From assembly GCA_050246315.1 (NCBI GenBank), contig JBFWWG010000010.1:32001-96000 (forward strand): a stretch of 64,000 nucleotides of DNA. Direction: 5' to 3'. The notes under the pieces were generated by a model. It ran no database searches and had not been told where the DNA came from. It saw nothing but the letters and a program-made list of their open reading frames with translations. Below are positions 1-64,000 of the stretch, one piece after another. A program made the position numbers and the translations under genes. Source of the DNA: Nitrospiraceae bacterium (GTDB lineage Bacteria > Nitrospirota > Nitrospiria > Nitrospirales > Nitrospiraceae). Positions within the stretch are counted from its first letter, which is position 1. Every line of letters starts with the position of its first letter.

Positions 1-598
1 ACTGTGCTTCTTCTAGTTTTCCCAATTCAAACAAGGCATGGTCCCGGTTCAGAGCTCCGGGAATCTCGATGATCGCGCTGAAGGCTTTGGCTGCCAACTC
101 CCGATCGCCTTTCACGAGATGAGCATAAGCAAGCCGTTGGTGGACCAGTCCAGCCATCAGCGGATTGCTGGCATAGGCCACGAGGGCCTTTTGATAGACC
201 TCAATGGCGGCTGGGAGGTCATTCTGTTGGCTCAACAGGTTGCCGAGGTTGTAGAGCCCTATGGCGGCAAACGGCGTGCGCGGGTAAGTCTCGACAAGCT
301 GTCGGTAGAGCGCAATGGCCTGCTTCACATTGTCGCCAGTTTCCTTCGACGTGTCCGATACACGCGCGAGGGACAGGCTGGTTGCCCGTTGCAGCAAATG
401 GGACGCGGCTTCCGTGCGCTGGCCGTCATACCACAAAATCCCCCAGATAATCCCGGCCGCCGCAACGATCACGCCGACGCCTGTCAACACCGCACGCCGA
501 TTATCCTCCAGAACGTTCAATAGACGATCCCCCCAGGTTCCGAGGTGGGCTTCATCGAGCGGGATAGATTTCGGCGGGACCTTGATTCGATACGACAT
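1..598 (-). CDS. Membrane-anchored TPR protein (YfgM-like), truncated by window edge
   Basis: Manual translation from ATG 598: MSYRIKVPPK...GVGVIVAAAGIIWGILWY (TM), then TPR-like helices (AIALYRQLVETYP, GLYNLGNLL, ALFELGKL). Not in ORF track. Confidence 0.7.
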   Translation of the reverse strand, partial: MSYRIKVPPKSIPLDEAHLGTWGDRLLNVLEDNRRAVLTGVGVIVAAAGIIWGILWYDGQRTEAASHLLQRATSLSLARVSDTSKETGDNVKQAIALYRQLVETYPRTPFAAIGLYNLGNLLSQQNDLPAAIEVYQKALVAYASNPLMAGLVHQRLAYAHLVKGDRELAAKAFSAIIEIPGALNRDHALFELGKLEEAQ

Positions 599-829
599 CG
601 GGAGACATCCTCCGATACAAGCCGATCAACCGCACCAGCCGTCGGCGACCATAAACGGTTGCTTATACTAAGGTTCCAACAAGTTGTCAACGAACCGAGA
701 GGCGGGGAGACCGCACACGTGGCTGTTCGCCGCTTCCATTTTGCATAGACTCCATGCTTGTATAGGCTCCATGCGCTTCCTGCCGTTGGTCTGCCTAACG
801 CCCATCACTGCCAAATTGGCAGGGTTGCC

Positions 830-2008
830 GTGAGCGCGCTCGATCCCCTCTTCGAGCCAGACTTGTTCCGACTTGGCGCAAAGCACTTACTCAGGCAGTG
901 CCACGTCATCGAGTCCGCCTGTGCGCCCGAAGTCGTATATCAAGGACGCCCCCTCATCCTCATGGCGTCCAATGACTACCTCGGCCTGGCCAACCATCCT
1001 GCTGTCAAGGAGGCAGCGGCTCAGGCTATTCGGCACTATGGGGTTGGTGCCGGAGCCGCACGCCTGATATCGGGAACACAATCGCCGCACTATGACTTGG
1101 AATCCGCCTTGGCAAAATGGAAGGACGCTGAGGCTGCACTTTGTTTCAGTTCCGGCTATTTAGCGAACCTCGGCCTTATTTCAAGTCTGGCCGGTCCCCA
1201 AGACCTCATCCTGGCCGACCGCCTCTGTCACGCAAGCCTGATCGACGGCTGCCGCCTTGCCCGCTCACGGCTGCGCGTGTTCCACCACGCCGATATCGGC
1301 CATCTGGAACAGCTGCTCAAGAAGCGCCCCACCGTTCGCCGGACGCTCATCGTCACTGATGGCCTGTTCAGCATGGATGGAGATCTAGCGCCCCTCTCGG
1401 ATCTAGCCCGACTCGCCAATCAGTATGACTGTCTTCTAATCGTGGACGATGCGCACGGCACCGGCGTGATGGGCGCGCATGGGCGAGGGTCATTGGAAGC
1501 CTGCGGTGTCGAGGAAACCGTTCCCTTTCACATGGGAACCCTTGGGAAGGCACTCGGAACAAGCGGCGCCTACATCGTCGGCTCCGAAACCTTCGTCCGA
1601 TTTCTTCTGAATCGCGCTCGGACCTTCCTGTTCACCACGGCCCCTCCCGCCGCCATGGCGGCGGCCACGACCGCCGCACTCAAGGTGCTCCAACAAGAGC
1701 CAACCCGTCGCGACCGATTATGGGCGAATCGCGACAGGCTGTTCGAAGGTCTCACCAGATTGGGCCTCTCTCTGACGCCCACCGCCAGTCCAATACTTCC
1801 GGTTATCGTCGGGGATGAAGCACGCGCGCTGGAGATGGCCCAGGCCCTGCTGGACCGGGGGATTTATGCGCCGGCTGTCCGCCCCCCGACCGTTCCTCAG
1901 GGTAGCAGCCGAATCAGACTGACGGTGACAGCCGACCACACCCGGGAGCATCTGGACCGTGTGCTGCACGCGTTTCAAAACATTCTCCTATCGCATCCGC
2001 TGCCGTAG
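830..2008 (+). CDS. bioF: 8-amino-7-oxononanoate synthase
   Basis: ASNDYLGLA, HASLIDG, DGLFSMDGD, DDAHG, TLGKALG (PLP Lys), RPPTVP; start GTG 830 is an estimate. Confidence 0.93.
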   Translation: MSALDPLFEPDLFRLGAKHLLRQCHVIESACAPEVVYQGRPLILMASNDYLGLANHPAVKEAAAQAIRHYGVGAGAARLISGTQSPHYDLESALAKWKDAEAALCFSSGYLANLGLISSLAGPQDLILADRLCHASLIDGCRLARSRLRVFHHADIGHLEQLLKKRPTVRRTLIVTDGLFSMDGDLAPLSDLARLANQYDCLLIVDDAHGTGVMGAHGRGSLEACGVEETVPFHMGTLGKALGTSGAYIVGSETFVRFLLNRARTFLFTTAPPAAMAAATTAALKVLQQEPTRRDRLWANRDRLFEGLTRLGLSLTPTASPILPVIVGDEARALEMAQALLDRGIYAPAVRPPTVPQGSSRIRLTVTADHTREHLDRVLHAFQNILLSHPLP

Positions 2009-2214
2009 CCCACAGTTTTCATGAACGCTTCCGTTGCAGTCGCGGTCAGTAAGGCAAGACTCGCTTGAGGTGTCTACTCTCGCGCAACATCAATTAACTG
2101 GCGCTCGACCTCGCAAGCGCTTGGGACGGCGAGTTCGGCCGCGGTAGTCACACGGCCAGACTCGCCACCCGGTCGGTCAACAGACCGGTTCAAGTCTGCC
2201 TTGTATCATCATCT

Positions 2215-2383
2215 TGGAGCATATAGATGCTTGCCGATTCTTCGATAGGACGTGATAGATCGATCTGCCTCGGGTCGTCCAAGACCGGAAGGGAGCCCGA
2301 TCGTCACGTCCTCATCCACCCAAGCCCGAACAGTTGTCTGAGCCCCGAGCCCGTATCTATCGCAAGGTTGGGCGTCCCATCTC
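2215..2383 (+). ncRNA. Putative IS110 bridge RNA (target-binding and donor-binding loops); ends approximate
   Basis: Stem AGGACGTGA 2247-2255/TCACGTCCT 2304-2312 plus GATCG/CGATC enclose TCTGCCT (2264-2270) and AGGGAG (2290-2295), which match the insertion site; second stem 2319-2326/2366-2372 encloses ACAGTTG and GCAAG, resembling the end junction. Confidence 0.75.
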
Positions 2384-2394
2384 AAGGAGGACCG

Positions 2395-3345
2395 ATGCCA
2401 GACATGCCGATCTTTGTCGAATATTGATGTTTCCAAGACGCAGTTGGACCTGGCCGTGCGCCCCTCGGACGCGCGGGACACGCTAGTCCATGAGCGGTGG
2501 GGATTGACACGGTGGTCACCCATTTCAGTCAGGTCCCGCCGATCTTGATGGTACTGGCAGCCACGGGTGGGCTGGAGCGACCCCTGGTACGGGCGCTGGT
2601 CGCAGCCAGGTTGCCGCTGATTGTCGCGAATCCGCGACAGGTCCGAGACTGTGCCAAAGCGACCGGGCAATTGGCCAAGATCCATCGCCTGGATGCCGGG
2701 GTGCTGGCACGCTTTGCCGAGGCCGGCCAGCCCGTGCGCCGGCCGTATCCCGAGGCCGCCACGGAGGCGTTGGCGGCGCTGCTGGCGCGCCGCCGCCAGG
2801 TGATCGAGATGCTCACCACCGAAAAGAACCGGCTGAGTCCTGCCCCCAAGCCGATGCGCCGCTGGATCCACGCGCCTGTGCCCTGGCTCACGACCAAGCT
2901 GGCGCTGCTCGATGAGGAGCTTGATCATGCCATCCAGCAGCGCCCAGTTTGGCGAGAGCAGGAGGATTTGCTGTGGAGTGCCCCCGGGATTGGTCCCGTG
3001 GTGAGCCGGACCTTGCTGACTCACCTGCCTGGCCTGGCGACCCTGACCGGCAAGCCGATGGCCGCCCTGGTGGCCGTGGCTACCTTGACTTGCGATAGCG
3101 GCACCTTGCGAGGTCCGCGCCGGGTGTGGGGTGGCCGGGCTCCCGTCCGGGCAGCCCTGTATAGGGCCACCTTGGTGGCGACGAAGTGTACTTCCGGTGA
3201 TTCGCAATTTCTATCGCAGGCTGCGGGCCACCGACAAGGCGCCCAAAGTGGCCCTCGTGGCGTGCATGCGAAAGTTCCTGAGATTCTCAACGCGATGATG
3301 AAGCATTGTACGCCGTGGCGCTCCGTGGTGCCTCAGGGGACTTGA
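2395..3345 (+). pseudogene. IS110 DEDD recombinase/transposase pseudogene
   Basis: RBS AAGGAGG, MPDMPIFV, frameshift, IDVSKTQLD; VLAATGG (catalytic E lost), NPRQVR, KIHRLDA (usually KTDxxDA), PGIGP, DSG, GGRAPVRAALY; further frameshifts near 2495 and 3190. Confidence 0.9.
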
Positions 3346-3673
3346 CATTCAAGGCAGTGGCTCCCTCCTCGCGGCTCCGCGGCGGTACCCATTGCTCTTT
3401 CGATGCCATGGGTTCAGCGCGACGAACCGTCATGAATATTGTGGGCTAGTCATTTTCAGTAAATCCGCGCTTTCCGTCCTCCTGCCCACTACAGCCTCGC
3501 AGTCCGTGGGCTTTGCCGTTCGTAAACCTTTGCATCTTGGTGCGATTTTCTTGCGTTCCGACCTCACTATGGCATGATGCGACCAGCCGGAAACGACGCC
3601 TTTCTTTCGACATGCGAGGCCGGACCGGCATCATCTATACCTAATCCGCATTTTTCCAGGGGGGCGACGCGCA

Positions 3674-4720
3674 ATGGATATTTCCCAACTGCTCAGTTTC
3701 GGCGTGAAGGAGGGCGCATCGGACTGCCATCTCAGCGCGGGCGAACCGCCAATGCTGCGGCTCCACGGCGACATGAAAAAAGTGGACATGCCTCCCATGA
3801 CACAGGAGCAGGTCCATTCACTTGTCTACGACATCATGAGCGACGCCCAAAGAAAGAACTTTGAAGAGAATCTGGAATGTGATTTCTCTTTCGCGCTAGG
3901 TGATATCTCCCGATTCCGCGTGAATGTGTTTCTTCAGAACCGTGGATTAGCGGCGGTGTTTCGAACCATTCCGACGGAGATACTTCCACTGGAGAAATTA
4001 GGGATGCCCCCGATCGTCCGCCAGCTCTGCGACCGTGAAAAGGGCCTCATTCTCGTGACCGGACCAACTGGATCGGGCAAGTCCACCACGCTGGCCGGGA
4101 TGATCGACTATCTGAATAATTTGTACGAAGGGCACGTCATTACCATCGAAGATCCGATCGAGTTTGTGCACAAGTCGAAGAAATGTCTCGTCAACCAGCG
4201 AGAACTCGGCGTGCACACCAAGTCCTTTGCCAACGCGCTCCGATCCGCACTGCGGGAAGATCCTGATATCGTCCTGGTCGGTGAAATGCGAGATCTCGAA
4301 ACCATTCAATTGGCGCTCACCGCGGCGGAAACAGGCCACCTGGTCTTCGCCACCCTGCATACGTCCAGTGCGCCAAAGACGGTGGATCGGATCATCGACG
4401 CCTTTCCGCCCAATCAGCAGGCACAGGTACGAACCCAGCTTGCCGAAGCCCTCGAGGCGGTGCTGACGCAGACCCTGGTCAAGAAGAAGGCAGGAGGACG
4501 CGCCGCCGCCGTGGAGATTTTGGTCGCCACCACCGCCATCCGCAATCTCATCCGAGAGCAGAAGCTCCACCAAATCCCCGGCCTGATGCAGGCCAGTCAG
4601 AAGGAAGGGATGCAGACCATGGACATGGCACTGCTCGATCTGGCCACGCGGGGCATGATTACCAAAGCTGAGGCCCAATCGCGCAGCATGAACCCGAATC
4701 TATTCGCCAACGCCGTGTAG
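3674..4720 (+). CDS. pilT: Type IV pilus retraction ATPase PilT
   Basis: GPTGSGKSTT, TIEDPIE, LREDPD, GEMRD, TLHT, AIRNLIRE. Confidence 0.96.
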   Translation: MDISQLLSFGVKEGASDCHLSAGEPPMLRLHGDMKKVDMPPMTQEQVHSLVYDIMSDAQRKNFEENLECDFSFALGDISRFRVNVFLQNRGLAAVFRTIPTEILPLEKLGMPPIVRQLCDREKGLILVTGPTGSGKSTTLAGMIDYLNNLYEGHVITIEDPIEFVHKSKKCLVNQRELGVHTKSFANALRSALREDPDIVLVGEMRDLETIQLALTAAETGHLVFATLHTSSAPKTVDRIIDAFPPNQQAQVRTQLAEALEAVLTQTLVKKKAGGRAAAVEILVATTAIRNLIREQKLHQIPGLMQASQKEGMQTMDMALLDLATRGMITKAEAQSRSMNPNLFANAV

Positions 4721-4778
4721 ACCATCGACTATCGGGCACGTCGCTTCGAAGACAGCCCTACCTCAGACGGAGAGAGTC

Positions 4779-5954
4779 ATGGAAATTCGCGAGTTGCTCA
4801 AGATCATGGTCGACCGGGAAGGATCGGATCTGTACCTCACCGTAGATGCACCGCCCATCTACCGCATCCATGGCATAACACACCCCACGGCGGACCCGCC
4901 CTTCACCAACGAACAACTGGAGGCCCTCTCGCTGGCGTTGATGCGAGGACCGCAGCGGAGCGAGTTCGAAGAAAAGATGGAGATGAATCTGGCCTTGTAC
5001 TACAAAGACCTGGGTCGGTTTCGCGTGAACGTCTTTCGCCAGCGGGGCAACGTCGGCCTCGTGTTCCGACACATCAAAGCCGAGATTCAGAGTGTGGAAC
5101 AGCTCGGACTGCCTCCGATCATCAAGGACCTCGCCATGACCAAGCGCGGTCTCATCCTCGTAGTCGGTGCCACGGGGTCCGGGAAATCGACCACCTTGGC
5201 GGCCATGATCGACCACCGCAACGCGGTTTCGCCCGGACACATCATCTCGGTCGAGGATCCGATCGAATTCGTGCATCCACACAAGAAATGCCTTATCACG
5301 CAACGTGAAGTCGGCTTCGACACTCTGTCTTTCCACAACGCGCTCAAGAACACCCTGCGACAGGCGCCCGATGTGATCCTCATCGGCGAGATCCGGGACA
5401 CGGAAACCATGGAGGCGGCCATCACATTCGCGGAAACCGGCCATCTCTGCCTGGGGACACTCCACTCCAACAACGCCAACCAGGCTATCGAGCGCATCAT
5501 GAATTTCTTTCCGGTCGAGCGGCATCAGCAGATCTACCTGCAATTGTCACTGAATCTGCGCGCCATTCTATCCCAACGACTCGTCCCCTCCTTGGACGGA
5601 CGGCGGGCGCCAGCGATCGAAATCTTGCTGGATACTCCTCGCATCAAGGACCTGATCAAGAAGTCCGAGATCGACACGCTAAAGGAAGCGATGGAACAGG
5701 GCGTCGAGGAAGGATGTCAGACTTTCGACTACGTCTTATTTACTCTGTACAAGGAAGGAAAGATCAGCCTGGAGCAGGCCTTGATCAACGCCGACAGCGC
5801 AAACAACCTCCGCCTCAAGATCAAGCTGGAGGGTGTACGGACGGGCGATGAACAGCTGTCGAAACTATTGGAAGCAGACCATAAGGACAAGAGCCGCGAC
5901 CGAAAACCGACCTTCCAAATTGTCGGCAACGACCCGACCCTCCGGAGGAAGTAA
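4779..5954 (+). CDS. pilU: PilT/PilU family retraction ATPase (PilU-like)
   Basis: GATGSGKSTT, LRQAPDVILIGEIRD, TLHSNNANQA; tandem with pilT, lacks AIRNLIRE. Confidence 0.88.
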   Translation: MEIRELLKIMVDREGSDLYLTVDAPPIYRIHGITHPTADPPFTNEQLEALSLALMRGPQRSEFEEKMEMNLALYYKDLGRFRVNVFRQRGNVGLVFRHIKAEIQSVEQLGLPPIIKDLAMTKRGLILVVGATGSGKSTTLAAMIDHRNAVSPGHIISVEDPIEFVHPHKKCLITQREVGFDTLSFHNALKNTLRQAPDVILIGEIRDTETMEAAITFAETGHLCLGTLHSNNANQAIERIMNFFPVERHQQIYLQLSLNLRAILSQRLVPSLDGRRAPAIEILLDTPRIKDLIKKSEIDTLKEAMEQGVEEGCQTFDYVLFTLYKEGKISLEQALINADSANNLRLKIKLEGVRTGDEQLSKLLEADHKDKSRDRKPTFQIVGNDPTLRRK

Positions 5955-5976
5955 CGCCGCGGATCGGATCGGCCGC

Positions 5977-6537
5977 TCAAGGCATAGCAGCGGATGAATC
6001 CGTCAATTGCTCCAGGTACGCGGCCATCTGATCGAGCGCTTCCGCACTTAACTTCTGTCCATACCAACGCGGCATGGCATGGGTCGGATACCCCGGCACG
6101 ATGTACACGCCGGGATTCAGTATGGACTCCACAATATACTCCCGCACCGTTTGTGCCGTTCCCTTGTACTTGGGATCGGTCAACCGCTGGGGTCCCGTCG
6201 TTCCAAGCCTGAGAGCCGGACCTTCACGCCCCTGCGCTCCATCGATGCCAGGGATCGTGTGACAGACCGGACAACCCGCCTTGATAAACATGACCTGCAG
6301 CGGCTCATTGCCGCTGACCAGCGGCACCATCTCCTGTGTCAACTGCGGCCCAGTGATGCCTCCGCCATTCGGCGGTTCCGAAACCGTCGGGGTCCGGTTG
6401 ATCGTGTACAAAGCAAACAACAGGACGGCCCCGACGACCCAGGCCGTGATGCTTCGCTCCCGTCGTCGGTTAGCGGTCTTCCTGCTGTCGGATGTGGCGT
6501 CCCTGTCTGACGACGATGTCGGTGGTGAATCTGACAA
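5977..6537 (-). CDS. Membrane-anchored monoheme c-type cytochrome
   Basis: N-terminal TM, CPVCH heme motif, GPAL, YIVESILNP, distal Met (AMP). Confidence 0.82.
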   Translation of the reverse strand: MSDSPPTSSSDRDATSDSRKTANRRRERSITAWVVGAVLLFALYTINRTPTVSEPPNGGGITGPQLTQEMVPLVSGNEPLQVMFIKAGCPVCHTIPGIDGAQGREGPALRLGTTGPQRLTDPKYKGTAQTVREYIVESILNPGVYIVPGYPTHAMPRWYGQKLSAEALDQMAAYLEQLTDSSAAMP

Positions 6538-6703
6538 AGCTCCTCCCGCCCCGGCTCTTCCATCTGATGTACGCTTTAAGGTCTCGGCTCGAATCCGGCC
6601 GACCGATTCGAGCTTATCGACCTCTCAGCCCTGCATCGGATGCGCGCCTCATGGGTGAGAGAGTCTACCACCAACGCCGAGGAGGCTCTCAGCCCGCTCC
6701 CAA

Positions 6704-7561
6704 TCATTGAGGAACGGTTGTCGCCGCACAGCGGAATCCGATCGTCCGATCCCTGAATTCCGGCTCTGCTGCCACCCGGGAGGTCACACGCAACGCCACC
6801 GGCAGATCCGCCCAAGACCCACCCCGAATGACTCGTTTCTCCCCCTCGCCCGGGCCAACGGGATTTTTCGCGGGACTCTTCGGGTAATACTCGCGATCAT
6901 ACCAGTCCGCCACCCATTCAGCCGCATTCCCAGACATGTGAGTCACTCCATACGGACTCTTTCCCCCTTCCTTGAGCCCATGGCGCACGCTCATGCCTTC
7001 GCCACCGCTCGTCACCGCCGCCAGCGTGATGGCTTCGCTGACCCACTGCCCGCGATTGTAATTGGCGATGTCAACGAAGGGCTGCATGTGGCCCCACGGA
7101 TACCGCCGACCGTCGGTGCCGCGCGCGGCCTTCTCCCACTCCGCTTCAGTCGGAAGCCGTTTCCCTGCCCACTTACAATAGGCCTCCGCGTCGCTCCAAC
7201 TGACCCCGACAGCCGGCCGGTCCCCTGCCGCGGTTACAGCTTCTTCATCCCAGGTCGGGGGAGCACGGCGCTTGGCCGCTTCTAGAAACGCGGCGTATTG
7301 GCCGATCGTCACTTCATACTGATCGATATAGAAGGCGTCCAGCGTTACCTGATGCTGGGGACGCTCATTGGGCAACCCGTCGTCGCTGCCCATGGTAAAG
7401 GGCCCCTCCGGAATTTGTATCATGGGGCCATCCTTGCTCTTAACCGGCTCGGCGCCGAACGATAGGCCTCCGACAAGGATCACCATTCCCATAGTCATCA
7501 CGCCCATAGTCATCACGCCCGCCCCTACACCCGCTCGTCGTCGGTTCATGAGTCCCCCCAT
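6704..7561 (-). CDS. Formylglycine-generating enzyme (SUMF1/FGE-sulfatase) domain protein, secreted
   Basis: FTMGS, YEVT, RLPTEAEWEKAARG, MSGNAAEW, RGGSW, IGFRCA; signal peptide. Confidence 0.9.
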   Translation of the reverse strand: MGGLMNRRRAGVGAGVMTMGVMTMGMVILVGGLSFGAEPVKSKDGPMIQIPEGPFTMGSDDGLPNERPQHQVTLDAFYIDQYEVTIGQYAAFLEAAKRRAPPTWDEEAVTAAGDRPAVGVSWSDAEAYCKWAGKRLPTEAEWEKAARGTDGRRYPWGHMQPFVDIANYNRGQWVSEAITLAAVTSGGEGMSVRHGLKEGGKSPYGVTHMSGNAAEWVADWYDREYYPKSPAKNPVGPGEGEKRVIRGGSWADLPVALRVTSRVAAEPEFRDRTIGFRCAATTVPQ

Positions 7562-7736
7562 CCAGAGATCAAGCGCCGCGTATTATCGGGATAATCGGTG
7601 GCAGTGTACCGTCGGCCTCACTCAAACTCAACGGCTGATTGCGGGAACCCAGACAGGGAAAAGCGCCAATCAGCGCCATGACCAGAACCTGCCTCTCGTG
7701 ACAATTGTTGAGATTCGACCTGGAGAGAGAAGAGGA

Positions 7737-7814
7737 TGGTGTCCCCAACGGGATTCGAACCCGTGTTGCCGGCTTGAAAGGCCGGCGTCCTAGGCCAGGC
7801 TAGACGATGGGGAC
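7737..7814 (-). tRNA. tRNA-Glu(TTC)
   Basis: Cloverleaf GTCCCCA...TGGGGAC-ACCA, anticodon loop CTTTCAA, GGTTCGAATCC. Confidence 0.96.
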
Positions 7815-7843
7815 GCGCGAGAACGTAGAGGAATTGTGGAGCG

Positions 7844-7873
7844 ATAGTACCGGATGCGCCAGAAGAGAGTCAA
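7844..7873 (-). promoter_or_regulatory. Putative sigma70 promoter of tRNA-Glu
   Basis: TTGACT-18-TACTAT on minus strand just upstream of the tRNA. Confidence 0.5.
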
Positions 7874-8023
7874 TCATCGGCACGGAACCGGACGCGAACG
7901 ATCGCTCCTACTTCTGTGGCGCCAGAATCGGACGAGCTGCCGGGGTCTACCCTTGTACGATGTCTGCCGGTTCAGTATGCTCACCGACATTCACACGTCT
8001 CCACTTATGACGAGGCCTTGACC

Positions 8024-9034
8024 ATGATCCTATCCGTCCTACGTTCTCTCGCTTGCCCAGTCGGCACCCTATTATCTTGGTCGCTCTGCGTCGGCTCTGC
8101 CGAAGCCGGGCCATTGGTCTCAGAGCACATCGAAACCAGCAAACTGGCCACGGTCGGCGTGCTGCAACCAGGGGAGGATCTCACAAGTCCAGCCAGCAAG
8201 ACACATTTCACGATGCGGGGGACCGCCGTGCATCTTCGGGACGGATTCATCGTGACAGCGCGCCACGTCGTGGAGAAGGACGACAACGGGAGAAAGGTTG
8301 TTCCGCATCAGATCACCGTGATGACTGCCGAACTGGAGGAAACCGACGCCTCGTTGGTCGGTGGCAGTGCCTTTCTCGATTTAGCCGTCTTTCGCATCAA
8401 CGGCGACGTAGCCGCGCGCCTGCCACCCACGCGGTTCGCGGAGGGCGAGGCATCACCGGGCCAACCGGTCTACACGATCGGATACCCGCTCGGTTGGGGA
8501 CCGGCCATGGGATTCGGGCGAGTGGGCAATCCCAACACCTTTCTCCCAACCGCCGAAACCAGATTGCTCCAACTCGACCTCTCCGCCTGCAGCGGCAATT
8601 CAGGCGGAGGAGTGTTCAACGAACAAGGGGAACTCGTCGGCCTCATGCACGCCATCATTCAAACCGAAACCGTCCAAGGCGAGCAGCGTTGCAGTCGCTT
8701 CGGCTTTGCCGTCCCCGGTTCACTCGCGCACAAAATCGTAGCAGCGATCCTCAACGGCGAGCAGCCTCGGTTTTCACGTCTCGGCGTCGGGCTCACCCTG
8801 ATGCGAATGGAAGGCCGATGGCGTATCGCCGCCTCCGACGTGACAGGACCGGCCCGCGACGGAGGTATCCAAAAGGGCGATATCATTCTGGCCATCGACA
8901 ACACCGAACTGACGGACGGCGTGCAACTCAAGAACTATCTCATCGAACATACCGCCCCGGGGCAGCAGATCTCGGTGAAGGTCCTCCGGGGACAGACCGA
9001 ACAGGTGCTGAAAGTCACGCTGGGACAGTCATAG
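8024..9034 (+). CDS. Trypsin-like serine protease with PDZ domain (HtrA-like)
   Basis: TARHVV, DLAV, GNSGG catalytic triad; C-terminal PDZ (GIQKGDIILAID). Confidence 0.9.
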   Translation: MILSVLRSLACPVGTLLSWSLCVGSAEAGPLVSEHIETSKLATVGVLQPGEDLTSPASKTHFTMRGTAVHLRDGFIVTARHVVEKDDNGRKVVPHQITVMTAELEETDASLVGGSAFLDLAVFRINGDVAARLPPTRFAEGEASPGQPVYTIGYPLGWGPAMGFGRVGNPNTFLPTAETRLLQLDLSACSGNSGGGVFNEQGELVGLMHAIIQTETVQGEQRCSRFGFAVPGSLAHKIVAAILNGEQPRFSRLGVGLTLMRMEGRWRIAASDVTGPARDGGIQKGDIILAIDNTELTDGVQLKNYLIEHTAPGQQISVKVLRGQTEQVLKVTLGQS

Positions 9035-9150
9035 CCCGGAAGCCTGCCAGCGGACATCGTGAAGCGCCGGTCGTGAATGGTATCTCATTGAGGCCGGCGG
9101 TTCGCTGACAAGAAGGCACAGCCGGCGCTCAATATCGATTCAACCTCCGG

Positions 9151-9627
9151 TCAGCGGGCAATATATCGAGGAAGTCGTTCGACCAACGACGGGATTGCCG
9201 CCCAGATGTAGTCAATGATGCCGGTAACATAGGCCTTGGCGGCCTCGGGAGACTCCTGCCACTGCGGCAGGGCCTCGTGCAGATCGAGAATCGCGGACTC
9301 TCGACCGTAGCTGACCTCGTTGAACAACCGGACCTCTCGACCAAACCGCTGTCGACTGACATCCCGGTGATCTAAACTCATCGCCACCGGCAACACCGCT
9401 TTATCCAGCAGCGTCTGAGTGAGCCGGCGCTGAACATGACCTGTCACATCAGCCTCCTTGGCGAGCAAGAGTCCTCGCACGAACGGGTGGATCGCTTGAG
9501 GGCTGGCATCGATCCCTGCGGAGCCCACGAGGTAGCGGGCGTCTTTCCCCAGGTAGGCCTTCAGCGCGTGCTCGGCGACCAGGCTGCGGAAGATATTGCC
9601 GGTACAGATAAAGAGGATCGATGACAT
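9151..9627 (-). CDS. Low-molecular-weight protein tyrosine phosphatase family protein
   Basis: [13 protein letters not shown]-loop, SAG motif. Confidence 0.8.
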
Positions 9628-9708
9628 GCCACGACTCACAGGCCGATTTCACGAGCCGATCAATCCACCTCTCCCCTTTTGATTGTATCGAGAGGTAGAA
9701 TACCGCCC

Positions 9709-10605
9709 ATGATTGATTCAACCAAACCGCAATCGCGCCCGTCCGATCACGTTCTCGCCTTGACCGGCGAAGCTCGAAAACTCCAAACCCGCCTGTGCCG
9801 GCTGACCGGGCAAGCCATCGCCGATTACGGCATGATCGACGAGGGCGACACTATCATGGTCTGCCTGTCCGGCGGCAAGGACAGTTACGGGTTGCTGGAC
9901 ATCCTCCTGCTCCTACAAAGCCGGGCGCCGATCCGCTACAGCATCGTCGCGGTGAATCTAGATCAGAAACAGCCTGGGTTTCCCGCTCATGTCTTGCCCG
10001 AGTACCTGACCAAACTAGGCGTTCCCTTTCGCATCGAGACACGCGACACCTATTCGACGGTCAAACGCGTGATCCCCGAAGGCGACACGATGTGTTCTCT
10101 CTGCTCGCGACTGCGGCGTGCCATTCTTTATCAGGTCGCCACGGAGATTGGGGCGACGAAGATTGCCCTCGGCCACCATCGGGACGACCTCCTGGAAACG
10201 TTCATCCTGAATATGCTGTACAACGGCACGCTCAAGACCATGCCGCCCAAGCTCCGCTCGGACGACGGACGTCACGTCGTGATTCGACCGTTGGCTTATG
10301 TCCTGGAATCAGACCTCGCCGCCTATGCCGAAACCCGAAAATTCCCCATAATCCCCTGCGACCTCTGCGGTTCCCAAGAGCATCTCAAGCGGAAAGTCGT
10401 GAAGGCCATGTTGCGGACCTGGAACCAGGAGTCGCCCGGCTGCTTGGACAGCATGCTTGCGGCGCTAGGCAATGTCGTCCCCTCGCACCTCATGGATCGC
10501 GCCCTGTACGATTTTCAGACGCTGGAACCTGAGCATGACCCAGGCCGGCCGTCCGGGGCGATTCACCCACCCTCGCTCCTATCGTTGAAGTCATCGATGC
10601 GTTAA
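9709..10605 (+). CDS. ttcA: tRNA 2-thiocytidine(32) synthetase
   Basis: SGGKDS PP-loop, [26 protein letters not shown]. Confidence 0.95.
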
Positions 10606-10714
10606 CTCTGGCCCGATGACCGGGTCATCAAGACGACGCGGGCGCTGTCCCTCCCTGAGCAGGGAGAAACAGCGCCCGCACGGACGGCCCAGCCGACTTC
10701 TGGGTCAGAACCGG

Positions 10715-11089
10715 TTACATCGAGGTCGCTTTTTCGTACTGAACGGCCAGGAGCTTCAACATGTCGTCTACGCTCTCCCGCATCTCCGCGCCCCACTTCG
10801 AGCCATCCGGTTTGTTTTGCACCTTGTAGATTTCGCGGGCAACGTTATCTCGCGTCATGATGAGGTCCGAAACGACGGCGAAGTTCTTTTGATCCCCTTT
10901 CAGCTTGCCGATCACCTGGTCGACCTTGGCAAGAATTTCATCGACCTTGGCCTTGTAGGCGGCTGGATCCTTCGGAAGCCCTTCCACGTTGATCGAATCC
11001 GCCCAACTGACCGTGGCACCCATCCAGACGGTAGAAGCCATCACCACCGCCAAGATCATCCCTGCCTGGCCAAACATCCGCTTTCCCAT
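10715..11089 (-). CDS. Small secreted helical hypothetical protein
   Basis: RBS GGAGGA, signal peptide ending SWA-D, amphipathic helices. Confidence 0.75.
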   Translation of the reverse strand: MGKRMFGQAGMILAVVMASTVWMGATVSWADSINVEGLPKDPAAYKAKVDEILAKVDQVIGKLKGDQKNFAVVSDLIMTRDNVAREIYKVQNKPDGSKWGAEMRESVDDMLKLLAVQYEKATSM

Positions 11090-11260
11090 GCAATCCTCCT
11101 TTCGATTACCCCTTTCAATAATTCGCAACCACAAGATGATCATGATCGACCACGCCGATTCATCGCGTGTCCATGAACGCAGACGAGCACCCCTCTCGGC
11201 AACCGGCGTCTATATCGCAACTAACCCCCAAAAGGCAAGCCCCGATCGAAGCGGCGCCGG

Positions 11261-11812
11261 CTAGGCTCCAGTCTTCAGTCGGTCGGCGAATTTCGTTCGG
11301 AACTTGGCGATCTTCGGCCCAACCACGTAGGTGCAGTAGGGTTGAGAGGGATTCCGGGCAAAGTATTCCTGGTGATAGGCCTCGGCCAGGTAGAAGGGGC
11401 CGGCCGGGACCACCTCGGTGACAATCGGATCGTTATAGAGCCGTTCGGCGGTCAGGGCTGCGATCACCTCCGACGCGACGGACTTCTGCTCGGGCGAGTG
11501 ATAGAAGATCACCGATCGGTATTGAGTCCCGACGTCATTGCCCTGCCGGTTGAGGGTCGTGGGGTCGTGGAGCACGAAGAAGATCTCCAGCAATTCGCGG
11601 AAGGAAACAACGGAGGGATCGAACCGGATCTGCACGACCTCCGCATGGCCGGTCCGTCCCAGACAGACCGCTTCATAGGTTGGACGTTCGACTTGCCCGC
11701 CCATGTAGCCGGACTCGACCGAGGAAACGCCTTTCACTCGGTCATAGACGGCCTCCAGGCACCAGAAACAACCGCCGGCGAGCGTCGCAACTTCTTGGCT
11801 TGCTGTGGACAT
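11261..11812 (-). CDS. msrA: Peptide-methionine (S)-S-oxide reductase
   Basis: GGCFWC, HDPTTLNRQGNDVGTQYRS, AEAYHQ. Confidence 0.97.
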   Translation of the reverse strand: MSTASQEVATLAGGCFWCLEAVYDRVKGVSSVESGYMGGQVERPTYEAVCLGRTGHAEVVQIRFDPSVVSFRELLEIFFVLHDPTTLNRQGNDVGTQYRSVIFYHSPEQKSVASEVIAALTAERLYNDPIVTEVVPAGPFYLAEAYHQEYFARNPSQPYCTYVVGPKIAKFRTKFADRLKTGA

Positions 11813-11953
11813 GATCCGTTCCGGTGTTCCGTCTGTTTCCCTCGGCTTGCCTGATGGCCCTCCGTCTCAGCACTGCGGAGTTTCGACGGGAACCTTACAC
11901 GACCGTGGAGCGAGATGTACAGGGCTCCTCCCGAACAGGGCGTGCAGACTTCA

Positions 11954-14500
11954 TTACGGACGGGGCTCTCGTTCGCCGGGACGTTTGGCTCGGCTGGTCG
12001 GCACCGCGCTCAGCGGGTCTTCGGGCCAATGGTGCTTCGGATAGCGCCCACGCAGTTCTTTTCGGACCTCGACATAAGATGTCGTCCAAAAGCCGGCGAG
12101 ATCGTTGGTGACCTGAACCGGCCGACCGGCCGGCGACAAGAGATGAATCGTGATGGAGACTTTCCCATCGGCGACTCTGGGCGTCTCTCGGCAGCCGAAT
12201 AGTTCCTGCAACCGCACCGCCAACACAGGCCGCTCGTTTGATTCATAGTCCAGGCGCACGCGCGAGCCGGTGGGGACCGCCATATGGGTCGGCGCGAGCC
12301 GATCCAACCGTCGCTGTTGCTCCCTGGTGAGCAGGCTATGGAGCGGCCCGGCAAGATCGAGTCGTTGCACCTGATCCCATCGCGTGAGCCCGTCCAGCCA
12401 TGGCCCTAGCCAGATAGCCAATCGATCAGACAGGGCTTCGTCGGAGACATCCGGCCAGTCGGATTTCGGCCCAGAGATCCGACGGAGCAACGCCACGCGC
12501 GCACGCCATTGATGGAGGTCCTTGGTCCAGGGCAGGCTCGACACGCCGGCTCGACGGATGGCGTCGACCAGCGCCTGACTAACCTGTTCCGGATCTGGAT
12601 CAGGCAACCCCTGATCGGAGAGCACCAAGGAACCCAACTGTCGTTGGCGGCGTGCCTGAACGACCTTTCGCCGTTCGTCCCATCGGATGAAATCGGCGGT
12701 CTGAATGAGCGGAGCGCAGGACGATTCAAGCTCATCCAACCGGACCGGCGCGGCCAAGTCGATGCGCGCCCATTGGCCGGTCCCGTCGAGACCGGCGATC
12801 ACCAAGTACTCCTCGGTCGCGAGCCCATCCGGAGAGGAAAACTGAGCACCCCGGCCGTTGGCCAGGAGATATCGGCCATCGCCGCCAGCCTGACGCTGTG
12901 CGATCCGGTCCGGATAGGCGAGCGCCACCAGCGCACCAAGCGAGCCGATCTGCGATGCCTTGGATACCGTGCGTGCCCTGGACTCATGTGCCTCCGCCAG
13001 TTGTCGCCGCAGCGACACGGCGGCTCGATGAATCCGATGGCCGAGTGTCCGATCATACCGGGCAGGGCCAGCTGGATCGTGGTCCTGTTCCAGCGCGTCC
13101 AACCGAAGACGCAAATCGGCATTGCGCCAGCCGCTTGGCCCTCGCAGAAGGTCGCGCTCGCTGAGCAAGGCCGCCACGTCGCAAGCCAGACTCCCGGCCC
13201 CCTGCTCCCAGGCGCGTTGTACCATGTGAGCCAGCCGTGGATGCAGCGGCAACTCCGCCATGCGCCGGCCATGCTGCGTCACTTTCCCCTTCCCATCGAG
13301 CCCGCCCAGTTGGATCAACAGGCTGCGAGCCTGGGTCGTCGCCCCCGTTGGAGGTGGATCGAGCCATGACAGTTCTCCCGGATCGTCTGTCCCCCACAGG
13401 GCCAATTCGAGGACCAGCGGAGCCAAGTCCGATTCGAGTATTTCCGGGGGACGCCGCGGCAGGAGCAGCTGTTGATCCGCTTCGGTCCATAAGCGATAAC
13501 AGACCCCGGGCTCCAATCGCCCGGCTCGGCCGCGCCGTTGTTCGGCCGAGTCTTGGGTCACACGGATCGTATCCAGACGTGTCAGTCCGGAGCGGGGGTC
13601 GTACCGCGGGATTCTCAAGAGTCCCGCATCGACCACAACCCGCACCCCTTCGATCGTCAAACTGGTCTCGGCGATCGAGGTGGTCAACACGACCTTGCGC
13701 CTACCGGGGCGGGGCGGGGCGATCGCCAGATCCTGCGCCTCCTGCGGCAAATCGCCATGCAACGGTGTAATGGTGATCGACTGGTCGAGGGGTGTCTCCT
13801 GCAAGCGACGCTCGACGCGACGGATCTCTGCCATGCCGGGAAGAAACACCAGGACGCTGCCGCTGTCCTGTCGGAGCGCGCGCCGGACGGTCTGTGCCAC
13901 CACTTGGTCCAGCGGAATCGAGATCCGTTGATCGAGATAGCAGGTTTCAACCGGATAACCCCGTCCTTTGCAGGAAATGATCGGTGCTTGGCCCAACAGA
14001 TCGGACAGCGCCGCAAAGTCCAACGTCGCCGACATGACGACTAGACGGAGGTCCGGTCGGAACAACCGTTGCGATTCCAATGTCAAGGCCAACCCGAGAT
14101 CGGCCTGAAGACTCCGCTCGTGGAACTCGTCGAAGAGCACGGCTCCGTATCCGGCGAGCGAGGGATCGTGCTGGAGCAGCCTGGTCAGAATGCCCTCCGT
14201 CACGACTTCGATCCTGGTTGTCCCTCCGACGTTCGTATCAAGACGGGTGCGATACCCGACCGTCATGCCAACGGCCTCTCCAAGAAGCCGCGCCATGTAA
14301 TGAGCCGCCGCCCTAGCGGCGAGGCGGCGGTGCTCCAGCAGCAGCAGCTTCTGTCCTTCCATCCAACCGGTCTTCAGCAAGGCCAACGGGACGCGGGTCG
14401 TCTTCCCGACCCCTGGCTCGGCCGTCAAGAGCACGGACCTCCGACGTTCGAGCGTGTTGCAGAGTTCGGGCAGGATCTGTTCGATCGGAAGGTTGGTCAT
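11954..14500 (-). CDS. hrpB: ATP-dependent RNA helicase HrpB
   Basis: GKTT, DEFHER, SAT, QRRGRAGR, C-terminal LLSPAGRPVQVT...GRYPKHHWP. Confidence 0.95.
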   Translation of the reverse strand: MTNLPIEQILPELCNTLERRRSVLLTAEPGVGKTTRVPLALLKTGWMEGQKLLLLEHRRLAARAAAHYMARLLGEAVGMTVGYRTRLDTNVGGTTRIEVVTEGILTRLLQHDPSLAGYGAVLFDEFHERSLQADLGLALTLESQRLFRPDLRLVVMSATLDFAALSDLLGQAPIISCKGRGYPVETCYLDQRISIPLDQVVAQTVRRALRQDSGSVLVFLPGMAEIRRVERRLQETPLDQSITITPLHGDLPQEAQDLAIAPPRPGRRKVVLTTSIAETSLTIEGVRVVVDAGLLRIPRYDPRSGLTRLDTIRVTQDSAEQRRGRAGRLEPGVCYRLWTEADQQLLLPRRPPEILESDLAPLVLELALWGTDDPGELSWLDPPPTGATTQARSLLIQLGGLDGKGKVTQHGRRMAELPLHPRLAHMVQRAWEQGAGSLACDVAALLSERDLLRGPSGWRNADLRLRLDALEQDHDPAGPARYDRTLGHRIHRAAVSLRRQLAEAHESRARTVSKASQIGSLGALVALAYPDRIAQRQAGGDGRYLLANGRGAQFSSPDGLATEEYLVIAGLDGTGQWARIDLAAPVRLDELESSCAPLIQTADFIRWDERRKVVQARRQRQLGSLVLSDQGLPDPDPEQVSQALVDAIRRAGVSSLPWTKDLHQWRARVALLRRISGPKSDWPDVSDEALSDRLAIWLGPWLDGLTRWDQVQRLDLAGPLHSLLTREQQRRLDRLAPTHMAVPTGSRVRLDYESNERPVLAVRLQELFGCRETPRVADGKVSITIHLLSPAGRPVQVTNDLAGFWTTSYVEVRKELRGRYPKHHWPEDPLSAVPTSRAKRPGEREPRP

Positions 14501-14644
14501 GACTCGCACGCCGCATGCCGGGTTGGTCCGATGACTGTATCAGAAACAGATTGTGGAAACCGACAGAGAGAGACCGCCAATTGATAGGACAGAAAGACGG
14601 CGACCCCGTCGATGCCGGAGGCGAATCAGGGTATAATTCGCTCC

Positions 14645-14881
14645 ATGCCGTCGAGAAAACAGACTAGCCGAGTCAGCCAGCTCAGCCAGCTAAGATGGAC
14701 CAGCGGGAAGCCGATCCAACCAGGTTGGTATTGGTATCGGGGCCTGATTGATGAAGCCGATCCCTTGATCGTGCTAGTGGATGAAGCCGGGTATTTCCAG
14801 TGGCCCGATGGAGCGTTCGAGGATGTCAGACAGACCGATGGGCAATGGGCCGGTCCCATCGCTCTGCCCAGCGAAACCTAA
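14645..14881 (+). CDS. Small Trp-rich hypothetical protein
   Basis: Intergenic ORF with PIQPGWYWYR...GQWAGPI. Confidence 0.6.
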   Translation: MPSRKQTSRVSQLSQLRWTSGKPIQPGWYWYRGLIDEADPLIVLVDEAGYFQWPDGAFEDVRQTDGQWAGPIALPSET

Positions 14882-14887
14882 CCAGCC

Positions 14888-15496
14888 TCACCCCGCTACC
14901 GACTGACCCTTCGGAACAGGTTCGCCGGACTCCGGGGAGAGTCCGAGCGTTTCGAACCTCTGTTTCAGCGAGGCGAGAATGGCGCTACGAAGCCCATCGC
15001 GATAGCGCGCGAATGACTCATCTCCGAGGTACCGGTCGAGGGTTCGCGGGAGACGCTTCCACCACGCTTGGGCCGCATTCCTCGCGCAGCGGGCGCCCCC
15101 CTCTCCACCGGAGAGGAGCGCTCTGACCTGCCGCTCAAAAAATCCGACGTGCGCCTCCTCGTCCGTGAGGATTTCGGCCATGTCCGGCCGGATTGTGACC
15201 AGCAAGGTTGCGAACTCAAGACCCAATGCCTCATACCCGTACAAGTGGACAGCCAAGGCGCACCACTGCTCAGGCACCCTCGGCAGGCGCTCCCGTTTCG
15301 ATGACTGAGCGCCCACCAGCTCCTCGAACTGCCGCAGGTGCCGTCGCTCATCCTGCTCATGTCGCTTAAGGAAATTCATGACGGAGGTGGACAGCGTTTG
15401 CCTCTGCGCGGCCTGGACCGCCCACATCGCCATGGCTTCGGCCCGAAGGAACCGCTCCAACAAGGCACGTTCGCAGCTCTGAGGCAACAAGATCAT
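14888..15496 (-). CDS. Ferritin-like di-iron domain protein
   Basis: E...DERRH and E...DEEAH motifs in helical protein; ATGA overlap with upstream gene. Confidence 0.7.
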   Translation of the reverse strand: MILLPQSCERALLERFLRAEAMAMWAVQAAQRQTLSTSVMNFLKRHEQDERRHLRQFEELVGAQSSKRERLPRVPEQWCALAVHLYGYEALGLEFATLLVTIRPDMAEILTDEEAHVGFFERQVRALLSGGEGGARCARNAAQAWWKRLPRTLDRYLGDESFARYRDGLRSAILASLKQRFETLGLSPESGEPVPKGQSVAG

Positions 15497-16248
15497 GGCG
15501 TGATCGGTTTCTCTGCGCAGACAATCAGCACCGCAGTCAACGCATCCTCACGGGAATAGCGATGAAGATACGACAGTTCGGAAAGGACCTGCTCGATGTC
15601 CGGGCTTTCCACCCCTCGCCATTCACGAATCGCGAATCCCGCCTCGCTCAGGATCGCCCGCCAGTCGGACGATCGCAGACGGTTCACGTACGAACTTCGA
15701 TTCCATTTCATCAGGTTCCATAGCCAGTCTGGATATCGCAAACAATCAAAAAGGCGGCTCCTGTCCCCGGAGGGATAGACGCCATGATCGGCCAAGTCGA
15801 TCTGCGCAATCAAGAGGCCTCCCGGACGCAACACTCGCGCGCATTCGCGGAGCACCAGCGCTGGATATCGCAAATGCTCAAACGCATTGTGTGACCAGAT
15901 CAGGTCGTACCGTGCGGAAGGCAAGGGGATCTCTCGCCCCTCGTACAGCACGTAGTCAAGTCCACTCCTCGAGGCCTCCTCCATCGAACAATAGGCGACC
16001 ACGTCAAGCGCCGTACAGCTTCGAGCCCCGGCCGTCTTCGCCAGGTGCAGAACTTCCAACGTGTGGCCCGGGCCGATTTCAAGGATGTCGCGTCCCTCCA
16101 CCGATGCAAACGACCGGTAGAAGTCGTAGACACGACGAGCCTCCCTCAGGTCGCCGTTCAATCCGGTCGAGTGAAGGCGCTGAGCGGCCCGGGCCAGGGG
16201 TGCAATCCCCATCAGCAGGTTTTGAGCAATCTCGCGCGCAATCCCCAT
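15493..16248 (-). CDS. Class I SAM-dependent methyltransferase
   Basis: ILEIGPG, YDLIWS, FEH, RVLRPGG. Confidence 0.88.
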   Translation of the reverse strand: MGIAREIAQNLLMGIAPLARAAQRLHSTGLNGDLREARRVYDFYRSFASVEGRDILEIGPGHTLEVLHLAKTAGARSCTALDVVAYCSMEEASRSGLDYVLYEGREIPLPSARYDLIWSHNAFEHLRYPALVLRECARVLRPGGLLIAQIDLADHGVYPSGDRSRLFDCLRYPDWLWNLMKWNRSSYVNRLRSSDWRAILSEAGFAIREWRGVESPDIEQVLSELSYLHRYSREDALTAVLIVCAEKPITP

Positions 16249-16845
16249 TTCGGATCTTGCTCGGCTCCTACCCAGAACTCGTCCCGGTCTGCTCGGATAG
16301 ATTGACAGGACACTACAATCATGAAATCAGGGATTGCGCAAGGGAAGCGTGCCAAGGTGAAACGCAGGCGATCGGGTCCTTGTGGCGGTTGAGGGCAGGG
16401 ACCTCGATTGCCGGATCTTTAACCCCAAGGCGTCGTGGAACGCGATCGGCGCGGCTTGACGATCATTCGTGCAGGGGTGATAGGCATCGGTCGAAACAAA
16501 AGGCCCCGTGGCGGAAACGTCCACAACCTCGAGACCTTCGTCGTACCGAGGGCGAGAGGAACATTCCCCACACCCCATTCCGTGGAAGTCGCTCCCAGAA
16601 CAGCCTCCTCGGCATCATGCCCACATGAGAGGAGCAGCCTCGATACTGTTCGCCATATGTTCGCGATTGACACAAGTCCAGGCACTCACGAGAGAAAACG
16701 AAAATGGGCATGACCGCCTCGCCTCACCCTGTAGGCTCCGACACACAATCGGCCAGCGGACAGCCGATGCACCAGTCTTAGACAAACTAGATCCTGGCAG
16801 CAACAGCCTCATTTTGCCTCAAGTCAAATGTTAGAATTTGCCACC

Positions 16846-17028
16846 ATGCCCTGCCCGATTTGCAAAACTCCTGTCACCTGGCAGGACAACCCCGCTCGGC
16901 CCTTCTGTTCCAAACGGTGCAAACTCATCGACCTGGGCCGATGGGCCTCCGGGCAGTACCGAATTCCTGGTCAAAAGCTCGCGTCGTCTCCACCCGAATC
17001 CAGTCCGACAGGGCAGAAACCGGAGTGA
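16846..17028 (+). CDS. yacG: DNA gyrase inhibitor YacG
   Basis: CPIC...[16 protein letters not shown]...YRIP. Confidence 0.93.
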
Positions 17029-17111
17029 ACGGGTTTGCCGGCTGCACGACGATCCGCGGACTTCCATGACACTATTAATGTACTTGAATCGTCAGATCCT
17101 GGCACACGTGG

Positions 17112-18011
17112 TCACGGCTTCGGCAGACCGAGGACAGTGGCTACCAACCAATCATGGACCCGGTCTCCGAGCAGGCGCTTGACCGCGGCCCTGATCTTGG
17201 CATCCGTCCCGACAAGATAGCGAACGCGAGGACGAACCGCAGTCAGTGCATGGGCCACAACCTTTGCAACTGCCTCGGCCGGGATGGCGCGCCTCTCCGC
17301 ATCCTTGGCGTGGCCGGCCAAACCCTGGGTCAATGGATCGTAGAGTGCGACCAGATCGTGATCGGCCGAGGCTCGAATGGATTCGGCCAAGGCAGTTGAC
17401 TTGCTCCAGATCGGAGTAGCAATAGAACCCGGCTCCACCAGGGAGACCAGGATCCCCCAGGCCCTGAGCTCAAGGCGAAGCGCATCCGTCATGGCCTCCA
17501 GGGCGAATTTGGAGGCTCCATAGAGCCCCAGAAACGGCAGGGTTTCCAAGCCGGCAATCGACGACATATTGACGATACGGCCCCGTCCTTTGCGCAACAA
17601 GGGAAGAAATGCCTGTATGACCGCGATCTGTCCGATGACATTCACTTCGAACTGTTTGCGGACGAAATTCAACGGCACCGTTTCGATTGGGCCAGGCACA
17701 GCGATCCCCGCGTTGTTGATCAGTCCAGCCAAACCGAGGTCCCCGATCGCCTCAGAGACCGTCCGTACCGCGGCCGCGATCGAATCTCGATCCGTCACAT
17801 CGAGCCGCAGAGCTGTGAGCCGTGGAGAGGCCTTGGCCTGCAAGGCCACCCCATCTCGCTCGTCTCTCACTCCCGCAAAAAGTCGGAACCCGAGCCGATC
17901 AAGGTGAATCGCGCAAGCCTCTCCGATTCCGCTGGAAGCCCCCGTGATTACGATTCCTGTCGGCTGAGTCGACGCTGACCCTCCCGCCCTCATCTCCACC
18001 TTCATGACCAC
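17112..18011 (-). CDS. Short-chain dehydrogenase/reductase
   Basis: TGASSGIG, NNAG, YGASK; start uncertain. Confidence 0.92.
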   Translation of the reverse strand: MVMKVEMRAGGSASTQPTGIVITGASSGIGEACAIHLDRLGFRLFAGVRDERDGVALQAKASPRLTALRLDVTDRDSIAAAVRTVSEAIGDLGLAGLINNAGIAVPGPIETVPLNFVRKQFEVNVIGQIAVIQAFLPLLRKGRGRIVNMSSIAGLETLPFLGLYGASKFALEAMTDALRLELRAWGILVSLVEPGSIATPIWSKSTALAESIRASADHDLVALYDPLTQGLAGHAKDAERRAIPAEAVAKVVAHALTAVRPRVRYLVGTDAKIRAAVKRLLGDRVHDWLVATVLGLPKP

Positions 18012-18743
18012 ACGGCCTCCAGAAGTTCACCAGGAACGGTACCACGACCCTTCTTCGGAAGATACCGCTTCCTCGACCGAGATGAACGAATCCTCTTCCG
18101 CGCAACAGGCTTTCGTTGTCATGAGGTGAATGACGCGTGGTCGATTATCGCAAGAATCGGCGGACCTCGACGGTCTCGGAATCTTGTCATCGCTACGGCC
18201 GGCTCTTGGACCCTGAAGCAATTCAGGACCGAATCTGACCGAGTGGCTGGCAGGAATCGTACGGATCCGGTGGTTTTGGCGTACCCTGTCCACAATCACC
18301 AGCGGCACGCAGCGGCCAGCTCAAGCGTCTCGATTGGTCGGCGTTGTAATCCAGAGCGTGGGTCGCCGCCGGACAGCTTCTCCACGGTCAGAGCACCTTC
18401 ATCAGAGTGCACTGGAAATTCGACCGTGTGTATAGCCCCAAGCCGCAACCGGCCGACCATGGGAGACCGGTTCGCTATCAGATGCCACCACTCCCCGGGC
18501 TCCCGTCACATACGCAGGGTGTCTTGCTCTTCATTCACCGCACCCAAGGCCTGCAGAGTCGGGCGCTCGACGACGGCTCCGACGTGTTCATTGATACCAG
18601 TCGCACCAGCATAAGCCTCTGACCTCTCATCCGGCGTTGCACAGATACGGGATGACGGGATATCGTGAAGCCGGAGGCCGCACCTTCTTGCTTGGTTCAA
18701 GTGCGTCCGGCACATGAGCGCTGCCGGAAAAGGAGCTCGCCCG

Positions 18744-20036
18744 ATGGCGTCAACCAGGTCCATGCCTTCACGCATCGTCATTGTCGGGGGCGGCTTCGGT
18801 GGCCTCGCGGCGGCACAAGGATTGGCACGGACACCGGTCGAGATCCTGATGATCGACCGGACCAACCACCACGTGTTTCAACCGTTGTTGTACCAGGTCG
18901 CCACAGCCGCATTATCCCCTGGGGACATCGCCTGGCCGCTACGGACCGCCCTGCGTGGCCAACAAAATCTCCGGCTGGTGATGGATGAGGTCGAAACGAT
19001 CGACCGCACGGCACACCAAGTCATCGTCAGGAACGGTCCTGCGATTCCTTTTGATACGTTGATTCTGGCTCCAGGGTCCCAGCCCTCTTACTTCGGACAT
19101 GACGAGTGGGCTGTTCATGCCCCGGGTCTGAAGACGTTGCCCGATGCCTTGGCGCTCCGTGAGCGGCTGCTGTTGGCCTTCGAAGAGGCGGATCACCGCC
19201 GAATGTTTGCAGCCCCCCACCCACTCACCTTCGTCATTGTCGGAGGAGGACCGACCGGCGTTGAACTGGCTGGCGCACTCGCCGAGATCGGACGCCGAGC
19301 GATGGCACCAGACTTCCCGACCTTGCGATGGGACGAGGTCCGCATTCTTCTGGTCGAAGGCGGGGAGCGACTGTTGCCGGGATTCAGTCCGAACCTGTCT
19401 GACAAGGCTACGATCGCGCTCCAACGCATGGGTGTCACGGTCATACTCAAGTCAACGGTTCATGATATACGCGATTCCGGCGTCATGGTCGGTGATCGAT
19501 TCATCGAACCGGCCTCTGTGATCTGGGCGGCGGGCAACCGAGCCTCCCTCCTCGTGGAAAGTCTTGGGAGCCTCCTGGACGGAACAGGGCGGGTCCTGGT
19601 GCGACCCGACCTGTCGATCCCAGGCGATCCGTGGATCTTCGTGATCGGCGATGCGGCCCACTGTCGCGGGATCGATGATCAGGCGCTCCCGGGACTCGCG
19701 CCAGTGGCAATGCAGCAGGGCCAATACGTCGCGGACCTGGTCCGCCGGCAATTGGAACCGGACCAACGGCCTCCCTTTGCCTATACGAACCGAGGTCTGC
19801 TCGCCACCATCGGACGCGCGAAGGCGGTCGCACAGTTCGGCTCCTGGCAATTGTCCGGCCTTCCTGCCTGGCTGATCTGGTGCATCGTCCATATCTTCTT
19901 TCTGATCAGCCTGCGCAACCGCTTTCGAGTCATGTCCGAGTGGATCTGGTATTATTTTACCTTCAAGCCAGGGGCTCGGCTCATCTACGGCGGGACGAAT
20001 CGACGTTCCGAGAGCGAGAGGTCGCACAGTCCATGA
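18744..20036 (+). CDS. ndh: Type II NADH dehydrogenase
   Basis: GGGFGG, FQPLLYQVAT, GGGPTGVELAG, WAAG, IGD, ATIGR. Confidence 0.9.
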   Translation: MASTRSMPSRIVIVGGGFGGLAAAQGLARTPVEILMIDRTNHHVFQPLLYQVATAALSPGDIAWPLRTALRGQQNLRLVMDEVETIDRTAHQVIVRNGPAIPFDTLILAPGSQPSYFGHDEWAVHAPGLKTLPDALALRERLLLAFEEADHRRMFAAPHPLTFVIVGGGPTGVELAGALAEIGRRAMAPDFPTLRWDEVRILLVEGGERLLPGFSPNLSDKATIALQRMGVTVILKSTVHDIRDSGVMVGDRFIEPASVIWAAGNRASLLVESLGSLLDGTGRVLVRPDLSIPGDPWIFVIGDAAHCRGIDDQALPGLAPVAMQQGQYVADLVRRQLEPDQRPPFAYTNRGLLATIGRAKAVAQFGSWQLSGLPAWLIWCIVHIFFLISLRNRFRVMSEWIWYYFTFKPGARLIYGGTNRRSESERSHSP

Positions 20037-20330
20037 CAGATCGACGTTTGCTCACTCGGGTCCGCACAGCGACGTGCGGAGACTCGGCTACAAGATTCTG
20101 GCCTATCCAGAAGATCCCGGTGGAATCATGATGAGCTCGCCGACATCCGCGAGCGTTCTACAGGGTTCGGGGAACCGATAATGAAGCCGGAACGGGGGAC
20201 GAGCAGTTCAAGCTCCAGTCCGATCCTCCGCTACGCGAAACTGGCGAGGATAAAGATGCCCGCCAAGAGGCTGTTCACGACAGGCGCGTGCCGGAGAATC
20301 GCAGGACAGGCCATGGATCGCAGGCCGAGT

Positions 20331-21357
20331 TCAATTGGCGACTTCGTCGATGATTGTGGATCGGATGAGTGCTCTCCACTGCTCGGTGGCGGACTCCTTG
20401 GTCAAGGAGCCCGTGGTGGCGGTCACCCTCGTGACCTGTTCGGTTTCTCAATCGTTGCGGACGGGCACGCCGAGGACCAACGACCTGATATTGGCCCGGT
20501 TGATCACGCGCGTGGCATCGATGCTGTCCATGCAAGGCATACTCACATCCATGACAACCACATCCGGCGACAGGCTGTGCGCCAGTTCGATCGCTTCGAT
20601 GCCGTTGCCGGCTTCGCTGAAGATGCAGACATCCTCGTACCCTTCTAACCCGCATTATTCATGACCGCTGCTACTGCAACCGCCGATACGCCGCTGCGAC
20701 AGGCTTGGCTGCCGGTCTCCCGCACCCAAGCGGGCAGGCTCGCCGCTCGGTCGGTCGACATACGGTTTCAAGTATGCCTTCCTTCCTCGCGGCCCCGCGT
20801 GCCCGTCTCGCGTAGCGTCTTGGCGGTTTCGTCACGAACCGTCATGAATAATGCGGGCTAACCTGCTCCGCAGCCCATGCCACACCATCGCATGGTCATC
20901 GACCAGCGGGACGCGAATCACCTTGCTCTTGTAGGAACCGCGAGGTACGGGGCCCTGGTGAAGCGTCTCATGAGACGCCGAAGGGTGAGCCGATTTCGCG
21001 ACCGGCATCCTCTGTTCTTGGGACACCACAGTGGCCGCGTGTTCGGAGTGACACACGTCACGCCCCTTCCCTACCCAGTATTGGAATCGATCACCGACGT
21101 GCCACCCATGCCCGTCATCCACTCGCCAATACTGCAGGGTCCGAACCGTAACGGCATCGTCCCGTAGATAGCCCGCTCAGTGAACTCTTCCACCCGTCCC
21201 TGGTCGATCTCGGCGATATACAACCGTTGTTGCGATCGCGTCAACTCCTCGGTCCTCTCCGTGACCCGAATTTCCAACCCTTCCGTCAATTGCTGCAATG
21301 ATGCTTCGGCCCGTTTCCGCTCGGTGATGCACGCATCATGACCATTCAGCAGCGGCG
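20331..21357 (-). pseudogene. Decayed NarX-like sensor kinase/receiver hybrid, interrupted by a MITE
   Basis: Fragments ITERKRAE (PAS end), FGPCSIGEWMTGMGG (HATPase remnant), receiver VDDHAMV...GLRSRL|EGYEDV...PDVVVMDVSMP; internal stops and deletions. Confidence 0.8.
20649..20857. mobile_element. IS1380-like MITE, copy 2 (209 bp)
   Basis: Perfect 17-bp TIR CCCGCATTATTCATGAC/GTCATGAATAATGCGGG; TSD CTAA at 20645-20648 and 20858-20861; excision restores the reading frame. Family assignment is from TIR resemblance. Confidence 0.9.
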
Positions 21358-21360
21358 TCT

Positions 21361-22080
21361 TCACCAATCCGCGCCGAGCCGATCGACCACGATCTGATGG
21401 ACAACGGCAAAGGGCCCCAACGTTGCCAAATACAGTGCAGTTTCCGCAATATCGTAGGGACTGATTCGCTCACTGCGCAGAATTTCTGCCGGCCTGGCAT
21501 CCACCAACTCGTCGGCTACCCCACCGGGGCAAATGGCGCTCACCTTGATGCGATGGGGCCGTCCTTCATCGGCCAGCGCTTTTGTCAAAGCCATTATCGC
21601 GTGCTTCGATGCGCTGTAGGTCCCTGTGCCTGTCCAGGCCTGGATCCCCGCCACGCTCGACATATTGATGATCAACCCGCCGCCTTGCCGTTTCATCTGG
21701 TTGAACCCCGCTCGGCAGCAGAAGAACGTTCCCCGCACGTTCGTCCTCATCACTTCGTCGAACGCCTCGGTCGTCGTATCGGCAACTCGGCCACCCCCGA
21801 AGATGCCGGCATTGTTCACAAGAATATCGAGGCGCCCGAACTGCCGCACGGTTTCCTGGACCAACGCCTCAACTTGGTCCACGTCCGTCACGTCGGTGGA
21901 AATGGCAATGGCCTGGCCCTCGTGCGCGCAAATTTGGTCCGCCGTGCGTCGACATAAATCTCCCCGTCGCGCCGCCACCACCACCTTGGCACCCTCCTCG
22001 CCGAACCGAAGCGCAATGGCCTTGCCGATGCCGCTGCTGCTCCCGGTGACGATCGCAACACGGTTGTGGAGGCGCGGCAT
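21361..22080 (-). CDS. Short-chain dehydrogenase/reductase
   Basis: TGSSSGIG, NNAG, YSASK. Confidence 0.92.
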   Translation of the reverse strand: MPRLHNRVAIVTGSSSGIGKAIALRFGEEGAKVVVAARRGDLCRRTADQICAHEGQAIAISTDVTDVDQVEALVQETVRQFGRLDILVNNAGIFGGGRVADTTTEAFDEVMRTNVRGTFFCCRAGFNQMKRQGGGLIINMSSVAGIQAWTGTGTYSASKHAIMALTKALADEGRPHRIKVSAICPGGVADELVDARPAEILRSERISPYDIAETALYLATLGPFAVVHQIVVDRLGADW

Positions 22081-22292
22081 GGGTTCGTGCTTCATTCCTG
22101 GGTACCGCGGTGAGCGTTTCTGATGACGGACAGCGGCGCCGTCATGTAGTCGAGGGACTAGCAGGGAAGGGTACTGACGTACCGGCGAGGTGTCAATCAG
22201 CCCGCCGGACGACATGTGCCGAGTCTGGGCGCTGAGTCAGCAGACGGATGCCCGGTCGATCGAACGGTAAGCCATGGGACGGATACGCACCA

Positions 22293-23198
22293 TCACACGG
22301 AGGATAGGACCGGCGGCGTCTGGCGGTCCGCTCGCTTCCAGATCGTCAAGATCGCTGGCTGGCTTCGGGCCTTGAGCGGCTCTCGATGCAGATACTGTCC
22401 AAGACAGTGTAGACCGGCTCGTATCGCCCCTTGCCGGGCGACCTGCATCTCATCGGCACTACAGTTCACCATCACGAAGGTGCCGTCGGTCGCCAAATTC
22501 CTGAACACCTGCTCGAAGAGTTTCGCCGGCTCGAACAATGCCAGAGGCAATCGCCAGGCCAGCAGCCGCTTCGGCGTCACGAAGGGATACCAAGCCAGGA
22601 TGACATCCGCCGTGAAACGAAGGGCACGATAGTCCGCGACGAGATATTCAGTGTGAGGTAAGTCCTTGGCGTAGCCTCTGGCCAGATCAAGCCGACTCCT
22701 CCAATGATGGTACAGCCGATAGGCGTCAATCTCGACTCCGACTAATCGTCTTGGCTTGAAAAAGGCTTGGAGTGACGGCGCGTAGGAAAAGGTCGCCGAC
22801 CCTAAATCATAGACGGTATTTCCTTGTGGGACTCTCCAATCCAATTCCTCACGCGCCCGATCCAGCACATCCAAATAGGCGTAGTTCCGGACTGCGGTGT
22901 CCTTTTGGTAACGGTGCTCAAAGCGAACGTGGTAGCGGGCGATCAGGCTGATCACGCGTCTGCGCTGGATGGGCGAAAGTTCGGGAAGGTTCTCCGCCGG
23001 TGTTTCGCGAACCGCACCTCGTGACCAACCGATGATTCGGCTCAGCTCGTACCGGACGCGATAGTTGAGCGAACGAACCCGGTCGCCGACCGAAATGCGC
23101 GCGCGATCTATGGTCTGCGGCTCCGGTTCGGATAACGACGGAGTTGCGGCCCTCGTGTTCGAAAAGAGATCAGGCGCTTCACTGGATTCGTGATACAT
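22293..23198 (-). CDS. Hypothetical protein, possible SAM-methyltransferase fold
   Basis: VYDLGS, GVEID, ADY motifs; start estimated. Confidence 0.55.
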   Translation of the reverse strand: MYHESSEAPDLFSNTRAATPSLSEPEPQTIDRARISVGDRVRSLNYRVRYELSRIIGWSRGAVRETPAENLPELSPIQRRRVISLIARYHVRFEHRYQKDTAVRNYAYLDVLDRAREELDWRVPQGNTVYDLGSATFSYAPSLQAFFKPRRLVGVEIDAYRLYHHWRSRLDLARGYAKDLPHTEYLVADYRALRFTADVILAWYPFVTPKRLLAWRLPLALFEPAKLFEQVFRNLATDGTFVMVNCSADEMQVARQGAIRAGLHCLGQYLHREPLKARSQPAILTIWKRADRQTPPVLSSV

Positions 23199-23365
23199 AG
23201 ACCGACGCCTGTCCGGGTCTCGGGCCGAGGAGTTGGAGCTTCGGTTTCGACAGGCTGATTGTCTCGCGAGCACGACGCCGTGGCAAGCTGACTCGCACTT
23301 TCTGCAGGCCCGTTGATTCGAGGCACGATCCGCCGAACCGCGGAAGGGAGGCGCCCAGGAGACGT

Positions 23366-24214
23366 TTACTTGGTGGCAGGAGAAGGAGTCAGGGTCAAGG
23401 TCATGGTCGTCTGATGTCCGGCCGTAAGGGTGACGGTTCCCTCCTGATATCCCAACACAGGATGCCAGGCGCCGATTGTGTGCGTACCGGGAGGGATATC
23501 CGTCAATTCGAATCGTCCTTGATCGTCGGTGACGGTAGCATAGGGGTTGGCGGTGATCAACACCCACCCTTCCATGAACCGATGCTGATCGCAGCTCAAC
23601 TGAAGGATGCTGCTTCGCTTGATGTGCAGAGGAAAGCTCTGTTCCGAGCCGGGATTCAATCCGTTTGAGAAAAACGATGGGATGCGGCTCTTGTCCACCA
23701 TCTCCCATCCGCGAATTTGGTGCACGATCGTATCCTTCATCATCACTCCTAACAGTTGTCCGATGGTTCCCGTCACAACCCTCGGACCAAAGCGGCACTG
23801 CTCCACCGTGACCAGCGGCCCCGCCTTAGGCACCGGCTTGCCCTTTTCCACCTCCTGCAGAAACACGACCACGTCCGCCAGTTCCTGCGCCGCCGAAACT
23901 CGGGCCTGCGGGGTCACAATGTTTCCTTCGGCATCGGCCAGGGTGCGGCAATACTCGGGATTCGCCCCCATCGTCACCTTGTACCGTTGAGGCGGTGGGA
24001 TAGTCCCGCTGAATTTCACCACTCCGACGATCGAGGCCGGACGTGCGATACTGGTCTCCTCGTAGGCGCTGACCGGACCGTCAAGTGCCAATATCACAAG
24101 CAGCGCCACGCCGATTCCAATCCAGGCTTGTACCTCGCGCGGCTCCCTGTAGCCGCGCCTTACCGTATGTCCCCATCGCTCACGGCACCACCATGTCATG
24201 CTGTTGAGAAGCAT
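23366..24214 (-). CDS. Secreted carboxypeptidase-regulatory-like domain protein
   Basis: LSCDQHRFMEGW, NPYATVTDDQGRFELTDIPPGTHTIGAWHP; true start probably downstream of 24214. Confidence 0.78.
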   Translation of the reverse strand: MLLNSMTWWCRERWGHTVRRGYREPREVQAWIGIGVALLVILALDGPVSAYEETSIARPASIVGVVKFSGTIPPPQRYKVTMGANPEYCRTLADAEGNIVTPQARVSAAQELADVVVFLQEVEKGKPVPKAGPLVTVEQCRFGPRVVTGTIGQLLGVMMKDTIVHQIRGWEMVDKSRIPSFFSNGLNPGSEQSFPLHIKRSSILQLSCDQHRFMEGWVLITANPYATVTDDQGRFELTDIPPGTHTIGAWHPVLGYQEGTVTLTAGHQTTMTLTLTPSPATK

Positions 24215-24420
24215 CGGTTTGCTTATCCTCTTCCGTTCAGTCCAGTAGAGACTGTGCAGGACGGCCAGACAGAACCCCCGTCAGGTGTCGCTCACCGATG
24301 AAATACGAGACAGGGTGCGATGACCATCCTCGACAGAATCTACTTGATCTGCCTGCTCCTCTCCCTATACTGTCCCCCGATCCGACAAGAACTCCTCATC
24401 ACCGCATGCACAACCGATCC

Positions 24421-25428
24421 ATGAAGAGAGGCGGGCCTTGGCTGAGTCGCGGGCCATTGATCCTGTTGGAGCTTTTGTATTCGCCGTGGTTGGGAGTTGC
24501 TGCCTTCCTGCTCTGGGCGGAACTCGCAGCCGCCTTCACCCCGGTGATCGAGGTATCGTTGGATCGCGACGGGACTAAAGGCTCGCTGGGTCCGGGAGAA
24601 CACGCTCAGCTCGTCCTCTCCGTCGATTCACCTCCCCGCCTCCATGAGGAGGATGTGGTCGCTATCCTGGAAAGTCCCTTCCTCGCTACACGACTGTTGC
24701 CACTGACGTTTGACCAGGGCACCCGCACCCTGATCGGAAACGTGGAGGTCGAGGCCCCGATGCTCAGTGCGGGTGGAGCGCTTCCGAAGGCCATGCCCGT
24801 GAAGCTGGTCGTGGCCTCCCGGCGAGGTACCAGATTGACTCCTTTGGCCCATCGTTTGCTTTATATCACAACACAACCACCTGGGGCCGCTCTCCGTGGG
24901 AGCCCTGAGGCCGGTTCCGCGCAGAAGGCCACGTCCGGCCCGTCTGCCCCAAACGGCGAGGTACAACCTGGTGTTGCCCCGCTTCCCTTCGCGAGGTCCG
25001 AGGGTGCGGTGCAGGAGCAGTCCCTGCTTCCGGAGACCGCCTCTATGCTGAGTCCGAGTTATTGGAGCACGGTCAAGGGTCGTATCGTTCAGAGTGTCCG
25101 CGAACATCTTCCATCTCGGATTCAAACAGGCTCTGCACAGGCGGTGACCGTACATTTTCGTCTCTATGCCAATGGGGACGCTCAACTCATCCAGGTTGAA
25201 CAGAGTTCCGGCAATGCGGCCGTTGATGAGGCGACCATGAAGGCGGTCGTAGAGGCACACCCCTTTCCCCCGTTTCCATCGGAGATCGTGGATCCGCACC
25301 TTGAGGTCCACATAGCGGTTCCGCATACTCGGAGTCATCCTCGTACTCGGATTGACCGGGCCGGCAGTTCCGCTTCTATCCCCCCCGCACCTTCCTCAAG
25401 TCCTGATCGCAACCAGATGTCCAACTGA
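24421..25428 (+). CDS. TonB C-terminal domain protein
   Basis: Signal/TM segment; QSSGNAAVDEATMKAV...PFPPFP. Confidence 0.72.
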   Translation: MKRGGPWLSRGPLILLELLYSPWLGVAAFLLWAELAAAFTPVIEVSLDRDGTKGSLGPGEHAQLVLSVDSPPRLHEEDVVAILESPFLATRLLPLTFDQGTRTLIGNVEVEAPMLSAGGALPKAMPVKLVVASRRGTRLTPLAHRLLYITTQPPGAALRGSPEAGSAQKATSGPSAPNGEVQPGVAPLPFARSEGAVQEQSLLPETASMLSPSYWSTVKGRIVQSVREHLPSRIQTGSAQAVTVHFRLYANGDAQLIQVEQSSGNAAVDEATMKAVVEAHPFPPFPSEIVDPHLEVHIAVPHTRSHPRTRIDRAGSSASIPPAPSSSPDRNQMSN

Positions 25429-25536
25429 CCCGCATCCGGTTCAATTCGACAAGCGGCGGGCGTTCCCTTGGTGAATCGTTCGCCGTTTTCGAGGCGACTT
25501 CCCTACGATAGAGATGGAATCCTCTCGAGTACGTGG

Positions 25537-25782
25537 CTAAGACCGTCGTCGCCCGAAGAGCATGCTCAACGCAGTCCCTAGCGTTAGCCCGGCTAGCACC
25601 AAGACAAGGGCTTCACCGTGAGACCATCCCTTGAGACCGGACTCGTGCCCCGACCGGCTGTACCCGGGCCCCACCATGGCTTCTCCGCCCAGCCACTCAT
25701 CGGAGCTGATCGATCCGAATCCAGCGGAACTGGCGATATCCGGCAGAGCTTCGACACGATGGGTGTCCCTTGGATCGTTCAT
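25537..25782 (-). CDS. Small membrane protein
   Basis: C-terminal TM helix; TAATG overlap with upstream gene. Confidence 0.6.
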   Translation of the reverse strand: MNDPRDTHRVEALPDIASSAGFGSISSDEWLGGEAMVGPGYSRSGHESGLKGWSHGEALVLVLAGLTLGTALSMLFGRRRS

Positions 25783-27155
25783 TATCCCGAATCCCTGTCG
25801 AAGTGCGACGCGCCGGAGCCCATCCGTTTATAAATAACCTTTCTCCCGATCAGCATCAACCCAAACGACGTGGCGAACGCTATCGGGACGAAAATGGCCG
25901 AAGCTAACGTGGCATTTCCCAGCCATCCTATCTCGTGTAATGCCTTGAACATATAGTTCCCAAGTCCGCTGAGATAATACGTGATGACGATGACCGAGAG
26001 ACTTTCGACCGTATGTTGCAGGATGGCCTGACTACGCGTGGTCTTATCCACGCTTGCGAGTAACTTGAGATTCTGATCCTGAGCTTCTAGATTCTGTTCT
26101 TGCAGTCGTAGCTCAATTTGTGTCCGGATCACGGCGACCGTGGCCTCGAAATCCGCCTGCATGGCATCAATCCGCCGCAGGAGCTGTTGGTAGCCGTCTG
26201 CGACGCCGGTAATCCGCCAGCGAATGTACTCCGAGATCGGTCGAATCGACGGCACCGGCTGTTCCTGCAAGGCCTCAAGATTTCCACGGACAATTTTATC
26301 GTAGGGGAATGCTCCTGACAGTCGATACCGCATAGATTCGGCGAGTCGACTGACCTGGAGCAGGTCCTGCGTCAGCGCATTCAGCCATTTCTGAAGCGAG
26401 GCCGGCGTGGCCGTTCCCATCTGTTCCATGACTACGGCGCGCTGGTAGAGGTGGCGTTGCTCGTAGTCGTGAATCTGATCGACCGCCCGTGAAAAAGCCT
26501 GCATCGGCAACATCACTAAGTGGTAGTAATTCTCGATGGCGACAATGGTGTCTACCAATTTGGCCGCGTATTGCTTGAGCGTCTCTCCGGAGCGCCCACT
26601 GACATGGTAGCGCTCCCGCGTATCCTCATCCGGCGTGAAGCTGGTCGCCACCACAATGTCCTCGCCGAACACCCGGCTGGCGTAGAGGTGCGGTCCAGGC
26701 ATCATCGGCTTCAAGGATTCTGCGGTGACCGATCCCTCGACCTGAAGGAGGATATCGAGCGCGTTGACGCGAATTCCGAGCGGACAGACGGGGAAGACAT
26801 ATCCCGGATAGGTGATTGGACCGAAAGTGAGCGGCTTGCTCTTGTCAGCCGAAAGGTGCCAAGTCTGATAACTGTAGTACTCCGTGTGCGCCTCCCACGC
26901 AACGATTAGGCGGTCGCCGTGCTCGGTCAGTTTGGCGCCAAATCCAAGACGTTCCCCTACATCCGCCTGATCCGGTGGAATGTCGAGGCAGTCGAGAATG
27001 TTCAGGAACTCTTGCCGACTCTGCGGACGATCCACGGGAGGATTGGCCATTCGGTGAGCCACATGGTGGACATGCGCCGGAACCTCCAGCGAGTTGGGCA
27101 GGAAGTGCTTGATCGGCTGATGGATGCGTCGAAGAAAAGGCTGCCCGCTATTCAC
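25782..27155 (-). CDS. DUF3422-like membrane-anchored protein
   Basis: WEAHTEY, IENYYHL, LQHTVESLSVIVITYY, two C-terminal TMs. Confidence 0.75.
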   Translation of the reverse strand: MNSGQPFLRRIHQPIKHFLPNSLEVPAHVHHVAHRMANPPVDRPQSRQEFLNILDCLDIPPDQADVGERLGFGAKLTEHGDRLIVAWEAHTEYYSYQTWHLSADKSKPLTFGPITYPGYVFPVCPLGIRVNALDILLQVEGSVTAESLKPMMPGPHLYASRVFGEDIVVATSFTPDEDTRERYHVSGRSGETLKQYAAKLVDTIVAIENYYHLVMLPMQAFSRAVDQIHDYEQRHLYQRAVVMEQMGTATPASLQKWLNALTQDLLQVSRLAESMRYRLSGAFPYDKIVRGNLEALQEQPVPSIRPISEYIRWRITGVADGYQQLLRRIDAMQADFEATVAVIRTQIELRLQEQNLEAQDQNLKLLASVDKTTRSQAILQHTVESLSVIVITYYLSGLGNYMFKALHEIGWLGNATLASAIFVPIAFATSFGLMLIGRKVIYKRMGSGASHFDRDSG

Positions 27156-27346
27156 CCGATCGCCTCCTTGGCCAACTCACATGTCCGTCCTGCCTCAGTA
27201 GCGACATCCGCTCGTACCGGATTCACCATGCCCATCAACCGACGCTGCAGAGGCGAGGCCATGAATGGGTGACACCCATGGGCGAGCACGGCGCAAACAA
27301 GGTCGTGACGGCGGAGGAGGCGTTGGCGCAGCACGGCTGGCTCCAC
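27152..27346 (-). CDS. Small hypothetical protein
   Basis: Start/stop overlaps on both sides (TAGTG, GTGA). Confidence 0.4.
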   Translation of the reverse strand: MEPAVLRQRLLRRHDLVCAVLAHGCHPFMASPLQRRLMGMVNPVRADVATEAGRTCELAKEAIG

Positions 27347-27522
27347 TATTCCTCGTCTGTTTCCTCTTCCTCTTCGATATCCTCAATTCCCTCGTAGCTC
27401 GCCTCGCTCAACGAAAAGGAGGCGGCGGCTTTCTCACTCATGGAATCCACGAACTCCTCGGCCTCTTCAGGTGAATCGGCACTCACGATAAATTTGACAA
27501 TAACTCCATAACGTTGGCTCAC
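27346..27522 (-). CDS. 58-aa acidic small protein (below ORF-track cutoff)
   Basis: RBS AAGGAG + GTG; MSQRYGVIVKFIVSADSPEEAEEFVDSM...EEEEETDEE. Confidence 0.7.
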   Translation of the reverse strand: MSQRYGVIVKFIVSADSPEEAEEFVDSMSEKAAASFSLSEASYEGIEDIEEEEETDEE

Positions 27523-27903
27523 CGGACACTCCTTTGTGACAACAGAGGCCTTCGATCAGCATGGCCCAACGACTCCGCTCTTCGCGGTTTCACAGTCCCA
27601 CCGTATTGAGCGTTCTCAGTTGGAGGAGGGGCGCATCATACAACAGACTATCCGCCGCCGTCATCCATCTCCCTCGACCCGATCGAGACAAACCGACTTC
27701 TCCATCTGTGCGCCGTCGGCCACCGGCCGGTCGCCGCACCAGAGCGCCCAGCGCAATGCATTTCGCCGTCGTCAGCGATTGAGAACCAGTTCACGGGAGT
27801 GTGGAGCCGGTCGTTCCGTGAAAGATTAGAGGAGGTCAGGGCAGGGCGACCCGCCGGCTCGATCATCAAATGATCCAGCCGGCAAGGTCGCGGCAAGGTG
27901 CGG

Positions 27904-28686
27904 TTACTTCATGCTCAAGAAGAAATGGCCGCGACGGTTTTGTTGATAGCATGATTCATTGTGCTCCGAGCAGAACGGGCGGTTCTTTCCAAACGAGAGG
28001 ATGGAGACTTGCGTAGGGTTCACTCCCAGATCACTCAGCACCCGCTTGACGGCCTTCGCCCGCTTCTCCCCGAGCACCACGTTGTAATCGTTTGTACCGC
28101 GCTCATCACAATGGCCGGATATGCGAACCTGGGCGCGTGGGTTACGTTTGATCCAGTCGGCATTGGCTGACAACCCCATCATCGTCTCATTGGAAATGCT
28201 CCAGAGATCGAAGCCGAAGAAGGCATCTCTCAACCCAGCCTCGATGGCGGCCTCCTCCTCTCGGCGAAGTTCGGCCAATCGCCGATCAGATTGTTCTCCA
28301 GCCGTCGTGAGCATGCGGGAAGAAATCGCGCCTTCCCTCACGCGCTCCTCTGAGAGCTCCTGGCCTGGACCCAGTCGATCCAATCCACGCAATATTCCTC
28401 CGTCCACTGTTTCAGGGGACACGCCCGGACCCACCATTGATAAGACAGGCGTGTCATGCTTGAAGCCATCGCCGGTAACCATCTCGCGTGACGATCCTCC
28501 ATCGTCGCTGGCTGATCCGGTCGATTGGACACTTTCTCCTAGACCGGTGATTTGGGTCGGACGATCGTGCTGAGCGTACTCAGCATCCGAACTGGACGAA
28601 AACCATTTCCCACCGCTGCACCCGGGCAAAATAAGCAGGCACATCCCCGCATAGATGGCCATGTCTCTCGAAACTTTACGTGCCAT
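27904..28686 (-). CDS. Pal/OmpA-family lipoprotein
   Basis: Lipobox LPGC; GHCDERGTNDYNVVLGEKRA, SFGK, QNRR. Confidence 0.88.
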   Translation of the reverse strand: MARKVSRDMAIYAGMCLLILPGCSGGKWFSSSSDAEYAQHDRPTQITGLGESVQSTGSASDDGGSSREMVTGDGFKHDTPVLSMVGPGVSPETVDGGILRGLDRLGPGQELSEERVREGAISSRMLTTAGEQSDRRLAELRREEEAAIEAGLRDAFFGFDLWSISNETMMGLSANADWIKRNPRAQVRISGHCDERGTNDYNVVLGEKRAKAVKRVLSDLGVNPTQVSILSFGKNRPFCSEHNESCYQQNRRGHFFLSMK

Positions 28687-29719
28687 GGAGCGCTCCTTAT
28701 GTGTGATGACAGCTACGGGCAGATCCGCCAGGGGAGCCCATTCGGATTCCCCAAGTGTAGCGCATCCACAAGAACAGGCGAGGCGATGTCGATCTGTACC
28801 CATTTGTGCCTACTTGCGTCATGAAAACAGTGCTCTGCTAGCGGTCGACTCTGGCGCGTCTGACCTTGATCTCTCATCTCCCTCTTTCACCATTGTGAGC
28901 TGGTTGAATGAGGATCGCTTCGGCTGTGACAATTGAAAGGATCAACTCATCGCTCCGTGCCTTCGGCACAGATCCCACGAGCTTGCCAAGACAAACTCCT
29001 CGCTAGGGAAGGTCTGAATAATTCCCAATCATAATTGGTCGACGCACAAAAGACGGAGAATCTGGCCGCTCGCGGTCTAGAATTTCGAATTGATCAGACC
29101 TTCCCTGGCGAATCTACAAGACACGGCGACAGTTGTGTAGCGTGTACTTGCGTATGACATCTGCTTACGAGTCGTTCGTGCGCAGCGTCGAGTCCGAGAG
29201 GACTTGGCGACAGGTTAATAGCGTAAGCTCCGCTCCGATCACAGGGCTCCTGCGGCGAGGTGGTCCCGAACGCCAACAAGGAGCAGCCAATCCTTCCGGA
29301 TTCCAACAGTCGGACAATGCGAAAGATACTAAGACACTTGCAGGACCGAAGCGGGACATGGGGGCACGAGGATTGGAGGGAGATCGATTCGGGCCTCGTT
29401 CGGCTCGATCGAGATATGTTCGAATTGGTTAGTGAGAAATGTGTACGAATCGATAAAGTTGGGCAGCACTACCGACCTGACTGAGAGTGGAAACATCAAG
29501 CGGGCCTCACCGGAGAGGAGTCCGCTGGTGAGATCGTTGGTCAGATGGTGTATCGTTCGTCTGCCTCATAGCTGGGCAACCCCTCACCTTCGGATCGCCA
29601 GATCGTCAAGGTCGTAGAAGCGATGTCATGGCTGGTGCAAATCTCGCTATTGTCGAACTTTCTAGCGGGTGGGCCCGCTCAATCAGCTTCTTTGAACGCC
29701 CGTCCTCTCGGAGAATCGC

Positions 29720-30103
29720 TTATAGCCTCGACGCCATGAGACAGGGCCAGTTCCTCAAACGGTGTTGGATCTCGGGTTGGGGATTCACCGCTTCGATCCC
29801 AAATTCATGCCCCCGATTCCATTGCACCAGTGCTTGGTGGATCTGGAGGGGATTTGGGTCCTCTGGCATCTGAATGCGCAAGCTAAGCCGCGCTCCTTGC
29901 CGAACAGGATAGGTCCCGACCAACCGCCACCCGCCCAACGAAAAATCAGTGACCGTCGCCTGGCCTGCACGGTCCTTGCCCCAATAGAAGGCTGGCACCT
30001 GGACCGAAAACCGCTGATACTCCCGTATGATGAACCGTGCGACCGTCTCTATCCCTCCCTTGTCTGGACTTCTGAGTCGAGCTGTCCTCCCTTGGCGACT
30101 CAT
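29720..30103 (-). CDS. PilZ-domain protein
   Basis: REYQRF and DFSLGG c-di-GMP motifs. Confidence 0.75.
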   Translation of the reverse strand: MSRQGRTARLRSPDKGGIETVARFIIREYQRFSVQVPAFYWGKDRAGQATVTDFSLGGWRLVGTYPVRQGARLSLRIQMPEDPNPLQIHQALVQWNRGHEFGIEAVNPQPEIQHRLRNWPCLMASRL

Positions 30104-30178
30104 GAGATAGCGGGATGGTTGCCTCCGACGCAGGCACAGGATTTGTCGTGGGAAGGAGATCGCCCGCACGACAGCCGA

Positions 30179-30454
30179 TTATTGCGGCAGCATCCCGCCG
30201 GTAGCCTCCAACGCGCTAAGCCGTTGGCGGCCGGCTTCGGTCAACCGAAAGTGCATTCCGTCATCGTGCGCGTCTACATACCCCAAGTTCACGAGCGCTG
30301 CAAGGTACGGTGTGATTGCTTCCCTGCCACCGGCGAGTCCATCCCCATTTTCCACATACCACGGTCCATTTTCATCCTGCACACGCCGGAGGATGGCTCG
30401 AATAATCTGCCGACCTCGTTCGAGAACCTGAGCGACCTCCCGATCCTGTTCCAT
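30179..30454 (-). CDS. Small hypothetical protein, winged-helix-like
   Basis: LAALVNLGYV...FRLTEAGRQRL pattern. Confidence 0.55.
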   Translation of the reverse strand: MEQDREVAQVLERGRQIIRAILRRVQDENGPWYVENGDGLAGGREAITPYLAALVNLGYVDAHDDGMHFRLTEAGRQRLSALEATGGMLPQ

Positions 30455-30531
30455 TTGATTCTCCTCCACCCGAACCTTCGCACTCCAAGCTAAGCGAGTC
30501 AGCATGATATCCTCACAATCTCAGACCCTCG

Positions 30532-30777
30532 TTAGGCGGCACGTTCGAAATGCACCGCGTTTGACGGTTCGACCGATACGGGTACGTCGTTCGTCAACTC
30601 ACTCGCGACCGTCACCAGACTCGCTTCATGCTGCCGGCGGTTGGCGTCCATCTGCGATTCCATCACGTTCCCACAGTTCATGCAGCGCATTGCCATAACC
30701 CAGTGCGGCCCCATCGTCTCCTGAAGATCGATGAAATAGTCTTCGACCATGAACCCTTGACATCGCGGACAGTTCAT
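30532..30777 (-). CDS. Small zinc-ribbon protein
   Basis: RBS AGGAGG; CPRC...CMNCG. Confidence 0.8.
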   Translation of the reverse strand: MNCPRCQGFMVEDYFIDLQETMGPHWVMAMRCMNCGNVMESQMDANRRQHEASLVTVASELTNDVPVSVEPSNAVHFERAA

Positions 30778-31615
30778 CTCTCACCTCCTGGTCCTATCAT
30801 CCTTACCCGATTCTGTAGGCGTATGTTTCAAGGATAATGGCCAAGATTCAGATGGGTAGACCCGTTGAAGGTAGCTCGAAAGGAGGGAACTGGTACAATT
30901 AGGATACCGAAGCAACTCCGTGGACTTCGAGCGATGCGGCGATGTTCAAGGATTTTGAGTCAAGGATTGCGCTACTTATACCTCTGCCACGAGGTCGAAT
31001 TGGTTGTCCATTTAAATCCGTACACCCCTTCCGCTGTCCCTCCTGAGCAACGAGGAGATTCCCTCCTGCACCCGCTTTCCTCCCAGAAACCTCTTAGGAG
31101 GGGGCACGTCTTACATGATGCAGCCGTTGGGTACCATGCGCGGTCCAACAGACCACCGAGCACCGACCGACCGAAATTCCTGTTACTGAATCGACGTCCT
31201 ATCCTACTTGAGCAGTCCTGAGAGTTGGGGCGAATCAATGCAGCACTACTCAAGACAAGCGTGCGAGCGGCGCCACTCCTTTCGGTCAGAGTCTGATAGG
31301 GTGTGATCGGTAGCACCGGGCTTGTCGCCGAGTCAACCATGGCTTCCGGACACACCTGATGAACTGCCCTGACTGGTGCACAGAATGATGTGGACTAGGG
31401 CTCTTCTGAATCCGCGAAGTCGAGACATCGAGCATGTACGTACCCATACCTTACAATCCTCAAAACTCGTGGGTAGCGGACGACGGCGACATACGGAGAT
31501 GGCGGTCCGACCAGATGGACAGTGTCGGCGACGGGGTCGCTTGCCTTCAGCGGGCCTTCGGTCCATTCTATCGACCGGCTACAGGAGTGGCATGAGATTC
31601 TAGACGATCGGGAAG

Positions 31616-31691
31616 TGGTGAGCCGGCTGGGACTCGAACCCAGGGCCCTCGCCTTAAAAGGGCGATGCTCTACCGACTGAGCTACCGGCTC
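31616..31691 (-). tRNA. tRNA-Lys(TTT)
   Basis: GAGCCGG...CCGGCTC-ACCA, anticodon loop CTTTTAA. Confidence 0.96.
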
Positions 31692-31744
31692 AACAGAAGG
31701 TGGGAAGGTATAAGCGAGATGCTGTCACCGGAGAAGGACCGCTG

Positions 31745-33070
31745 TCAACCCCGTCGGCTGGAACCCGCCCGCTGAGATGATCGCTTCTGGAGCGGGTGCT
31801 TTATCACGATCGTTTCGTGGCGTTTGGTTCCTGTCGAGACCAGATCAATCTGACAACCGGTCAACTCGTCGATCCGATCGAGATAGCGTCGCGCCAGCTT
31901 CGGTAACGCGGACCGTGAGGTGATGCCCGTCGTCGACGATTGCCAGCCCGACAGAGTTTCGTAAACGGGTTCGCAATGCGACAATCTATCAAGATCGGCT
32001 GGGACTTCAGTGTAGGTCTTTCCCTGATAGCGATATGCTGTGCAGATGTTGATCTCGGCGCATTCATCCAAGACATCAAGCTTGGTAATGGCTTGCGAGG
32101 TGAGCCCATTCACCCTCTTGGCATATCGCACCGCCACGGCGTCGAACCAGCCGCACCGTCGCGGGCGACCGGTGGTGGCGCCAAACTCCCGTCCTCGCTC
32201 CTGCAGCCGCGCTCCTACCTCATCATTTAGCTCCGTCGGAAATGGTCCGCTGCCAACCCGTGTGGTATAGGCTTTCGTGATGCCCAAGACCGCATCAATC
32301 ATGGTCGGCCCCACGCCGGTCCCGGTGCAGGCTCCTCCAGCGGAGGCGCTTGAGGACGTTACATACGGATAGGTGCCGAAATCCACATCAAGGTGGGTCC
32401 CTTGCGCTCCCTCAAAGAGAATGGTCTTCTTCTTGGCGATGGCCCGCTCAAGCTGAAGCGAGACATCGACGATATGCTGAGCCAACCGCTCTCCGTAAGC
32501 TCGGTATTGAAGAAAGACTTTTTCAAGCTCGACGCCGTTGACCTGGTACAGTCGCTCCAAGAATATGTTGATTTCCGCCACATTGACTTCAAGCTTGGCG
32601 CGGAGGAGATCGGGGTTCAACAGATCACTCATGCGCACGCCGATACGAGCCATCTTGTCAGCGTAAGTCGGACCGATCCCACGACCGGTCGTGCCGATAC
32701 GGTGCGGACCCTTGGATTCCTCACTCGCCTTTTCCACAACCTTGTGGTAGGGCATGATCACGTGCGCCCGATCGCTGATCAACAAGTTCCTACCGATTTT
32801 CACACCGGATTTCTGCAAACTATCGATCTCCTCGATCAACGCTTCCGGATCAACTACCACCCCGTTGCCGACGAGACACAGCTTCCCTCGATACAACACA
32901 CCCGATGGCAGCAAATGGAACACATAGGTGCCCTTGGTCGTTACAACCGTATGGCCCGCGTTCGATCCTCCTTGGTAACGCACGACCACGTCGGCGTCGC
33001 GGGCGAGCACGTCCACCATCTTGCCTTTCCCCTCGTCACCCCATTGTGATCCGACGATAACCAGATTCAT
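31745..33070 (-). CDS. purA: Adenylosuccinate synthetase
   Basis: QWGDEGKGK, NAGHT, GIGPTY, EGAQG, GATTGRPRRCGW. Confidence 0.98.
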   Translation of the reverse strand: MNLVIVGSQWGDEGKGKMVDVLARDADVVVRYQGGSNAGHTVVTTKGTYVFHLLPSGVLYRGKLCLVGNGVVVDPEALIEEIDSLQKSGVKIGRNLLISDRAHVIMPYHKVVEKASEESKGPHRIGTTGRGIGPTYADKMARIGVRMSDLLNPDLLRAKLEVNVAEINIFLERLYQVNGVELEKVFLQYRAYGERLAQHIVDVSLQLERAIAKKKTILFEGAQGTHLDVDFGTYPYVTSSSASAGGACTGTGVGPTMIDAVLGITKAYTTRVGSGPFPTELNDEVGARLQERGREFGATTGRPRRCGWFDAVAVRYAKRVNGLTSQAITKLDVLDECAEINICTAYRYQGKTYTEVPADLDRLSHCEPVYETLSGWQSSTTGITSRSALPKLARRYLDRIDELTGCQIDLVSTGTKRHETIVIKHPLQKRSSQRAGSSRRG

Positions 33071-33174
33071 CAGTCTTCCAATCGACTCACCAAAGCTGTT
33101 TGCCGATAGCCTTTTTGTGGCGGTTTCAAAAAAATGGCCCTGACCCAAGTATGGCCAGAGCCTCTGGCTCGCGC

Positions 33175-33203
33175 ATGCTATGCCGAGGTTACGTCATTGT
33201 CAA
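33175..33203 (-). promoter_or_regulatory. Putative sigma70 promoter of purA
   Basis: TTGACA-17-TAGCAT on minus strand. Confidence 0.6.
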
Positions 33204-33516
33204 GCAGAGGTTCCTGCCTCAGGTTCCCACGACGTGGGGGCGAAATCGTTGGATTGGGACGGCTATTTCATCGTTGGAATCATTTATTGGACGGGGCGGC
33301 GCACAGATTCTGACAGCTAGGTCTCATGCTTCGCCTCCCCCGTAATAGAACCTGCGTAGCCTAGACCGGCACGCAGCCAAACTGCATGCTCTCAGGCGCA
33401 CCCGTGGAATCGTACAGGTGGGCTAAGAGCGGAGATCGCCCAGCAATGCTCCTCCGAGACGTTCCGGAAAAAGTGTTGCGCGCAACAACCCACCGGATCG
33501 TTCGGAGTCGGCTTCC

Positions 33517-33545
33517 TTGACTGCCTGAGGTTCACATGGTAGCAT
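33517..33545 (+). promoter_or_regulatory. Putative sigma70 promoter of tRNA-Ala
   Basis: TTGACT-17-TAGCAT with TG extension. Confidence 0.6.
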
Positions 33546-33599
33546 GCTGAAAATTCAGCACTTTCTCACGAATTGAGGAATTTATTGATCGTGCAAAGT

Positions 33600-33675
33600 G
33601 GGGCTGTGGCGCAGTTGGGAGCGCGCGTGAATGGCATTCACGAGGTCGCCGGTTCAATCCCGGCCAGCTCCACCA
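33600..33675 (+). tRNA. tRNA-Ala(GGC)
   Basis: GGGGCTG...CAGCTCC-ACCA with G3:U70, anticodon loop ATGGCAT. Confidence 0.96.
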
Positions 33676-33793
33676 CTTTGTCTCGACCTCCTCGACTCCC
33701 CACACGTTAGATCCACGTTCTCATCGCCCTCATTCAAGTTGAAACATCACGGGTTTCTGATTCTGATCACCCTGCGTAATCGCTAGCCTCGCT

Positions 33794-35638
33794 ATGCTGC
33801 AAATCGAAGAAGTGTGGAAACAATTCGCCACTCGCGTCCTGCTCAAGGAAGCGTCGGCCCACCTGCGCCCAAACACCCGCGTGGGGTTGGTAGGACCGAA
33901 CGGGTGTGGCAAGACGACATTGTTGCGTATGATCATGGGCGAACAATCTCCCGACAAGGGGACGATCCGAAAGCGTTCGCGACTGACCATGGGATATTTG
34001 GCGCAGGAACTCGAACCCCTTCTCGGAAAGAGCGTGCTGGAAGCCACCCATCGGGACCTCTATCCGGAGCACGAAGCCAAACGCATCCTGATGGGGTTGG
34101 GGTTCACGGTCCACGACTTCCCGCGCGTAGTCGATACCCTGTCCGGCGGATACCGCATGCGCGTGGCGCTGGCGCATCTGCTCTTGTCCAATCCTGATGT
34201 CTTGCTATTGGATGAGCCGACCAACCATCTGGATAAGGGGACGCAGCGTTGGTTCGAAGAGTTTCTTACTGCCTCCAAGATGACGCTACTCATCGTCAGC
34301 CACGACACGAAGTTCCTGGATCAGGTCGCCACCCATATGTGGGAAATCCGACACCAGCAAATTCGGGAGTACCGCGGCAACTACTCGCAGTTCCTTGTCC
34401 TAAAGGCTGAACAGGACGCACAGTTAGAATCCGCCGCCGTCCGTCAAGAGAAGGAAATCGCCCGGGTACAGAAGTTTGTCGATCGCTTTCGTTATCAGGC
34501 CAACAAGGCCCGCCAGGTCCAGTCCCGCATCAAACAGTTGGAGAAGGTCAAGGTCATCGAACGGCAGCGCGATCCGCGGCGGGTTCGGTTTACCTTTCCC
34601 GAACCAAGCCCGAGCGGTCGGCACGTATTGGACTTGCGGGGCGCAGCCAAAGCCTATGGGCATAAGGTAGTGTACGAGTCGTTGGACTTCATCGTAGAGC
34701 GCGGGCAGCGGATTGCCTTGGTTGGAGAAAACGGTGCGGGGAAAAGTACGCTCCTCAAAATGTTGGCGGGCGTGGCACCGCTGGATAAGGGTGCGAGGAC
34801 GGTGGGGCACGGGGTGACGTTGCATTATTTTGCCCAGCATCAGGCTGAAACGCTCAACCCAGAACATACGATCTTGGATTCGCTTCACGAGGTGGCCAAG
34901 CAGGTGGAGACGAATTTCCTCAGGGGCATCGCCGGCGCTTTTCTGTTTTCAGGGCCAGACCAGAAGAAACCCATCAAGGCCTTGAGCGGGGGGGAACGAA
35001 ACCGTGTCGCCCTAGCTCGTATGCTGGTTGAGCCTGCAAACACCCTGCTCTTGGACGAACCGACCAACCATCTCGACCCCGCCTCGGTAGACGTGCTGAC
35101 GGACGCGCTTGTCGCCTTCCCCGGGACCCTCATCTTCATTTCGCACGATCCGACCTTCCTATCGCGGATCGCGAATCGCATGGTCGAAATCGACGATGGG
35201 CAGGCGAAGGACTACCTCGGCGACTACGAATACTATCTTTGGAAGCGCAGCCAAGAGCTGGAGGAAGCGGCGAAAGATCAAGCGGACACTCGTCGAGCGG
35301 TCGGCATCGCCGACAATGATCGTGGGAACGGCCCAGATCCAGGATCCGACTCTCCCAAGGGGAAAGCAACGGAACGACGCGAGTTGATCAAGGCGGAGGC
35401 CCGTCTGGAGAAACAAGTCGCGCGGGCAGAAGCCGCGGTGATCGAGTGCGAGGCCAAGCTCAAAGCCCGCGACGGAGAACTCGCCGACCCCCAGCTCTAC
35501 GAGGACTTTGACCGATGGAAGGGGATGCAGCGAGAGCACGCGGTGTGGAAGCACGATCTTGAACGGGCCACAGCGAAGTGGGAGGAACTGTCACAGGAAC
35601 TGGAACGTGTCCGTGGTTCGCTGGCGAGTCTCGGCTAA
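33794..35638 (+). CDS. ABC-F family ATP-binding protein
   Basis: Two ABC domains (GPNGCGKT, GENGAGKS, LSGG, LDEPTNHLD x2), no TM, C-terminal coiled coil. Confidence 0.95.
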   Translation: MLQIEEVWKQFATRVLLKEASAHLRPNTRVGLVGPNGCGKTTLLRMIMGEQSPDKGTIRKRSRLTMGYLAQELEPLLGKSVLEATHRDLYPEHEAKRILMGLGFTVHDFPRVVDTLSGGYRMRVALAHLLLSNPDVLLLDEPTNHLDKGTQRWFEEFLTASKMTLLIVSHDTKFLDQVATHMWEIRHQQIREYRGNYSQFLVLKAEQDAQLESAAVRQEKEIARVQKFVDRFRYQANKARQVQSRIKQLEKVKVIERQRDPRRVRFTFPEPSPSGRHVLDLRGAAKAYGHKVVYESLDFIVERGQRIALVGENGAGKSTLLKMLAGVAPLDKGARTVGHGVTLHYFAQHQAETLNPEHTILDSLHEVAKQVETNFLRGIAGAFLFSGPDQKKPIKALSGGERNRVALARMLVEPANTLLLDEPTNHLDPASVDVLTDALVAFPGTLIFISHDPTFLSRIANRMVEIDDGQAKDYLGDYEYYLWKRSQELEEAAKDQADTRRAVGIADNDRGNGPDPGSDSPKGKATERRELIKAEARLEKQVARAEAAVIECEAKLKARDGELADPQLYEDFDRWKGMQREHAVWKHDLERATAKWEELSQELERVRGSLASLG

Positions 35639-36006
35639 TTTTGAATTCTTAGGGTTTCTTCCAGGTAATAGTACAGCCAGCGATTCTTGTCGACCGTCAC
35701 AACCTCGTCCCACACCACGCCGATCAAGAATCCTTTATCCCACGCCTTGACCCAAGCCACCGTCCCCGCGAGTTTCTCCTGCTGCTCCTGCCCCTGTTGA
35801 TCCAAGAACGCCAATACCACGATGACTTCGTCTTTGGCGGCCAGTCTGGCCTTGGTATGCAGCCCCGCGCCGATGCGGTTGACGTTATCCAGCACGGCCG
35901 TCACCGAGGCGCCGCCGCTCCTCGGCTCAAGCAGCGCAGAGCCCACGAGTGTCGCCCGGACAAAGCGACGACGATCATTGGCCTGTGCGGCTGTTGGTCG
36001 AGTCAT
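35635..36006 (-). CDS. PilZ-domain protein
   Basis: DRRRFVR, DNVNRIGAG. Confidence 0.7.
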   Translation of the reverse strand: MTRPTAAQANDRRRFVRATLVGSALLEPRSGGASVTAVLDNVNRIGAGLHTKARLAAKDEVIVVLAFLDQQGQEQQEKLAGTVAWVKAWDKGFLIGVVWDEVVTVDKNRWLYYYLEETLRIQN

Positions 36007-36097
36007 CCGGCCCTCCTGGCTCTGAGTATAGCGAACGGGCAAGGATTGTCCATCACGCCGCGTGGCGGAACGGGCAGACGTGCGTTTCGTCTGTGCG

Positions 36098-37390
36098 CTA
36101 GTTTTTCTTCGGCGAGTAATATCGAACCCCTTTCAGCTCGGGAGGTAGATGACACTGTTCCCGTTGCGCAGCCGGGTCGTCGTGAACATACCGGTAACCT
36201 TCTCCATAGCCCAATTTCTTCACGAGCGGCGTCACTGCATTGCGCAGATGAACGGGCACCGGCAAGTTTCCATGGGCTCGGGCATCGGTCATGGCCTTCC
36301 CAATCCCGGCGTATGACGCATTGTCCTTGGGACAGGTTGCCAGGTAGGTCGTCCCTTGCGCGAGCGTAATCTGTGCCTCGGGCATCCCGATGAATTGCAC
36401 GGCCTGCGAGACCGCCATGGCGAGGAGCAGTGCCTGGGGTTCCGCGTTTCCGATATCCTCCGAGGCAAAAATCACCATCCGCCGGGCGATGAAGAGCGGG
36501 TCCTCTCCGCCTTCCAGCATGCGAGCCATCCAATAGAGCGCCCCATCCGCATCCGAGTCCCGCAAGCTCTTTATGAAGGCTGACACGAGGTTGTAATGTT
36601 CCTCGCCTGCACGGTCGTACCGGAGCGCTTTCTTCGAGAGCGCCACCGACATCGCCTGTTCATCGAGGACCAGTTCGCCGTCAGCTTGCCGGGGCATATG
36701 CTCCACCACGTGCTCCAAGGCCGTCAGGGCCGACCGAGCATCACCATTCCCGAACGCGATCAGGCGCCGGCGTGCCAAGGGAGTCATCGTCACCGACAAG
36801 TCGCCGAATCCCCGACTGGCATCCGTCAACGCCCGATCCAGAATCTGACCCAGAGCCTCATCGGTCAGAGCTTGCAGCATCACCACCAGTGAGCGCGAGA
36901 GCAGCGGCGCGATGACCTCAAAAGACGGATTCTCGGTCGTGGCCCCCAGGAGCACAATCGTGCCCTTCTCGACATGTGGGAGAAACGCATCCTGCTGTGC
37001 CCTGTTAAATCGATGGATTTCATCGACAAACAGGATGGTGCGCTGCCCGGAGAGGTGGCGACGCTGTTCTGCCGCCTTGACGATCGCCCGCAATTCGGCA
37101 ATTCCACTGGTAACCGCGGAGAAGGGGATAAATGCGGCCTTGGTGTGCTTGGCGATGAGTTGCGCTAGCGTGGTTTTCCCCGAGCCGGGCGGCCCCCATA
37201 AGATCACCGAGGACAGGGTATCCGCCTCGATCGCACGCCGCAACGGACGATCAGGCCTGATCAACTCCTCCTGCCCAAGAAACTCGGAGAAATCACGCGG
37301 CCGCATTCGCTCGGCCAGCGGCGCACGAGGCCCTTCCAAGCCGGGCTCGGCCCGATAGAGATCAGTTTGCGCGTCCCGTTGGACGGACAT
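36098..37390 (-). CDS. rarA: Replication-associated recombination protein A
   Basis: PLAERMRP, GPPGSGKTT, DEIHRFN, GATTENPSF, SAFIKS, ASEDIG. Confidence 0.96.
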   Translation of the reverse strand: MSVQRDAQTDLYRAEPGLEGPRAPLAERMRPRDFSEFLGQEELIRPDRPLRRAIEADTLSSVILWGPPGSGKTTLAQLIAKHTKAAFIPFSAVTSGIAELRAIVKAAEQRRHLSGQRTILFVDEIHRFNRAQQDAFLPHVEKGTIVLLGATTENPSFEVIAPLLSRSLVVMLQALTDEALGQILDRALTDASRGFGDLSVTMTPLARRRLIAFGNGDARSALTALEHVVEHMPRQADGELVLDEQAMSVALSKKALRYDRAGEEHYNLVSAFIKSLRDSDADGALYWMARMLEGGEDPLFIARRMVIFASEDIGNAEPQALLLAMAVSQAVQFIGMPEAQITLAQGTTYLATCPKDNASYAGIGKAMTDARAHGNLPVPVHLRNAVTPLVKKLGYGEGYRYVHDDPAAQREQCHLPPELKGVRYYSPKKN

Positions 37391-37542
37391 AGGCGAGTCG
37401 AGGTGGATTGGCCCCATTCTATACGGAACCGACAGCCCCCGCAATCAGCGGCCGACCCACCTGATACGTGCTTCATTGACCGATGAGGCGGGAAGATGAT
37501 AGAGGACAGCCCCTACGGACCTAGCAGCCTGAGGTACTGTCC

Positions 37543-38337
37543 ATGCCCTCTGCGACCGTGAACGGCATCAAACTCGCCTATTCCGACCAAGGAACGGGCC
37601 TCCCCCTGGTCTTCCTGCATGGGTTTCCCCTCAATCGGGACATGTGGACACCTCAAATACAGGGGCTCGGAGATCGGGCTCGTATCATCTCGGTTGATCT
37701 GCGGGGACACGGCGAGTCCGACGCCCCCCTCTGGCAGTACACGATGGAGCAGTTCGCCGACGACGTGGCAGGCCTGCTCGATCACCTCGGCCTGCTCCAG
37801 GTGGTGTTGGTTGGACTGTCGATGGGCGGCTACGTGGCGCTCACGTTCTCCGCCAACCATTCTCATCGGTTGAAGGCGCTCGTGTTGACGGATACGCGGG
37901 CTCAGGCCGATACGGAGAATGGAAGGGAGGGTCGTTTCCAGATGGCTCAAACTGCATATCGGAAGGGGCCGCCGGCCATTCGAGACATCATGGTTCCCAA
38001 ACTGTTGTGTCCGAAGACACTCCAATCCAATCGGGCGGTAGTTGAACAGGTGGAGGCAATGATCCTGAGGATGGAGCTCAGCGGTCTAGCCGGAGACCTG
38101 ATGGCCATGGCAGGACGTCCCGACTCCGTTCCACGCCTCCCGTCGATCCGCTGTCCCACCCTCGTCATCGTCGGAGAGCAGGACCAACCGACACCGGTCC
38201 CGGACGCGCGCCTCATGGCGGACCGTATTCCCGGCGCACGGCTGGAGATCATCCCGGACGCGGGGCACTTGCCCAATCTCGAACAACCAGAGCTGTTCAA
38301 TGACGCTCTGTGGCGATTCCATTCCTCACTCGTCTGA
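37543..38337 (+). CDS. Alpha/beta hydrolase (enol-lactonase-like)
   Basis: HGFP, DLRGHG, GLSMGG, GEQD, AGH. Confidence 0.9.
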   Translation: MPSATVNGIKLAYSDQGTGLPLVFLHGFPLNRDMWTPQIQGLGDRARIISVDLRGHGESDAPLWQYTMEQFADDVAGLLDHLGLLQVVLVGLSMGGYVALTFSANHSHRLKALVLTDTRAQADTENGREGRFQMAQTAYRKGPPAIRDIMVPKLLCPKTLQSNRAVVEQVEAMILRMELSGLAGDLMAMAGRPDSVPRLPSIRCPTLVIVGEQDQPTPVPDARLMADRIPGARLEIIPDAGHLPNLEQPELFNDALWRFHSSLV

Positions 38338-38476
38338 TCAGAGGAAACCCGGGTAGCTCGACACAGGCCGTCCGATCCAACTACGGGCGGGCGGGAGACG
38401 ACAGCATGGCTCACCGGGTCGATTTGGCAATTGACGGCCGTGCGCGAACGGACGACTGACCGACAGTCTGAGACAA

Positions 38477-39112
38477 TCAGTCGCCGTCGCCCACACTGCC
38501 CTGCCGGATCAACTTGAGGAACTCAAGGCGTGTCTGTTCCTGCGTCCGAAAGGCGCCGAGCATATGGCTGGTCACCGCAACGGTGTTCTGTTTTTCGACT
38601 CCGCGCATCATCATGCAGAGATGGCGGGCCTCCATGACCACCCCAACGCCATGAGCATTGAGCTTGGACTGCAAGGTTTCGGCAATTTGAACAGTCAACC
38701 GCTCCTGCACTTGCAGTCGCCGGCTGAAGGCATCGACAATCCGCGGAATCTTGCTGAGCCCGACCACTTTCTTGTTGGGGATATAGCCGACATGGCATCG
38801 GCCGAAGAACGGCAGCAAGTGATGTTCGCACATGCTGAAAAAATCGATGTCCTTGACGATCACCATCTCGTCGTACTCGATCGGAAACAAGGCCTGATTG
38901 ACGAGTTGATCGATATTCTGATGATAACCGCGGGTCATGAATTGCAGGGCTTTCGCGACACGCCGCGGTGTCTCAATCAACCCGTTCCTCGTCGGGGTTT
39001 CACCGATCTCGACCAACAGGCGTCTCACCAATCCTTCCAGCTCCTCTGCCTGTCCGTCCCTGACTCGGGACCCAACACGCTTCCGGGCGGCTTTTCCTCG
39101 AGGCATGCCCAC
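38477..39112 (-). CDS. folE: GTP cyclohydrolase I
   Basis: [37 protein letters not shown]. Confidence 0.97.
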
Positions 39113-39141
39113 TCCTTTTTCAGATCAGGGAACCGGCTCGC

Positions 39142-39567
39142 TCATCGGGACGATGAGGCGCCGGCATATTCGAAATAATTGTCCCGCGTTTCAACCACGC
39201 CCACTTTGGCCAGCTTCCCGTCGGAAATCGCGTCGTGAAGAAGTTCCCAAATCAGTCGTGCCAGGTTTTCCCCCGTCGTCGTCGTGGCGGCAAATGCGGG
39301 ATCGCCGTTCAAATCCTGATGATCGAAGCGCCTGACCACCCGTTCGATCACGACGCGATCCAGTCGGTCCAGATCCAGGCTCTGCCCCGTGGCAGAGTCA
39401 ATGGGGCCACGCACCGTCACATACAAGACATAGTTATGCCCATGCCCATTGGGATTGTTGCATTTGCCGAACACCCGCCGATTCTCCTCCACAGAGAGCT
39501 GGTCCGTATGTAACCGATGCGCTGCGCTGAAACGATATCGTCGCGTCACACTGGCCACCTGTTCCAT
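39142..39567 (-). CDS. queD: 6-carboxytetrahydropterin/6-pyruvoyl-tetrahydropterin synthase
   Basis: FSAAHRL, GKCNNPNGHGHNY, FDH, TGEN, ET. Confidence 0.85.
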   Translation of the reverse strand: MEQVASVTRRYRFSAAHRLHTDQLSVEENRRVFGKCNNPNGHGHNYVLYVTVRGPIDSATGQSLDLDRLDRVVIERVVRRFDHQDLNGDPAFAATTTTGENLARLIWELLHDAISDGKLAKVGVVETRDNYFEYAGASSSR

Positions 39568-39585
39568 GTGATGCTCCACGAGATG

Positions 39586-39622
39586 AAAAAGGCCGGTCCC
39601 CTCATAGAGAGTGAGACCGGCC
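39586..39622 (-). terminator. Rho-independent terminator after erpA
   Basis: GGCCGGTC...GACCGGCC hairpin followed by TTTTT on minus strand. Confidence 0.7.
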
Positions 39623-39670
39623 ACGAACCCCCAAACGTCAGGCACAAATCCGGCTGGCACACTCCAGCGC

Positions 39671-39991
39671 TTACGCGCTAAACGAGCTGCCGCACCCACA
39701 GGTCGTCTTCGCCTGCGGATTCTTTACGGCAAAGCCGGAGCCCTGGAGGCTGTCAACATAATCCACTTCGGCGCCGGACAAGAGCGGCGCGCTCTGAGGA
39801 TCAAGGATCACCTGAATCCCGTTCTTTTCGATCACCGTGTCGTCTTCCCCGATTTTGTTCTCGAACGCCATCCCATACTGATAGCCATGGCAGCCGCCTC
39901 CACGTACATACACCCGAAGGCCCACCACATCCTTCTCCTCCAGCATGAGCTCCTTGATCTTATCCGCGGCCACGTCCGTCACGGTAATCAT
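39671..39991 (-). CDS. erpA: A-type Fe-S carrier (ErpA/IscA family)
   Basis: GGGCHG, NPQAKTTCGCGSSF. Confidence 0.9.
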   Translation of the reverse strand: MITVTDVAADKIKELMLEEKDVVGLRVYVRGGGCHGYQYGMAFENKIGEDDTVIEKNGIQVILDPQSAPLLSGAEVDYVDSLQGSGFAVKNPQAKTTCGCGSSFSA

Positions 39992-40036
39992 CTCGTTTCC
40001 TCCTTTCCAGATTGGCACGTTGTTTCACACAGGCAG

Positions 40037-40393
40037 TCAAATAAGATTACACGACTGATCGACGGTTTGCGCGCTCGCCCCGTCCGGCGAGCGCTCCCAC
40101 TTATGCAACGGCACCCGCACGACAACATCGCCCATCACACGGGCCTGACAACCCAGCCGATGCCAGGGTTCACTGAGTGCTTCGCGATCCAGCAGGTCCT
40201 GCTCGTCGAAATCGATCTCTGACAACTGGTCGCCTCCCGATCGGACTTCCACCCGACAGGTCGTACAGGAGGCGTTGCCGCCGCAATCATGGGTGAGGGG
40301 AAACCCGAGCAATTCAGCCGCCTCCAGGACGGTCACGTTGGACGGAACCTCTCCGCTTTTTCCGTCGGGGTGGAGAAAGGTGATCCGCGGCAT
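40037..40393 (-). CDS. 2Fe-2S ferredoxin (adrenodoxin/ISC type)
   Basis: CGGNASCTTC...RLGCQ. Confidence 0.92.
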   Translation of the reverse strand: MPRITFLHPDGKSGEVPSNVTVLEAAELLGFPLTHDCGGNASCTTCRVEVRSGGDQLSEIDFDEQDLLDREALSEPWHRLGCQARVMGDVVVRVPLHKWERSPDGASAQTVDQSCNLI

Positions 40394-40416
40394 CGAACTC
40401 GACCATTGACCGGCTG

Positions 40417-41721
40417 TTACGCCGATCCCGCTGTGACCGAGGTTGATTGATACGGACAACGCTGAAGTCGAATATGGGCTTCAAATTCACCTTGAAACAA
40501 CTTCAAGGCGCTTTGCACGAGCACGGCCGCGCCCGTCACGAGCGTGCAATACCCCGTCCCCTTCACAAAACCGGCAATCTGCAACAACGTCTCCAAGTCC
40601 TTTTGAGTGCCTTCACCCGTCTCGATTTTGGTCATGAGTGATGCCAGGTTGATCGTGCCCATTCGACAGGAGGGACATTGACCGCAGCTTTCTCCCTTGA
40701 AGAAATTGGAAAAGTGCAGCGTCTTCGCCACCATGCAGGTGGCGTCATCAACCACAATAACCCCGGCCGATCCCAAGCCCGTACCGGCTTTCTTCAGAGA
40801 GTCGAAATCCATCGCCAGATCCAACTGATCGGCCGTCACCATCGGAAAGGCCGGTCCTCCCGGAAACACGGCTTTGACCTTCCGACCATTGGGAACTCCG
40901 CCGCCACAGCGCTCAACCAGGTCCCGGAGGGGTGTGCCGAGGGGTAACTCATAAATCCCGGGGCGAGCGACTGCACCACTCAACGAGAACAGCATGGTCC
41001 CCGGACATTTCTCGGTTCCCACTTCATTGAACCAGCCGGCTCCTTTCCGGAGGATGAGCGGAATATTGCACAGCGTCTCCACGTTATTGACGAGCGTGGG
41101 CTTCCCATAGAGTCCGAAATCGGTCGGATAAAATGGCGGCTTCTGTCTTGGCATCGCCGGACGGCCCTGCATGGACTCCAGCATCGCAGTTTCTTCGCCG
41201 GCTACGTAGCTGCCTTGCCCGGAAAAGACCTCGAGATCAATGTCGCGTCCGGAGCCGAGCACATTCTTTCCGACATACCCCTTCTCGCGTGCCTGTGCCA
41301 AAGCATTGTGGAGGTTTTCCTGCTCCTCGTGATATTCATGGTTGACATACAGAAAAGAGGCTTTCGCCCCAACCGTGTAGGACGCAATCAGGCATCCTTC
41401 AATCAACTGGTGAGGCGCGTACTTGAGAAGATGCCGGTCCTTAAAGGTCCCCGGCTCGTGTTCGCCGGCATTGCAGACGAAATACCGCTCCTTGACCCGG
41501 TGGTTGAGTACCTTGTCCCACTTGACGCCGGTTGGGAATCCTGCCCCGCCTCGACCGCGCAAGCCCGAGCGCTTGATCTCTTCAACAATGTCCTGAGGCC
41601 TCGAGTCCGTCACGCAACGCTTCCAGGCTTCATACCCGCCAGTCTTGGCATAGGCGGACAGATCCCACGCAGGCCCATCGAGCGGCCGGAGCACTCGCCC
41701 TTCATTCTGGTTGCTGCTCAT
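40417..41721 (-). CDS. nuoF: Stand-alone NuoF-like FMN/4Fe-4S NAD(P)H-binding subunit
   Basis: GLRGRGGAGFPTGVKW, EPGTFKDR, YVAGEET, NNVET, ESCGQCPSCR...C. Confidence 0.85.
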   Translation of the reverse strand: MSSNQNEGRVLRPLDGPAWDLSAYAKTGGYEAWKRCVTDSRPQDIVEEIKRSGLRGRGGAGFPTGVKWDKVLNHRVKERYFVCNAGEHEPGTFKDRHLLKYAPHQLIEGCLIASYTVGAKASFLYVNHEYHEEQENLHNALAQAREKGYVGKNVLGSGRDIDLEVFSGQGSYVAGEETAMLESMQGRPAMPRQKPPFYPTDFGLYGKPTLVNNVETLCNIPLILRKGAGWFNEVGTEKCPGTMLFSLSGAVARPGIYELPLGTPLRDLVERCGGGVPNGRKVKAVFPGGPAFPMVTADQLDLAMDFDSLKKAGTGLGSAGVIVVDDATCMVAKTLHFSNFFKGESCGQCPSCRMGTINLASLMTKIETGEGTQKDLETLLQIAGFVKGTGYCTLVTGAAVLVQSALKLFQGEFEAHIRLQRCPYQSTSVTAGSA

Positions 41722-41903
41722 GGCGTTCAGTTGTGAGATTCGCCTCGGACCCGACGCGTAACTATACGGTTCTACGCGCGAAGCCGTCAAGCAACCGACT
41801 TGCTGTGGGGCTCAATTCCGGCCGAGGTGGCCCAGTCGCCCCAATAAACCGTGTGCGCACTGGGCCTTTCAGGGAACGACCCGACTGAGGGGTTATTGAA
41901 ACT

Positions 41904-42494
41904 CTACTTGATGTGACTGCCGGCTCCCATAAAGAACAACATAGGGATCGAGAGCATGAAGTTCACCCGGGAAGCGAGCAACGCCGTCCGGCCCCAGGCG
42001 GCCATCTCCGGCGGCGGTGGCGGACCACCGGCCGCAGCTTGGGACACCGCGGCAATGATCCTCTTCTGATTCGGCCAGATGATGGCGTGTACATTGGCCA
42101 TCATGATGATCCCGAGCAACCCGCCGATGCCCAGTGCGTAGGCTCCTGTCCCGCCCTTAGAGTAGAGCCAGAAGTAGAGCACCAGCCCGGCCAAGACCGT
42201 AACGGTCGCACCATGTCGAAACCAGTTCAACGCGGCTGGCATGAGCTTCGGGATCACAATGTTCTTCGTCGGTCCGTCCAGGCTCTTCAGAAATGCCGCG
42301 TTGATCAGGTTGAAAAAATACAACAGACCGATCCAGGTGATACCGGCCAGAAAATGGATCCAGCGAAACACGATGCCCAACCAATCGGCATCCCCCGCTC
42401 CCACGCCGGCCATGCCTAGGAACACGACTATGAGGACGACCGAGAGGCCGACGCCGGCCCACAGGGTCTGATAGGGATCTTCGAGAAACTTCAT
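41904..42494 (-). CDS. Membrane protein of the urate oxidase N-terminal (PuuD-like) family, no cytochrome c domain
   Basis: RWIHFLAGITWIGLLYFFN, WFRHGA, IMMANV..IIWPNQ, SR.N..LSIP. Confidence 0.75.
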   Translation of the reverse strand: MKFLEDPYQTLWAGVGLSVVLIVVFLGMAGVGAGDADWLGIVFRWIHFLAGITWIGLLYFFNLINAAFLKSLDGPTKNIVIPKLMPAALNWFRHGATVTVLAGLVLYFWLYSKGGTGAYALGIGGLLGIIMMANVHAIIWPNQKRIIAAVSQAAAGGPPPPPEMAAWGRTALLASRVNFMLSIPMLFFMGAGSHIK

Positions 42495-42588
42495 AACGCC
42501 ACCGCCTTTCAGGTTAAGTACTTCATCGCAGTCTGTACTCCATGCTCATCAACAATGTCAAGCCGCTGCCTCCCAAGGATCGGCGGCG

Positions 42589-43521
42589 TCAGGCCATCAG
42601 GCGATCGACCGCGTCGCACAATTCGCGGACGGCACGGGCGGACGTGCTCAACGCCGCGCGCTCGTCTGGCGCAAGATCGAATTCGACGACCCGTTCGGCC
42701 CCGCCCCGGCCGAGTTGCACCGGAACCCCCACGATGTCCCGCAGCCCATATTCCCCCTCGCACTTGACCGAACAGGGCAAGATCCGCTTCTGGTCCTTCA
42801 CGATGGCTTCCACCATCTCGACGGCCGCGGCCGAAGGGGCGTAGAACGCGCTGCCGGTTTTCAGCAAATTGACGATCTCGGCGCCGCCGTCCTGCGTGCG
42901 TTTCACCAAGGCTTCAAGCCGGTCTTTCGGGAGCAATTCGGTGATCGGCCGCCCAGCCACCGTCGTATGGCGCAGGAGCGGCACCATCGTATCTCCATGC
43001 CCTCCCAACACCATGGCATGGATCTCAGCGGGCGAGACGCCCACTTCCATTGAAATGAACCGACGGAATCGGGCCGAGTCTAAGACGCCGGCCATACCCA
43101 GCACGCGTTGCCTTGGAAACCGGCTCACGTTCAAGGCCACATGAACCATCGCATCCAGTGGGTTGGTGACCATGACCAGATAGGTCTGCGGCGACCGGGC
43201 AACGATCTGCTCAACCACGCCCTTGACGATCCTGGCGTTGGTCGAAAGAAGTTCGTCCCGACTCATGCCGGGCTTCCTCGCGATGCCGGACGTGATAACG
43301 GCGACGGCCGATCCATTGGTGGCCTCATAGTTGTTCGCGCCCGTCACGACTGCATCGTGACCATACATGGCGCCGGCCTGCATCAAATCGAGCGCCTTGC
43401 CCTGCGGCATGCCCTCGACAACATCCACCAACACCACGTCGTAGGCATTCCGTTCGGCCAGCCGCTGAGCGACCGTCCCTCCGACATTCCCCGCTCCCAC
43501 TACCGTGATTTTCGGTCTCAT
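42589..43521 (-). CDS. mdh: Malate dehydrogenase (LDH-like)
   Basis: [31 protein letters not shown]. Confidence 0.95.
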
Positions 43522-43616
43522 ATGAACCTCTCTGTCAGGCATCGCCCGTCATTCAGTGAAGCTGTGGTTTACCCGGCTGACGATCGACGAGTTGACCATG
43601 GACGCGTTCGCGTGAA

Positions 43617-43715
43617 CCCTCATGATTCACGAGCGTTCGTGACGTTTCTCCCGTTGCAGCGCAGAGCAATGGGTCGCACGACAGTTGCAGTCGAAGGAAT
43701 CGTGAATCATGCGGG
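43617..43715. mobile_element. IS1380-like MITE, copy 3 (99 bp, reverse orientation, internally deleted)
   Basis: IR CCCTCATGATTCACGA/TCGTGAATCATGCGGG; CTAA flank on minus strand; shares ACCCATTGCTCT with copy 1. Confidence 0.7.
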
Positions 43716-44126
43716 TTAGTGCGCCTCGTGCTCCGTCCAGCCAGCCACCTTGAAATTGATGGTGCACACGAAGTTCTCACCGTCGTAGAAATTCACCTTG
43801 ATCTTTTTCTTGCCGTAGCGCTCGGCCAGAAACTCCTCCGGCGCGTCGATTAAGCCTTGATACAGGCCCGGCTCATAACTGCCCAATTCGACAAAGGTGA
43901 CGATCATCCCGCTTTTCACTTCCTGAAGAATCTTGGCCCAACAACGCGGGTAGACTTCCCAGAATTTGGCATCGATCTCTTCGCGGGTTGGCTCGCGCCG
44001 TTCTTCTCCCGGCTTCACATCGCGGTTGGCAAATTTAGCCAATCGCCTGACATAGGGATACTGCTGGCCGGTGAACAGCTTATAGATCCACTGCGGCACA
44101 TCCCGTTTGGTCGTATCAGCGGTCAT
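43716..44126 (-). CDS. Hypothetical protein
   Basis: Clean ORF with RBS GGAG, in the same-strand run between the VWA gene and mdh. Confidence 0.8.
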   Translation of the reverse strand: MTADTTKRDVPQWIYKLFTGQQYPYVRRLAKFANRDVKPGEERREPTREEIDAKFWEVYPRCWAKILQEVKSGMIVTFVELGSYEPGLYQGLIDAPEEFLAERYGKKKIKVNFYDGENFVCTINFKVAGWTEHEAH

Positions 44127-44227
44127 TCGATCTCCGGGCGCGTGCCGACCGTGGATTACTGATCCAATCGACTTGCCGCATGATCCGATAGAGTCGTCCT
44201 ATTACCATCTTGATGTCCACGCAGACG

Positions 44228-47200
44228 TTACGACGTCAATCGGTGATACACCCGCGGCAACCGTTCCGGCAAGCCCTGGACATCGTCAATGACCACATAC
44301 CTCACCTCTCCGTACATGCGGCGCAGATACCCCTCCGCCTCTCGGTCCACCGTGATGCAAAAGGGCACGATCCCCTTTGCGGTCGCTTCGCGGAGGGCCA
44401 TCTTGGTATCCTCAAGAGCGTACTCCTCGGCATAGTGATCGTCCAACGGGCGTCCGTCGCTGAGCAGCACGAGCAACTGCACCCGCGCCTCCGTGAGCTT
44501 GAGCTTGGCCGCCGCATGCCGAATAGCCGCTCCATCGCGATTCTGATACATCGGCTGCACCGCTCCGATGCGACCCGCGACCCGGGACCGATTCTGCTCA
44601 TCAAAGTTCTTGAGCACCACGAAATCGACGTCCTGCCGGCCCCGTCCGGAGAATCCGTACAGCGCATACTCGTCTCCGATGGCCTCCAACGCCTCACAGA
44701 GCAAGACCAGCCCGGCCTTCTCGACATCGATGACACGACGTCCATCCTCTGCGATGGTCCGCCCGGTAGACCCGCTCAGGTCCACAAGAAAGGCCACCGC
44801 CACGCTGCGATCTTGCCGATCCCGCCGGATGTACAGACGATCCGTCGGATCGGCGCCTGCAGCAAGGTCGGCGCGCACGGAAACCGCAGCATCCAGATCC
44901 ACATCGTCGCCATAGGTCTGCCCCCGAACCTGGCGAAACGCCGGCGGACGGATGCCTTCAAAATAGCGCCTGAGGACGCGAATGGCCGCGCCATGCTCAC
45001 TCAAGACCGTTTCCACGAAGTCCGCATCTTCCGAGGCCTGTCGTCGCTCGCGGAGGCAACACCAGCGCGAACGATAATCCCTGATCGTGCCGTCCCATTC
45101 GTCATAGTGATAGGTCCCGGCGTCGATTGCTCCCTGCTCCCAGCGAGGCTGTCGCTTGTCTTCGATGGCAGTTACCTCGTCGGCTGAGTGATCGGGCGCC
45201 GCATGCGAGTCAGCCAGCCCCCGCTCGGTCCGTGTCAGGTCGCGCGTCTGATGCTCGGTTGCACGTTGCCTTGAACTCGCGACCTCCTTCCCATTCGATT
45301 CACTCTTCCCCCGGTCGGGTTGGTCGCCCCCGCCCGCCTCGGCCCGCTGCTCATCTGCCCCGATGAACTCCGGTCGCATCCCTCCGCGATAGGACCAATT
45401 GTCGATCGGTTGATAGGCATCGGTGATGGTCTCCGAGGCCTGTTGCCCTCCGACCATCGGCTCTACCGCACTCTCCTGGGGACGATGGTCCGGCGCCTCC
45501 TCCGATGCTGCAGCGGCCGTCCTGAGGAGCTCGTCCATTCTCACGTAAACCTGGTCGATAATTCGTATGACATCGCCGGCCGTGACCTGCTCGGCAAGCA
45601 CCGCACGACCAAGCCCCCAACAGTCCGCCACAACCTGCCGTATCGCGTCTGAAATCGATACATCGGATATCCCGCTCGATGCGAGCAGGATGGCATCAAG
45701 CACCATCTCGCGCATCGACATCCCGTGCGTCAACGAACGCAAGGACAGCGCAGCCTTGGTCGCCGCGTCGAGATCGGCGCGCAAGCCTGGATATTCGACG
45801 CGCAGACGCCCTTCGATCCGGGCATCTTCAAGAATCGTCCACAGGTCCCGGATCACGCCCGGCTGGGGATACAGGGCGAAGAAATCGACCAGGGTGCGCG
45901 GGGTCGACTTCGCCTCCTGCGCCGAACGGCCATACCGTGCCGCAACGGTCTCGGCAAGGTCGCCCAATTCCGCCATGGCCAGATCATAGGTACCGAATTC
46001 GAGATGTCCCGCTTCATGCGCCACCATGACAAGATAGGCGCGCCGATTGGCCTCGCGATCTGACTCCCGACGCATCACGGACGGGAGGTAGATGGTTCGA
46101 CCGTCAGCACTGACGGTAGCCCGAGCACGGGGCATTGCAGGCTGCCCTCTGCCGCTGGTCCCTGCCGCACCGTCGGGCAATGGCTCAACCCTGACATTCC
46201 GTCCACAGAGCGCCTGCGCAAACAGGGTGAGCGATCGCGCCACCTGGCGAAGCGGCACTCCACTCTGCGCTTCCTCCAAGGAGGCGAGAGCCTTGCTCGT
46301 CTCCAACGCAAAATACGCCCTGGCTCCCTCCACACTGTAGGCCAACACCTCCATCCCGCTCTTGAACCAAGCTTCGAACACCTGCCATGCATGATCGTCC
46401 GTTCCAACCAGCCCCGCCATGCCGGAGCAGCGACGCAGGTAGGCCTGCGCAACGCTCGCATCCCGTTCCGCCACCAGCAGACCGTACTGCAACATACGTG
46501 GCTGCCAGCCGGCCGGAATCGGTTGCAACAATGCCGGGGCCTCGGCCAGGACCTCCAACGCCAGTTGCGGATCCTGCTCGGCCAACGTCCCGGCGATCCG
46601 GATGATCAATCGCCGTGCGGTCGCTTCCGGAAGATCTTCCAGCAGTGCGGGGGTCGTACGGAAGAACTCCAGCGTCGCCATGTAATCCGGCTTGCCGAAC
46701 TGATTGATCGTGATCAGCTTGAGGGCCAAACTGGTCCAGCTTCGCAGATCTTCCAACTCGATGACTTTGACGATTTTCGGACTCTCCCGGAAAAACTCGC
46801 CGCCGAGCACATAGTTCACGTCGCTCAGTTCCAACCCCTGATCGACCCATTGCACGAGTTGTTCGTGAGACAGAGCCCCCATCAATTCCGGCGCCACTCG
46901 TAGAAACTCCAAGGTCATCCCGGGATCTCGTTCGACCAGCTCCAGGCCCATCGTCAGGACGCGCAGGCGATCGTCTCTGGACGACATCAACCCCAAGAGT
47001 AAGGGACTCTCTTTGGCATACTTGAGTGCCGAAGCGCCTGAGGATTCCGCCATGCCGACTGCCAAGTCGAGCCAGGGGCCAAGATCGTCCAGGCCGACTC
47101 GACGGTGAAGCTCAGGCAGCGCCTCGGTCGCCGCACGGGCCACTTTCGGAGATGCGTCCTCCAATTCCTGAAGCAACGCCGTGGCGGCCGACGCCAGCCC

Positions 47201-47305
47201 CAGCCGCTCGATCTCAGCTTCCAACGTGGCGATGAGTGCTCCATCCAGGCAAACAGCCAGGGATTGCGTCAGCCGATCTCGCCATGAGCTCCCTGAAACT
47301 GCCAT
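44228..47305 (-). CDS. Large VWA-domain protein (NorD/CbbO-like)
   Basis: YDEWD, GDDVDLDA, MIDAS DLSGS, NRDGAAIRHA, LSDGRP; HEAGH and LEDARIE in the middle; helical N-terminal repeats. Confidence 0.88.
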   Translation of the reverse strand: MAVSGSSWRDRLTQSLAVCLDGALIATLEAEIERLGLASAATALLQELEDASPKVARAATEALPELHRRVGLDDLGPWLDLAVGMAESSGASALKYAKESPLLLGLMSSRDDRLRVLTMGLELVERDPGMTLEFLRVAPELMGALSHEQLVQWVDQGLELSDVNYVLGGEFFRESPKIVKVIELEDLRSWTSLALKLITINQFGKPDYMATLEFFRTTPALLEDLPEATARRLIIRIAGTLAEQDPQLALEVLAEAPALLQPIPAGWQPRMLQYGLLVAERDASVAQAYLRRCSGMAGLVGTDDHAWQVFEAWFKSGMEVLAYSVEGARAYFALETSKALASLEEAQSGVPLRQVARSLTLFAQALCGRNVRVEPLPDGAAGTSGRGQPAMPRARATVSADGRTIYLPSVMRRESDREANRRAYLVMVAHEAGHLEFGTYDLAMAELGDLAETVAARYGRSAQEAKSTPRTLVDFFALYPQPGVIRDLWTILEDARIEGRLRVEYPGLRADLDAATKAALSLRSLTHGMSMREMVLDAILLASSGISDVSISDAIRQVVADCWGLGRAVLAEQVTAGDVIRIIDQVYVRMDELLRTAAAASEEAPDHRPQESAVEPMVGGQQASETITDAYQPIDNWSYRGGMRPEFIGADEQRAEAGGGDQPDRGKSESNGKEVASSRQRATEHQTRDLTRTERGLADSHAAPDHSADEVTAIEDKRQPRWEQGAIDAGTYHYDEWDGTIRDYRSRWCCLRERRQASEDADFVETVLSEHGAAIRVLRRYFEGIRPPAFRQVRGQTYGDDVDLDAAVSVRADLAAGADPTDRLYIRRDRQDRSVAVAFLVDLSGSTGRTIAEDGRRVIDVEKAGLVLLCEALEAIGDEYALYGFSGRGRQDVDFVVLKNFDEQNRSRVAGRIGAVQPMYQNRDGAAIRHAAAKLKLTEARVQLLVLLSDGRPLDDHYAEEYALEDTKMALREATAKGIVPFCITVDREAEGYLRRMYGEVRYVVIDDVQGLPERLPRVYHRLTS

Positions 47306-47442
47306 GTGGCCTGGGTCTCCTTACTCCTGTGGGCTTGCACCGGAAGGGGAAGGAAATGATTGTAAAGGAGGGCATTCCGCTTGTAAACTTCAAGGATCGC
47401 GTCCCACGGCGCCGTGTCGCATCAACAATGAGGCCGCAGACC

Positions 47443-47883
47443 ATGGCAGGACCGACCCAGACCAGTCTCGACAAGATGTGGAAATTCGCGAAGGGCTTCG
47501 CGGAAAAGAGCGGGACGACATTCCATCCAACGCCGGCCGTCACGGAAGCCGTCATCAAGGGCTTGGCAGCCCATGTCGATGAACTCGGCAGGCCCCTCTG
47601 TCCCTGCAACTTCTACCAGGACAAGCAGGCCGAGGTGAAGCTTCGGCGCTGGATCTGCGCCTGCGACGAAATGCAGATCTATAAATACTGCCACTGTCTG
47701 CTGTTCGTGAACGAGGAAGGCATGCCGATCACGGAGTACCTGCCGGAGGATCACGAAGGACGCCAGGTCTACGGCCTCATCCCCGATCCCGCCCCGACCA
47801 AAGGCCGCGCGCTAAAACACAAGACGCAGCAATCGACACCCATCCCAGCGGCTGTAGAACAATCAGGCGTGTTGCATTCCTAG
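47443..47883 (+). CDS. Ferredoxin-thioredoxin reductase catalytic subunit family protein
   Basis: LCPC, ICAC, YCHCLLF. Confidence 0.88.
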   Translation: MAGPTQTSLDKMWKFAKGFAEKSGTTFHPTPAVTEAVIKGLAAHVDELGRPLCPCNFYQDKQAEVKLRRWICACDEMQIYKYCHCLLFVNEEGMPITEYLPEDHEGRQVYGLIPDPAPTKGRALKHKTQQSTPIPAAVEQSGVLHS

Positions 47884-48068
47884 CCACGGTCGGTGCGGCC
47901 CGTCCACATGAAAAGTACCCTGCGTCCTGCAGCGCATTGCAGGATTTTCTCGCAGGTCACATCCCAACAGTTACAATGAGGCGGAAGGGCCGGCCCAGGT
48001 ACGCGCCTGCAACGAGCAGTGCCTCACTAGGAGATTCCCACCTTATTGACGCTCAGCTCTCGAACCGA

Positions 48069-48316
48069 GATGGTCTGAGTGGCTTCCACTGCGCGCATCG
48101 AGCCGTGCCATAAATGTTCACTCAAAGCTTGCTCGTGCTACTTCCCTGGAAGGGCACTCGTACTGGTCCTACTGCGGCCGTCACGACCCGTTGCACATAA
48201 GAGAAAACGCAACGGATCCCCCGGCGCTTTCTGAAGCGCGGCCTCCGGGAGCAAGGGATCGGTACGAGTGCCTTCCCCCTCTGATCGCGCGGGCTCCGGG
48301 AGCACCCGAGACCATC
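48069..48316. repeat. Structured dispersed intergenic repeat, copy A
   Basis: Terminal IR GATGGTCT/AGACCATC; inner stem 48148-48163/48262-48276; motifs shared in reverse with 63170-63330. Confidence 0.7.
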
Positions 48317-48337
48317 ACGGGCTGACCCGCCTTCGAC

Positions 48338-48796
48338 TTACTGCCACCCTGACACCTCATACCCCTTCTCCGCCAAACAGCGATTGACGACGTTCACGTA
48401 GGCTTGGTTGGGCGCGGATGAGCCGAACATCCATCCGAATAATCCACTCAACAGCCCCCAGACAAACCCCGACACGGCTCCCACCGCTGCCCCGATGCCC
48501 GGGGAGCCGGAGATCGCGCCGCCTACGGCCCCGCCTGCCGCCCCGGCCCCGGCGCCGATCACCGCGCTGCCCGCCGTGCGGCCCGCCGCGCCAGTTCCTT
48601 CCTCGGCTCCAGCCTTTTCGGCGACGACGCGGCAGTCCTGAATGTCCTTTTCGGCCGTCTCTTCCCCCGCTGACTGCAAATGGGCGTTCGGATAGAGAAT
48701 CGGTCTTGGACCGGAACAACCGAGCAAGCCGTTGAGAATCGAGCAGAGGCAGAGGACACTCACAGCCTGCGACCATGGATATGTTGTATGCGTCAT
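48338..48796 (-). CDS. Glycine-zipper lipoprotein
   Basis: LLGC lipobox, GAGAGAAGGAVGG repeats, C...CLAEKGY. Confidence 0.8.
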   Translation of the reverse strand: MTHTTYPWSQAVSVLCLCSILNGLLGCSGPRPILYPNAHLQSAGEETAEKDIQDCRVVAEKAGAEEGTGAAGRTAGSAVIGAGAGAAGGAVGGAISGSPGIGAAVGAVSGFVWGLLSGLFGWMFGSSAPNQAYVNVVNRCLAEKGYEVSGWQ

Positions 48797-49086
48797 AGTC
48801 GCAATTTTTCGATCAGCGAGTGAGCCGGTAACCCTTTGAGCAGGATCTGTTTTCGCCTCGCGGTAGATCCGGAGCGAATGACGATCGACCCTGATGAGAT
48901 CCCGCAAGTCTTGGCCAAAAAACGAATCAGTGCCTCGTTGGCCGCACCATCCACCGGCGGCGCCGCGACTCTTATCTTCAGCGCGTCGCCGTGAGGCCCG
49001 ACACATTCCGTACGTGATGCATTCGGCTGCACATGGACCGTCAACACCGCCCCTTGAGCGGTCTCGTGAATGAAGCCGGTGCTCAT
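48793..49086 (-). CDS. DUF167/YggU family protein
   Basis: VHVQPNAS, LKIRVAAPPVDGAAN, SG.TAR.K. Confidence 0.9.
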   Translation of the reverse strand: MSTGFIHETAQGAVLTVHVQPNASRTECVGPHGDALKIRVAAPPVDGAANEALIRFLAKTCGISSGSIVIRSGSTARRKQILLKGLPAHSLIEKLRL

Positions 49087-49453
49087 GAAAACCGGTGAAG
49101 ACATTCAGAGGAGCCGCACGATCTCGCGAAGTTCCTGGAGGCGCTTGACGAATACATCGAGGTGCGCGACCCACCTGCTTGAGCCGTGTCACTGCTTCCA
49201 CAGACGTTTGAAGATAGTCCAGATTTCCTGCTTCAGGGTCGTGGGGGGATCAAGAGCGGCCTTGGAACTGACCTCCAGCATGGTCGTGAAATTCTCAACC
49301 GTGTGGACGCCGATGGCCGCCTTGGCCTGGGTCAGGTACTGGATCAGATAATGGCCGGCTTCGAGATAGAGTGGGTAGTTGAACCTGGATGCTCGGCGCG
49401 AGGAGAGCGGTTGGCAGATGAATCGGTCGACGCATGGCGGCCCCGATGTCAGG

Positions 49454-50272
49454 TCAGAACACCGCTTTGATCAGCTCGCCGATCGTGCGCTGCATGTCCG
49501 CATCGTCGGTGATGGGACGGGCGATCGCGACGTCGCAGGCGCGACTCGGCTCGACGCCCTGCCGGATCAACGTGCCGGCGTAGACCAGCAGCCGGGTGCT
49601 GACGCCTTCCTCAAGCCCATGATGCTTCAGGTTACGCACTTTTTCACCCAGTTTCACGAGTGCACGCGCCATCTCGCCCGTGACCCCGGCCTCTCGCTCG
49701 ATGATGCGGGCCTCGACGGCTGCCACAGGATAGGTGAATTCGATCGCGACAAACCGCTGCTTGGTGCTCTGCTTCAAATCCTTGAGGACGCTTTGATAAC
49801 CGGGATTGTAGGAGATCACCAGGTGGAAGTCGTCGACGGCTTCAACGATCTGTCCCTTCTTTTCAATCGGCAGGAGGCGCCGGTCGTCGGTCAAGGGATG
49901 AATGATAACGGTGGTATCCTTCCGCGCCTCGACAATTTCGTCGAGGTAGACGATCGCACCGTGTTTCACGCCCAAGGTCAACGGACCGTCCCTCCACACC
50001 GTTTCTTGCCCGCGCAGAAGATAGCGGCCCACAAGATCGGAGGCCGTGAGGTCTTCGTGACAGGCGACGGTGATGAGCGGCCGTCCCAAACGGTGAGCCA
50101 TGTGCTGCACGAACCGGGTCTTTCCACAGCCGGTCGGTCCCTTGAGCATAACCGGCATGTGGTTCTGTGCCGCCGTCGCAAAGAGCCCCACCTCACCCTG
50201 CGACTCAAGATAGAAGGGCTCCTGCTCGATGCGGTATCGCTCGATCTCGAACTCGTGGCCTTTGTCGGTCAT
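49454..50272 (-). CDS. CbbQ/NirQ/NorQ family MoxR AAA+ ATPase
   Basis: [46 protein letters not shown]. Confidence 0.94.
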
Positions 50273-50402
50273 GTCGTCATCAATCGACTATGGATCGCGA
50301 GAAATCAGGCTGCCGATGGTCAGCACCTTAAACGGAAGACAGCGTGAAGATCAAGGGAGCGGCGGCGGCGCGGCCAACAAGCGGATGGGAATACGCCGGC
50401 GC

Positions 50403-53400
50403 TCAGGCGATGGCCTTGGCGGCGGGAGCGGGTCGGTCCAGCACCTCTCGGACCTTCTGCGCAAGTTCCTGAGGGGAGAACGGTTTTTGGAGCAGCGCGG
50501 CGTTCACGCGGATGCCTCCCTTGGCGAACACCGGATGGTCGGGATAGCCGGACATATAGAGGACCTTCAGTTCCGGTCGAGCCAGACAGAGTTTCTCTGC
50601 GACTTCGGGACCACTCATCTGCGGCATGACGACATCGGTCAGCAGCAAGTGAATCGGCCCGAGATGCTTGGCGCCCGTCAGCAGGGCCTCGATGCCGTGC
50701 CGTGCCAACAAGACCGAATAGCCGTGCATCCGCAACGTCTCCTGGACGAGGTAGCGGACGGCCGGTTCGTCCTCGACGACCAACACCGTTTCCTTGCCGC
50801 GCACCTCAGATTGCATGCCGCCGTTTGATTCGGCGACAAGATCCGCCTCTTCCACGCATGGAAAATAGATTCTGAAGGTTGCGCCCTCACCGGGCATGCT
50901 GTCCACCTCGATATGCCCCCCGGTCTGTTTCACGATGCCGTACACGGTGGAGAGGCCAAGCCCGGTGCCTTTCCCCTTTTCCTTGGTCGTAAAGAAGGGC
51001 TCAAAGATATGCGACCGGATCTCAGGGTCCATGCCGCATCCGGTGTCCTGGATGGTCAAGAGCACATAGGCGCCCGGCTCCAGCATCACGGGCGCGAGCC
51101 GGTGCCGCTTGTCGATCATCACATTGGCGGTGGAAACGGTCAGTTTGCCTCCGTCCGGCATGGCGTCATGTGAGTTGACCGCCAGGTTCATAATGACCTG
51201 TTCGATCTGCGTCGGATCAGCCTTGATCTTGCCCAGCGAAGGAGCGAGCACGGTACCTAGTTCGACGAGGTCCTCTCCGATCAAGCGGCGCAACATGCCG
51301 TCCATGCCGGAGATCACTTCGTTCAGGTCCAGAGTCTTGGTGGAGACAAATTGGCGCCGGCTGAAGGCCAGCAACTGATTCGTCAATCCGGCGGCTCGAT
51401 CTCCGGCCTTTTTTACCTCCTCGACCTCTTTTCTCATCGGATCGTCCGACCGCAAACGCCCCATGATCAGTTCGCAGTATCCCCGGATGACCGTCAGCAG
51501 GTTGTTGAAGTCATGGGCGATGCCTCCCGCGAGCCGGCCCACCGCTTCCATCTTCTGGCTCTGCCGCAATTGCTCTTCCGTTTGTCGGAGCGCCTCCTCC
51601 GCGCGCAGCCGTTCAATCAATTGCCCGATGCGGAATCCGAAGTCCGCCGCCATTTTCAACAGCTCCTCGTCCGGCTCGCGTACCTCCATAACATAGAGCT
51701 CGATGACGCCGTGCACCTCCTGGCCGACCCGGATAGGAAACCCGAAGGCGCCGTGCAGACCGGCCTGAAAGGCCGAGGAGCGGCGTGGGAAATTGGGGTC
51801 CGTGGTGACGTCGGAGATCCACGCGGGCTTGCCGGCAGCCCAAATCCTTCCCGGAAGTCCGTTGCCCACCGTGAAACACAGTCGCCACGTCTCCCCGACA
51901 AATTCCTCCGCCACACCCGGCGCGGAGACCCGAATGTCGAAACAATTGAGTCGCTGGTGCGGCTTATCCAACATCCACCACACTCCGACCGACCACCCCA
52001 GGTGATCGCAGATCGCTTGAAGAATTTTCGGACAAATATCCTGGATCGACTTGGATTCCGCCAGAATCTGCGTGATGGCAAACTGCGCGGCCAGTCGTTG
52101 TTCGGTTCGCCGGCGCTCGGTGATGTCGCGCACAAACACGCTGAAGATGTGCGTATGTCCGATCAGGGACGGAGAGACCGTCAGCTCGACGGGCAACTCC
52201 CGTCCGTCCTTGCGACAGGCCGTGGTTTCCACGCGCTTGTTCAAAAACGCGCCCTCTCCTGTCGTGAGAAAGCGATGGAGGCCCTGTTGATACAACTCTC
52301 GATACTGCTGAGGGATGATCGTCTCGGCGAGCTGGCGTCCTATCGCCTCGGCTCGAGTCCAACCGAATAGGCGGACTGCCTGGGTATTCCACTCCGTCAC
52401 CAGGCCGTCGGCGTCCATGCTGATGACGGCATCCAACGACGTGTCCACGACGGCTTTGACGCGCTGTTGGCCCTGCAGGAGGGCGGACTCGGCCGCGCGG
52501 GCACATTGACTCTCGTACCGCGCCTGGACACACTCCCGCTGAAGGCGACGGGCGGACCAGAAGAGCAGGCCGAGCGCCGGCAATCCGACCGCCGCGCTCG
52601 CCAAACCCAGCCTCCATAGCATGCCGTGAATCGGCGTCAAAATGTCGCTGCGATCTCTGCGCAACAGAATGGACCAGCCGTAGTCATTGAATTCTCCGAA
52701 CCCCTGGGTCTGCGCATAGCCGGTCACAACCGGCACATGCCGTCGTAGGTGCTCCTCCTCGACATAGCCAGGCTTTCCCATCAGGCTCAGGAGCGCAGAA
52801 GGGAGTCCCCTCTCCAGGAGATTGATGGGGGCATGGTGGGTCGCCGCATCGATGAACACGTCCCCGGAACGGGACATGAATTGATATTCAAGCGTCCCGG
52901 AGAAATCCTCGCTCGCCTCCATGGTTCGAAGCGTGCGGGTCAGCAGGTTATCCAACGTGCTGATCCCGATTCGGCCGGTTGTGACCCCTAGAAACTCCCC
53001 TTTAGGGCTGATGATGGGTGCGGTGAAGGAGATCGCTTCCTGTCCACCGGCCTCCCGATGGACCGACGCCTCCGTGATGTGAAAGGCCTTTCGCTCCCGG
53101 CTGATCCGGAACCAGTCCGCCTGCTCATACTCCAACCCGACCATCTTGGGATCGGTGGCGACAATGACCCGTCCATGCGCATCGGTCACGCCCAGCCACG
53201 TATAGACCGGGCCGTAGCTTTTCCTGATCCATTCGAGATAGTCATTCATATAGGCACGATCCGCCATTTTCGTGCTGAACACTCGCGCCGTAATGCCGAC
53301 ATCGGCGTATCGCTCGGACAACAGACGATCCAGTTTTTCAGTGATCTCAGAGGCTGCCAAGGCAAGGCTTTCCCCCGCGGTCTCGACCAACCGTACCTCC

Positions 53401-53519
53401 ACATAACGGAGTCCCAACATGACGGTCGTAAAGGCCACGACGGTCAACGCGATGATGAGGAACAGGAGCCACTGGTAGGGCTTGGGCGGAGCGGCGTCTG
53501 ATCGTTTGGGCGGCGACAT
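50403..53519 (-). CDS. Hybrid sensor histidine kinase (Cache-PAS-GAF-HisKA-HATPase-REC)
   Basis: Two TMs, [21 protein letters not shown], receiver [11 protein letters not shown]. Confidence 0.94.
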
Positions 53520-55061
53520 TTACGGTTCTTGCGCAACGTAGGTTCGAACCTGATGCACCGGATGATAGGCCTGCTTGGATTGCGCGAGGCTCGGCAGACC
53601 AAAGGCGTCCATCGTATTGATGAATCGATAGCCCCAAGCGAGGGCCGAGCGGACGCCCTCCCGGAACACATATTCCGCCAATCCGGACATGGATCGGTCG
53701 GTGATTTCAGCCAGCATGCACCAGACTTCTCTGGTCAGGGCGCCGCCGAAGGTATAGGCCCGGATACGGCCATCGACCCGCACAACCTGCCCGGCCAGAC
53801 CGAGCGGTTCCGCATTGGCCAGTAACTCCAGATGAAACGAGCGACTGTCCTCGAGGCAATAGCGGGCCGCTTCATTTTGGTCTTGGCGCAACTTGCGGTC
53901 CTGCCACTCTTCATAAAGTGCCGCGCAGGCCGGCGCGTCAGCGGACTGGTAGCGAGTGATCGTGGCCCGATGCGTACGGCAGAAGTGGTTATAGGACGCG
54001 CGCTGCGACTTGTAGTCGTCGCCACGGAGCTCCGCTAGATCGTTGGCTCGATAGAGATACTCCGGCTCTTTCGGGACGACTCGATAGCCCCAAGCCTCCA
54101 GCTCAGCCTTCCAGGTCGCCGGAACCGATTCGATGCGCGCCGCCAAGGAGCGACCGTTGCGCCGATTCATCCAGGCGAAAAGGCTCGCGATCCGCGCTTC
54201 GGTCGGAACGGAGCCCGGTCCAAGCGGCGGCACCGGCATGAAGATCCCGTCGGGCGATTCGGCGAACAGACAGAGGTATCCGTCCAGGTCCGCCCAGGAA
54301 TAGGACAACACCTGGCGCCAGAGGTAATGGTTCGCAAACGACCAGGCGGAGGGCACGATCTCGGGCAACAGCGGGCTTGCCGCGGCCGCAGTTTCGAACC
54401 GAACACGATCGGCCAATTCCAAGGGCCTGGGCAACAGATCACTCCACGGACCGGTCACCCCGGTCGTCAATCGGACCGTCAAGGCCGGCAGCGATTGCAG
54501 CACGACCACGTCCTCTTGAAACCGCGTCACTAGGGACGGATGCCGCTCGACCAGTGTCAGCACCGAATCCTGTTCAAGGTAGCGGGCGGTCTCGGCTACG
54601 TACTCGCGGAACGCCGATTGGTTCGACAGACCCGTTTGATTGTCGAAGAGAAAGGGACACTTCATGTCCCAACCCAACAGAACTTCCCGATGAGTTCGGT
54701 CCCACATCACGGCCAGCGGATACAGCCGGCAATCCAGCGGCCGGACGTCATAGATCCGACAATGGTGCGTCTCGACATCGAACGCCGGACAGAGGTAGCC
54801 CTGACCGGCCGCATGGGGTTGCACCTCGATCTGGCACCCGGCGGGATCACGGAAGGATGAGGACGAGAGGCCCCGACTGAGAGCAACCTGAATCTCTTCG
54901 CCGGTGAAATAGGGCCTCAGGAAACTATCGGCGTCCGGGAAGCGGCAGCAGACCTCGCAGGCCAGACAGGTCTCGCTCGGCACATAGTGGCCGACCCGTT
55001 CAATCTGAATCAGCTCGCCGGCCCGTGGTTCCACGCTGGATGAGGCAACCATCAGAAGCAT
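53520..55061 (-). CDS. Fusion of YkgJ-type CxxCxxCC domain and DUF2156/LPG-synthase C-terminal-like domain
   Basis: CLACEVCC, CPAF, CRIYDVRPLDCRLYP; WSFANHYLW, EYLY...LRG, FIN..D..GL..L..SK..YHP; start uncertain. Confidence 0.75.
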   Translation of the reverse strand: MLLMVASSSVEPRAGELIQIERVGHYVPSETCLACEVCCRFPDADSFLRPYFTGEEIQVALSRGLSSSSFRDPAGCQIEVQPHAAGQGYLCPAFDVETHHCRIYDVRPLDCRLYPLAVMWDRTHREVLLGWDMKCPFLFDNQTGLSNQSAFREYVAETARYLEQDSVLTLVERHPSLVTRFQEDVVVLQSLPALTVRLTTGVTGPWSDLLPRPLELADRVRFETAAAASPLLPEIVPSAWSFANHYLWRQVLSYSWADLDGYLCLFAESPDGIFMPVPPLGPGSVPTEARIASLFAWMNRRNGRSLAARIESVPATWKAELEAWGYRVVPKEPEYLYRANDLAELRGDDYKSQRASYNHFCRTHRATITRYQSADAPACAALYEEWQDRKLRQDQNEAARYCLEDSRSFHLELLANAEPLGLAGQVVRVDGRIRAYTFGGALTREVWCMLAEITDRSMSGLAEYVFREGVRSALAWGYRFINTMDAFGLPSLAQSKQAYHPVHQVRTYVAQEP

Positions 55062-55214
55062 CCCTGAAGCGGAGGCCAATTGTAACACCGTTTCCAAGAA
55101 GCTCCTAATGTTTCGCGCAACCGCTTGAACTCCACTCTCAACGGGGGTTCCCTTGACCGCGGGGTTGACGGCCCAACTCCTGCTGTCAGCGACGGCCCCC
55201 TCAGAAGAATGGGC

Positions 55215-56042
55215 ATGGACGGCCGCCAATCACCTAGGCATCAGTACGATCATGGCGGTCTATTCGATCCCCATCCGACCATCATCTCTGTGATCGCCCC
55301 GACCTCGTATCAGCTCATATTCCAGAACAGGTTCTTCCGGCTTTCGTGTGGGGAGCGAGGATAGCCCTTATCGCCTCGGCTGACGAAGGCCGGGCGTCTC
55401 CGGGCCTTGCCCTGATGCGATGGTGTCGCCGCCCTCTTCTCATGTCGTCCTGGTGGTCGCCGCGCCTCTGAGGCCGCGCCGGAGCGCGAAGCCGGCGCGA
55501 CGACACCCGAGCCCGGCACCTGACTGGCTTGCGCCCGCCCGGGCCGCGGCCCTCCGCGCGCCGCCCTTCCAGCCTCGCCTCACGCCTGTCCCGGGGAGCA
55601 GAGCGAGGGAGGCCCGCTCGCATTGCCGGAGGATCGGGGCCCCACCGAGGGCACGGCAGGAAGGAAAGCTGGACCTGGCCGATGCCCCACGGTCGCCAGA
55701 CCGTGGCGGAGCGAATTCCAGAAGGGTTCCGCCTGCGGAGCCCCGGAAGGGTCGATCCGGGAGGCGCGAGAGCGGGCATCCCCTCGCCCGCGCCGAGGGT
55801 GTGGGTTTTACAAGCAACCCACCCGATTTCCGGAAGAGCCCCAGAACAAGACCGCCTGAAACAAATTCGCTGACCGCTGCGCGCGCACCTGTGACGAATC
55901 GATCGCCAACTGCGCGGCTCCTTGCTCGTTCCGCCCAATGCCCGAAGCCGTCGCCACCGCGCCGATCCATGCGATCTGCACCGGCGATTTATTGGCGGCG
56001 GACGCGGCCGTCTACGAGGCGAAATCGGCCGGGAAGAATTGA
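55215..56042 (+). pseudogene. Decayed PAS-GGDEF diguanylate cyclase, interrupted by ISL3 MITE
   Basis: After removing the MITE and one TSD: ...IISVIAPTSYQLIFQNKTA*NKF...PCSF.PMPEAV...LLAADAAVYEAKSAGKN*V. Confidence 0.7.
55330..55840 (+). mobile_element. ISL3-derived non-autonomous element (511 bp)
   Basis: 8-bp TSD CCAGAACA (55322-55329, 55841-55848); TIR GGTTCTTCCGG.../...CCGGAAGAGCC, 18/23; right end encodes QPTRFPEEP, like ISL3 transposase C-termini. Confidence 0.85.
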
Positions 56043-56310
56043 GTCCGTGTCACAGAGAAGCGTCAGCTTGCCCACCAACATGAGAGGTAGCGGAACGATG
56101 GACCACGCGCCGGCGGCGGTCCTCCGCTTCGGAAACCTCGCGCCCAGCTACGTTGTGTTGCACCACTTCTCTGCCCGTCCCCTTGAGTGCCCATCGGTGC
56201 CATGCTACGATGACTTTCGAATCGGCTTCTCAGTGCGGCAGGTTGATTCGTATGATTCGCCGGGACCTCAGAACCCGAACCCAACGGGAGACTCCGCGGG
56301 AGACCTCGCA

Positions 56311-57774
56311 TTGGCACTCGTGCACCATTGGCAGGAGCAGCCAGCCACAGACGCTGCCTCTCATCGCTGCTCCACAATTCGCCGCCAACTGATCCGCGCA
56401 GGTTTGTGGTCCGTCTCATCCTCGAACGGAGAGGCGACGGGTTTCACCTCGCACTGGAGAATTGCGACGACGCCGTTTTGGCTGACCCCGGACGACCTGG
56501 CGTTTTTCTCCGATCTCGGCGGACGCCTGCTGTCGTTCTATCGAGCCCTCAACCGTCTGTACCTCGAGAGCGTGAAGGGTTCGCAGCCTCCGTGGGCGGC
56601 ATCCTATCTGGATCAGGGCAAGCCTGAATCCCTGCTGACCTACAGCCGGATGAATCGGTTCCGACAAGCCCTGCCCGCCGTCATCAGGCCGGATGTGTTG
56701 CCGACCGACCACGGCATGGTCATTACGGAACTCGACTCGGTCCCCGGCGGCATCGGCGTGACCGCAGCGCTCACGCATTTCTATGAGGAGGCGAGGTCGT
56801 GCGAGTGGAATTGGATCGGCGGCGCATCCGGCATGATGGGGCGGTTCGGCGAGATGCTGCGGCATCAGATCGGATCGCGAACCGGGATCGTCGCCATCGT
56901 CGTCTCGGACGAAGCGAAAGAGTACCGCCCGGAAATGGAGTGGGCGGCCGATCGGCTGCGCGCGGGAGGATTGGACACAGCCTGTATCCATCCGCGCGAC
57001 CTTCGCTTTACCGAGGAGGGGTTTCGCGCGCAGGTCGGGACGGAGGAGCGCCCGGTGGCCGCCGTCTATCGCTTCTTTGAATTGTTCGATCTGAAAAACA
57101 TCCCCAAGGTCGAACTGCTCATGTACGGCGCGAAGAAGGACCTGGTGGAGGTGACGCCTCCGTTCAAACCGGCCTTGGAGGAAAAACTGGCCTTCGCGCT
57201 GTTGCACCACCCTCTGCTGACTCCATTCTGGGAGCGGGAACTGGGGGAAGACCTGTATGAATCGCTGAAATCGCTGATGCCCCAGACCTGGGTTCTGGAC
57301 CCCAGTCCGATCCCACCGACCGCCGTGATTCCCAACCTCACGCTCGGTGGAAGGCCGGTGTCCGATTGGCGATCGCTCGCCAAGGCAGGCCAAAAGGAAC
57401 GCCGGTATGTCCTGAAGCCTTCGGGATTTTCCGAACAGGCGTGGGGCAGCCGCGGTGTCTCAGTGGGGCATGATCTGCCGTCGGCCGAATGGGAAGCGGC
57501 GCTCGATCGCGCCCTGGCCTCGTTTCCACAGACTCCCCACGTCCTTCAGGTGTTTCACAAGAGTCGGTCCGGACACGTCACGTATCACGACCCCGACAGC
57601 GGTGAGATCCGATCCATGACGGGACGGGCTCGCCTGTGCCCCTACTACTTCGTGGTGGAGGGGCGCGCCGAGCTGGGCGGAATCCTCGCGACCGTCACCC
57701 CGGTGGAGAAAAAGGTCATTCACGGGATGCAGGATGCCGTCATGGTACCCTGCGCCGTCGCCCCCGTTACGTGA
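56311..57774 (+). CDS. ATP-grasp ligase-like protein (circularly permuted/glutathionylspermidine synthase-like)
   Basis: IRPD, TELDSVPGG, YRFFELFD, EEK, VLKPSGFSEQAWGSRGV, RLCPYYF; start TTG 56311 estimated from GGGAGA. Confidence 0.7.
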   Translation: MALVHHWQEQPATDAASHRCSTIRRQLIRAGLWSVSSSNGEATGFTSHWRIATTPFWLTPDDLAFFSDLGGRLLSFYRALNRLYLESVKGSQPPWAASYLDQGKPESLLTYSRMNRFRQALPAVIRPDVLPTDHGMVITELDSVPGGIGVTAALTHFYEEARSCEWNWIGGASGMMGRFGEMLRHQIGSRTGIVAIVVSDEAKEYRPEMEWAADRLRAGGLDTACIHPRDLRFTEEGFRAQVGTEERPVAAVYRFFELFDLKNIPKVELLMYGAKKDLVEVTPPFKPALEEKLAFALLHHPLLTPFWERELGEDLYESLKSLMPQTWVLDPSPIPPTAVIPNLTLGGRPVSDWRSLAKAGQKERRYVLKPSGFSEQAWGSRGVSVGHDLPSAEWEAALDRALASFPQTPHVLQVFHKSRSGHVTYHDPDSGEIRSMTGRARLCPYYFVVEGRAELGGILATVTPVEKKVIHGMQDAVMVPCAVAPVT

Positions 57775-57787
57775 GAGAGGATATTCG

Positions 57788-58036
57788 ATGGCTCTGACGC
57801 TCTATCACGTCCACTGGTGTCCGGACTGTATCGAGGTTCGGGACAAACTCGACTCCCTGGGGCTGCCCTACGAGAGCGTCGTGGTGCCGGATTTCCGGCC
57901 GATGCGAAAGCAGGTGTTCGAGGTCTCCGGACAGTATTTCGTGCCCGTCCTTCAGGATGGGGAGACCGTGTTGACCGAGACGGATGAGATTGTGGCCCAC
58001 CTGGATCGGCTGCGCACGGCGACCGGGATCGAATAG
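57788..58036 (+). CDS. Glutaredoxin-like protein
   Basis: WCPDC, SGQYFVPVL. Confidence 0.88.
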   Translation: MALTLYHVHWCPDCIEVRDKLDSLGLPYESVVVPDFRPMRKQVFEVSGQYFVPVLQDGETVLTETDEIVAHLDRLRTATGIE

Positions 58037-58149
58037 GCCTGATGATGTTCAAGAAGACCGACGCAAAAACAAGGCCGGCGGGCCTTGTCGGTATCCTGCT
58101 TGCTGCCCCCTGCGCAAGCACGCGATGCATCTGAACCAAAGGAGCCGTC

Positions 58150-59346
58150 GTGGAAGAGTGGAGACGCATTCTCGCTGACAGCCTGGTCAAGCCGAAGCAG
58201 CTTGCCGAACGATTCGGTCTGGATGCCGAGGAGCTCGAAGCCGTGGTTGGCCCCTACCCGATGCGGATCACACCGACGGTCCTGGCCACGATGAAGGAGA
58301 AAGGGGACGCGATCTGGAAACAAGTCGTCCCCCAGGCGGACGAGCTGGCCGACGCGGACGCGGAGGACGATCCCCTCGAAGAAGATCTGATGAGTCCCGT
58401 GCCGCACTTGGTCCACCGGTATCCGGACCGTGTGCTCCTGATGGTGACCAATCAGTGCCCGATCTATTGCCGCTTCTGCACACGCAAGCGGCTCGTGGGC
58501 AAACCCGGATTTCTGAAAAAAGGCGAGCTGGACCGAGCCATCGCCTACCTGCGGGATCACACGGAAGTGCGGGACGTCATTCTCTCAGGCGGCGACCCGC
58601 TCCTGCTGCCGGACCATCTGCTGGAGCGTATCCTCAAGGCGCTACGAACGATTCCGCATTTGGAGCTGATCCGGATCGGCTCGCGCGTCCCTGGCACCTT
58701 ACCGGAACGGATCACGACGAAACTCTGCGAGATGCTCAAGAGGTATCATCCGTTTTACATGAACCTCCACTTTAACCACCCGGACGAGTTGACCCCCGAG
58801 GTCAAACACGCCTGCGGGATGTTGGCGGATGCCGGGATTCCCCTGGGCTCCCAAACGGTGTTGCTCAAAGGGGTGAATGACGATCCCGAGGTCATGAAAC
58901 GACTCATGCATCAATTGCTGCTCGCCCGAGTGAAACCCTATTACCTCTATCAGGCCGACCTGACCAAGGGGACCAATCATTTCAGGACCACGGTGGAAAC
59001 CGGTATGCAGATCATCAAGGCCCTGCAGGGACATACGAGCGGTATGGGGGTTCCGCACTTCGTCATCGACGCGCCGGGCGGCGGCGGCAAGATTCCCGTG
59101 CTCCCACCCGACTATCTCGTACACATGGACGAGGAGGCGGTCGTCTTGCAGAACTACGAGCAGAAGACCTTCCGTTACCCGCAACCCTCTGTCGGGGGGA
59201 AGCGAGAGCTTCCAATGGCCGGCGTCTATGCCGCCTCCTCGCCCGCACGAGACGGCTACGCCGTCTGCGGAGACAGCTTTGCCGGCAAGCTCGACGGTTT
59301 TGCCGCCTGGGGGAACAGTTGCGGGGGGGATTACGACGACCTGTGA
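58150..59346 (+). CDS. KamA-family radical SAM aminomutase
   Basis: HRYPDR, CPIYCRFC, SGGDPL, HFNHP, QTVLLKGVND, PYYL, DAPGGGGKIP (PLP Lys). Confidence 0.92.
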   Translation: MEEWRRILADSLVKPKQLAERFGLDAEELEAVVGPYPMRITPTVLATMKEKGDAIWKQVVPQADELADADAEDDPLEEDLMSPVPHLVHRYPDRVLLMVTNQCPIYCRFCTRKRLVGKPGFLKKGELDRAIAYLRDHTEVRDVILSGGDPLLLPDHLLERILKALRTIPHLELIRIGSRVPGTLPERITTKLCEMLKRYHPFYMNLHFNHPDELTPEVKHACGMLADAGIPLGSQTVLLKGVNDDPEVMKRLMHQLLLARVKPYYLYQADLTKGTNHFRTTVETGMQIIKALQGHTSGMGVPHFVIDAPGGGGKIPVLPPDYLVHMDEEAVVLQNYEQKTFRYPQPSVGGKRELPMAGVYAASSPARDGYAVCGDSFAGKLDGFAAWGNSCGGDYDDL

Positions 59347-60500
59347 CGACACGAGCACGCCAGTCCGGGATTTTTCCCTACCAGCAGCTCAGGCAGCTTA
59401 TGGCGAAGGGCGCCATCACCGCCGCCCAGCCGATCGAGGACCGGCAGATCCAGCCGGCGAGTTTGGACCTTCGCTTGGGCACCAAGGCCTACCGCCTGCT
59501 GGCCAGCTTTCTTCCCGAGCAAACGGAAATCACCAGCCGTTTGAACGTGCTGGACTTCTACCAATCCGACCTCGTGATGTACGAGATGGACCTCACGGAG
59601 GGCGCAATCCTGGAGAAGGGGCACGTGTATCTCGTTCCGCTGCTGGAGCGACTCAACCTGCCGTCCACCTTGCGGGCCAGGGCCAACCCGAAGAGCACGA
59701 CCGGCCGTCTCGATATTTTCACCCGAGTCGTCACCGACCTGAATACCGGATACGACGAGATCCGCGCCGGCTATCGCGGCCCACTGTACCTCGAAGTCGT
59801 GCCGCGCTCGTTCACGATCAAGGTCAAGACCGGCCAATCACTCAATCAAATCCGTTTCGTACAAGGGCAGGTCGCGATGTCCGACGCGAGGCTGTTGGCC
59901 CAGCACCGGAACGACCCGCTGGTCTACCACAACCTGGCGACTGCCAAACCGCTGGGCTCGCGCGAGCTGCGGCTGGACCGTGGATTGTTTCTGCGGATCG
60001 ACTTGAAAGGCGTGGAGCGGGACGAGCAGCCCATCATCGGCTATCGCGCCAAGAAAAACAGCCACGTGATCGACCTCTCCAAGGTCGGCCACTACCGCGC
60101 AATCGATTTTTGGGAGCCGATCAAGCGGCGGCGGGAAGGCAGCCTGTTGCTGGAACCGGAGGAATTTTACATCCTGGCCTCAAAAGAACGAGTCCGAGTC
60201 CCCCCCGGCTACGCGGCGGAGATGGTCGCTTATGAAGCTGCCTGCGGAGAACTCCGAACACATTACGCCGGGTTCTTCGACCCGGGATTCGGCTACGGCG
60301 GCAAGGGTGAGGTGCACGGCACCCAGGTGGTGCTCGAAGTCCGGCCCCACGACGTGCCCTTCCTGATCTACGATGGACAAACCTTTTTCAAGGTTGTATA
60401 TGACAGGATGCTCGATGCCCCCAGTCACGTCTACGGCATGGCCTTGGGCTCTTCCTATCAACGCCAATCCCTGACCCTGAGCAAACATTTCAAAGTTTAG
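59343..60500 (+). CDS. dcd: dCTP deaminase (long two-domain type)
   Basis: QPASLDLRLG, ANPKSTTGRLD, HYAGFFDPGFG, LSKHF; GTGA overlap with kamA. Confidence 0.9.
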   Translation: MTTRARQSGIFPYQQLRQLMAKGAITAAQPIEDRQIQPASLDLRLGTKAYRLLASFLPEQTEITSRLNVLDFYQSDLVMYEMDLTEGAILEKGHVYLVPLLERLNLPSTLRARANPKSTTGRLDIFTRVVTDLNTGYDEIRAGYRGPLYLEVVPRSFTIKVKTGQSLNQIRFVQGQVAMSDARLLAQHRNDPLVYHNLATAKPLGSRELRLDRGLFLRIDLKGVERDEQPIIGYRAKKNSHVIDLSKVGHYRAIDFWEPIKRRREGSLLLEPEEFYILASKERVRVPPGYAAEMVAYEAACGELRTHYAGFFDPGFGYGGKGEVHGTQVVLEVRPHDVPFLIYDGQTFFKVVYDRMLDAPSHVYGMALGSSYQRQSLTLSKHFKV

Positions 60501-60898
60501 TGAACCCGATGAGCGACGATTCACCACCGGATGACGGGCAGCAGACTGCCAGCCCCAGAAAACCACGGCGCGTGCCCGAGCACCAACACGTGATCGGGCT
60601 GATGATCGGCACGGCCTTGATGTTTCTCGGCTTCCTGACCGTCCTGCTCTCCATCAGCGGTGGATTCGAAATCGATGTGAAACCCATCCTGCTCTATTTT
60701 GGCGGGCTGGCGATTTGGGCCAACGCCACCGTCGAGAACGTCACCGTGCGCTACCTGGTCATGGGCGGCTCCATCATCGCCGGCCTGGCCTTCTTCCACT
60801 TCGGCGAGGTGCTGTTCTGGCACAAACAGGTCATCTTCTGGGGGACCGTCATCCTCGTCTCGTATTTCATGTTCAAGACGAGCGCGCCGGGAGAATAG
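60500..60898 (+). CDS. Small multi-pass membrane protein
   Basis: About four hydrophobic segments; abuts dcd. Confidence 0.75.
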   Translation: MNPMSDDSPPDDGQQTASPRKPRRVPEHQHVIGLMIGTALMFLGFLTVLLSISGGFEIDVKPILLYFGGLAIWANATVENVTVRYLVMGGSIIAGLAFFHFGEVLFWHKQVIFWGTVILVSYFMFKTSAPGE

Positions 60899-60911
60899 CC
60901 CGCCTCACCCC

Positions 60912-61622
60912 ATGACCATCTCCGTGGTTATGCCCGTACTGAACGAATCGCGGGCATTGGCTGTCACCCTCCCCCACACCCTTTCGCTCGGCTTCGACCA
61001 ACTGATCATCGTAGACGGCGGCAGCGCCGACGGCACCGTGGAGCAGGCCCGAGCGGCTGCCGGGCAGCGCTCGCCCCACCAGGATGTGTCTTCTGTGGCG
61101 CTCATCACCGCGCCGGCCGGCCGTGCGACTCAGATGAACGCCGGTGCCACTGTGGCCCAGGGCGAGGTCCTACTGTTTCTGCACGCAGACACGCTCCTTC
61201 CTAGCGACGCCCGGCTACAGATCACGAAGACCCTCGACGATCCTGCCGTCGTCGCCGGGCGGTTCGACGTCCGGTTCGATCGCGATACGCCGCTCAGCCG
61301 CATCATCGCTCAGTTGATGAATGTACGTTCCCGCCAGACCGGCATGATAACGGGCGATCAGGCGCTCTTCGTCCGAACCAGTACCTTCCGGGCCCTCGGC
61401 GGATTTGCATCCATCCCGCTCATGGAGGATCTTCAACTCAGCCGCCGTTTGAAACAAGAAGGAGAGGTGACGGCCCTCCGCGCCCAGGTCGTGACCTCCT
61501 ATCGTCGCTGGGCCCATTGCGGTCCGATCAGGACTATTGTAAGGATGTGGAGCATACGCTTCCTGTACTGGCTCGGCGTGAGTCCGGAGCGGCTCGCCCG
61601 CTATTACCGGCCGATTCGTTAA
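60912..61622 (+). CDS. GT2 glycosyltransferase, TIGR04283-like
   Basis: SVVMPVLNE, VDGGSAD, GRATQMNAGA, FLHADT, GDQALF, LMED, TS.RRW. Confidence 0.88.
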   Translation: MTISVVMPVLNESRALAVTLPHTLSLGFDQLIIVDGGSADGTVEQARAAAGQRSPHQDVSSVALITAPAGRATQMNAGATVAQGEVLLFLHADTLLPSDARLQITKTLDDPAVVAGRFDVRFDRDTPLSRIIAQLMNVRSRQTGMITGDQALFVRTSTFRALGGFASIPLMEDLQLSRRLKQEGEVTALRAQVVTSYRRWAHCGPIRTIVRMWSIRFLYWLGVSPERLARYYRPIR

Positions 61623-61634
61623 CCCGCACATTCG

Positions 61635-62414
61635 ATGACACCATCTCCACCCGCATCAACGCCCAGGTCATCGCGCCCAGTCGCTCCATCGCGCCGCGCG
61701 GAGGCGGCGTTGGTCCTCTTCGCCAAAGCGCCCATCCCCGGGCAGGTCAAAACGAGGCTCTGTCCGCCCCTCACCCCGGACGAGGCAGCGAGCTTGCACG
61801 GCAGTTTTGTCCTCGACAGTCTGGAGCGGAGCAAGGCGGCTACCCTCCAACAGAAACTCGCCCTCGATCGCATCCTGGCCTGTGCGCCCGCCGCAGACCA
61901 TGTGTTTTTCAAAATTCTCGGCGAGCGGCACGGCGTTCGATTGATCGATCAGATCGGGGACGATCTCGGAGCCAAGATGCACCAAGCCGCGTCAACCCTG
62001 TTCGGCGAAGGATATCGCCGCCTGTTGATTGTCGGTACGGACCTCCCGTCACTGCCGCTTTCGATCTACCGCGATGCCTTGGCGCAACTGGACCGCCATC
62101 CGGTCGTGATCGGCCCGGCCCTGGACGGAGGGTACTATCTGCTGGGCCTCACGCGGGCAGTACCTGAAATGTTCGATCAGATCCCTTGGTCTACCGGCGA
62201 GGTGCTGACGGCCACGATCGCCCGTGCCGACGCAGCCGGTCTCTCGGTAGGGCAGCTTCAACCCTGGCGAGACGTCGATACGATCGAGGATCTTCGATCC
62301 ATCATCCAAGAAGCCAAGCAAGATGAGCGACAGCCCAAACCGCAACGTCGGTTTTCGGCACGGACGGCCGGCACGTTGCAGTTGATCGACCAACGGCTGC
62401 AGACCCGCATTTAA
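61635..62414 (+). CDS. DUF2064/TIGR04282-like nucleotidyl/glycosyltransferase
   Basis: FAKAP.PGQVKTRL, Q.GDDLG, GTDLP, GPALDGGYYLLG, WST, DVDT.EDL. Confidence 0.88.
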   Translation: MTPSPPASTPRSSRPVAPSRRAEAALVLFAKAPIPGQVKTRLCPPLTPDEAASLHGSFVLDSLERSKAATLQQKLALDRILACAPAADHVFFKILGERHGVRLIDQIGDDLGAKMHQAASTLFGEGYRRLLIVGTDLPSLPLSIYRDALAQLDRHPVVIGPALDGGYYLLGLTRAVPEMFDQIPWSTGEVLTATIARADAAGLSVGQLQPWRDVDTIEDLRSIIQEAKQDERQPKPQRRFSARTAGTLQLIDQRLQTRI

Positions 62415-62428
62415 CGAATCCGCGAGGA

Positions 62429-63169
62429 ATGGTTATGCCTGCTAAAGTCGCAGCGATTCCGGGAGGAGCCAAGGGCATCGGGAAAGACATCGCACTGGAG
62501 CTGGCCTCACAGGGCTGGCAGGTGGCCATCTGCTATCGCACGAACGAGGGAGCGGCACAGCGCACGTGCGAGGAGATCGTCAAGTGCGGCGGGCAAGCCT
62601 TCGCGCTCCAAGCCGATGTGGCCCAGGTCGAAGCGGCGCGGAAGTTCGTGCAAGAGGTGGAGCGCCGGTGGGGACACATCGATGCATTGATTCACTGCGC
62701 CGGGCCTTACCACCGGATTAAATTGTTCGACGAAACACCGGAGGGGTGGGAAGAGATGTTCGCCGGCAACCTCCACTCCCTATTCTACATGGCGCAGGCA
62801 GCGGCCCCCGGCATGATCCAGCGCAAGACCGGGCGGATCGTCACCTTCGGCATGGCCAACGCCGATCAGATGGTGTCGCAGCCGGACGTGACGGCCCACT
62901 ATATCGCCAAAGCCGGCGTGCTGGTCCTCACCCGCACTCTTGCCAAGCTGCTGGCGCCGCATGGCATCACCGTCAACGCCATCTCGCCGGGCTTCATCGA
63001 CTCCGGCAGCGCCCCGCCGGAGGAATTGGCCGGCATGACCAAGCGGATTCCCGCCGGCTACATCGGCCAAGTCGGCGACATCACGAGCGCCGTGCGCTAC
63101 CTCCTCTCAGATGAAGCCCGCTACGTGAACGGGGCGAATATTCAGATCAGTGGGGCATGGGGAATATAG
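62429..63169 (+). CDS. Short-chain dehydrogenase/reductase (FabG/pteridine-reductase-like)
   Basis: GGAKGIG, VNAISPG, YVNG; divergent catalytic region HYIAK. Confidence 0.88.
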   Translation: MVMPAKVAAIPGGAKGIGKDIALELASQGWQVAICYRTNEGAAQRTCEEIVKCGGQAFALQADVAQVEAARKFVQEVERRWGHIDALIHCAGPYHRIKLFDETPEGWEEMFAGNLHSLFYMAQAAAPGMIQRKTGRIVTFGMANADQMVSQPDVTAHYIAKAGVLVLTRTLAKLLAPHGITVNAISPGFIDSGSAPPEELAGMTKRIPAGYIGQVGDITSAVRYLLSDEARYVNGANIQISGAWGI

Positions 63170-63330
63170 GAGGGAGAACGGTATCCCCTCGTGGTCCTGT
63201 GCTCCCGAAGCGCGCGCCCTCGGAAGGGCCTCGCTCGACGGCCGCAGTTGGACCACGAGGGAGGCCCGTTCTTTAAATTGATACCGTGGGGAAGCGGCCC
63301 ATGCGCGCAGTCGAGACAGCCCTACGCACC
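63170..63330. repeat. Structured dispersed intergenic repeat, copy B
   Basis: 12-bp stem 63186-63197/63250-63261; 63237-63255 and 63301-63311 match 48164-48182 and 48088-48098 in reverse. Confidence 0.7.
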
Positions 63331-63397
63331 CTGCCTGAGAAGACCTTTGAAAGAAGCAGCTTGACCGGCAGGCCCGAACAGAAGACCGGTACCCCTT

Positions 63398-63531
63398 GCA
63401 GGCTGCGGAAAAACTCGATTTGTGCGCTTCGACAGGTCTCAGCATGATCGGAAAACACCGGTATATCCAACGACTGCTCCGTTCGTCCTGAGGCTCTCGA
63501 AGGATGAACGGAGGAGTTTTCCGCACCCTGC
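63398..63531. repeat. Small MITE-like element enclosing a REP-like pair
   Basis: IR GCAGGCTGCGGAAAAACTC/GAGTTTTCCGCACCCTGC; internal CTTCGACAGGTCTCAG and CCGTTCGTCCTGAGGCTCTCGAAGGA. Confidence 0.65.
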
Positions 63532-63791
63532 TAGCGGTCCTGTGCTCCCGAATGTTTGCGCGAGACCGACAGAACGATCGCCCAATGGTCGGCCGTGGGG
63601 AGACGGCGGAGTGGCTCCGTCTGAGACTGCTCGGCAACATTCACGGCGCAGACGATCTCGCGGAAGCGCGCCGCGTGTCTTGAAGTCCCGCTTCTCTGAC
63701 GGGCGGCATCACGAACGAAGGGGTGTCGGCCGACTCCGGTCTCAGCAACGTCGTCGTGCAGGAGCGCGCATCATGCCTGCCGTAAACGCCC

Positions 63792-64000
63792 TCATGGATA
63801 GTATCTCCAATCCAGGATGATCCGCAGACCGACCGACCAGATTGGATGGAGATCCGGCTCGGGTGCGCCCGCGGGCAGGACGACACTCGCGGAATAGGGA
63901 ACAGTCACCCCGGTGAAAAGCTGCATCAGTAACGTCGCGCTCTGGTTGGTGGAGAACGACCGGAAGGGGCGATATTCCAGGACCGGCATATCGAAATACA
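63792..64000 (-). CDS. C-terminus of a hypothetical protein, possibly outer-membrane; truncated by window edge
   Basis: Open frame ending WSVGLRIILDWRYYP, a beta-strand-like end. Confidence 0.55.
   Translation of the reverse strand, partial: YFDMPVLEYRPFRSFSTNQSATLLMQLFTGVTVPYSASVVLPAGAPEPDLHPIWSVGLRIILDWRYYP

Follow-up and report, generated by a model that had tools for sequence, protein, structure and literature searches.

The insertion sequence at positions 2202-3362 of the window, by which we mean the whole 64,000-nucleotide stretch of a Nitrospiraceae bacterium genome analyzed here, is best read as a decayed IS110-group element that stands near IS621, ISCro4, and ISMno7 and whose left end encodes a bridge RNA, and we give this reading a probability of roughly 0.9. 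The bridge RNA layout of the IS110 group was defined by Durrant et al. 2024 (PMC11208160), who describe elements with a long left end, a short right end, a CT core, and REP-like targets; the left guide is the top strand of the left target plus the core, and the right guide complements the core plus the right target. An earlier note on this DNA had proposed that the left end encodes such an RNA, with target guides matching the element's own insertion site, and had named covariation of the stems and of guides with targets as ways to check it. The proposal is supported by both kinds of covariation and by homology to IS621. Transcription of the RNA, its binding by the recombinase, and RNA-guided strand exchange would be expected by analogy with published work on IS621.

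The element lies on the plus strand, is 1161 bp long, starts with TGTATC, and ends in ...GCAGTGG-CT. The core CT is present at both junctions (2200-2201 and 3361-3362), and there is no target-site duplication, as expected of an IS110-type insertion. To place the boundaries, the two flanks (2153-2201 and 3363-3449) were joined by script and compared with the same genome. In 39 places, the joined sequence aligns through the junction with a dispersed ~135-bp repeat that is uninterrupted there, which delimits the element as 2202-3362, and each flank separately matches many other sites, with dozens of repeat copies among them. Relatives back the same boundaries, being 1144-1277 bp long save for one truncated copy of 948 bp. 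The non-coding left end is long (193 nt, 2202-2394), and the right end is short, reaching 17 nt past the stop codon. The features of the locus are collected in Table 1.

Table 1. Features of the insertion sequence, its bridge RNA, and the interrupted host repeat, in window coordinates.
Feature	Position	Strand	Sequence or detail	Basis
Left half of interrupted dispersed repeat	2153..2201	+	contains hairpin, left target, and core CT 2200-2201	
-10-like hexamer	2204..2209	+	TATCAT	sequence; putative promoter role after Durrant et al.
Bridge RNA core, both binding loops and stems	2243..2377	+		covariance model R1
Target-binding loop and stems	2247..2312	+		sequence, MFE fold, covariation
Outer stem, 9 bp	2247-2255 / 2304-2312	+	AGGACGTGA / TCACGTCCT	sequence
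Inner stem, 5 bp	2258-2262 / 2298-2302	+	GATCG / CGATC	sequence
Left target guide	2264..2270	+	TCTGCCT	equals top strand of left flank plus core (2195-2201)
Hairpin between guide strands	2273-2276 / 2283-2286	+	GGTC / GACC	sequence
Right target guide	2287..2295	+	GGAAGGGAG	reverse complement of CT+CCCTTCC
Donor-binding loop	2324..2373	+	outer stem 2324-2328 / 2369-2373	
Left donor guide	2330-2337	+	ACAGTTGT; relatives ACAGTTGC	
Inner donor-loop hairpin	2340-2343 / 2349-2352	+	A-C mismatch at 2341; relatives GGGC/GCCC	
Right donor guide region	2353-2366	+	ends ...GCAAG	
Ribosome-binding site and start codon	2385-2390; 2395-2397	+	AGGAGG; ATG	position conserved in relatives
Recombinase pseudogene	2395..3345	+	DEDD RuvC-like and Tnp domains	Pfam, frame comparison
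Right end	3342..3362	+	TTGACA 3342-3347, left donor GCAGTGG 3354-3360, core CT 3361-3362	
Right half of interrupted dispersed repeat	3363..3449	+	right target starts CCCTCC	

The uninterrupted repeat copies read ...TTTCAAGT(A/C)TGC-CT-CCCTTCCTCGCGG..., and the window's own right flank reads CCCT-CC, one base less; the joined flanks are accordingly 1 base shorter than the uninterrupted copies, 4-7 nt to the right of the core. Just before the element the repeat forms a hairpin (CAGAC 2181-2185 / GTCTG 2194-2198) that ends 3 nt from it and whose 3' arm is the left target. This hairpin carries a compensatory pair, as copies have either CATAC/GTATG or CAGAC/GTCTG. The repeat is intergenic, has at least 39 copies in the genome, combines a variable middle with a conserved end (GTCATGAATAATGTGGGCTA), and is the natural landing site of both insertion sequence copies in this genome. 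It gave no Rfam match above the gathering score in a scan of 1900-3700, which takes in both flanking halves of the interrupted copy. The left flank has a tRNA-like look, and a tRNA scan found no tRNA there.

Within the left end, the stems, the 7-mer, the 6-mer, and the loop words that the earlier note had picked out are all present. In the first loop, the window copy's match to its target covers 7 nt on the left side; on the right it covers 6 nt, or 9 nt when the repeat consensus is used. The earlier note had taken the right guide to be AGGGAG (2290-2295), on the 3' strand of the target loop, as the reverse complement of CTCCCT at 3361-3366; its position and complementarity hold, but the guide is longer than claimed and spans 2287-2295. 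The full guide has as its reverse complement CTCCCTTCC, the form found most often where the repeat is uninterrupted, and it fits the repeat consensus at 9/9 positions. With its own flank (CTCCCT-CC) it matches over 6 contiguous bases only, because this flank differs from the repeat consensus by one base. The minimum free energy fold of 2200-2395 reproduces the stems of the first loop (z = -1.96; 8/200 shuffles fold as well).

The second loop has ACAGTTG at 2330-2336 and GCAAG at 2362-2366, words that the earlier note had described as near-matches to the circular junction of the element. The words are there, and we read their imperfection as decay of the window copy. The right end of relatives reads TTGACA...ACAGTTGCT; ACAGTTGCT is present in all 16 from other genomes in which this end was found, and the loop of the same 16 reads ACAGTTGC, with the exceptions of L031 (ACAGGTGC) and L054 (ACAGTTGA). 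ISMno7 has ACAGCCGCT at both the right end and the donor loop, which means that donor arm and guide covary. The window copy has diverged on both sides, with GCAGTGG-CT at its right end where relatives have ACAGTTG-CT, and with ACAGTTGT in its loop; since the relatives match and this copy has changed at both end and loop, its near-matches are best taken as the remains of a perfect match. About 5/9 positions of its left donor match the guide, and GCAAG needs a G-T pair. The inner donor stem, GGGC/GCCC in 27/28 sequences, is broken here by the A-C mismatch at 2341. On the other strand of the loop, GCAAG (GCAAG or ACAAG in relatives) is complementary to CT-TG(T) at the element start; for IS621, pairing of the right donor guide is described as discontiguous (Durrant et al., PMC11208160).

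Decay is equally visible in the recombinase gene. Comparison with six relatives places four single-base indels in the coding region, near 2420, 2493, 3191, and 3281. Translation from ATG 2395 ends after ten codons, the IDVSK motif of the N-terminus is in a second frame, the main part of the coding region (2497-3345) uses a third, and one segment close to the C-terminus is shifted once more; the stop codon TGA (3343-3345) is overlapped by TTGACA. The window open reading frame 2497-3342 matches PF01548 (E 6.6e-11) and PF02371 (E 1.5e-07), and the corresponding values for an intact relative are 4.6e-22 and 3.8e-19. Over residues 2-308 of 316, this intact relative is homologous to the transposases of both IS621 (8wt6_A, E 5.6e-42) and ISCro4 (9t56_A, E 4.1e-42). 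An open frame of at least 315 aa is kept in 15/18 elements with both ends found, and the three that lack it are the window copy, a second copy in the same genome, and the truncated 948-bp element. PF01548 has two matches only in this genome, namely the window copy and the second copy, both of them frameshifted, and this search found no intact recombinase of the family there. The window copy thus does not have the intact recombinase frame of an active insertion sequence and, judged from its sequence, is dead, given its four indels, degenerate right end, and degenerate donor loop. The earlier note did not state the fossil nature of this copy.

The second copy (G000:C10:117975-119118, minus strand, in L002) lies ~83 kb downstream of the window copy on the same contig, outside the window, and sits in another copy of the repeat. 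It is 1144 bp long, has one single-base deletion, and is 68% identical to the window copy by BLAST, or 63.7% over a full-length alignment. On another contig, a fragment of 237 bp (G000:C3:336212-336448, L003) corresponds, at 72% identity, to the right end plus the 3' portion of the recombinase gene, and is probably a third, truncated remnant.

At the level of sequence, joining the ends in a circle sets TTGACA (3342-3347) in front of TATCAT (2204-2209) with 17 nt between them, and the register of TTGACA ... TATCTT is preserved in relatives. According to Durrant et al. (PMC11208160), a sigma-70 promoter is restored when excision joins the ends, and an RNA of ~177 nt starts from it; a rebuilt promoter is likewise predicted here, with an activity that would parallel that of IS621. 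In the integrated state the two promoter boxes are 1.1 kb apart, with the -35 box at the element's other end. An active ancestor would have excised as a circle whose joined ends made this promoter by setting TTGACA 17 nt from TATCAT, and the RNA from it would have bound the recombinase. The first internal loop would have paired with the host site and the second, likewise, with the junction of the element's ends, which in the family reads ACAGTTG-CT-TGTAT, and recombination at the CT core would have put the element into one copy of the ~135-bp repeat, just past its hairpin. The copy would later have decayed, with its recombinase frameshifted four times and its donor end and guide left matching poorly.

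It could be argued that the whole element, or failing that its bridge RNA, has stayed functional, whether through mobilization in trans or because the host has retained a small RNA directed at the repeat family. In the window copy, the target-binding loop is indeed intact together with its stems, and the 12-nt word made of left guide and right guide (TCTGCCTCCCTT) has five exact matches in the genome, at least four of which fall within uninterrupted repeat copies. Contigs from RNA libraries also cover the locus (four libraries from two studies, at a low depth of 2.7-19.7): one of 1531 nt corresponds to 2026-3556, and shorter ones to 2099-2353, 2141-2305, and 2346-3095, of which those over 2099-2353 and 2141-2305 might be cited in favor of a surviving RNA. 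However, such contigs give no ends, strand, or level, reveal no discrete transcript, and may be DNA or read-through, so that we count them neither for nor against expression. Persistent function is in addition opposed by the frameshifts in both recombinase copies, with no third PF01548 match in the genome, by the poor fit of donor end to guide and the mismatched inner donor stem, and by the distance of the integrated -35 box, and we regard it as very unlikely.

The case for a bridge RNA in a decayed element rests to a large extent on its relatives. DNA-level matches to the left end occur in 30/200 other genomes of the same family and are spread over 12/39 genera, the window's own genus counted, and 8/10 protein-level relatives come from Nitrospira, Nitrospiraceae, or Nitrospirales assemblies. 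Alignment A1 comprises 28/31 available RNA regions; L044 was dropped for an unrecognizable left boundary, L030 since its contig ends inside the RNA, and L026 since its contig ends at 124 nt. The covariance model R1, built from A1, has a single match in the window, at 2243-2377 (109.8 bits, E 2.5e-23). Among the 28 aligned RNAs, 91.6% of the cells of the two-loop structure pair, and two-sided, compensatory changes are found in 10/28 pairs, in 40 cells. The observed pairing and compensation are reached by 0/500 shuffles, and when the 3' partners are slid as a control, pairing falls to 28.7-45.7%. Covariation is mainly located in the stems of the target loop, where helix 1 is 95.3% paired and 9/13 of its pairs have changed on both sides; the donor-loop stems are conserved and vary little, which makes them uninformative rather than contradictory. 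RNAalifold recovers the same stems unaided. The stem covariation that the earlier note had called for is therefore present. The Rfam 15 scan of 1900-3700 (E up to 10) returned no bridge RNA family. Its six matches were all far below gathering and were rejected as chance, the best having E values of 0.41-1.1; sX15, on the minus strand at 2236-2364, scored 21.7 bits against a gathering score of 55 and was rejected on the same grounds.

These stems also bear on the idea that the matches between left end and flanks are signals at the DNA level, for instance subterminal repeats to which the recombinase binds, or copied remnants of the target, rather than an RNA guide. The left guide does repeat the flank sequence on one and the same strand, as a direct DNA repeat would. 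However, the loop stems covary in a manner that keeps base pairing, of which a DNA repeat has no need, the right guide is a reverse complement and not a repeat, and the same layout acts as RNA experimentally in IS621, whose recombinase is homologous. A DNA-level origin of the matches is, in our judgment, extremely improbable.

If the loops of a bridge RNA guide insertion, each element should fit its own flanks better than those of others, and on average this is the case. A left boundary was assignable in 30 elements, and in 17 both boundaries were, with 9 nt or more of flank on the right; L026 and L030 are included in the left-flank statistics. For 28 non-redundant elements, the longest run of the left guide identical to its own flank averages 5.68 nt, against 3.22 +/- 0.20 (maximum 4.14) in permuted pairings, and for 17 elements the contiguous match of the right guide beyond the invariant core averages 3.82 nt, against 0.96 +/- 0.36, with 0/10,000 permutations reaching the observed value on either side, figures that overstate independence because the relatives are kin and share guides and targets. 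Runs of the left guide are poor, only 2-4 nt, in 10/28 relatives. The guide/target covariation anticipated in the earlier note is hence found on both sides. It can also be followed within the genome itself: the second copy has left guide TATGCCT with flank GTATGC-CT and right guide end CCGAG with CT-CGG, and its guides differ from those of the window copy exactly where the two targets differ. Seven more loci outside the statistics, among which L055 repeats L029, have runs of 4-7 for the left guide and prefixes of 3-7 for the right one; for L062 and L064, the left boundary was not obtained in this further test. Chance resemblance, in which short words of a GC-rich leader happen to fit the flanks, can be dismissed as refuted by permutation and covariation, since the 7-mer and the 6-mer occur singly in 662/100,000 and 7,855/100,000 dinucleotide-preserving shuffles of the left end, but both words in order and 10-40 nt apart in only 8/100,000, and neither the family-wide permutations nor the 109.8-bit model match would be expected of it.

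Some relatives (L036, L045, L057, L058, and L060) sit at sites that match only one of the two guides, for example with a right-guide match of 7-8 and a left run of 3-4. Off-target insertion at half-matching sites is reportedly named in the title of a 2026 preprint.

The left guide has two registers within the family (alignment A1 columns 21-30, window 2263-2272). In the window copy's subgroup, its pairing extends over the two bases of the core (GCCT); for the majority of the other members, identity ends at the first core base, the next letter being A or G and not T, and members with this register have an additional base 3' of their right guide. Separately, 9/30 elements, the window copy included, sit 3-5 nt after a 5-bp hairpin, a count that is not independent because the elements are kin, compared with 691/20,000 (3.5%) of random CT sites having such a hairpin. 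All nine belong to the subgroup with left guide ...GCCT, and the 21 elements without a hairpin include all 20 outside that subgroup. ISPpu10 of Pseudomonas putida inserts into a conserved intergenic repeat with a stem-loop 5' of the RNA-matched target, and this stem-loop adds specificity (bioRxiv 10.64898/2026.03.19.712850). The hairpin before the target is a feature that ISPpu10 shares with the window copy's subgroup, in which a role in recognition would be by analogy. We tentatively raise the rather doubtful possibility that the family holds two guide registers, one combining RNA pairing with recognition of a target hairpin and the other without a hairpin; on such a reading, the hairpin subgroup may always land 3-5 nt after the hairpin of a host repeat. 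The role of the target hairpin is to be taken as a lead and not as a result, the logic having been reported so far only for ISPpu10. If true, a dead copy would preserve a natural, structure-gated bridge system in a distant phylum, and its intact target loop, closer to the repeat consensus than to its own site, would record the ancestral specificity.

Among known systems, IS621 of Escherichia coli (structures 8wt6-8wt9) is one of the closest to the window family. The two share a left end that is long and a right end that is short, a promoter, predicted in the window family, whose boxes come together when the ends are joined, and two internal loops. In these loops, the 5' strand has the top-strand sequence of the left target or donor plus the core, and the 3' strand complements the core plus the right target or donor. 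As in the window element, IS621 has a CT core without target duplication and a TGTAT start, inserts into a sequence like a repeated extragenic palindrome, and encodes a recombinase homologous to that of the intact relative. On the other hand, the right target guide of IS621 is 4 nt and that of the window family is longer, up to 7-9 nt, the donor left arm ACAGTTG of the family is unlike that of IS621, and the window copy is inactive. Right guides longer than IS621's are found in some orthologues (Durrant et al., PMC11208160). The bridge RNA of a relative gave no match by blastn against all complete E. coli genomes, and since blastn did not reach IS621, ISMno7 was taken as the named outgroup for RNA comparison. 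ISMno7 of Methylobacterium nodulans (ISfinder name, NC_011887.1) is the closest named element, with 54.4% protein identity to the intact relative. Its left end was found by R1 directly upstream of the annotated transposase (73.8 bits, E 3.7e-15), it has the same CT-TGTATC start, and its guides match its own flanks and ends. It differs in host phylum, in target, and in its donor arm, which is ACAGCCG rather than ACAGTTG, with a matching change in the loop.

The suggestion in the earlier note that the RNA is possibly undescribed in this lineage is weak. In its favor, a full-text literature search for Nitrospira and IS110, judged by titles and abstracts, returned nothing on these elements; against it, the model finds ISMno7, which Durrant et al. 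2024 (PMC11208160) list in the table for their recombinase tree. At least two rows of that table are labelled Nitrospirae, and the sequences of these two are not of the window element's family. The same authors count 5,511 target-RNA pairs and predict orthologous RNAs in the thousands. Given the negative search for Nitrospira and IS110, the lineage-specific description may be new, and the kind of RNA is not. Because the mechanism is established, orthologues are predicted in their thousands, and the window copy is inactive, no new question is opened. What the locus does add is a documented natural family from Nitrospiraceae, in which guides covary with targets and with donors, right guides are longer, and a target at a repeat hairpin occurs, and a demonstration that the target specificity of a bridge RNA can be correctly decoded from raw sequence alone. 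Its practical value is for annotation, where an IS110 pseudo-element can be marked, together with its RNA, within a family of host repeats, and the intact relatives could supply bridge recombinases.

The surroundings of the element can be described in part. Upstream, an aminotransferase-like open reading frame of 416 aa (758-2008) reads towards the element. Downstream, a frame of 348 aa (3674-4720) resembles a twitching-motility ATPase, and a second one of that likeness follows at 4779-5954, all three named from the look of their translations. An uninterrupted copy of the repeat also lies within the window, at 20731-20860.

Follow-up and report, generated by a model that had tools for sequence, protein, structure and literature searches.

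The closest described systems are IS110-family elements that insert into repeats. For IS621 of Escherichia coli, the natural target is reported to lie at the 3' side of the multicopy extragenic palindrome REP (PMC11208160). REP sequences also receive ISPpu10 and ISPpu9, two IS110-family elements of Pseudomonas putida, and the left target of ISPpu10, together with a conserved 5' sequence, is described as a stem-loop kept by covariation (bioRxiv 10.64898/2026.03.19.712850). Here we describe an IS110 element in a 64,000-nucleotide stretch of a Nitrospiraceae genome (the window), where the known bridge-RNA mechanism meets a new kind of landing pad. With a probability of roughly 85%, we read the locus as a dead bridge-recombinase element that, while active, was inserted by RNA guidance into a MITE of IS1380-family origin, at a short hairpin in its interior. 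Comparisons were made within the genome containing the window (G000) and with a sister genome (G001) and two relatives (G003 and G010); feature coordinates are collected in Table 1.

Table 1. Features of the filled and empty MITEs and of the IS110 element, in window positions.
Feature	Position	Strand	Basis
Left flank of host MITE, GTAG; ORF 758-2008, upstream, terminates at its TAG (2006-2008)	2005..2008	.	
Host MITE, left part; left terminal repeat from 2009	2009..2201	+	direct reading, MITE profile
Host MITE hairpin arms; left target TCTGC 2195-2199; core CT 2200-2201	2181-2185 / 2194-2198	+	
IS110-family element, decayed relic; length 1161 bp with the right core CT (3361-3362) counted in	2202..3362	+	direct reading, BLAST, Pfam
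Target-binding stem-loop of predicted bridge RNA	2248..2311	+	alignments, consensus fold, guide positions checked on relatives
Left guide TCTGCCT 2264-2270; small hairpin 2271-2287; right guide GAAGGGAG 2288-2295	2264-2295	+	
Donor-binding stem-loop, predicted	2324..2373	+	alignments, consensus fold
Recombinase pseudogene; at least 3 reading-frame switches relative to the intact G001 protein; ~56% amino-acid identity	2396..3345	+	
TTGACA in right end	3342..3347	+	direct reading
Host MITE, right part; right target CCCTC 3363-3367; right terminal repeat 3430-3445	3363..3445	+	direct reading, MITE profile
Right flank of host MITE, CTAG	3446..3449	.	
Left CTAA of the 4-bp duplication, empty MITE; right copy 20858-20861	20645..20648	.	
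Uninterrupted MITE, 209 bp	20649..20857	+	
Empty MITE hairpin arms; left target TATGC 20773-20777	20759-20763 / 20772-20776	+	
Empty MITE core CT; right target TCCTT 20780-20784	20778-20779	+	

We built a MITE profile from 26 near-full-length copies. It aligns with the DNA on either side of the insert, on the left over model positions 71-140 (E 1.2e-7) and on the right over 134-209 (E 5.5e-5). Both flanks match one profile, and the 1161-bp insert therefore splits a single MITE at model ~137-140. The first-pass annotation of this DNA had proposed a filled and an empty copy of one MITE, and its readings hold: excising 2202-3362 joins ...GTCTGCCT to CCCTCCTCGCGG..., identical to the string it gave, its empty-copy string is found by direct reading at 20750-20800 with the core CT unoccupied, and the two MITEs share the right end ACGAACCGTCATGAATA. 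The filled MITE (2009-3445) is a diverged, longer member of the family, measuring 276 bp without its insert, and a direct BLAST comparison of the two MITEs yields just two short alignments, of 50 nt (82%) and 27 nt (93%). The orthologous intergenic region of G001 and G003 carries neither MITE nor IS.

The insert belongs to the IS110 family (IS110 subgroup, bridge recombinase). Like the second full copy in G000 and 10/10 copies in G001, it has no terminal inverted repeats and one short CT core per side, here at 2200-2201 and again at 3361-3362, the element itself starting with TGTATC directly after the CT. Its longest frame (2497-3345) matches PF01548 (E 6.6e-11) and PF02371 (E 1.5e-7) in Pfam, the former over model positions 39-147 only because the gene is frameshifted; the intact G001 relative of 316 aa gives E 6.2e-23 and 2.4e-21, respectively. 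The window copy is a dead relic. Frameshifts are present in both full G000 copies, which yield the sole two PF01548 matches of that genome, and no intact IS110 recombinase was found there. IS110 circles rebuild a promoter at their junction, and if the window element were circular, TTGACA (3342-3347) would be followed after a 17-nt gap by TATCAT (2204-2209), with identical spacing in the G001 element. This pair might represent such a junction promoter.

Upstream of the recombinase gene lies a non-coding left end of 194 nt (2202-2395). The RNAalifold consensus of 30 left ends predicts two stem-loops with internal guide loops, comprising 32 pairs of which 18 show compensatory changes (for example, columns 64/126 are AU in 14 sequences and GC in 14), and by this model the left end has bridge-RNA architecture. 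Folded as a single sequence, the G001 left-end RNA is no better than shuffles (z -1.58), and no Rfam family scores above threshold on the IS110 element. In the window, the left guide agrees with its flank at 7/7 positions and the right guide at CT plus 4/5, so that the right target differs from the copy's own guide at one of five positions. Among 47 non-redundant relatives, the 7 nt preceding the element are repeated without mismatch at one set position of the left end in 22, and with at most one mismatch in 40, against 1% and 21%, respectively, in controls with swapped flanks. The reverse complement of the right guide fits the right flank with at most one mismatch in 23 of 37 parsed relatives (swapped control 4.5%). 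The right ends of all 37 parsed relatives read ACAG(T/C)TGCT (36 ACAGTTGCT and one, L053, ACAGCTGCT), and the conserved ACAGTTGC of the putative donor loop is identical to the right-end terminus in every one but L053. The window counterpart of that loop sequence is ACAGTTGTCT (2330-2339), and its right end, GCAGTGGCT, differs from the relatives' terminus at two positions.

Insertion at this MITE position has occurred repeatedly. The second full copy in G000 (C10:117980-119118), 68% identical to the window copy, has MITE sequence of model positions 2-137 on one side and 130-208 on the other. The sister genome holds ten copies identical over 1145 bp, of which seven sit in the MITE (model ~139/130), one is in a second repeat family, and unique DNA holds the other two. 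The count proposed by the first-pass annotation, of IS110 copies at the same MITE position, thus gives 2/2 full copies in G000 and 7/10 in G001, and the outcome named there as refuting, copies mostly outside the MITE or elsewhere within it, was not observed. One conceivable explanation, that IS and MITE merely co-occur by chance, draws on nothing beyond the single window case and is already refuted: MITE profile hits make up 0.61% of G000, and at least 7 of 10 copies at p = 0.006 would be expected with a probability of ~3e-14, assuming that the MITE share of G001 is like that of G000. In metagenome contigs, 23 matches have a true IS110 left end adjoining the left target, seven of them in the MITE, six in the second repeat family and nine in neither. 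In a quick tree, the window lineage falls into an open polytomy, and one origin of hairpin targeting is therefore not established.

What is targeted is a hairpin module and not the MITE as such, since a second, unrelated palindromic repeat family carries the same module and is also hit. The proposal that the IS110 is programmed to the MITE is borne out insofar as the guides match the MITE hairpin, and needs this correction. A conserved hairpin supplies the left target, as its 3' arm. This hairpin pairs at 5/5 positions in 55 of 84 G000 MITE copies, and the arm combinations CATAC/GTATG (33 copies), CGTAC/GTACG (10) and CAGAC/GTCTG (5) indicate that it has been kept by compensatory changes; a single-sequence fold of the target DNA is no better than shuffles (z -0.44). 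Guide and site agree variant by variant: TCTGC with GTCTGC in the window copy, TATGC with GTATGC in the second G000 copy, and TACGC with GTACGC in 9/10 G001 copies. TATGC is the commonest left target in G000 MITEs (36/84 copies), and GTACGC-CT is present in 14 of 17 empty G001 MITEs sampled.

The right side is looser. Only 2/10 right targets in G001 are strictly equal to the guide; if G-T pairs are assumed to be allowed, five are perfect, four have one mismatch and one has two. The 12-nt target of the window guide, TCTGC-CT-CCCTT, occurs exactly five times in G000, four of them in empty MITEs outside the window, and that of the second G000 copy twice, both outside MITEs. The empty MITE in the window had been put forward as a target on the basis of the extended right guide GGAAGGGAG (2287-2295), the reverse complement of which indeed shows one mismatch in nine against CTTCCTTCC (20778-20786). 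It is a near match, but one with a left-side mismatch and one G-T position, and exact matches lie elsewhere.

The MITE is short, non-coding, multicopy and present or absent between relatives. The profile finds the family 161 times in G000, at full length in 65 cases, and terminal-repeat matches number 230 in G000 and 176 in G001 (reversed control 0). Identical 4-nt flanks border 17 of 40 end-to-end copies, versus 9.1 expected with shuffled right flanks, and 58/80 flanks conform to YTAR. As suggested in the first pass, the family is IS1380-like: its 16-19 nt terminal repeats and YTAR 4-bp flanks are those of two IS1380-family elements of relatives, L118 (G003, 1696 bp) and L117 (G010), which encode 472-aa PF13701 proteins (E 3.6e-119 and 1.6e-121) and are flanked by CTAG/CTAG and CTAA/CTAA. 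These shared ends support a probable derivation of the MITE from an IS1380-family element. No PF13701 match, and hence no autonomous partner, was found in G000, where, in 11/11 translated cases, the DNA between terminal-repeat pairs spaced 1-4 kb holds ordinary genes, and nothing corresponding to the MITE interior with its hairpin module was seen in those ends of the autonomous elements that were read. We did not file the MITE as a REP element because its terminal repeats and duplication argue against it. REP/REPIN palindromes are moved by RAYT, a Y1 transposase encoded by a single-copy gene. G000 has eight PF01797 matches; the three loci inspected lacked a flanking MITE or second repeat family, bar one loose match.

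We propose that the left end was transcribed into an RNA with two stem-loops, each with an internal loop, which would have guided recombination. In the first loop, the 7-nt left guide would repeat the left target and the core CT as they read on the top strand, and the right guide would pair with CT and the next five bases; integration at CT would leave a CT on both sides of the element. Each genome has around a hundred MITE copies with the hairpin, which also occurs in the second palindromic family and therefore offers many intergenic landing sites, in which insertion would presumably be harmless to the host. Related IS110 lineages appear to have adjusted their left guides, by a single base, to whichever hairpin variant they hit.

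It could be argued that the recombinase recognises the hairpin through protein-DNA contacts or structure, with the guide matches a by-product and the RNA not choosing the site. In its favour, the left target invariably coincides with the 3' arm of the conserved hairpin, right-side matches are loose, and the target stem-loop of ISPpu10 is reported to add specificity (bioRxiv 10.64898/2026.03.19.712850). Yet in three lineages each base change between hairpin variants is mirrored in the left guide, the 47 relatives repeat their flanks at the same loop position despite unrelated targets, and the two G001 insertions in unique DNA match the guides (L033, left 4/5 and right 5/5; L034, left 5/5) with no surrounding repeat. 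We consider this explanation improbable, although less so than the two that follow.

Both of these concern how the IS came to lie in so many MITEs, and both are very unlikely. The first-pass annotation had suggested that the IS110 might hitch-hike with the MITE, which would make the two a composite unit moved by an IS1380-family transposase. The terminal repeats around the window IS110 look intact, and MITE and IS are both missing at the orthologous G001/G003 site, so that the window copy could have arrived in one step. However, no composite was seen twice: the G001 IS copies do not differ from one another, yet the host MITE sequence beside them shows 56-88% identity in 21/21 pairs; IS copies also occur outside MITEs, and G000 lacks a PF13701 match. 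The same short and diverged flanking homology (56-88%) speaks against spread by homologous recombination or gene conversion between MITE copies, dispersed homology though they are. Under that explanation, the 3/10 G001 copies outside the MITE, at guide-matching sites, and the junctions exact at CT in every G000 and G001 copy would be difficult to account for.

A broader interpretation, which we offer tentatively and regard as rather doubtful, is that one parasite tracks another. The 5-nt guide may follow the commonest host hairpin variant (TACGC in G001, TATGC in G000, TCTGC in a minor subfamily), G-T pairing of the right guide could make a single RNA suffice for the variable outer stem, and the hairpin module, moving between unrelated repeat families, might be the true unit of targeting and co-evolution. 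Drift of the hairpin sequence could then be an escape from IS110 insertion.

The multicopy safe harbour of an IS110 element can come from another transposon family instead of REP elements, and in genome annotation MITE::IS110 nests should be counted as two elements. Bridge recombinases are under development as programmable genome-insertion tools, and natural cases of guide retuning and mismatch tolerance are useful for this reason. Three related elements whose left guides differ by single bases, each fitted to one hairpin variant, ten identical copies with differing right targets and about a hundred empty sites per genome form a natural series that would permit direct tests of guide rules, of G-T tolerance and of the role of the target stem-loop.

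The window element resembles IS621, as described in PMC11208160, in its DEDD and PF02371 recombinase, its left-end bridge RNA (here predicted) with target and donor loops, and its CT core, and also in beginning with TGTATC directly after CT. It differs in its guide sequences, in that the G000 copies are dead, and in its landing pad, which is not a REP but a hairpin in a MITE that stems from a transposon, has terminal repeats and is bordered by a 4-bp duplication. IS4321 and IS5075 belong to IS1111, a subgroup in which the RNA lies downstream of the gene and the inverted repeats are subterminal. As cited in PMC11187229 and PMC11208160, they target a transposon end and not an internal MITE hairpin. 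ISPpu9 carries its own MITE-like passenger, unlike the window case, and both P. putida elements differ in host phylum and repeat class. As in ISPpu10, the left target here is the 3' arm of a hairpin with compensatory changes, recognised in our case from the sequence. The MITE, in turn, shares its terminal repeats and YTAR flanks with the IS1380-family elements of G003 and G010.

Direct reading of the two loci bore out the first-pass annotation's description of an IS110-family insert interrupting one MITE and of an uninterrupted MITE copy elsewhere in the window. The insert begins with TGTATC straight after a CT (2200-2201) and ends on a second CT (3361-3362), and when it is excised in silico the rejoined flanks align with the middle of the uninterrupted 209-bp element (see table). 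Both IS110 Pfam domains are matched by the insert's longest frame, and strongly by an intact 316-aa recombinase from a sister genome (G001). Compared with that protein, the window recombinase has at least three reading-frame changes and ~56% identity; the window copy is a relic. A second full copy lies on the same contig beyond the window (68% DNA identity, one frameshift), and a third piece retains the last 79 codons and the right end only. PF01548 matches in the window's own genome (G000) are confined to the window copy and the second copy, and no intact recombinase of this family remains in the assembly. An Rfam scan at gathering and E-value thresholds returned nothing relevant, the sole sX15 match being sub-threshold and on the opposite strand; a tRNA gene is the only above-threshold match within 1500-22000.

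Positions of features discussed in the text (bare coordinates are window positions; C numbers are contigs of G000)
Feature	Location	Strand	Remark
Upstream ORF	758-2008		
Filled host MITE	2009-3445		
IS110 window copy	2202-3362		
Longest IS110 frame	2497-3345		
Extra palindromic insert in MITE right half	3376-3412 (filled MITE); C10:113965-114204; other copies		
tRNA gene	7740-7814	-	
Empty MITE copy	20649-20857		
Second IS110 copy	C10:117980-119118		
Third IS110 piece	C3:336212-336447		L026
Second repeat family, examples	C4:10533; C2:225; C1:649521	-	outside window
Exact 12-nt guide targets outside MITEs	C3:22706; C9:178386; C2:579141		
Y1 transposase open frames	C20:16382-16708; C4:264748-265071; C4:302449-302772; C1:569545-569868		PF01797

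The claim that this element is programmed for a particular MITE position withstood the refuting condition set with it, that other copies would lie mostly away from the MITE or elsewhere within it. The MITE profile is matched on either side of the window insert and likewise of the second copy, with the break at ~137-140 of the model and in the same orientation. The sister genome G001 holds 10 IS110 copies, identical over 1145 bp, seven of which lie in a MITE at that model position (loci L002, L024, L029, L031, L032, L035, and L036), one in a different palindromic repeat (L016), and two in unique DNA (L033, L034); two right-end fragments in another relative, G002, were left uncounted because their flanks are the same as those of two G001 copies. 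In a Nitrospira-titled assembly (L037, positions 1321-3700), two tandem IS110 copies have a partial MITE right half between them; the copies at this locus adjoin MITE right halves, and the upstream flank is partly N. A genome of another genus carries, inside a MITE of the same family, what is left of another IS110 relative (L022, G007:C23, ~1350-2030 of the locus); this remnant is oppositely oriented, occupies a different MITE position, and has a left guide that fits the site it occupies.

Metagenome contigs were scanned with the left target joined to the element start, which gave at least 120 loci; since this query pre-selects the left target, the loci are not an unbiased sample of the clade. 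Among the matches listed, 97 lack an IS110 left end and are chance matches. The 23 listed loci with a left end comprise seven in the MITE (two of them repeating G001 sites), six in a second repeat family (two assigned by a loose pattern match), nine elsewhere, and one with too little flank.

Near-full-length copies of the 209-bp MITE found by BLAST number 26, and a profile search of G000 gave 161 matches (65 full-length) that together make up 0.61% of the genome. The 16-nt terminal repeat was matched 230 times in G000 and 176 times in G001, whereas its reversed control gave no match. MITE flanks fit YTAR in 58/80, and identical 4-nt flanks occur in 17 of 40 copies (9.1 expected). Numerous genomes from the host's own bacterial family contain the MITE in abundance; among the order's other families included in the search it is scarce or missing. 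Its earlier designation as IS1380-like is upheld by two autonomous IS1380-family elements encoding PF13701 transposases, one in G003 (1696 bp) and one in G010, whose terminal 16-19 nt are those of the MITE and whose flanks are CTAG/CTAG and CTAA/CTAA; a search of G000 for an autonomous parent found none. The filled MITE directly follows the upstream ORF, and the 4-nt flank at its left end (2005-2008) includes that ORF's TAG stop codon; the G001 and G003 orthologues have a TAA stop at the corresponding place.

The guides of these elements are carried in the first internal loop of a non-coding, bridge-RNA-like left end. Good alignments were obtained among the left ends of three elements (window copy, second copy, and G001 element), whose differences in this loop fall exactly where the targets differ. 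For a broader check we took 80 loci, found a left end in 72, kept 49 after removing those >90% identical, and used the 47 with an upstream flank. The 7 nt to the left of the element recur at a fixed place in the left end exactly in 22/47 and with at most one mismatch in 40/47, as against 1 and 21%, respectively, when flanks were swapped among loci. On the right, the 8 nt that follow a small hairpin, when reverse-complemented, agree with the right flank with at most one mismatch in 23 of the 37 parsed loci (ten unparsed loci omitted; control 4.5%), and because a single mismatch usually falls on the outermost base, the working right guide is CT plus five. Consensus folding of 30 left ends places two stems around the guide loops, with compensatory changes in 18/32 pairs; folded as single sequences, the target DNA and the G001 left end did no better than shuffled sequences.

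The window copy has the guides TCTGC-CT and CT-CCCTT, and its own site reads GTCTGC-CT-CCCTC. Its exact 12-nt guide target occurs five times in G000, four times in empty MITE copies, all beyond the window, and once in unique sequence. The window's empty copy, earlier proposed as a target, stands as a near match and not as an exact one (TATGC-CT-TCCTT, with one left mismatch and one would-be G-T pair). Exact 12-nt guide targets outside MITEs are unique and unoccupied, and were read as chance. In the second copy the left guide is TATGC and the site GTATGC, and in the G001 element the left guide is TACGC, with GTACGC at 9/10 sites. These TCTGC, TATGC, and TACGC guide/site variants are the three compensated forms of one hairpin, a short stem-loop within the MITE. 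In the 84 unoccupied copies whose target columns have no gaps, the hairpin arms are CATAC/GTATG in 33, CGTAC/GTACG in 10, and CAGAC/GTCTG in five, and all five arm positions are paired in 55. The arms are compensated across copies, and the 3' arm of this conserved stem-loop is thus the left target. The commonest left target in G000 is TATGC (36/84 copies); in a G001 sample of 19 closely spaced pairs of exact terminal-repeat matches, 17 contain the hairpin, 14 of them with GTACGC-CT. The right side is looser: just two of the 10 G001 right targets are strictly identical to the guide, and if G-T pairing is assumed, five are perfect, four have one mismatch, and one has two.

That the IS110 targets the MITE holds for the MITE as main carrier, and not for the MITE itself as the target, as the hairpin module is also hit in a second abundant repeat. 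This repeat is ~125 bp long, with its own 26-nt inverted ends and a central hairpin the same as that of the MITE; a loose pattern gave 172 matches in G000, some by chance. It hosts the G001 copy at L016, the copy at locus L038, and the third G000 piece, and the elements therefore aim at the hairpin module, whatever its carrier. In some MITE copies the right half is lengthened by a palindromic insert of 30 nt (GGTACCCATTGC...GCAATGGGT type), and a similar piece occurs within copies of the second repeat family; the two families look like mosaics of common modules. The PF01797 (Y1 transposase) domain was matched in G000 by four open frames of 307-328 aa and by four shorter or broken ones; at the three loci read, none was linked to the MITE or to the second repeat family.

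The first-pass annotation had also suggested that the IS110 hitch-hikes when the MITE moves, which found no support. The 10 G001 IS copies are identical, whereas identity between their host MITE flanks is 56-88% (21/21 pairs); they are separate insertions into MITEs that had diverged beforehand. The same composite MITE::IS110 unit was not seen at two loci. The two genes on either side of the filled MITE (2008/3450) enclose an interval free of both MITE and IS in G001 and G003, so this MITE is an insertion; since neither element occupies the orthologous site, MITE and IS may have arrived here in one step. Five relatives (G003, G005, G010, G019, and G024) have many MITE ends and no match to a window-type IS110. 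IS110 relatives in other phyla have unrelated targets. The MITE is independent of the IS110, which came later to exploit it.

A quick tree, the only one used, gives full support to a clade of the second copy, the G001 element, L037, and L038 and leaves the window lineage unresolved beside it. No claim made here relies on the unpublished genome G009. Literature searches outside subscription journals turned up no IS110-family element targeting a MITE and no such MITE in Nitrospira. New in this case are what carries the landing pad, namely a MITE of IS1380 origin and a second repeat with the module in common, and a natural series of single-base guide retuning. The mechanism itself is in all likelihood that of the IS110 bridge recombinases. 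As in the bridge-RNA architecture published for IS621 (PMC11208160), the left guide repeats the top-strand sequence of the left target, and the right guide complements the right target. IS4321 and IS5075 of the IS1111 group also aim at part of another mobile element (as cited in PMC11187229 and PMC11208160). IS621, ISPpu9, and ISPpu10 follow the same strategy, but theirs is aimed at REP elements, and in the ISPpu10 REP site the left target is reported to be likewise the 3' arm of a conserved stem-loop (bioRxiv 10.64898/2026.03.19.712850).
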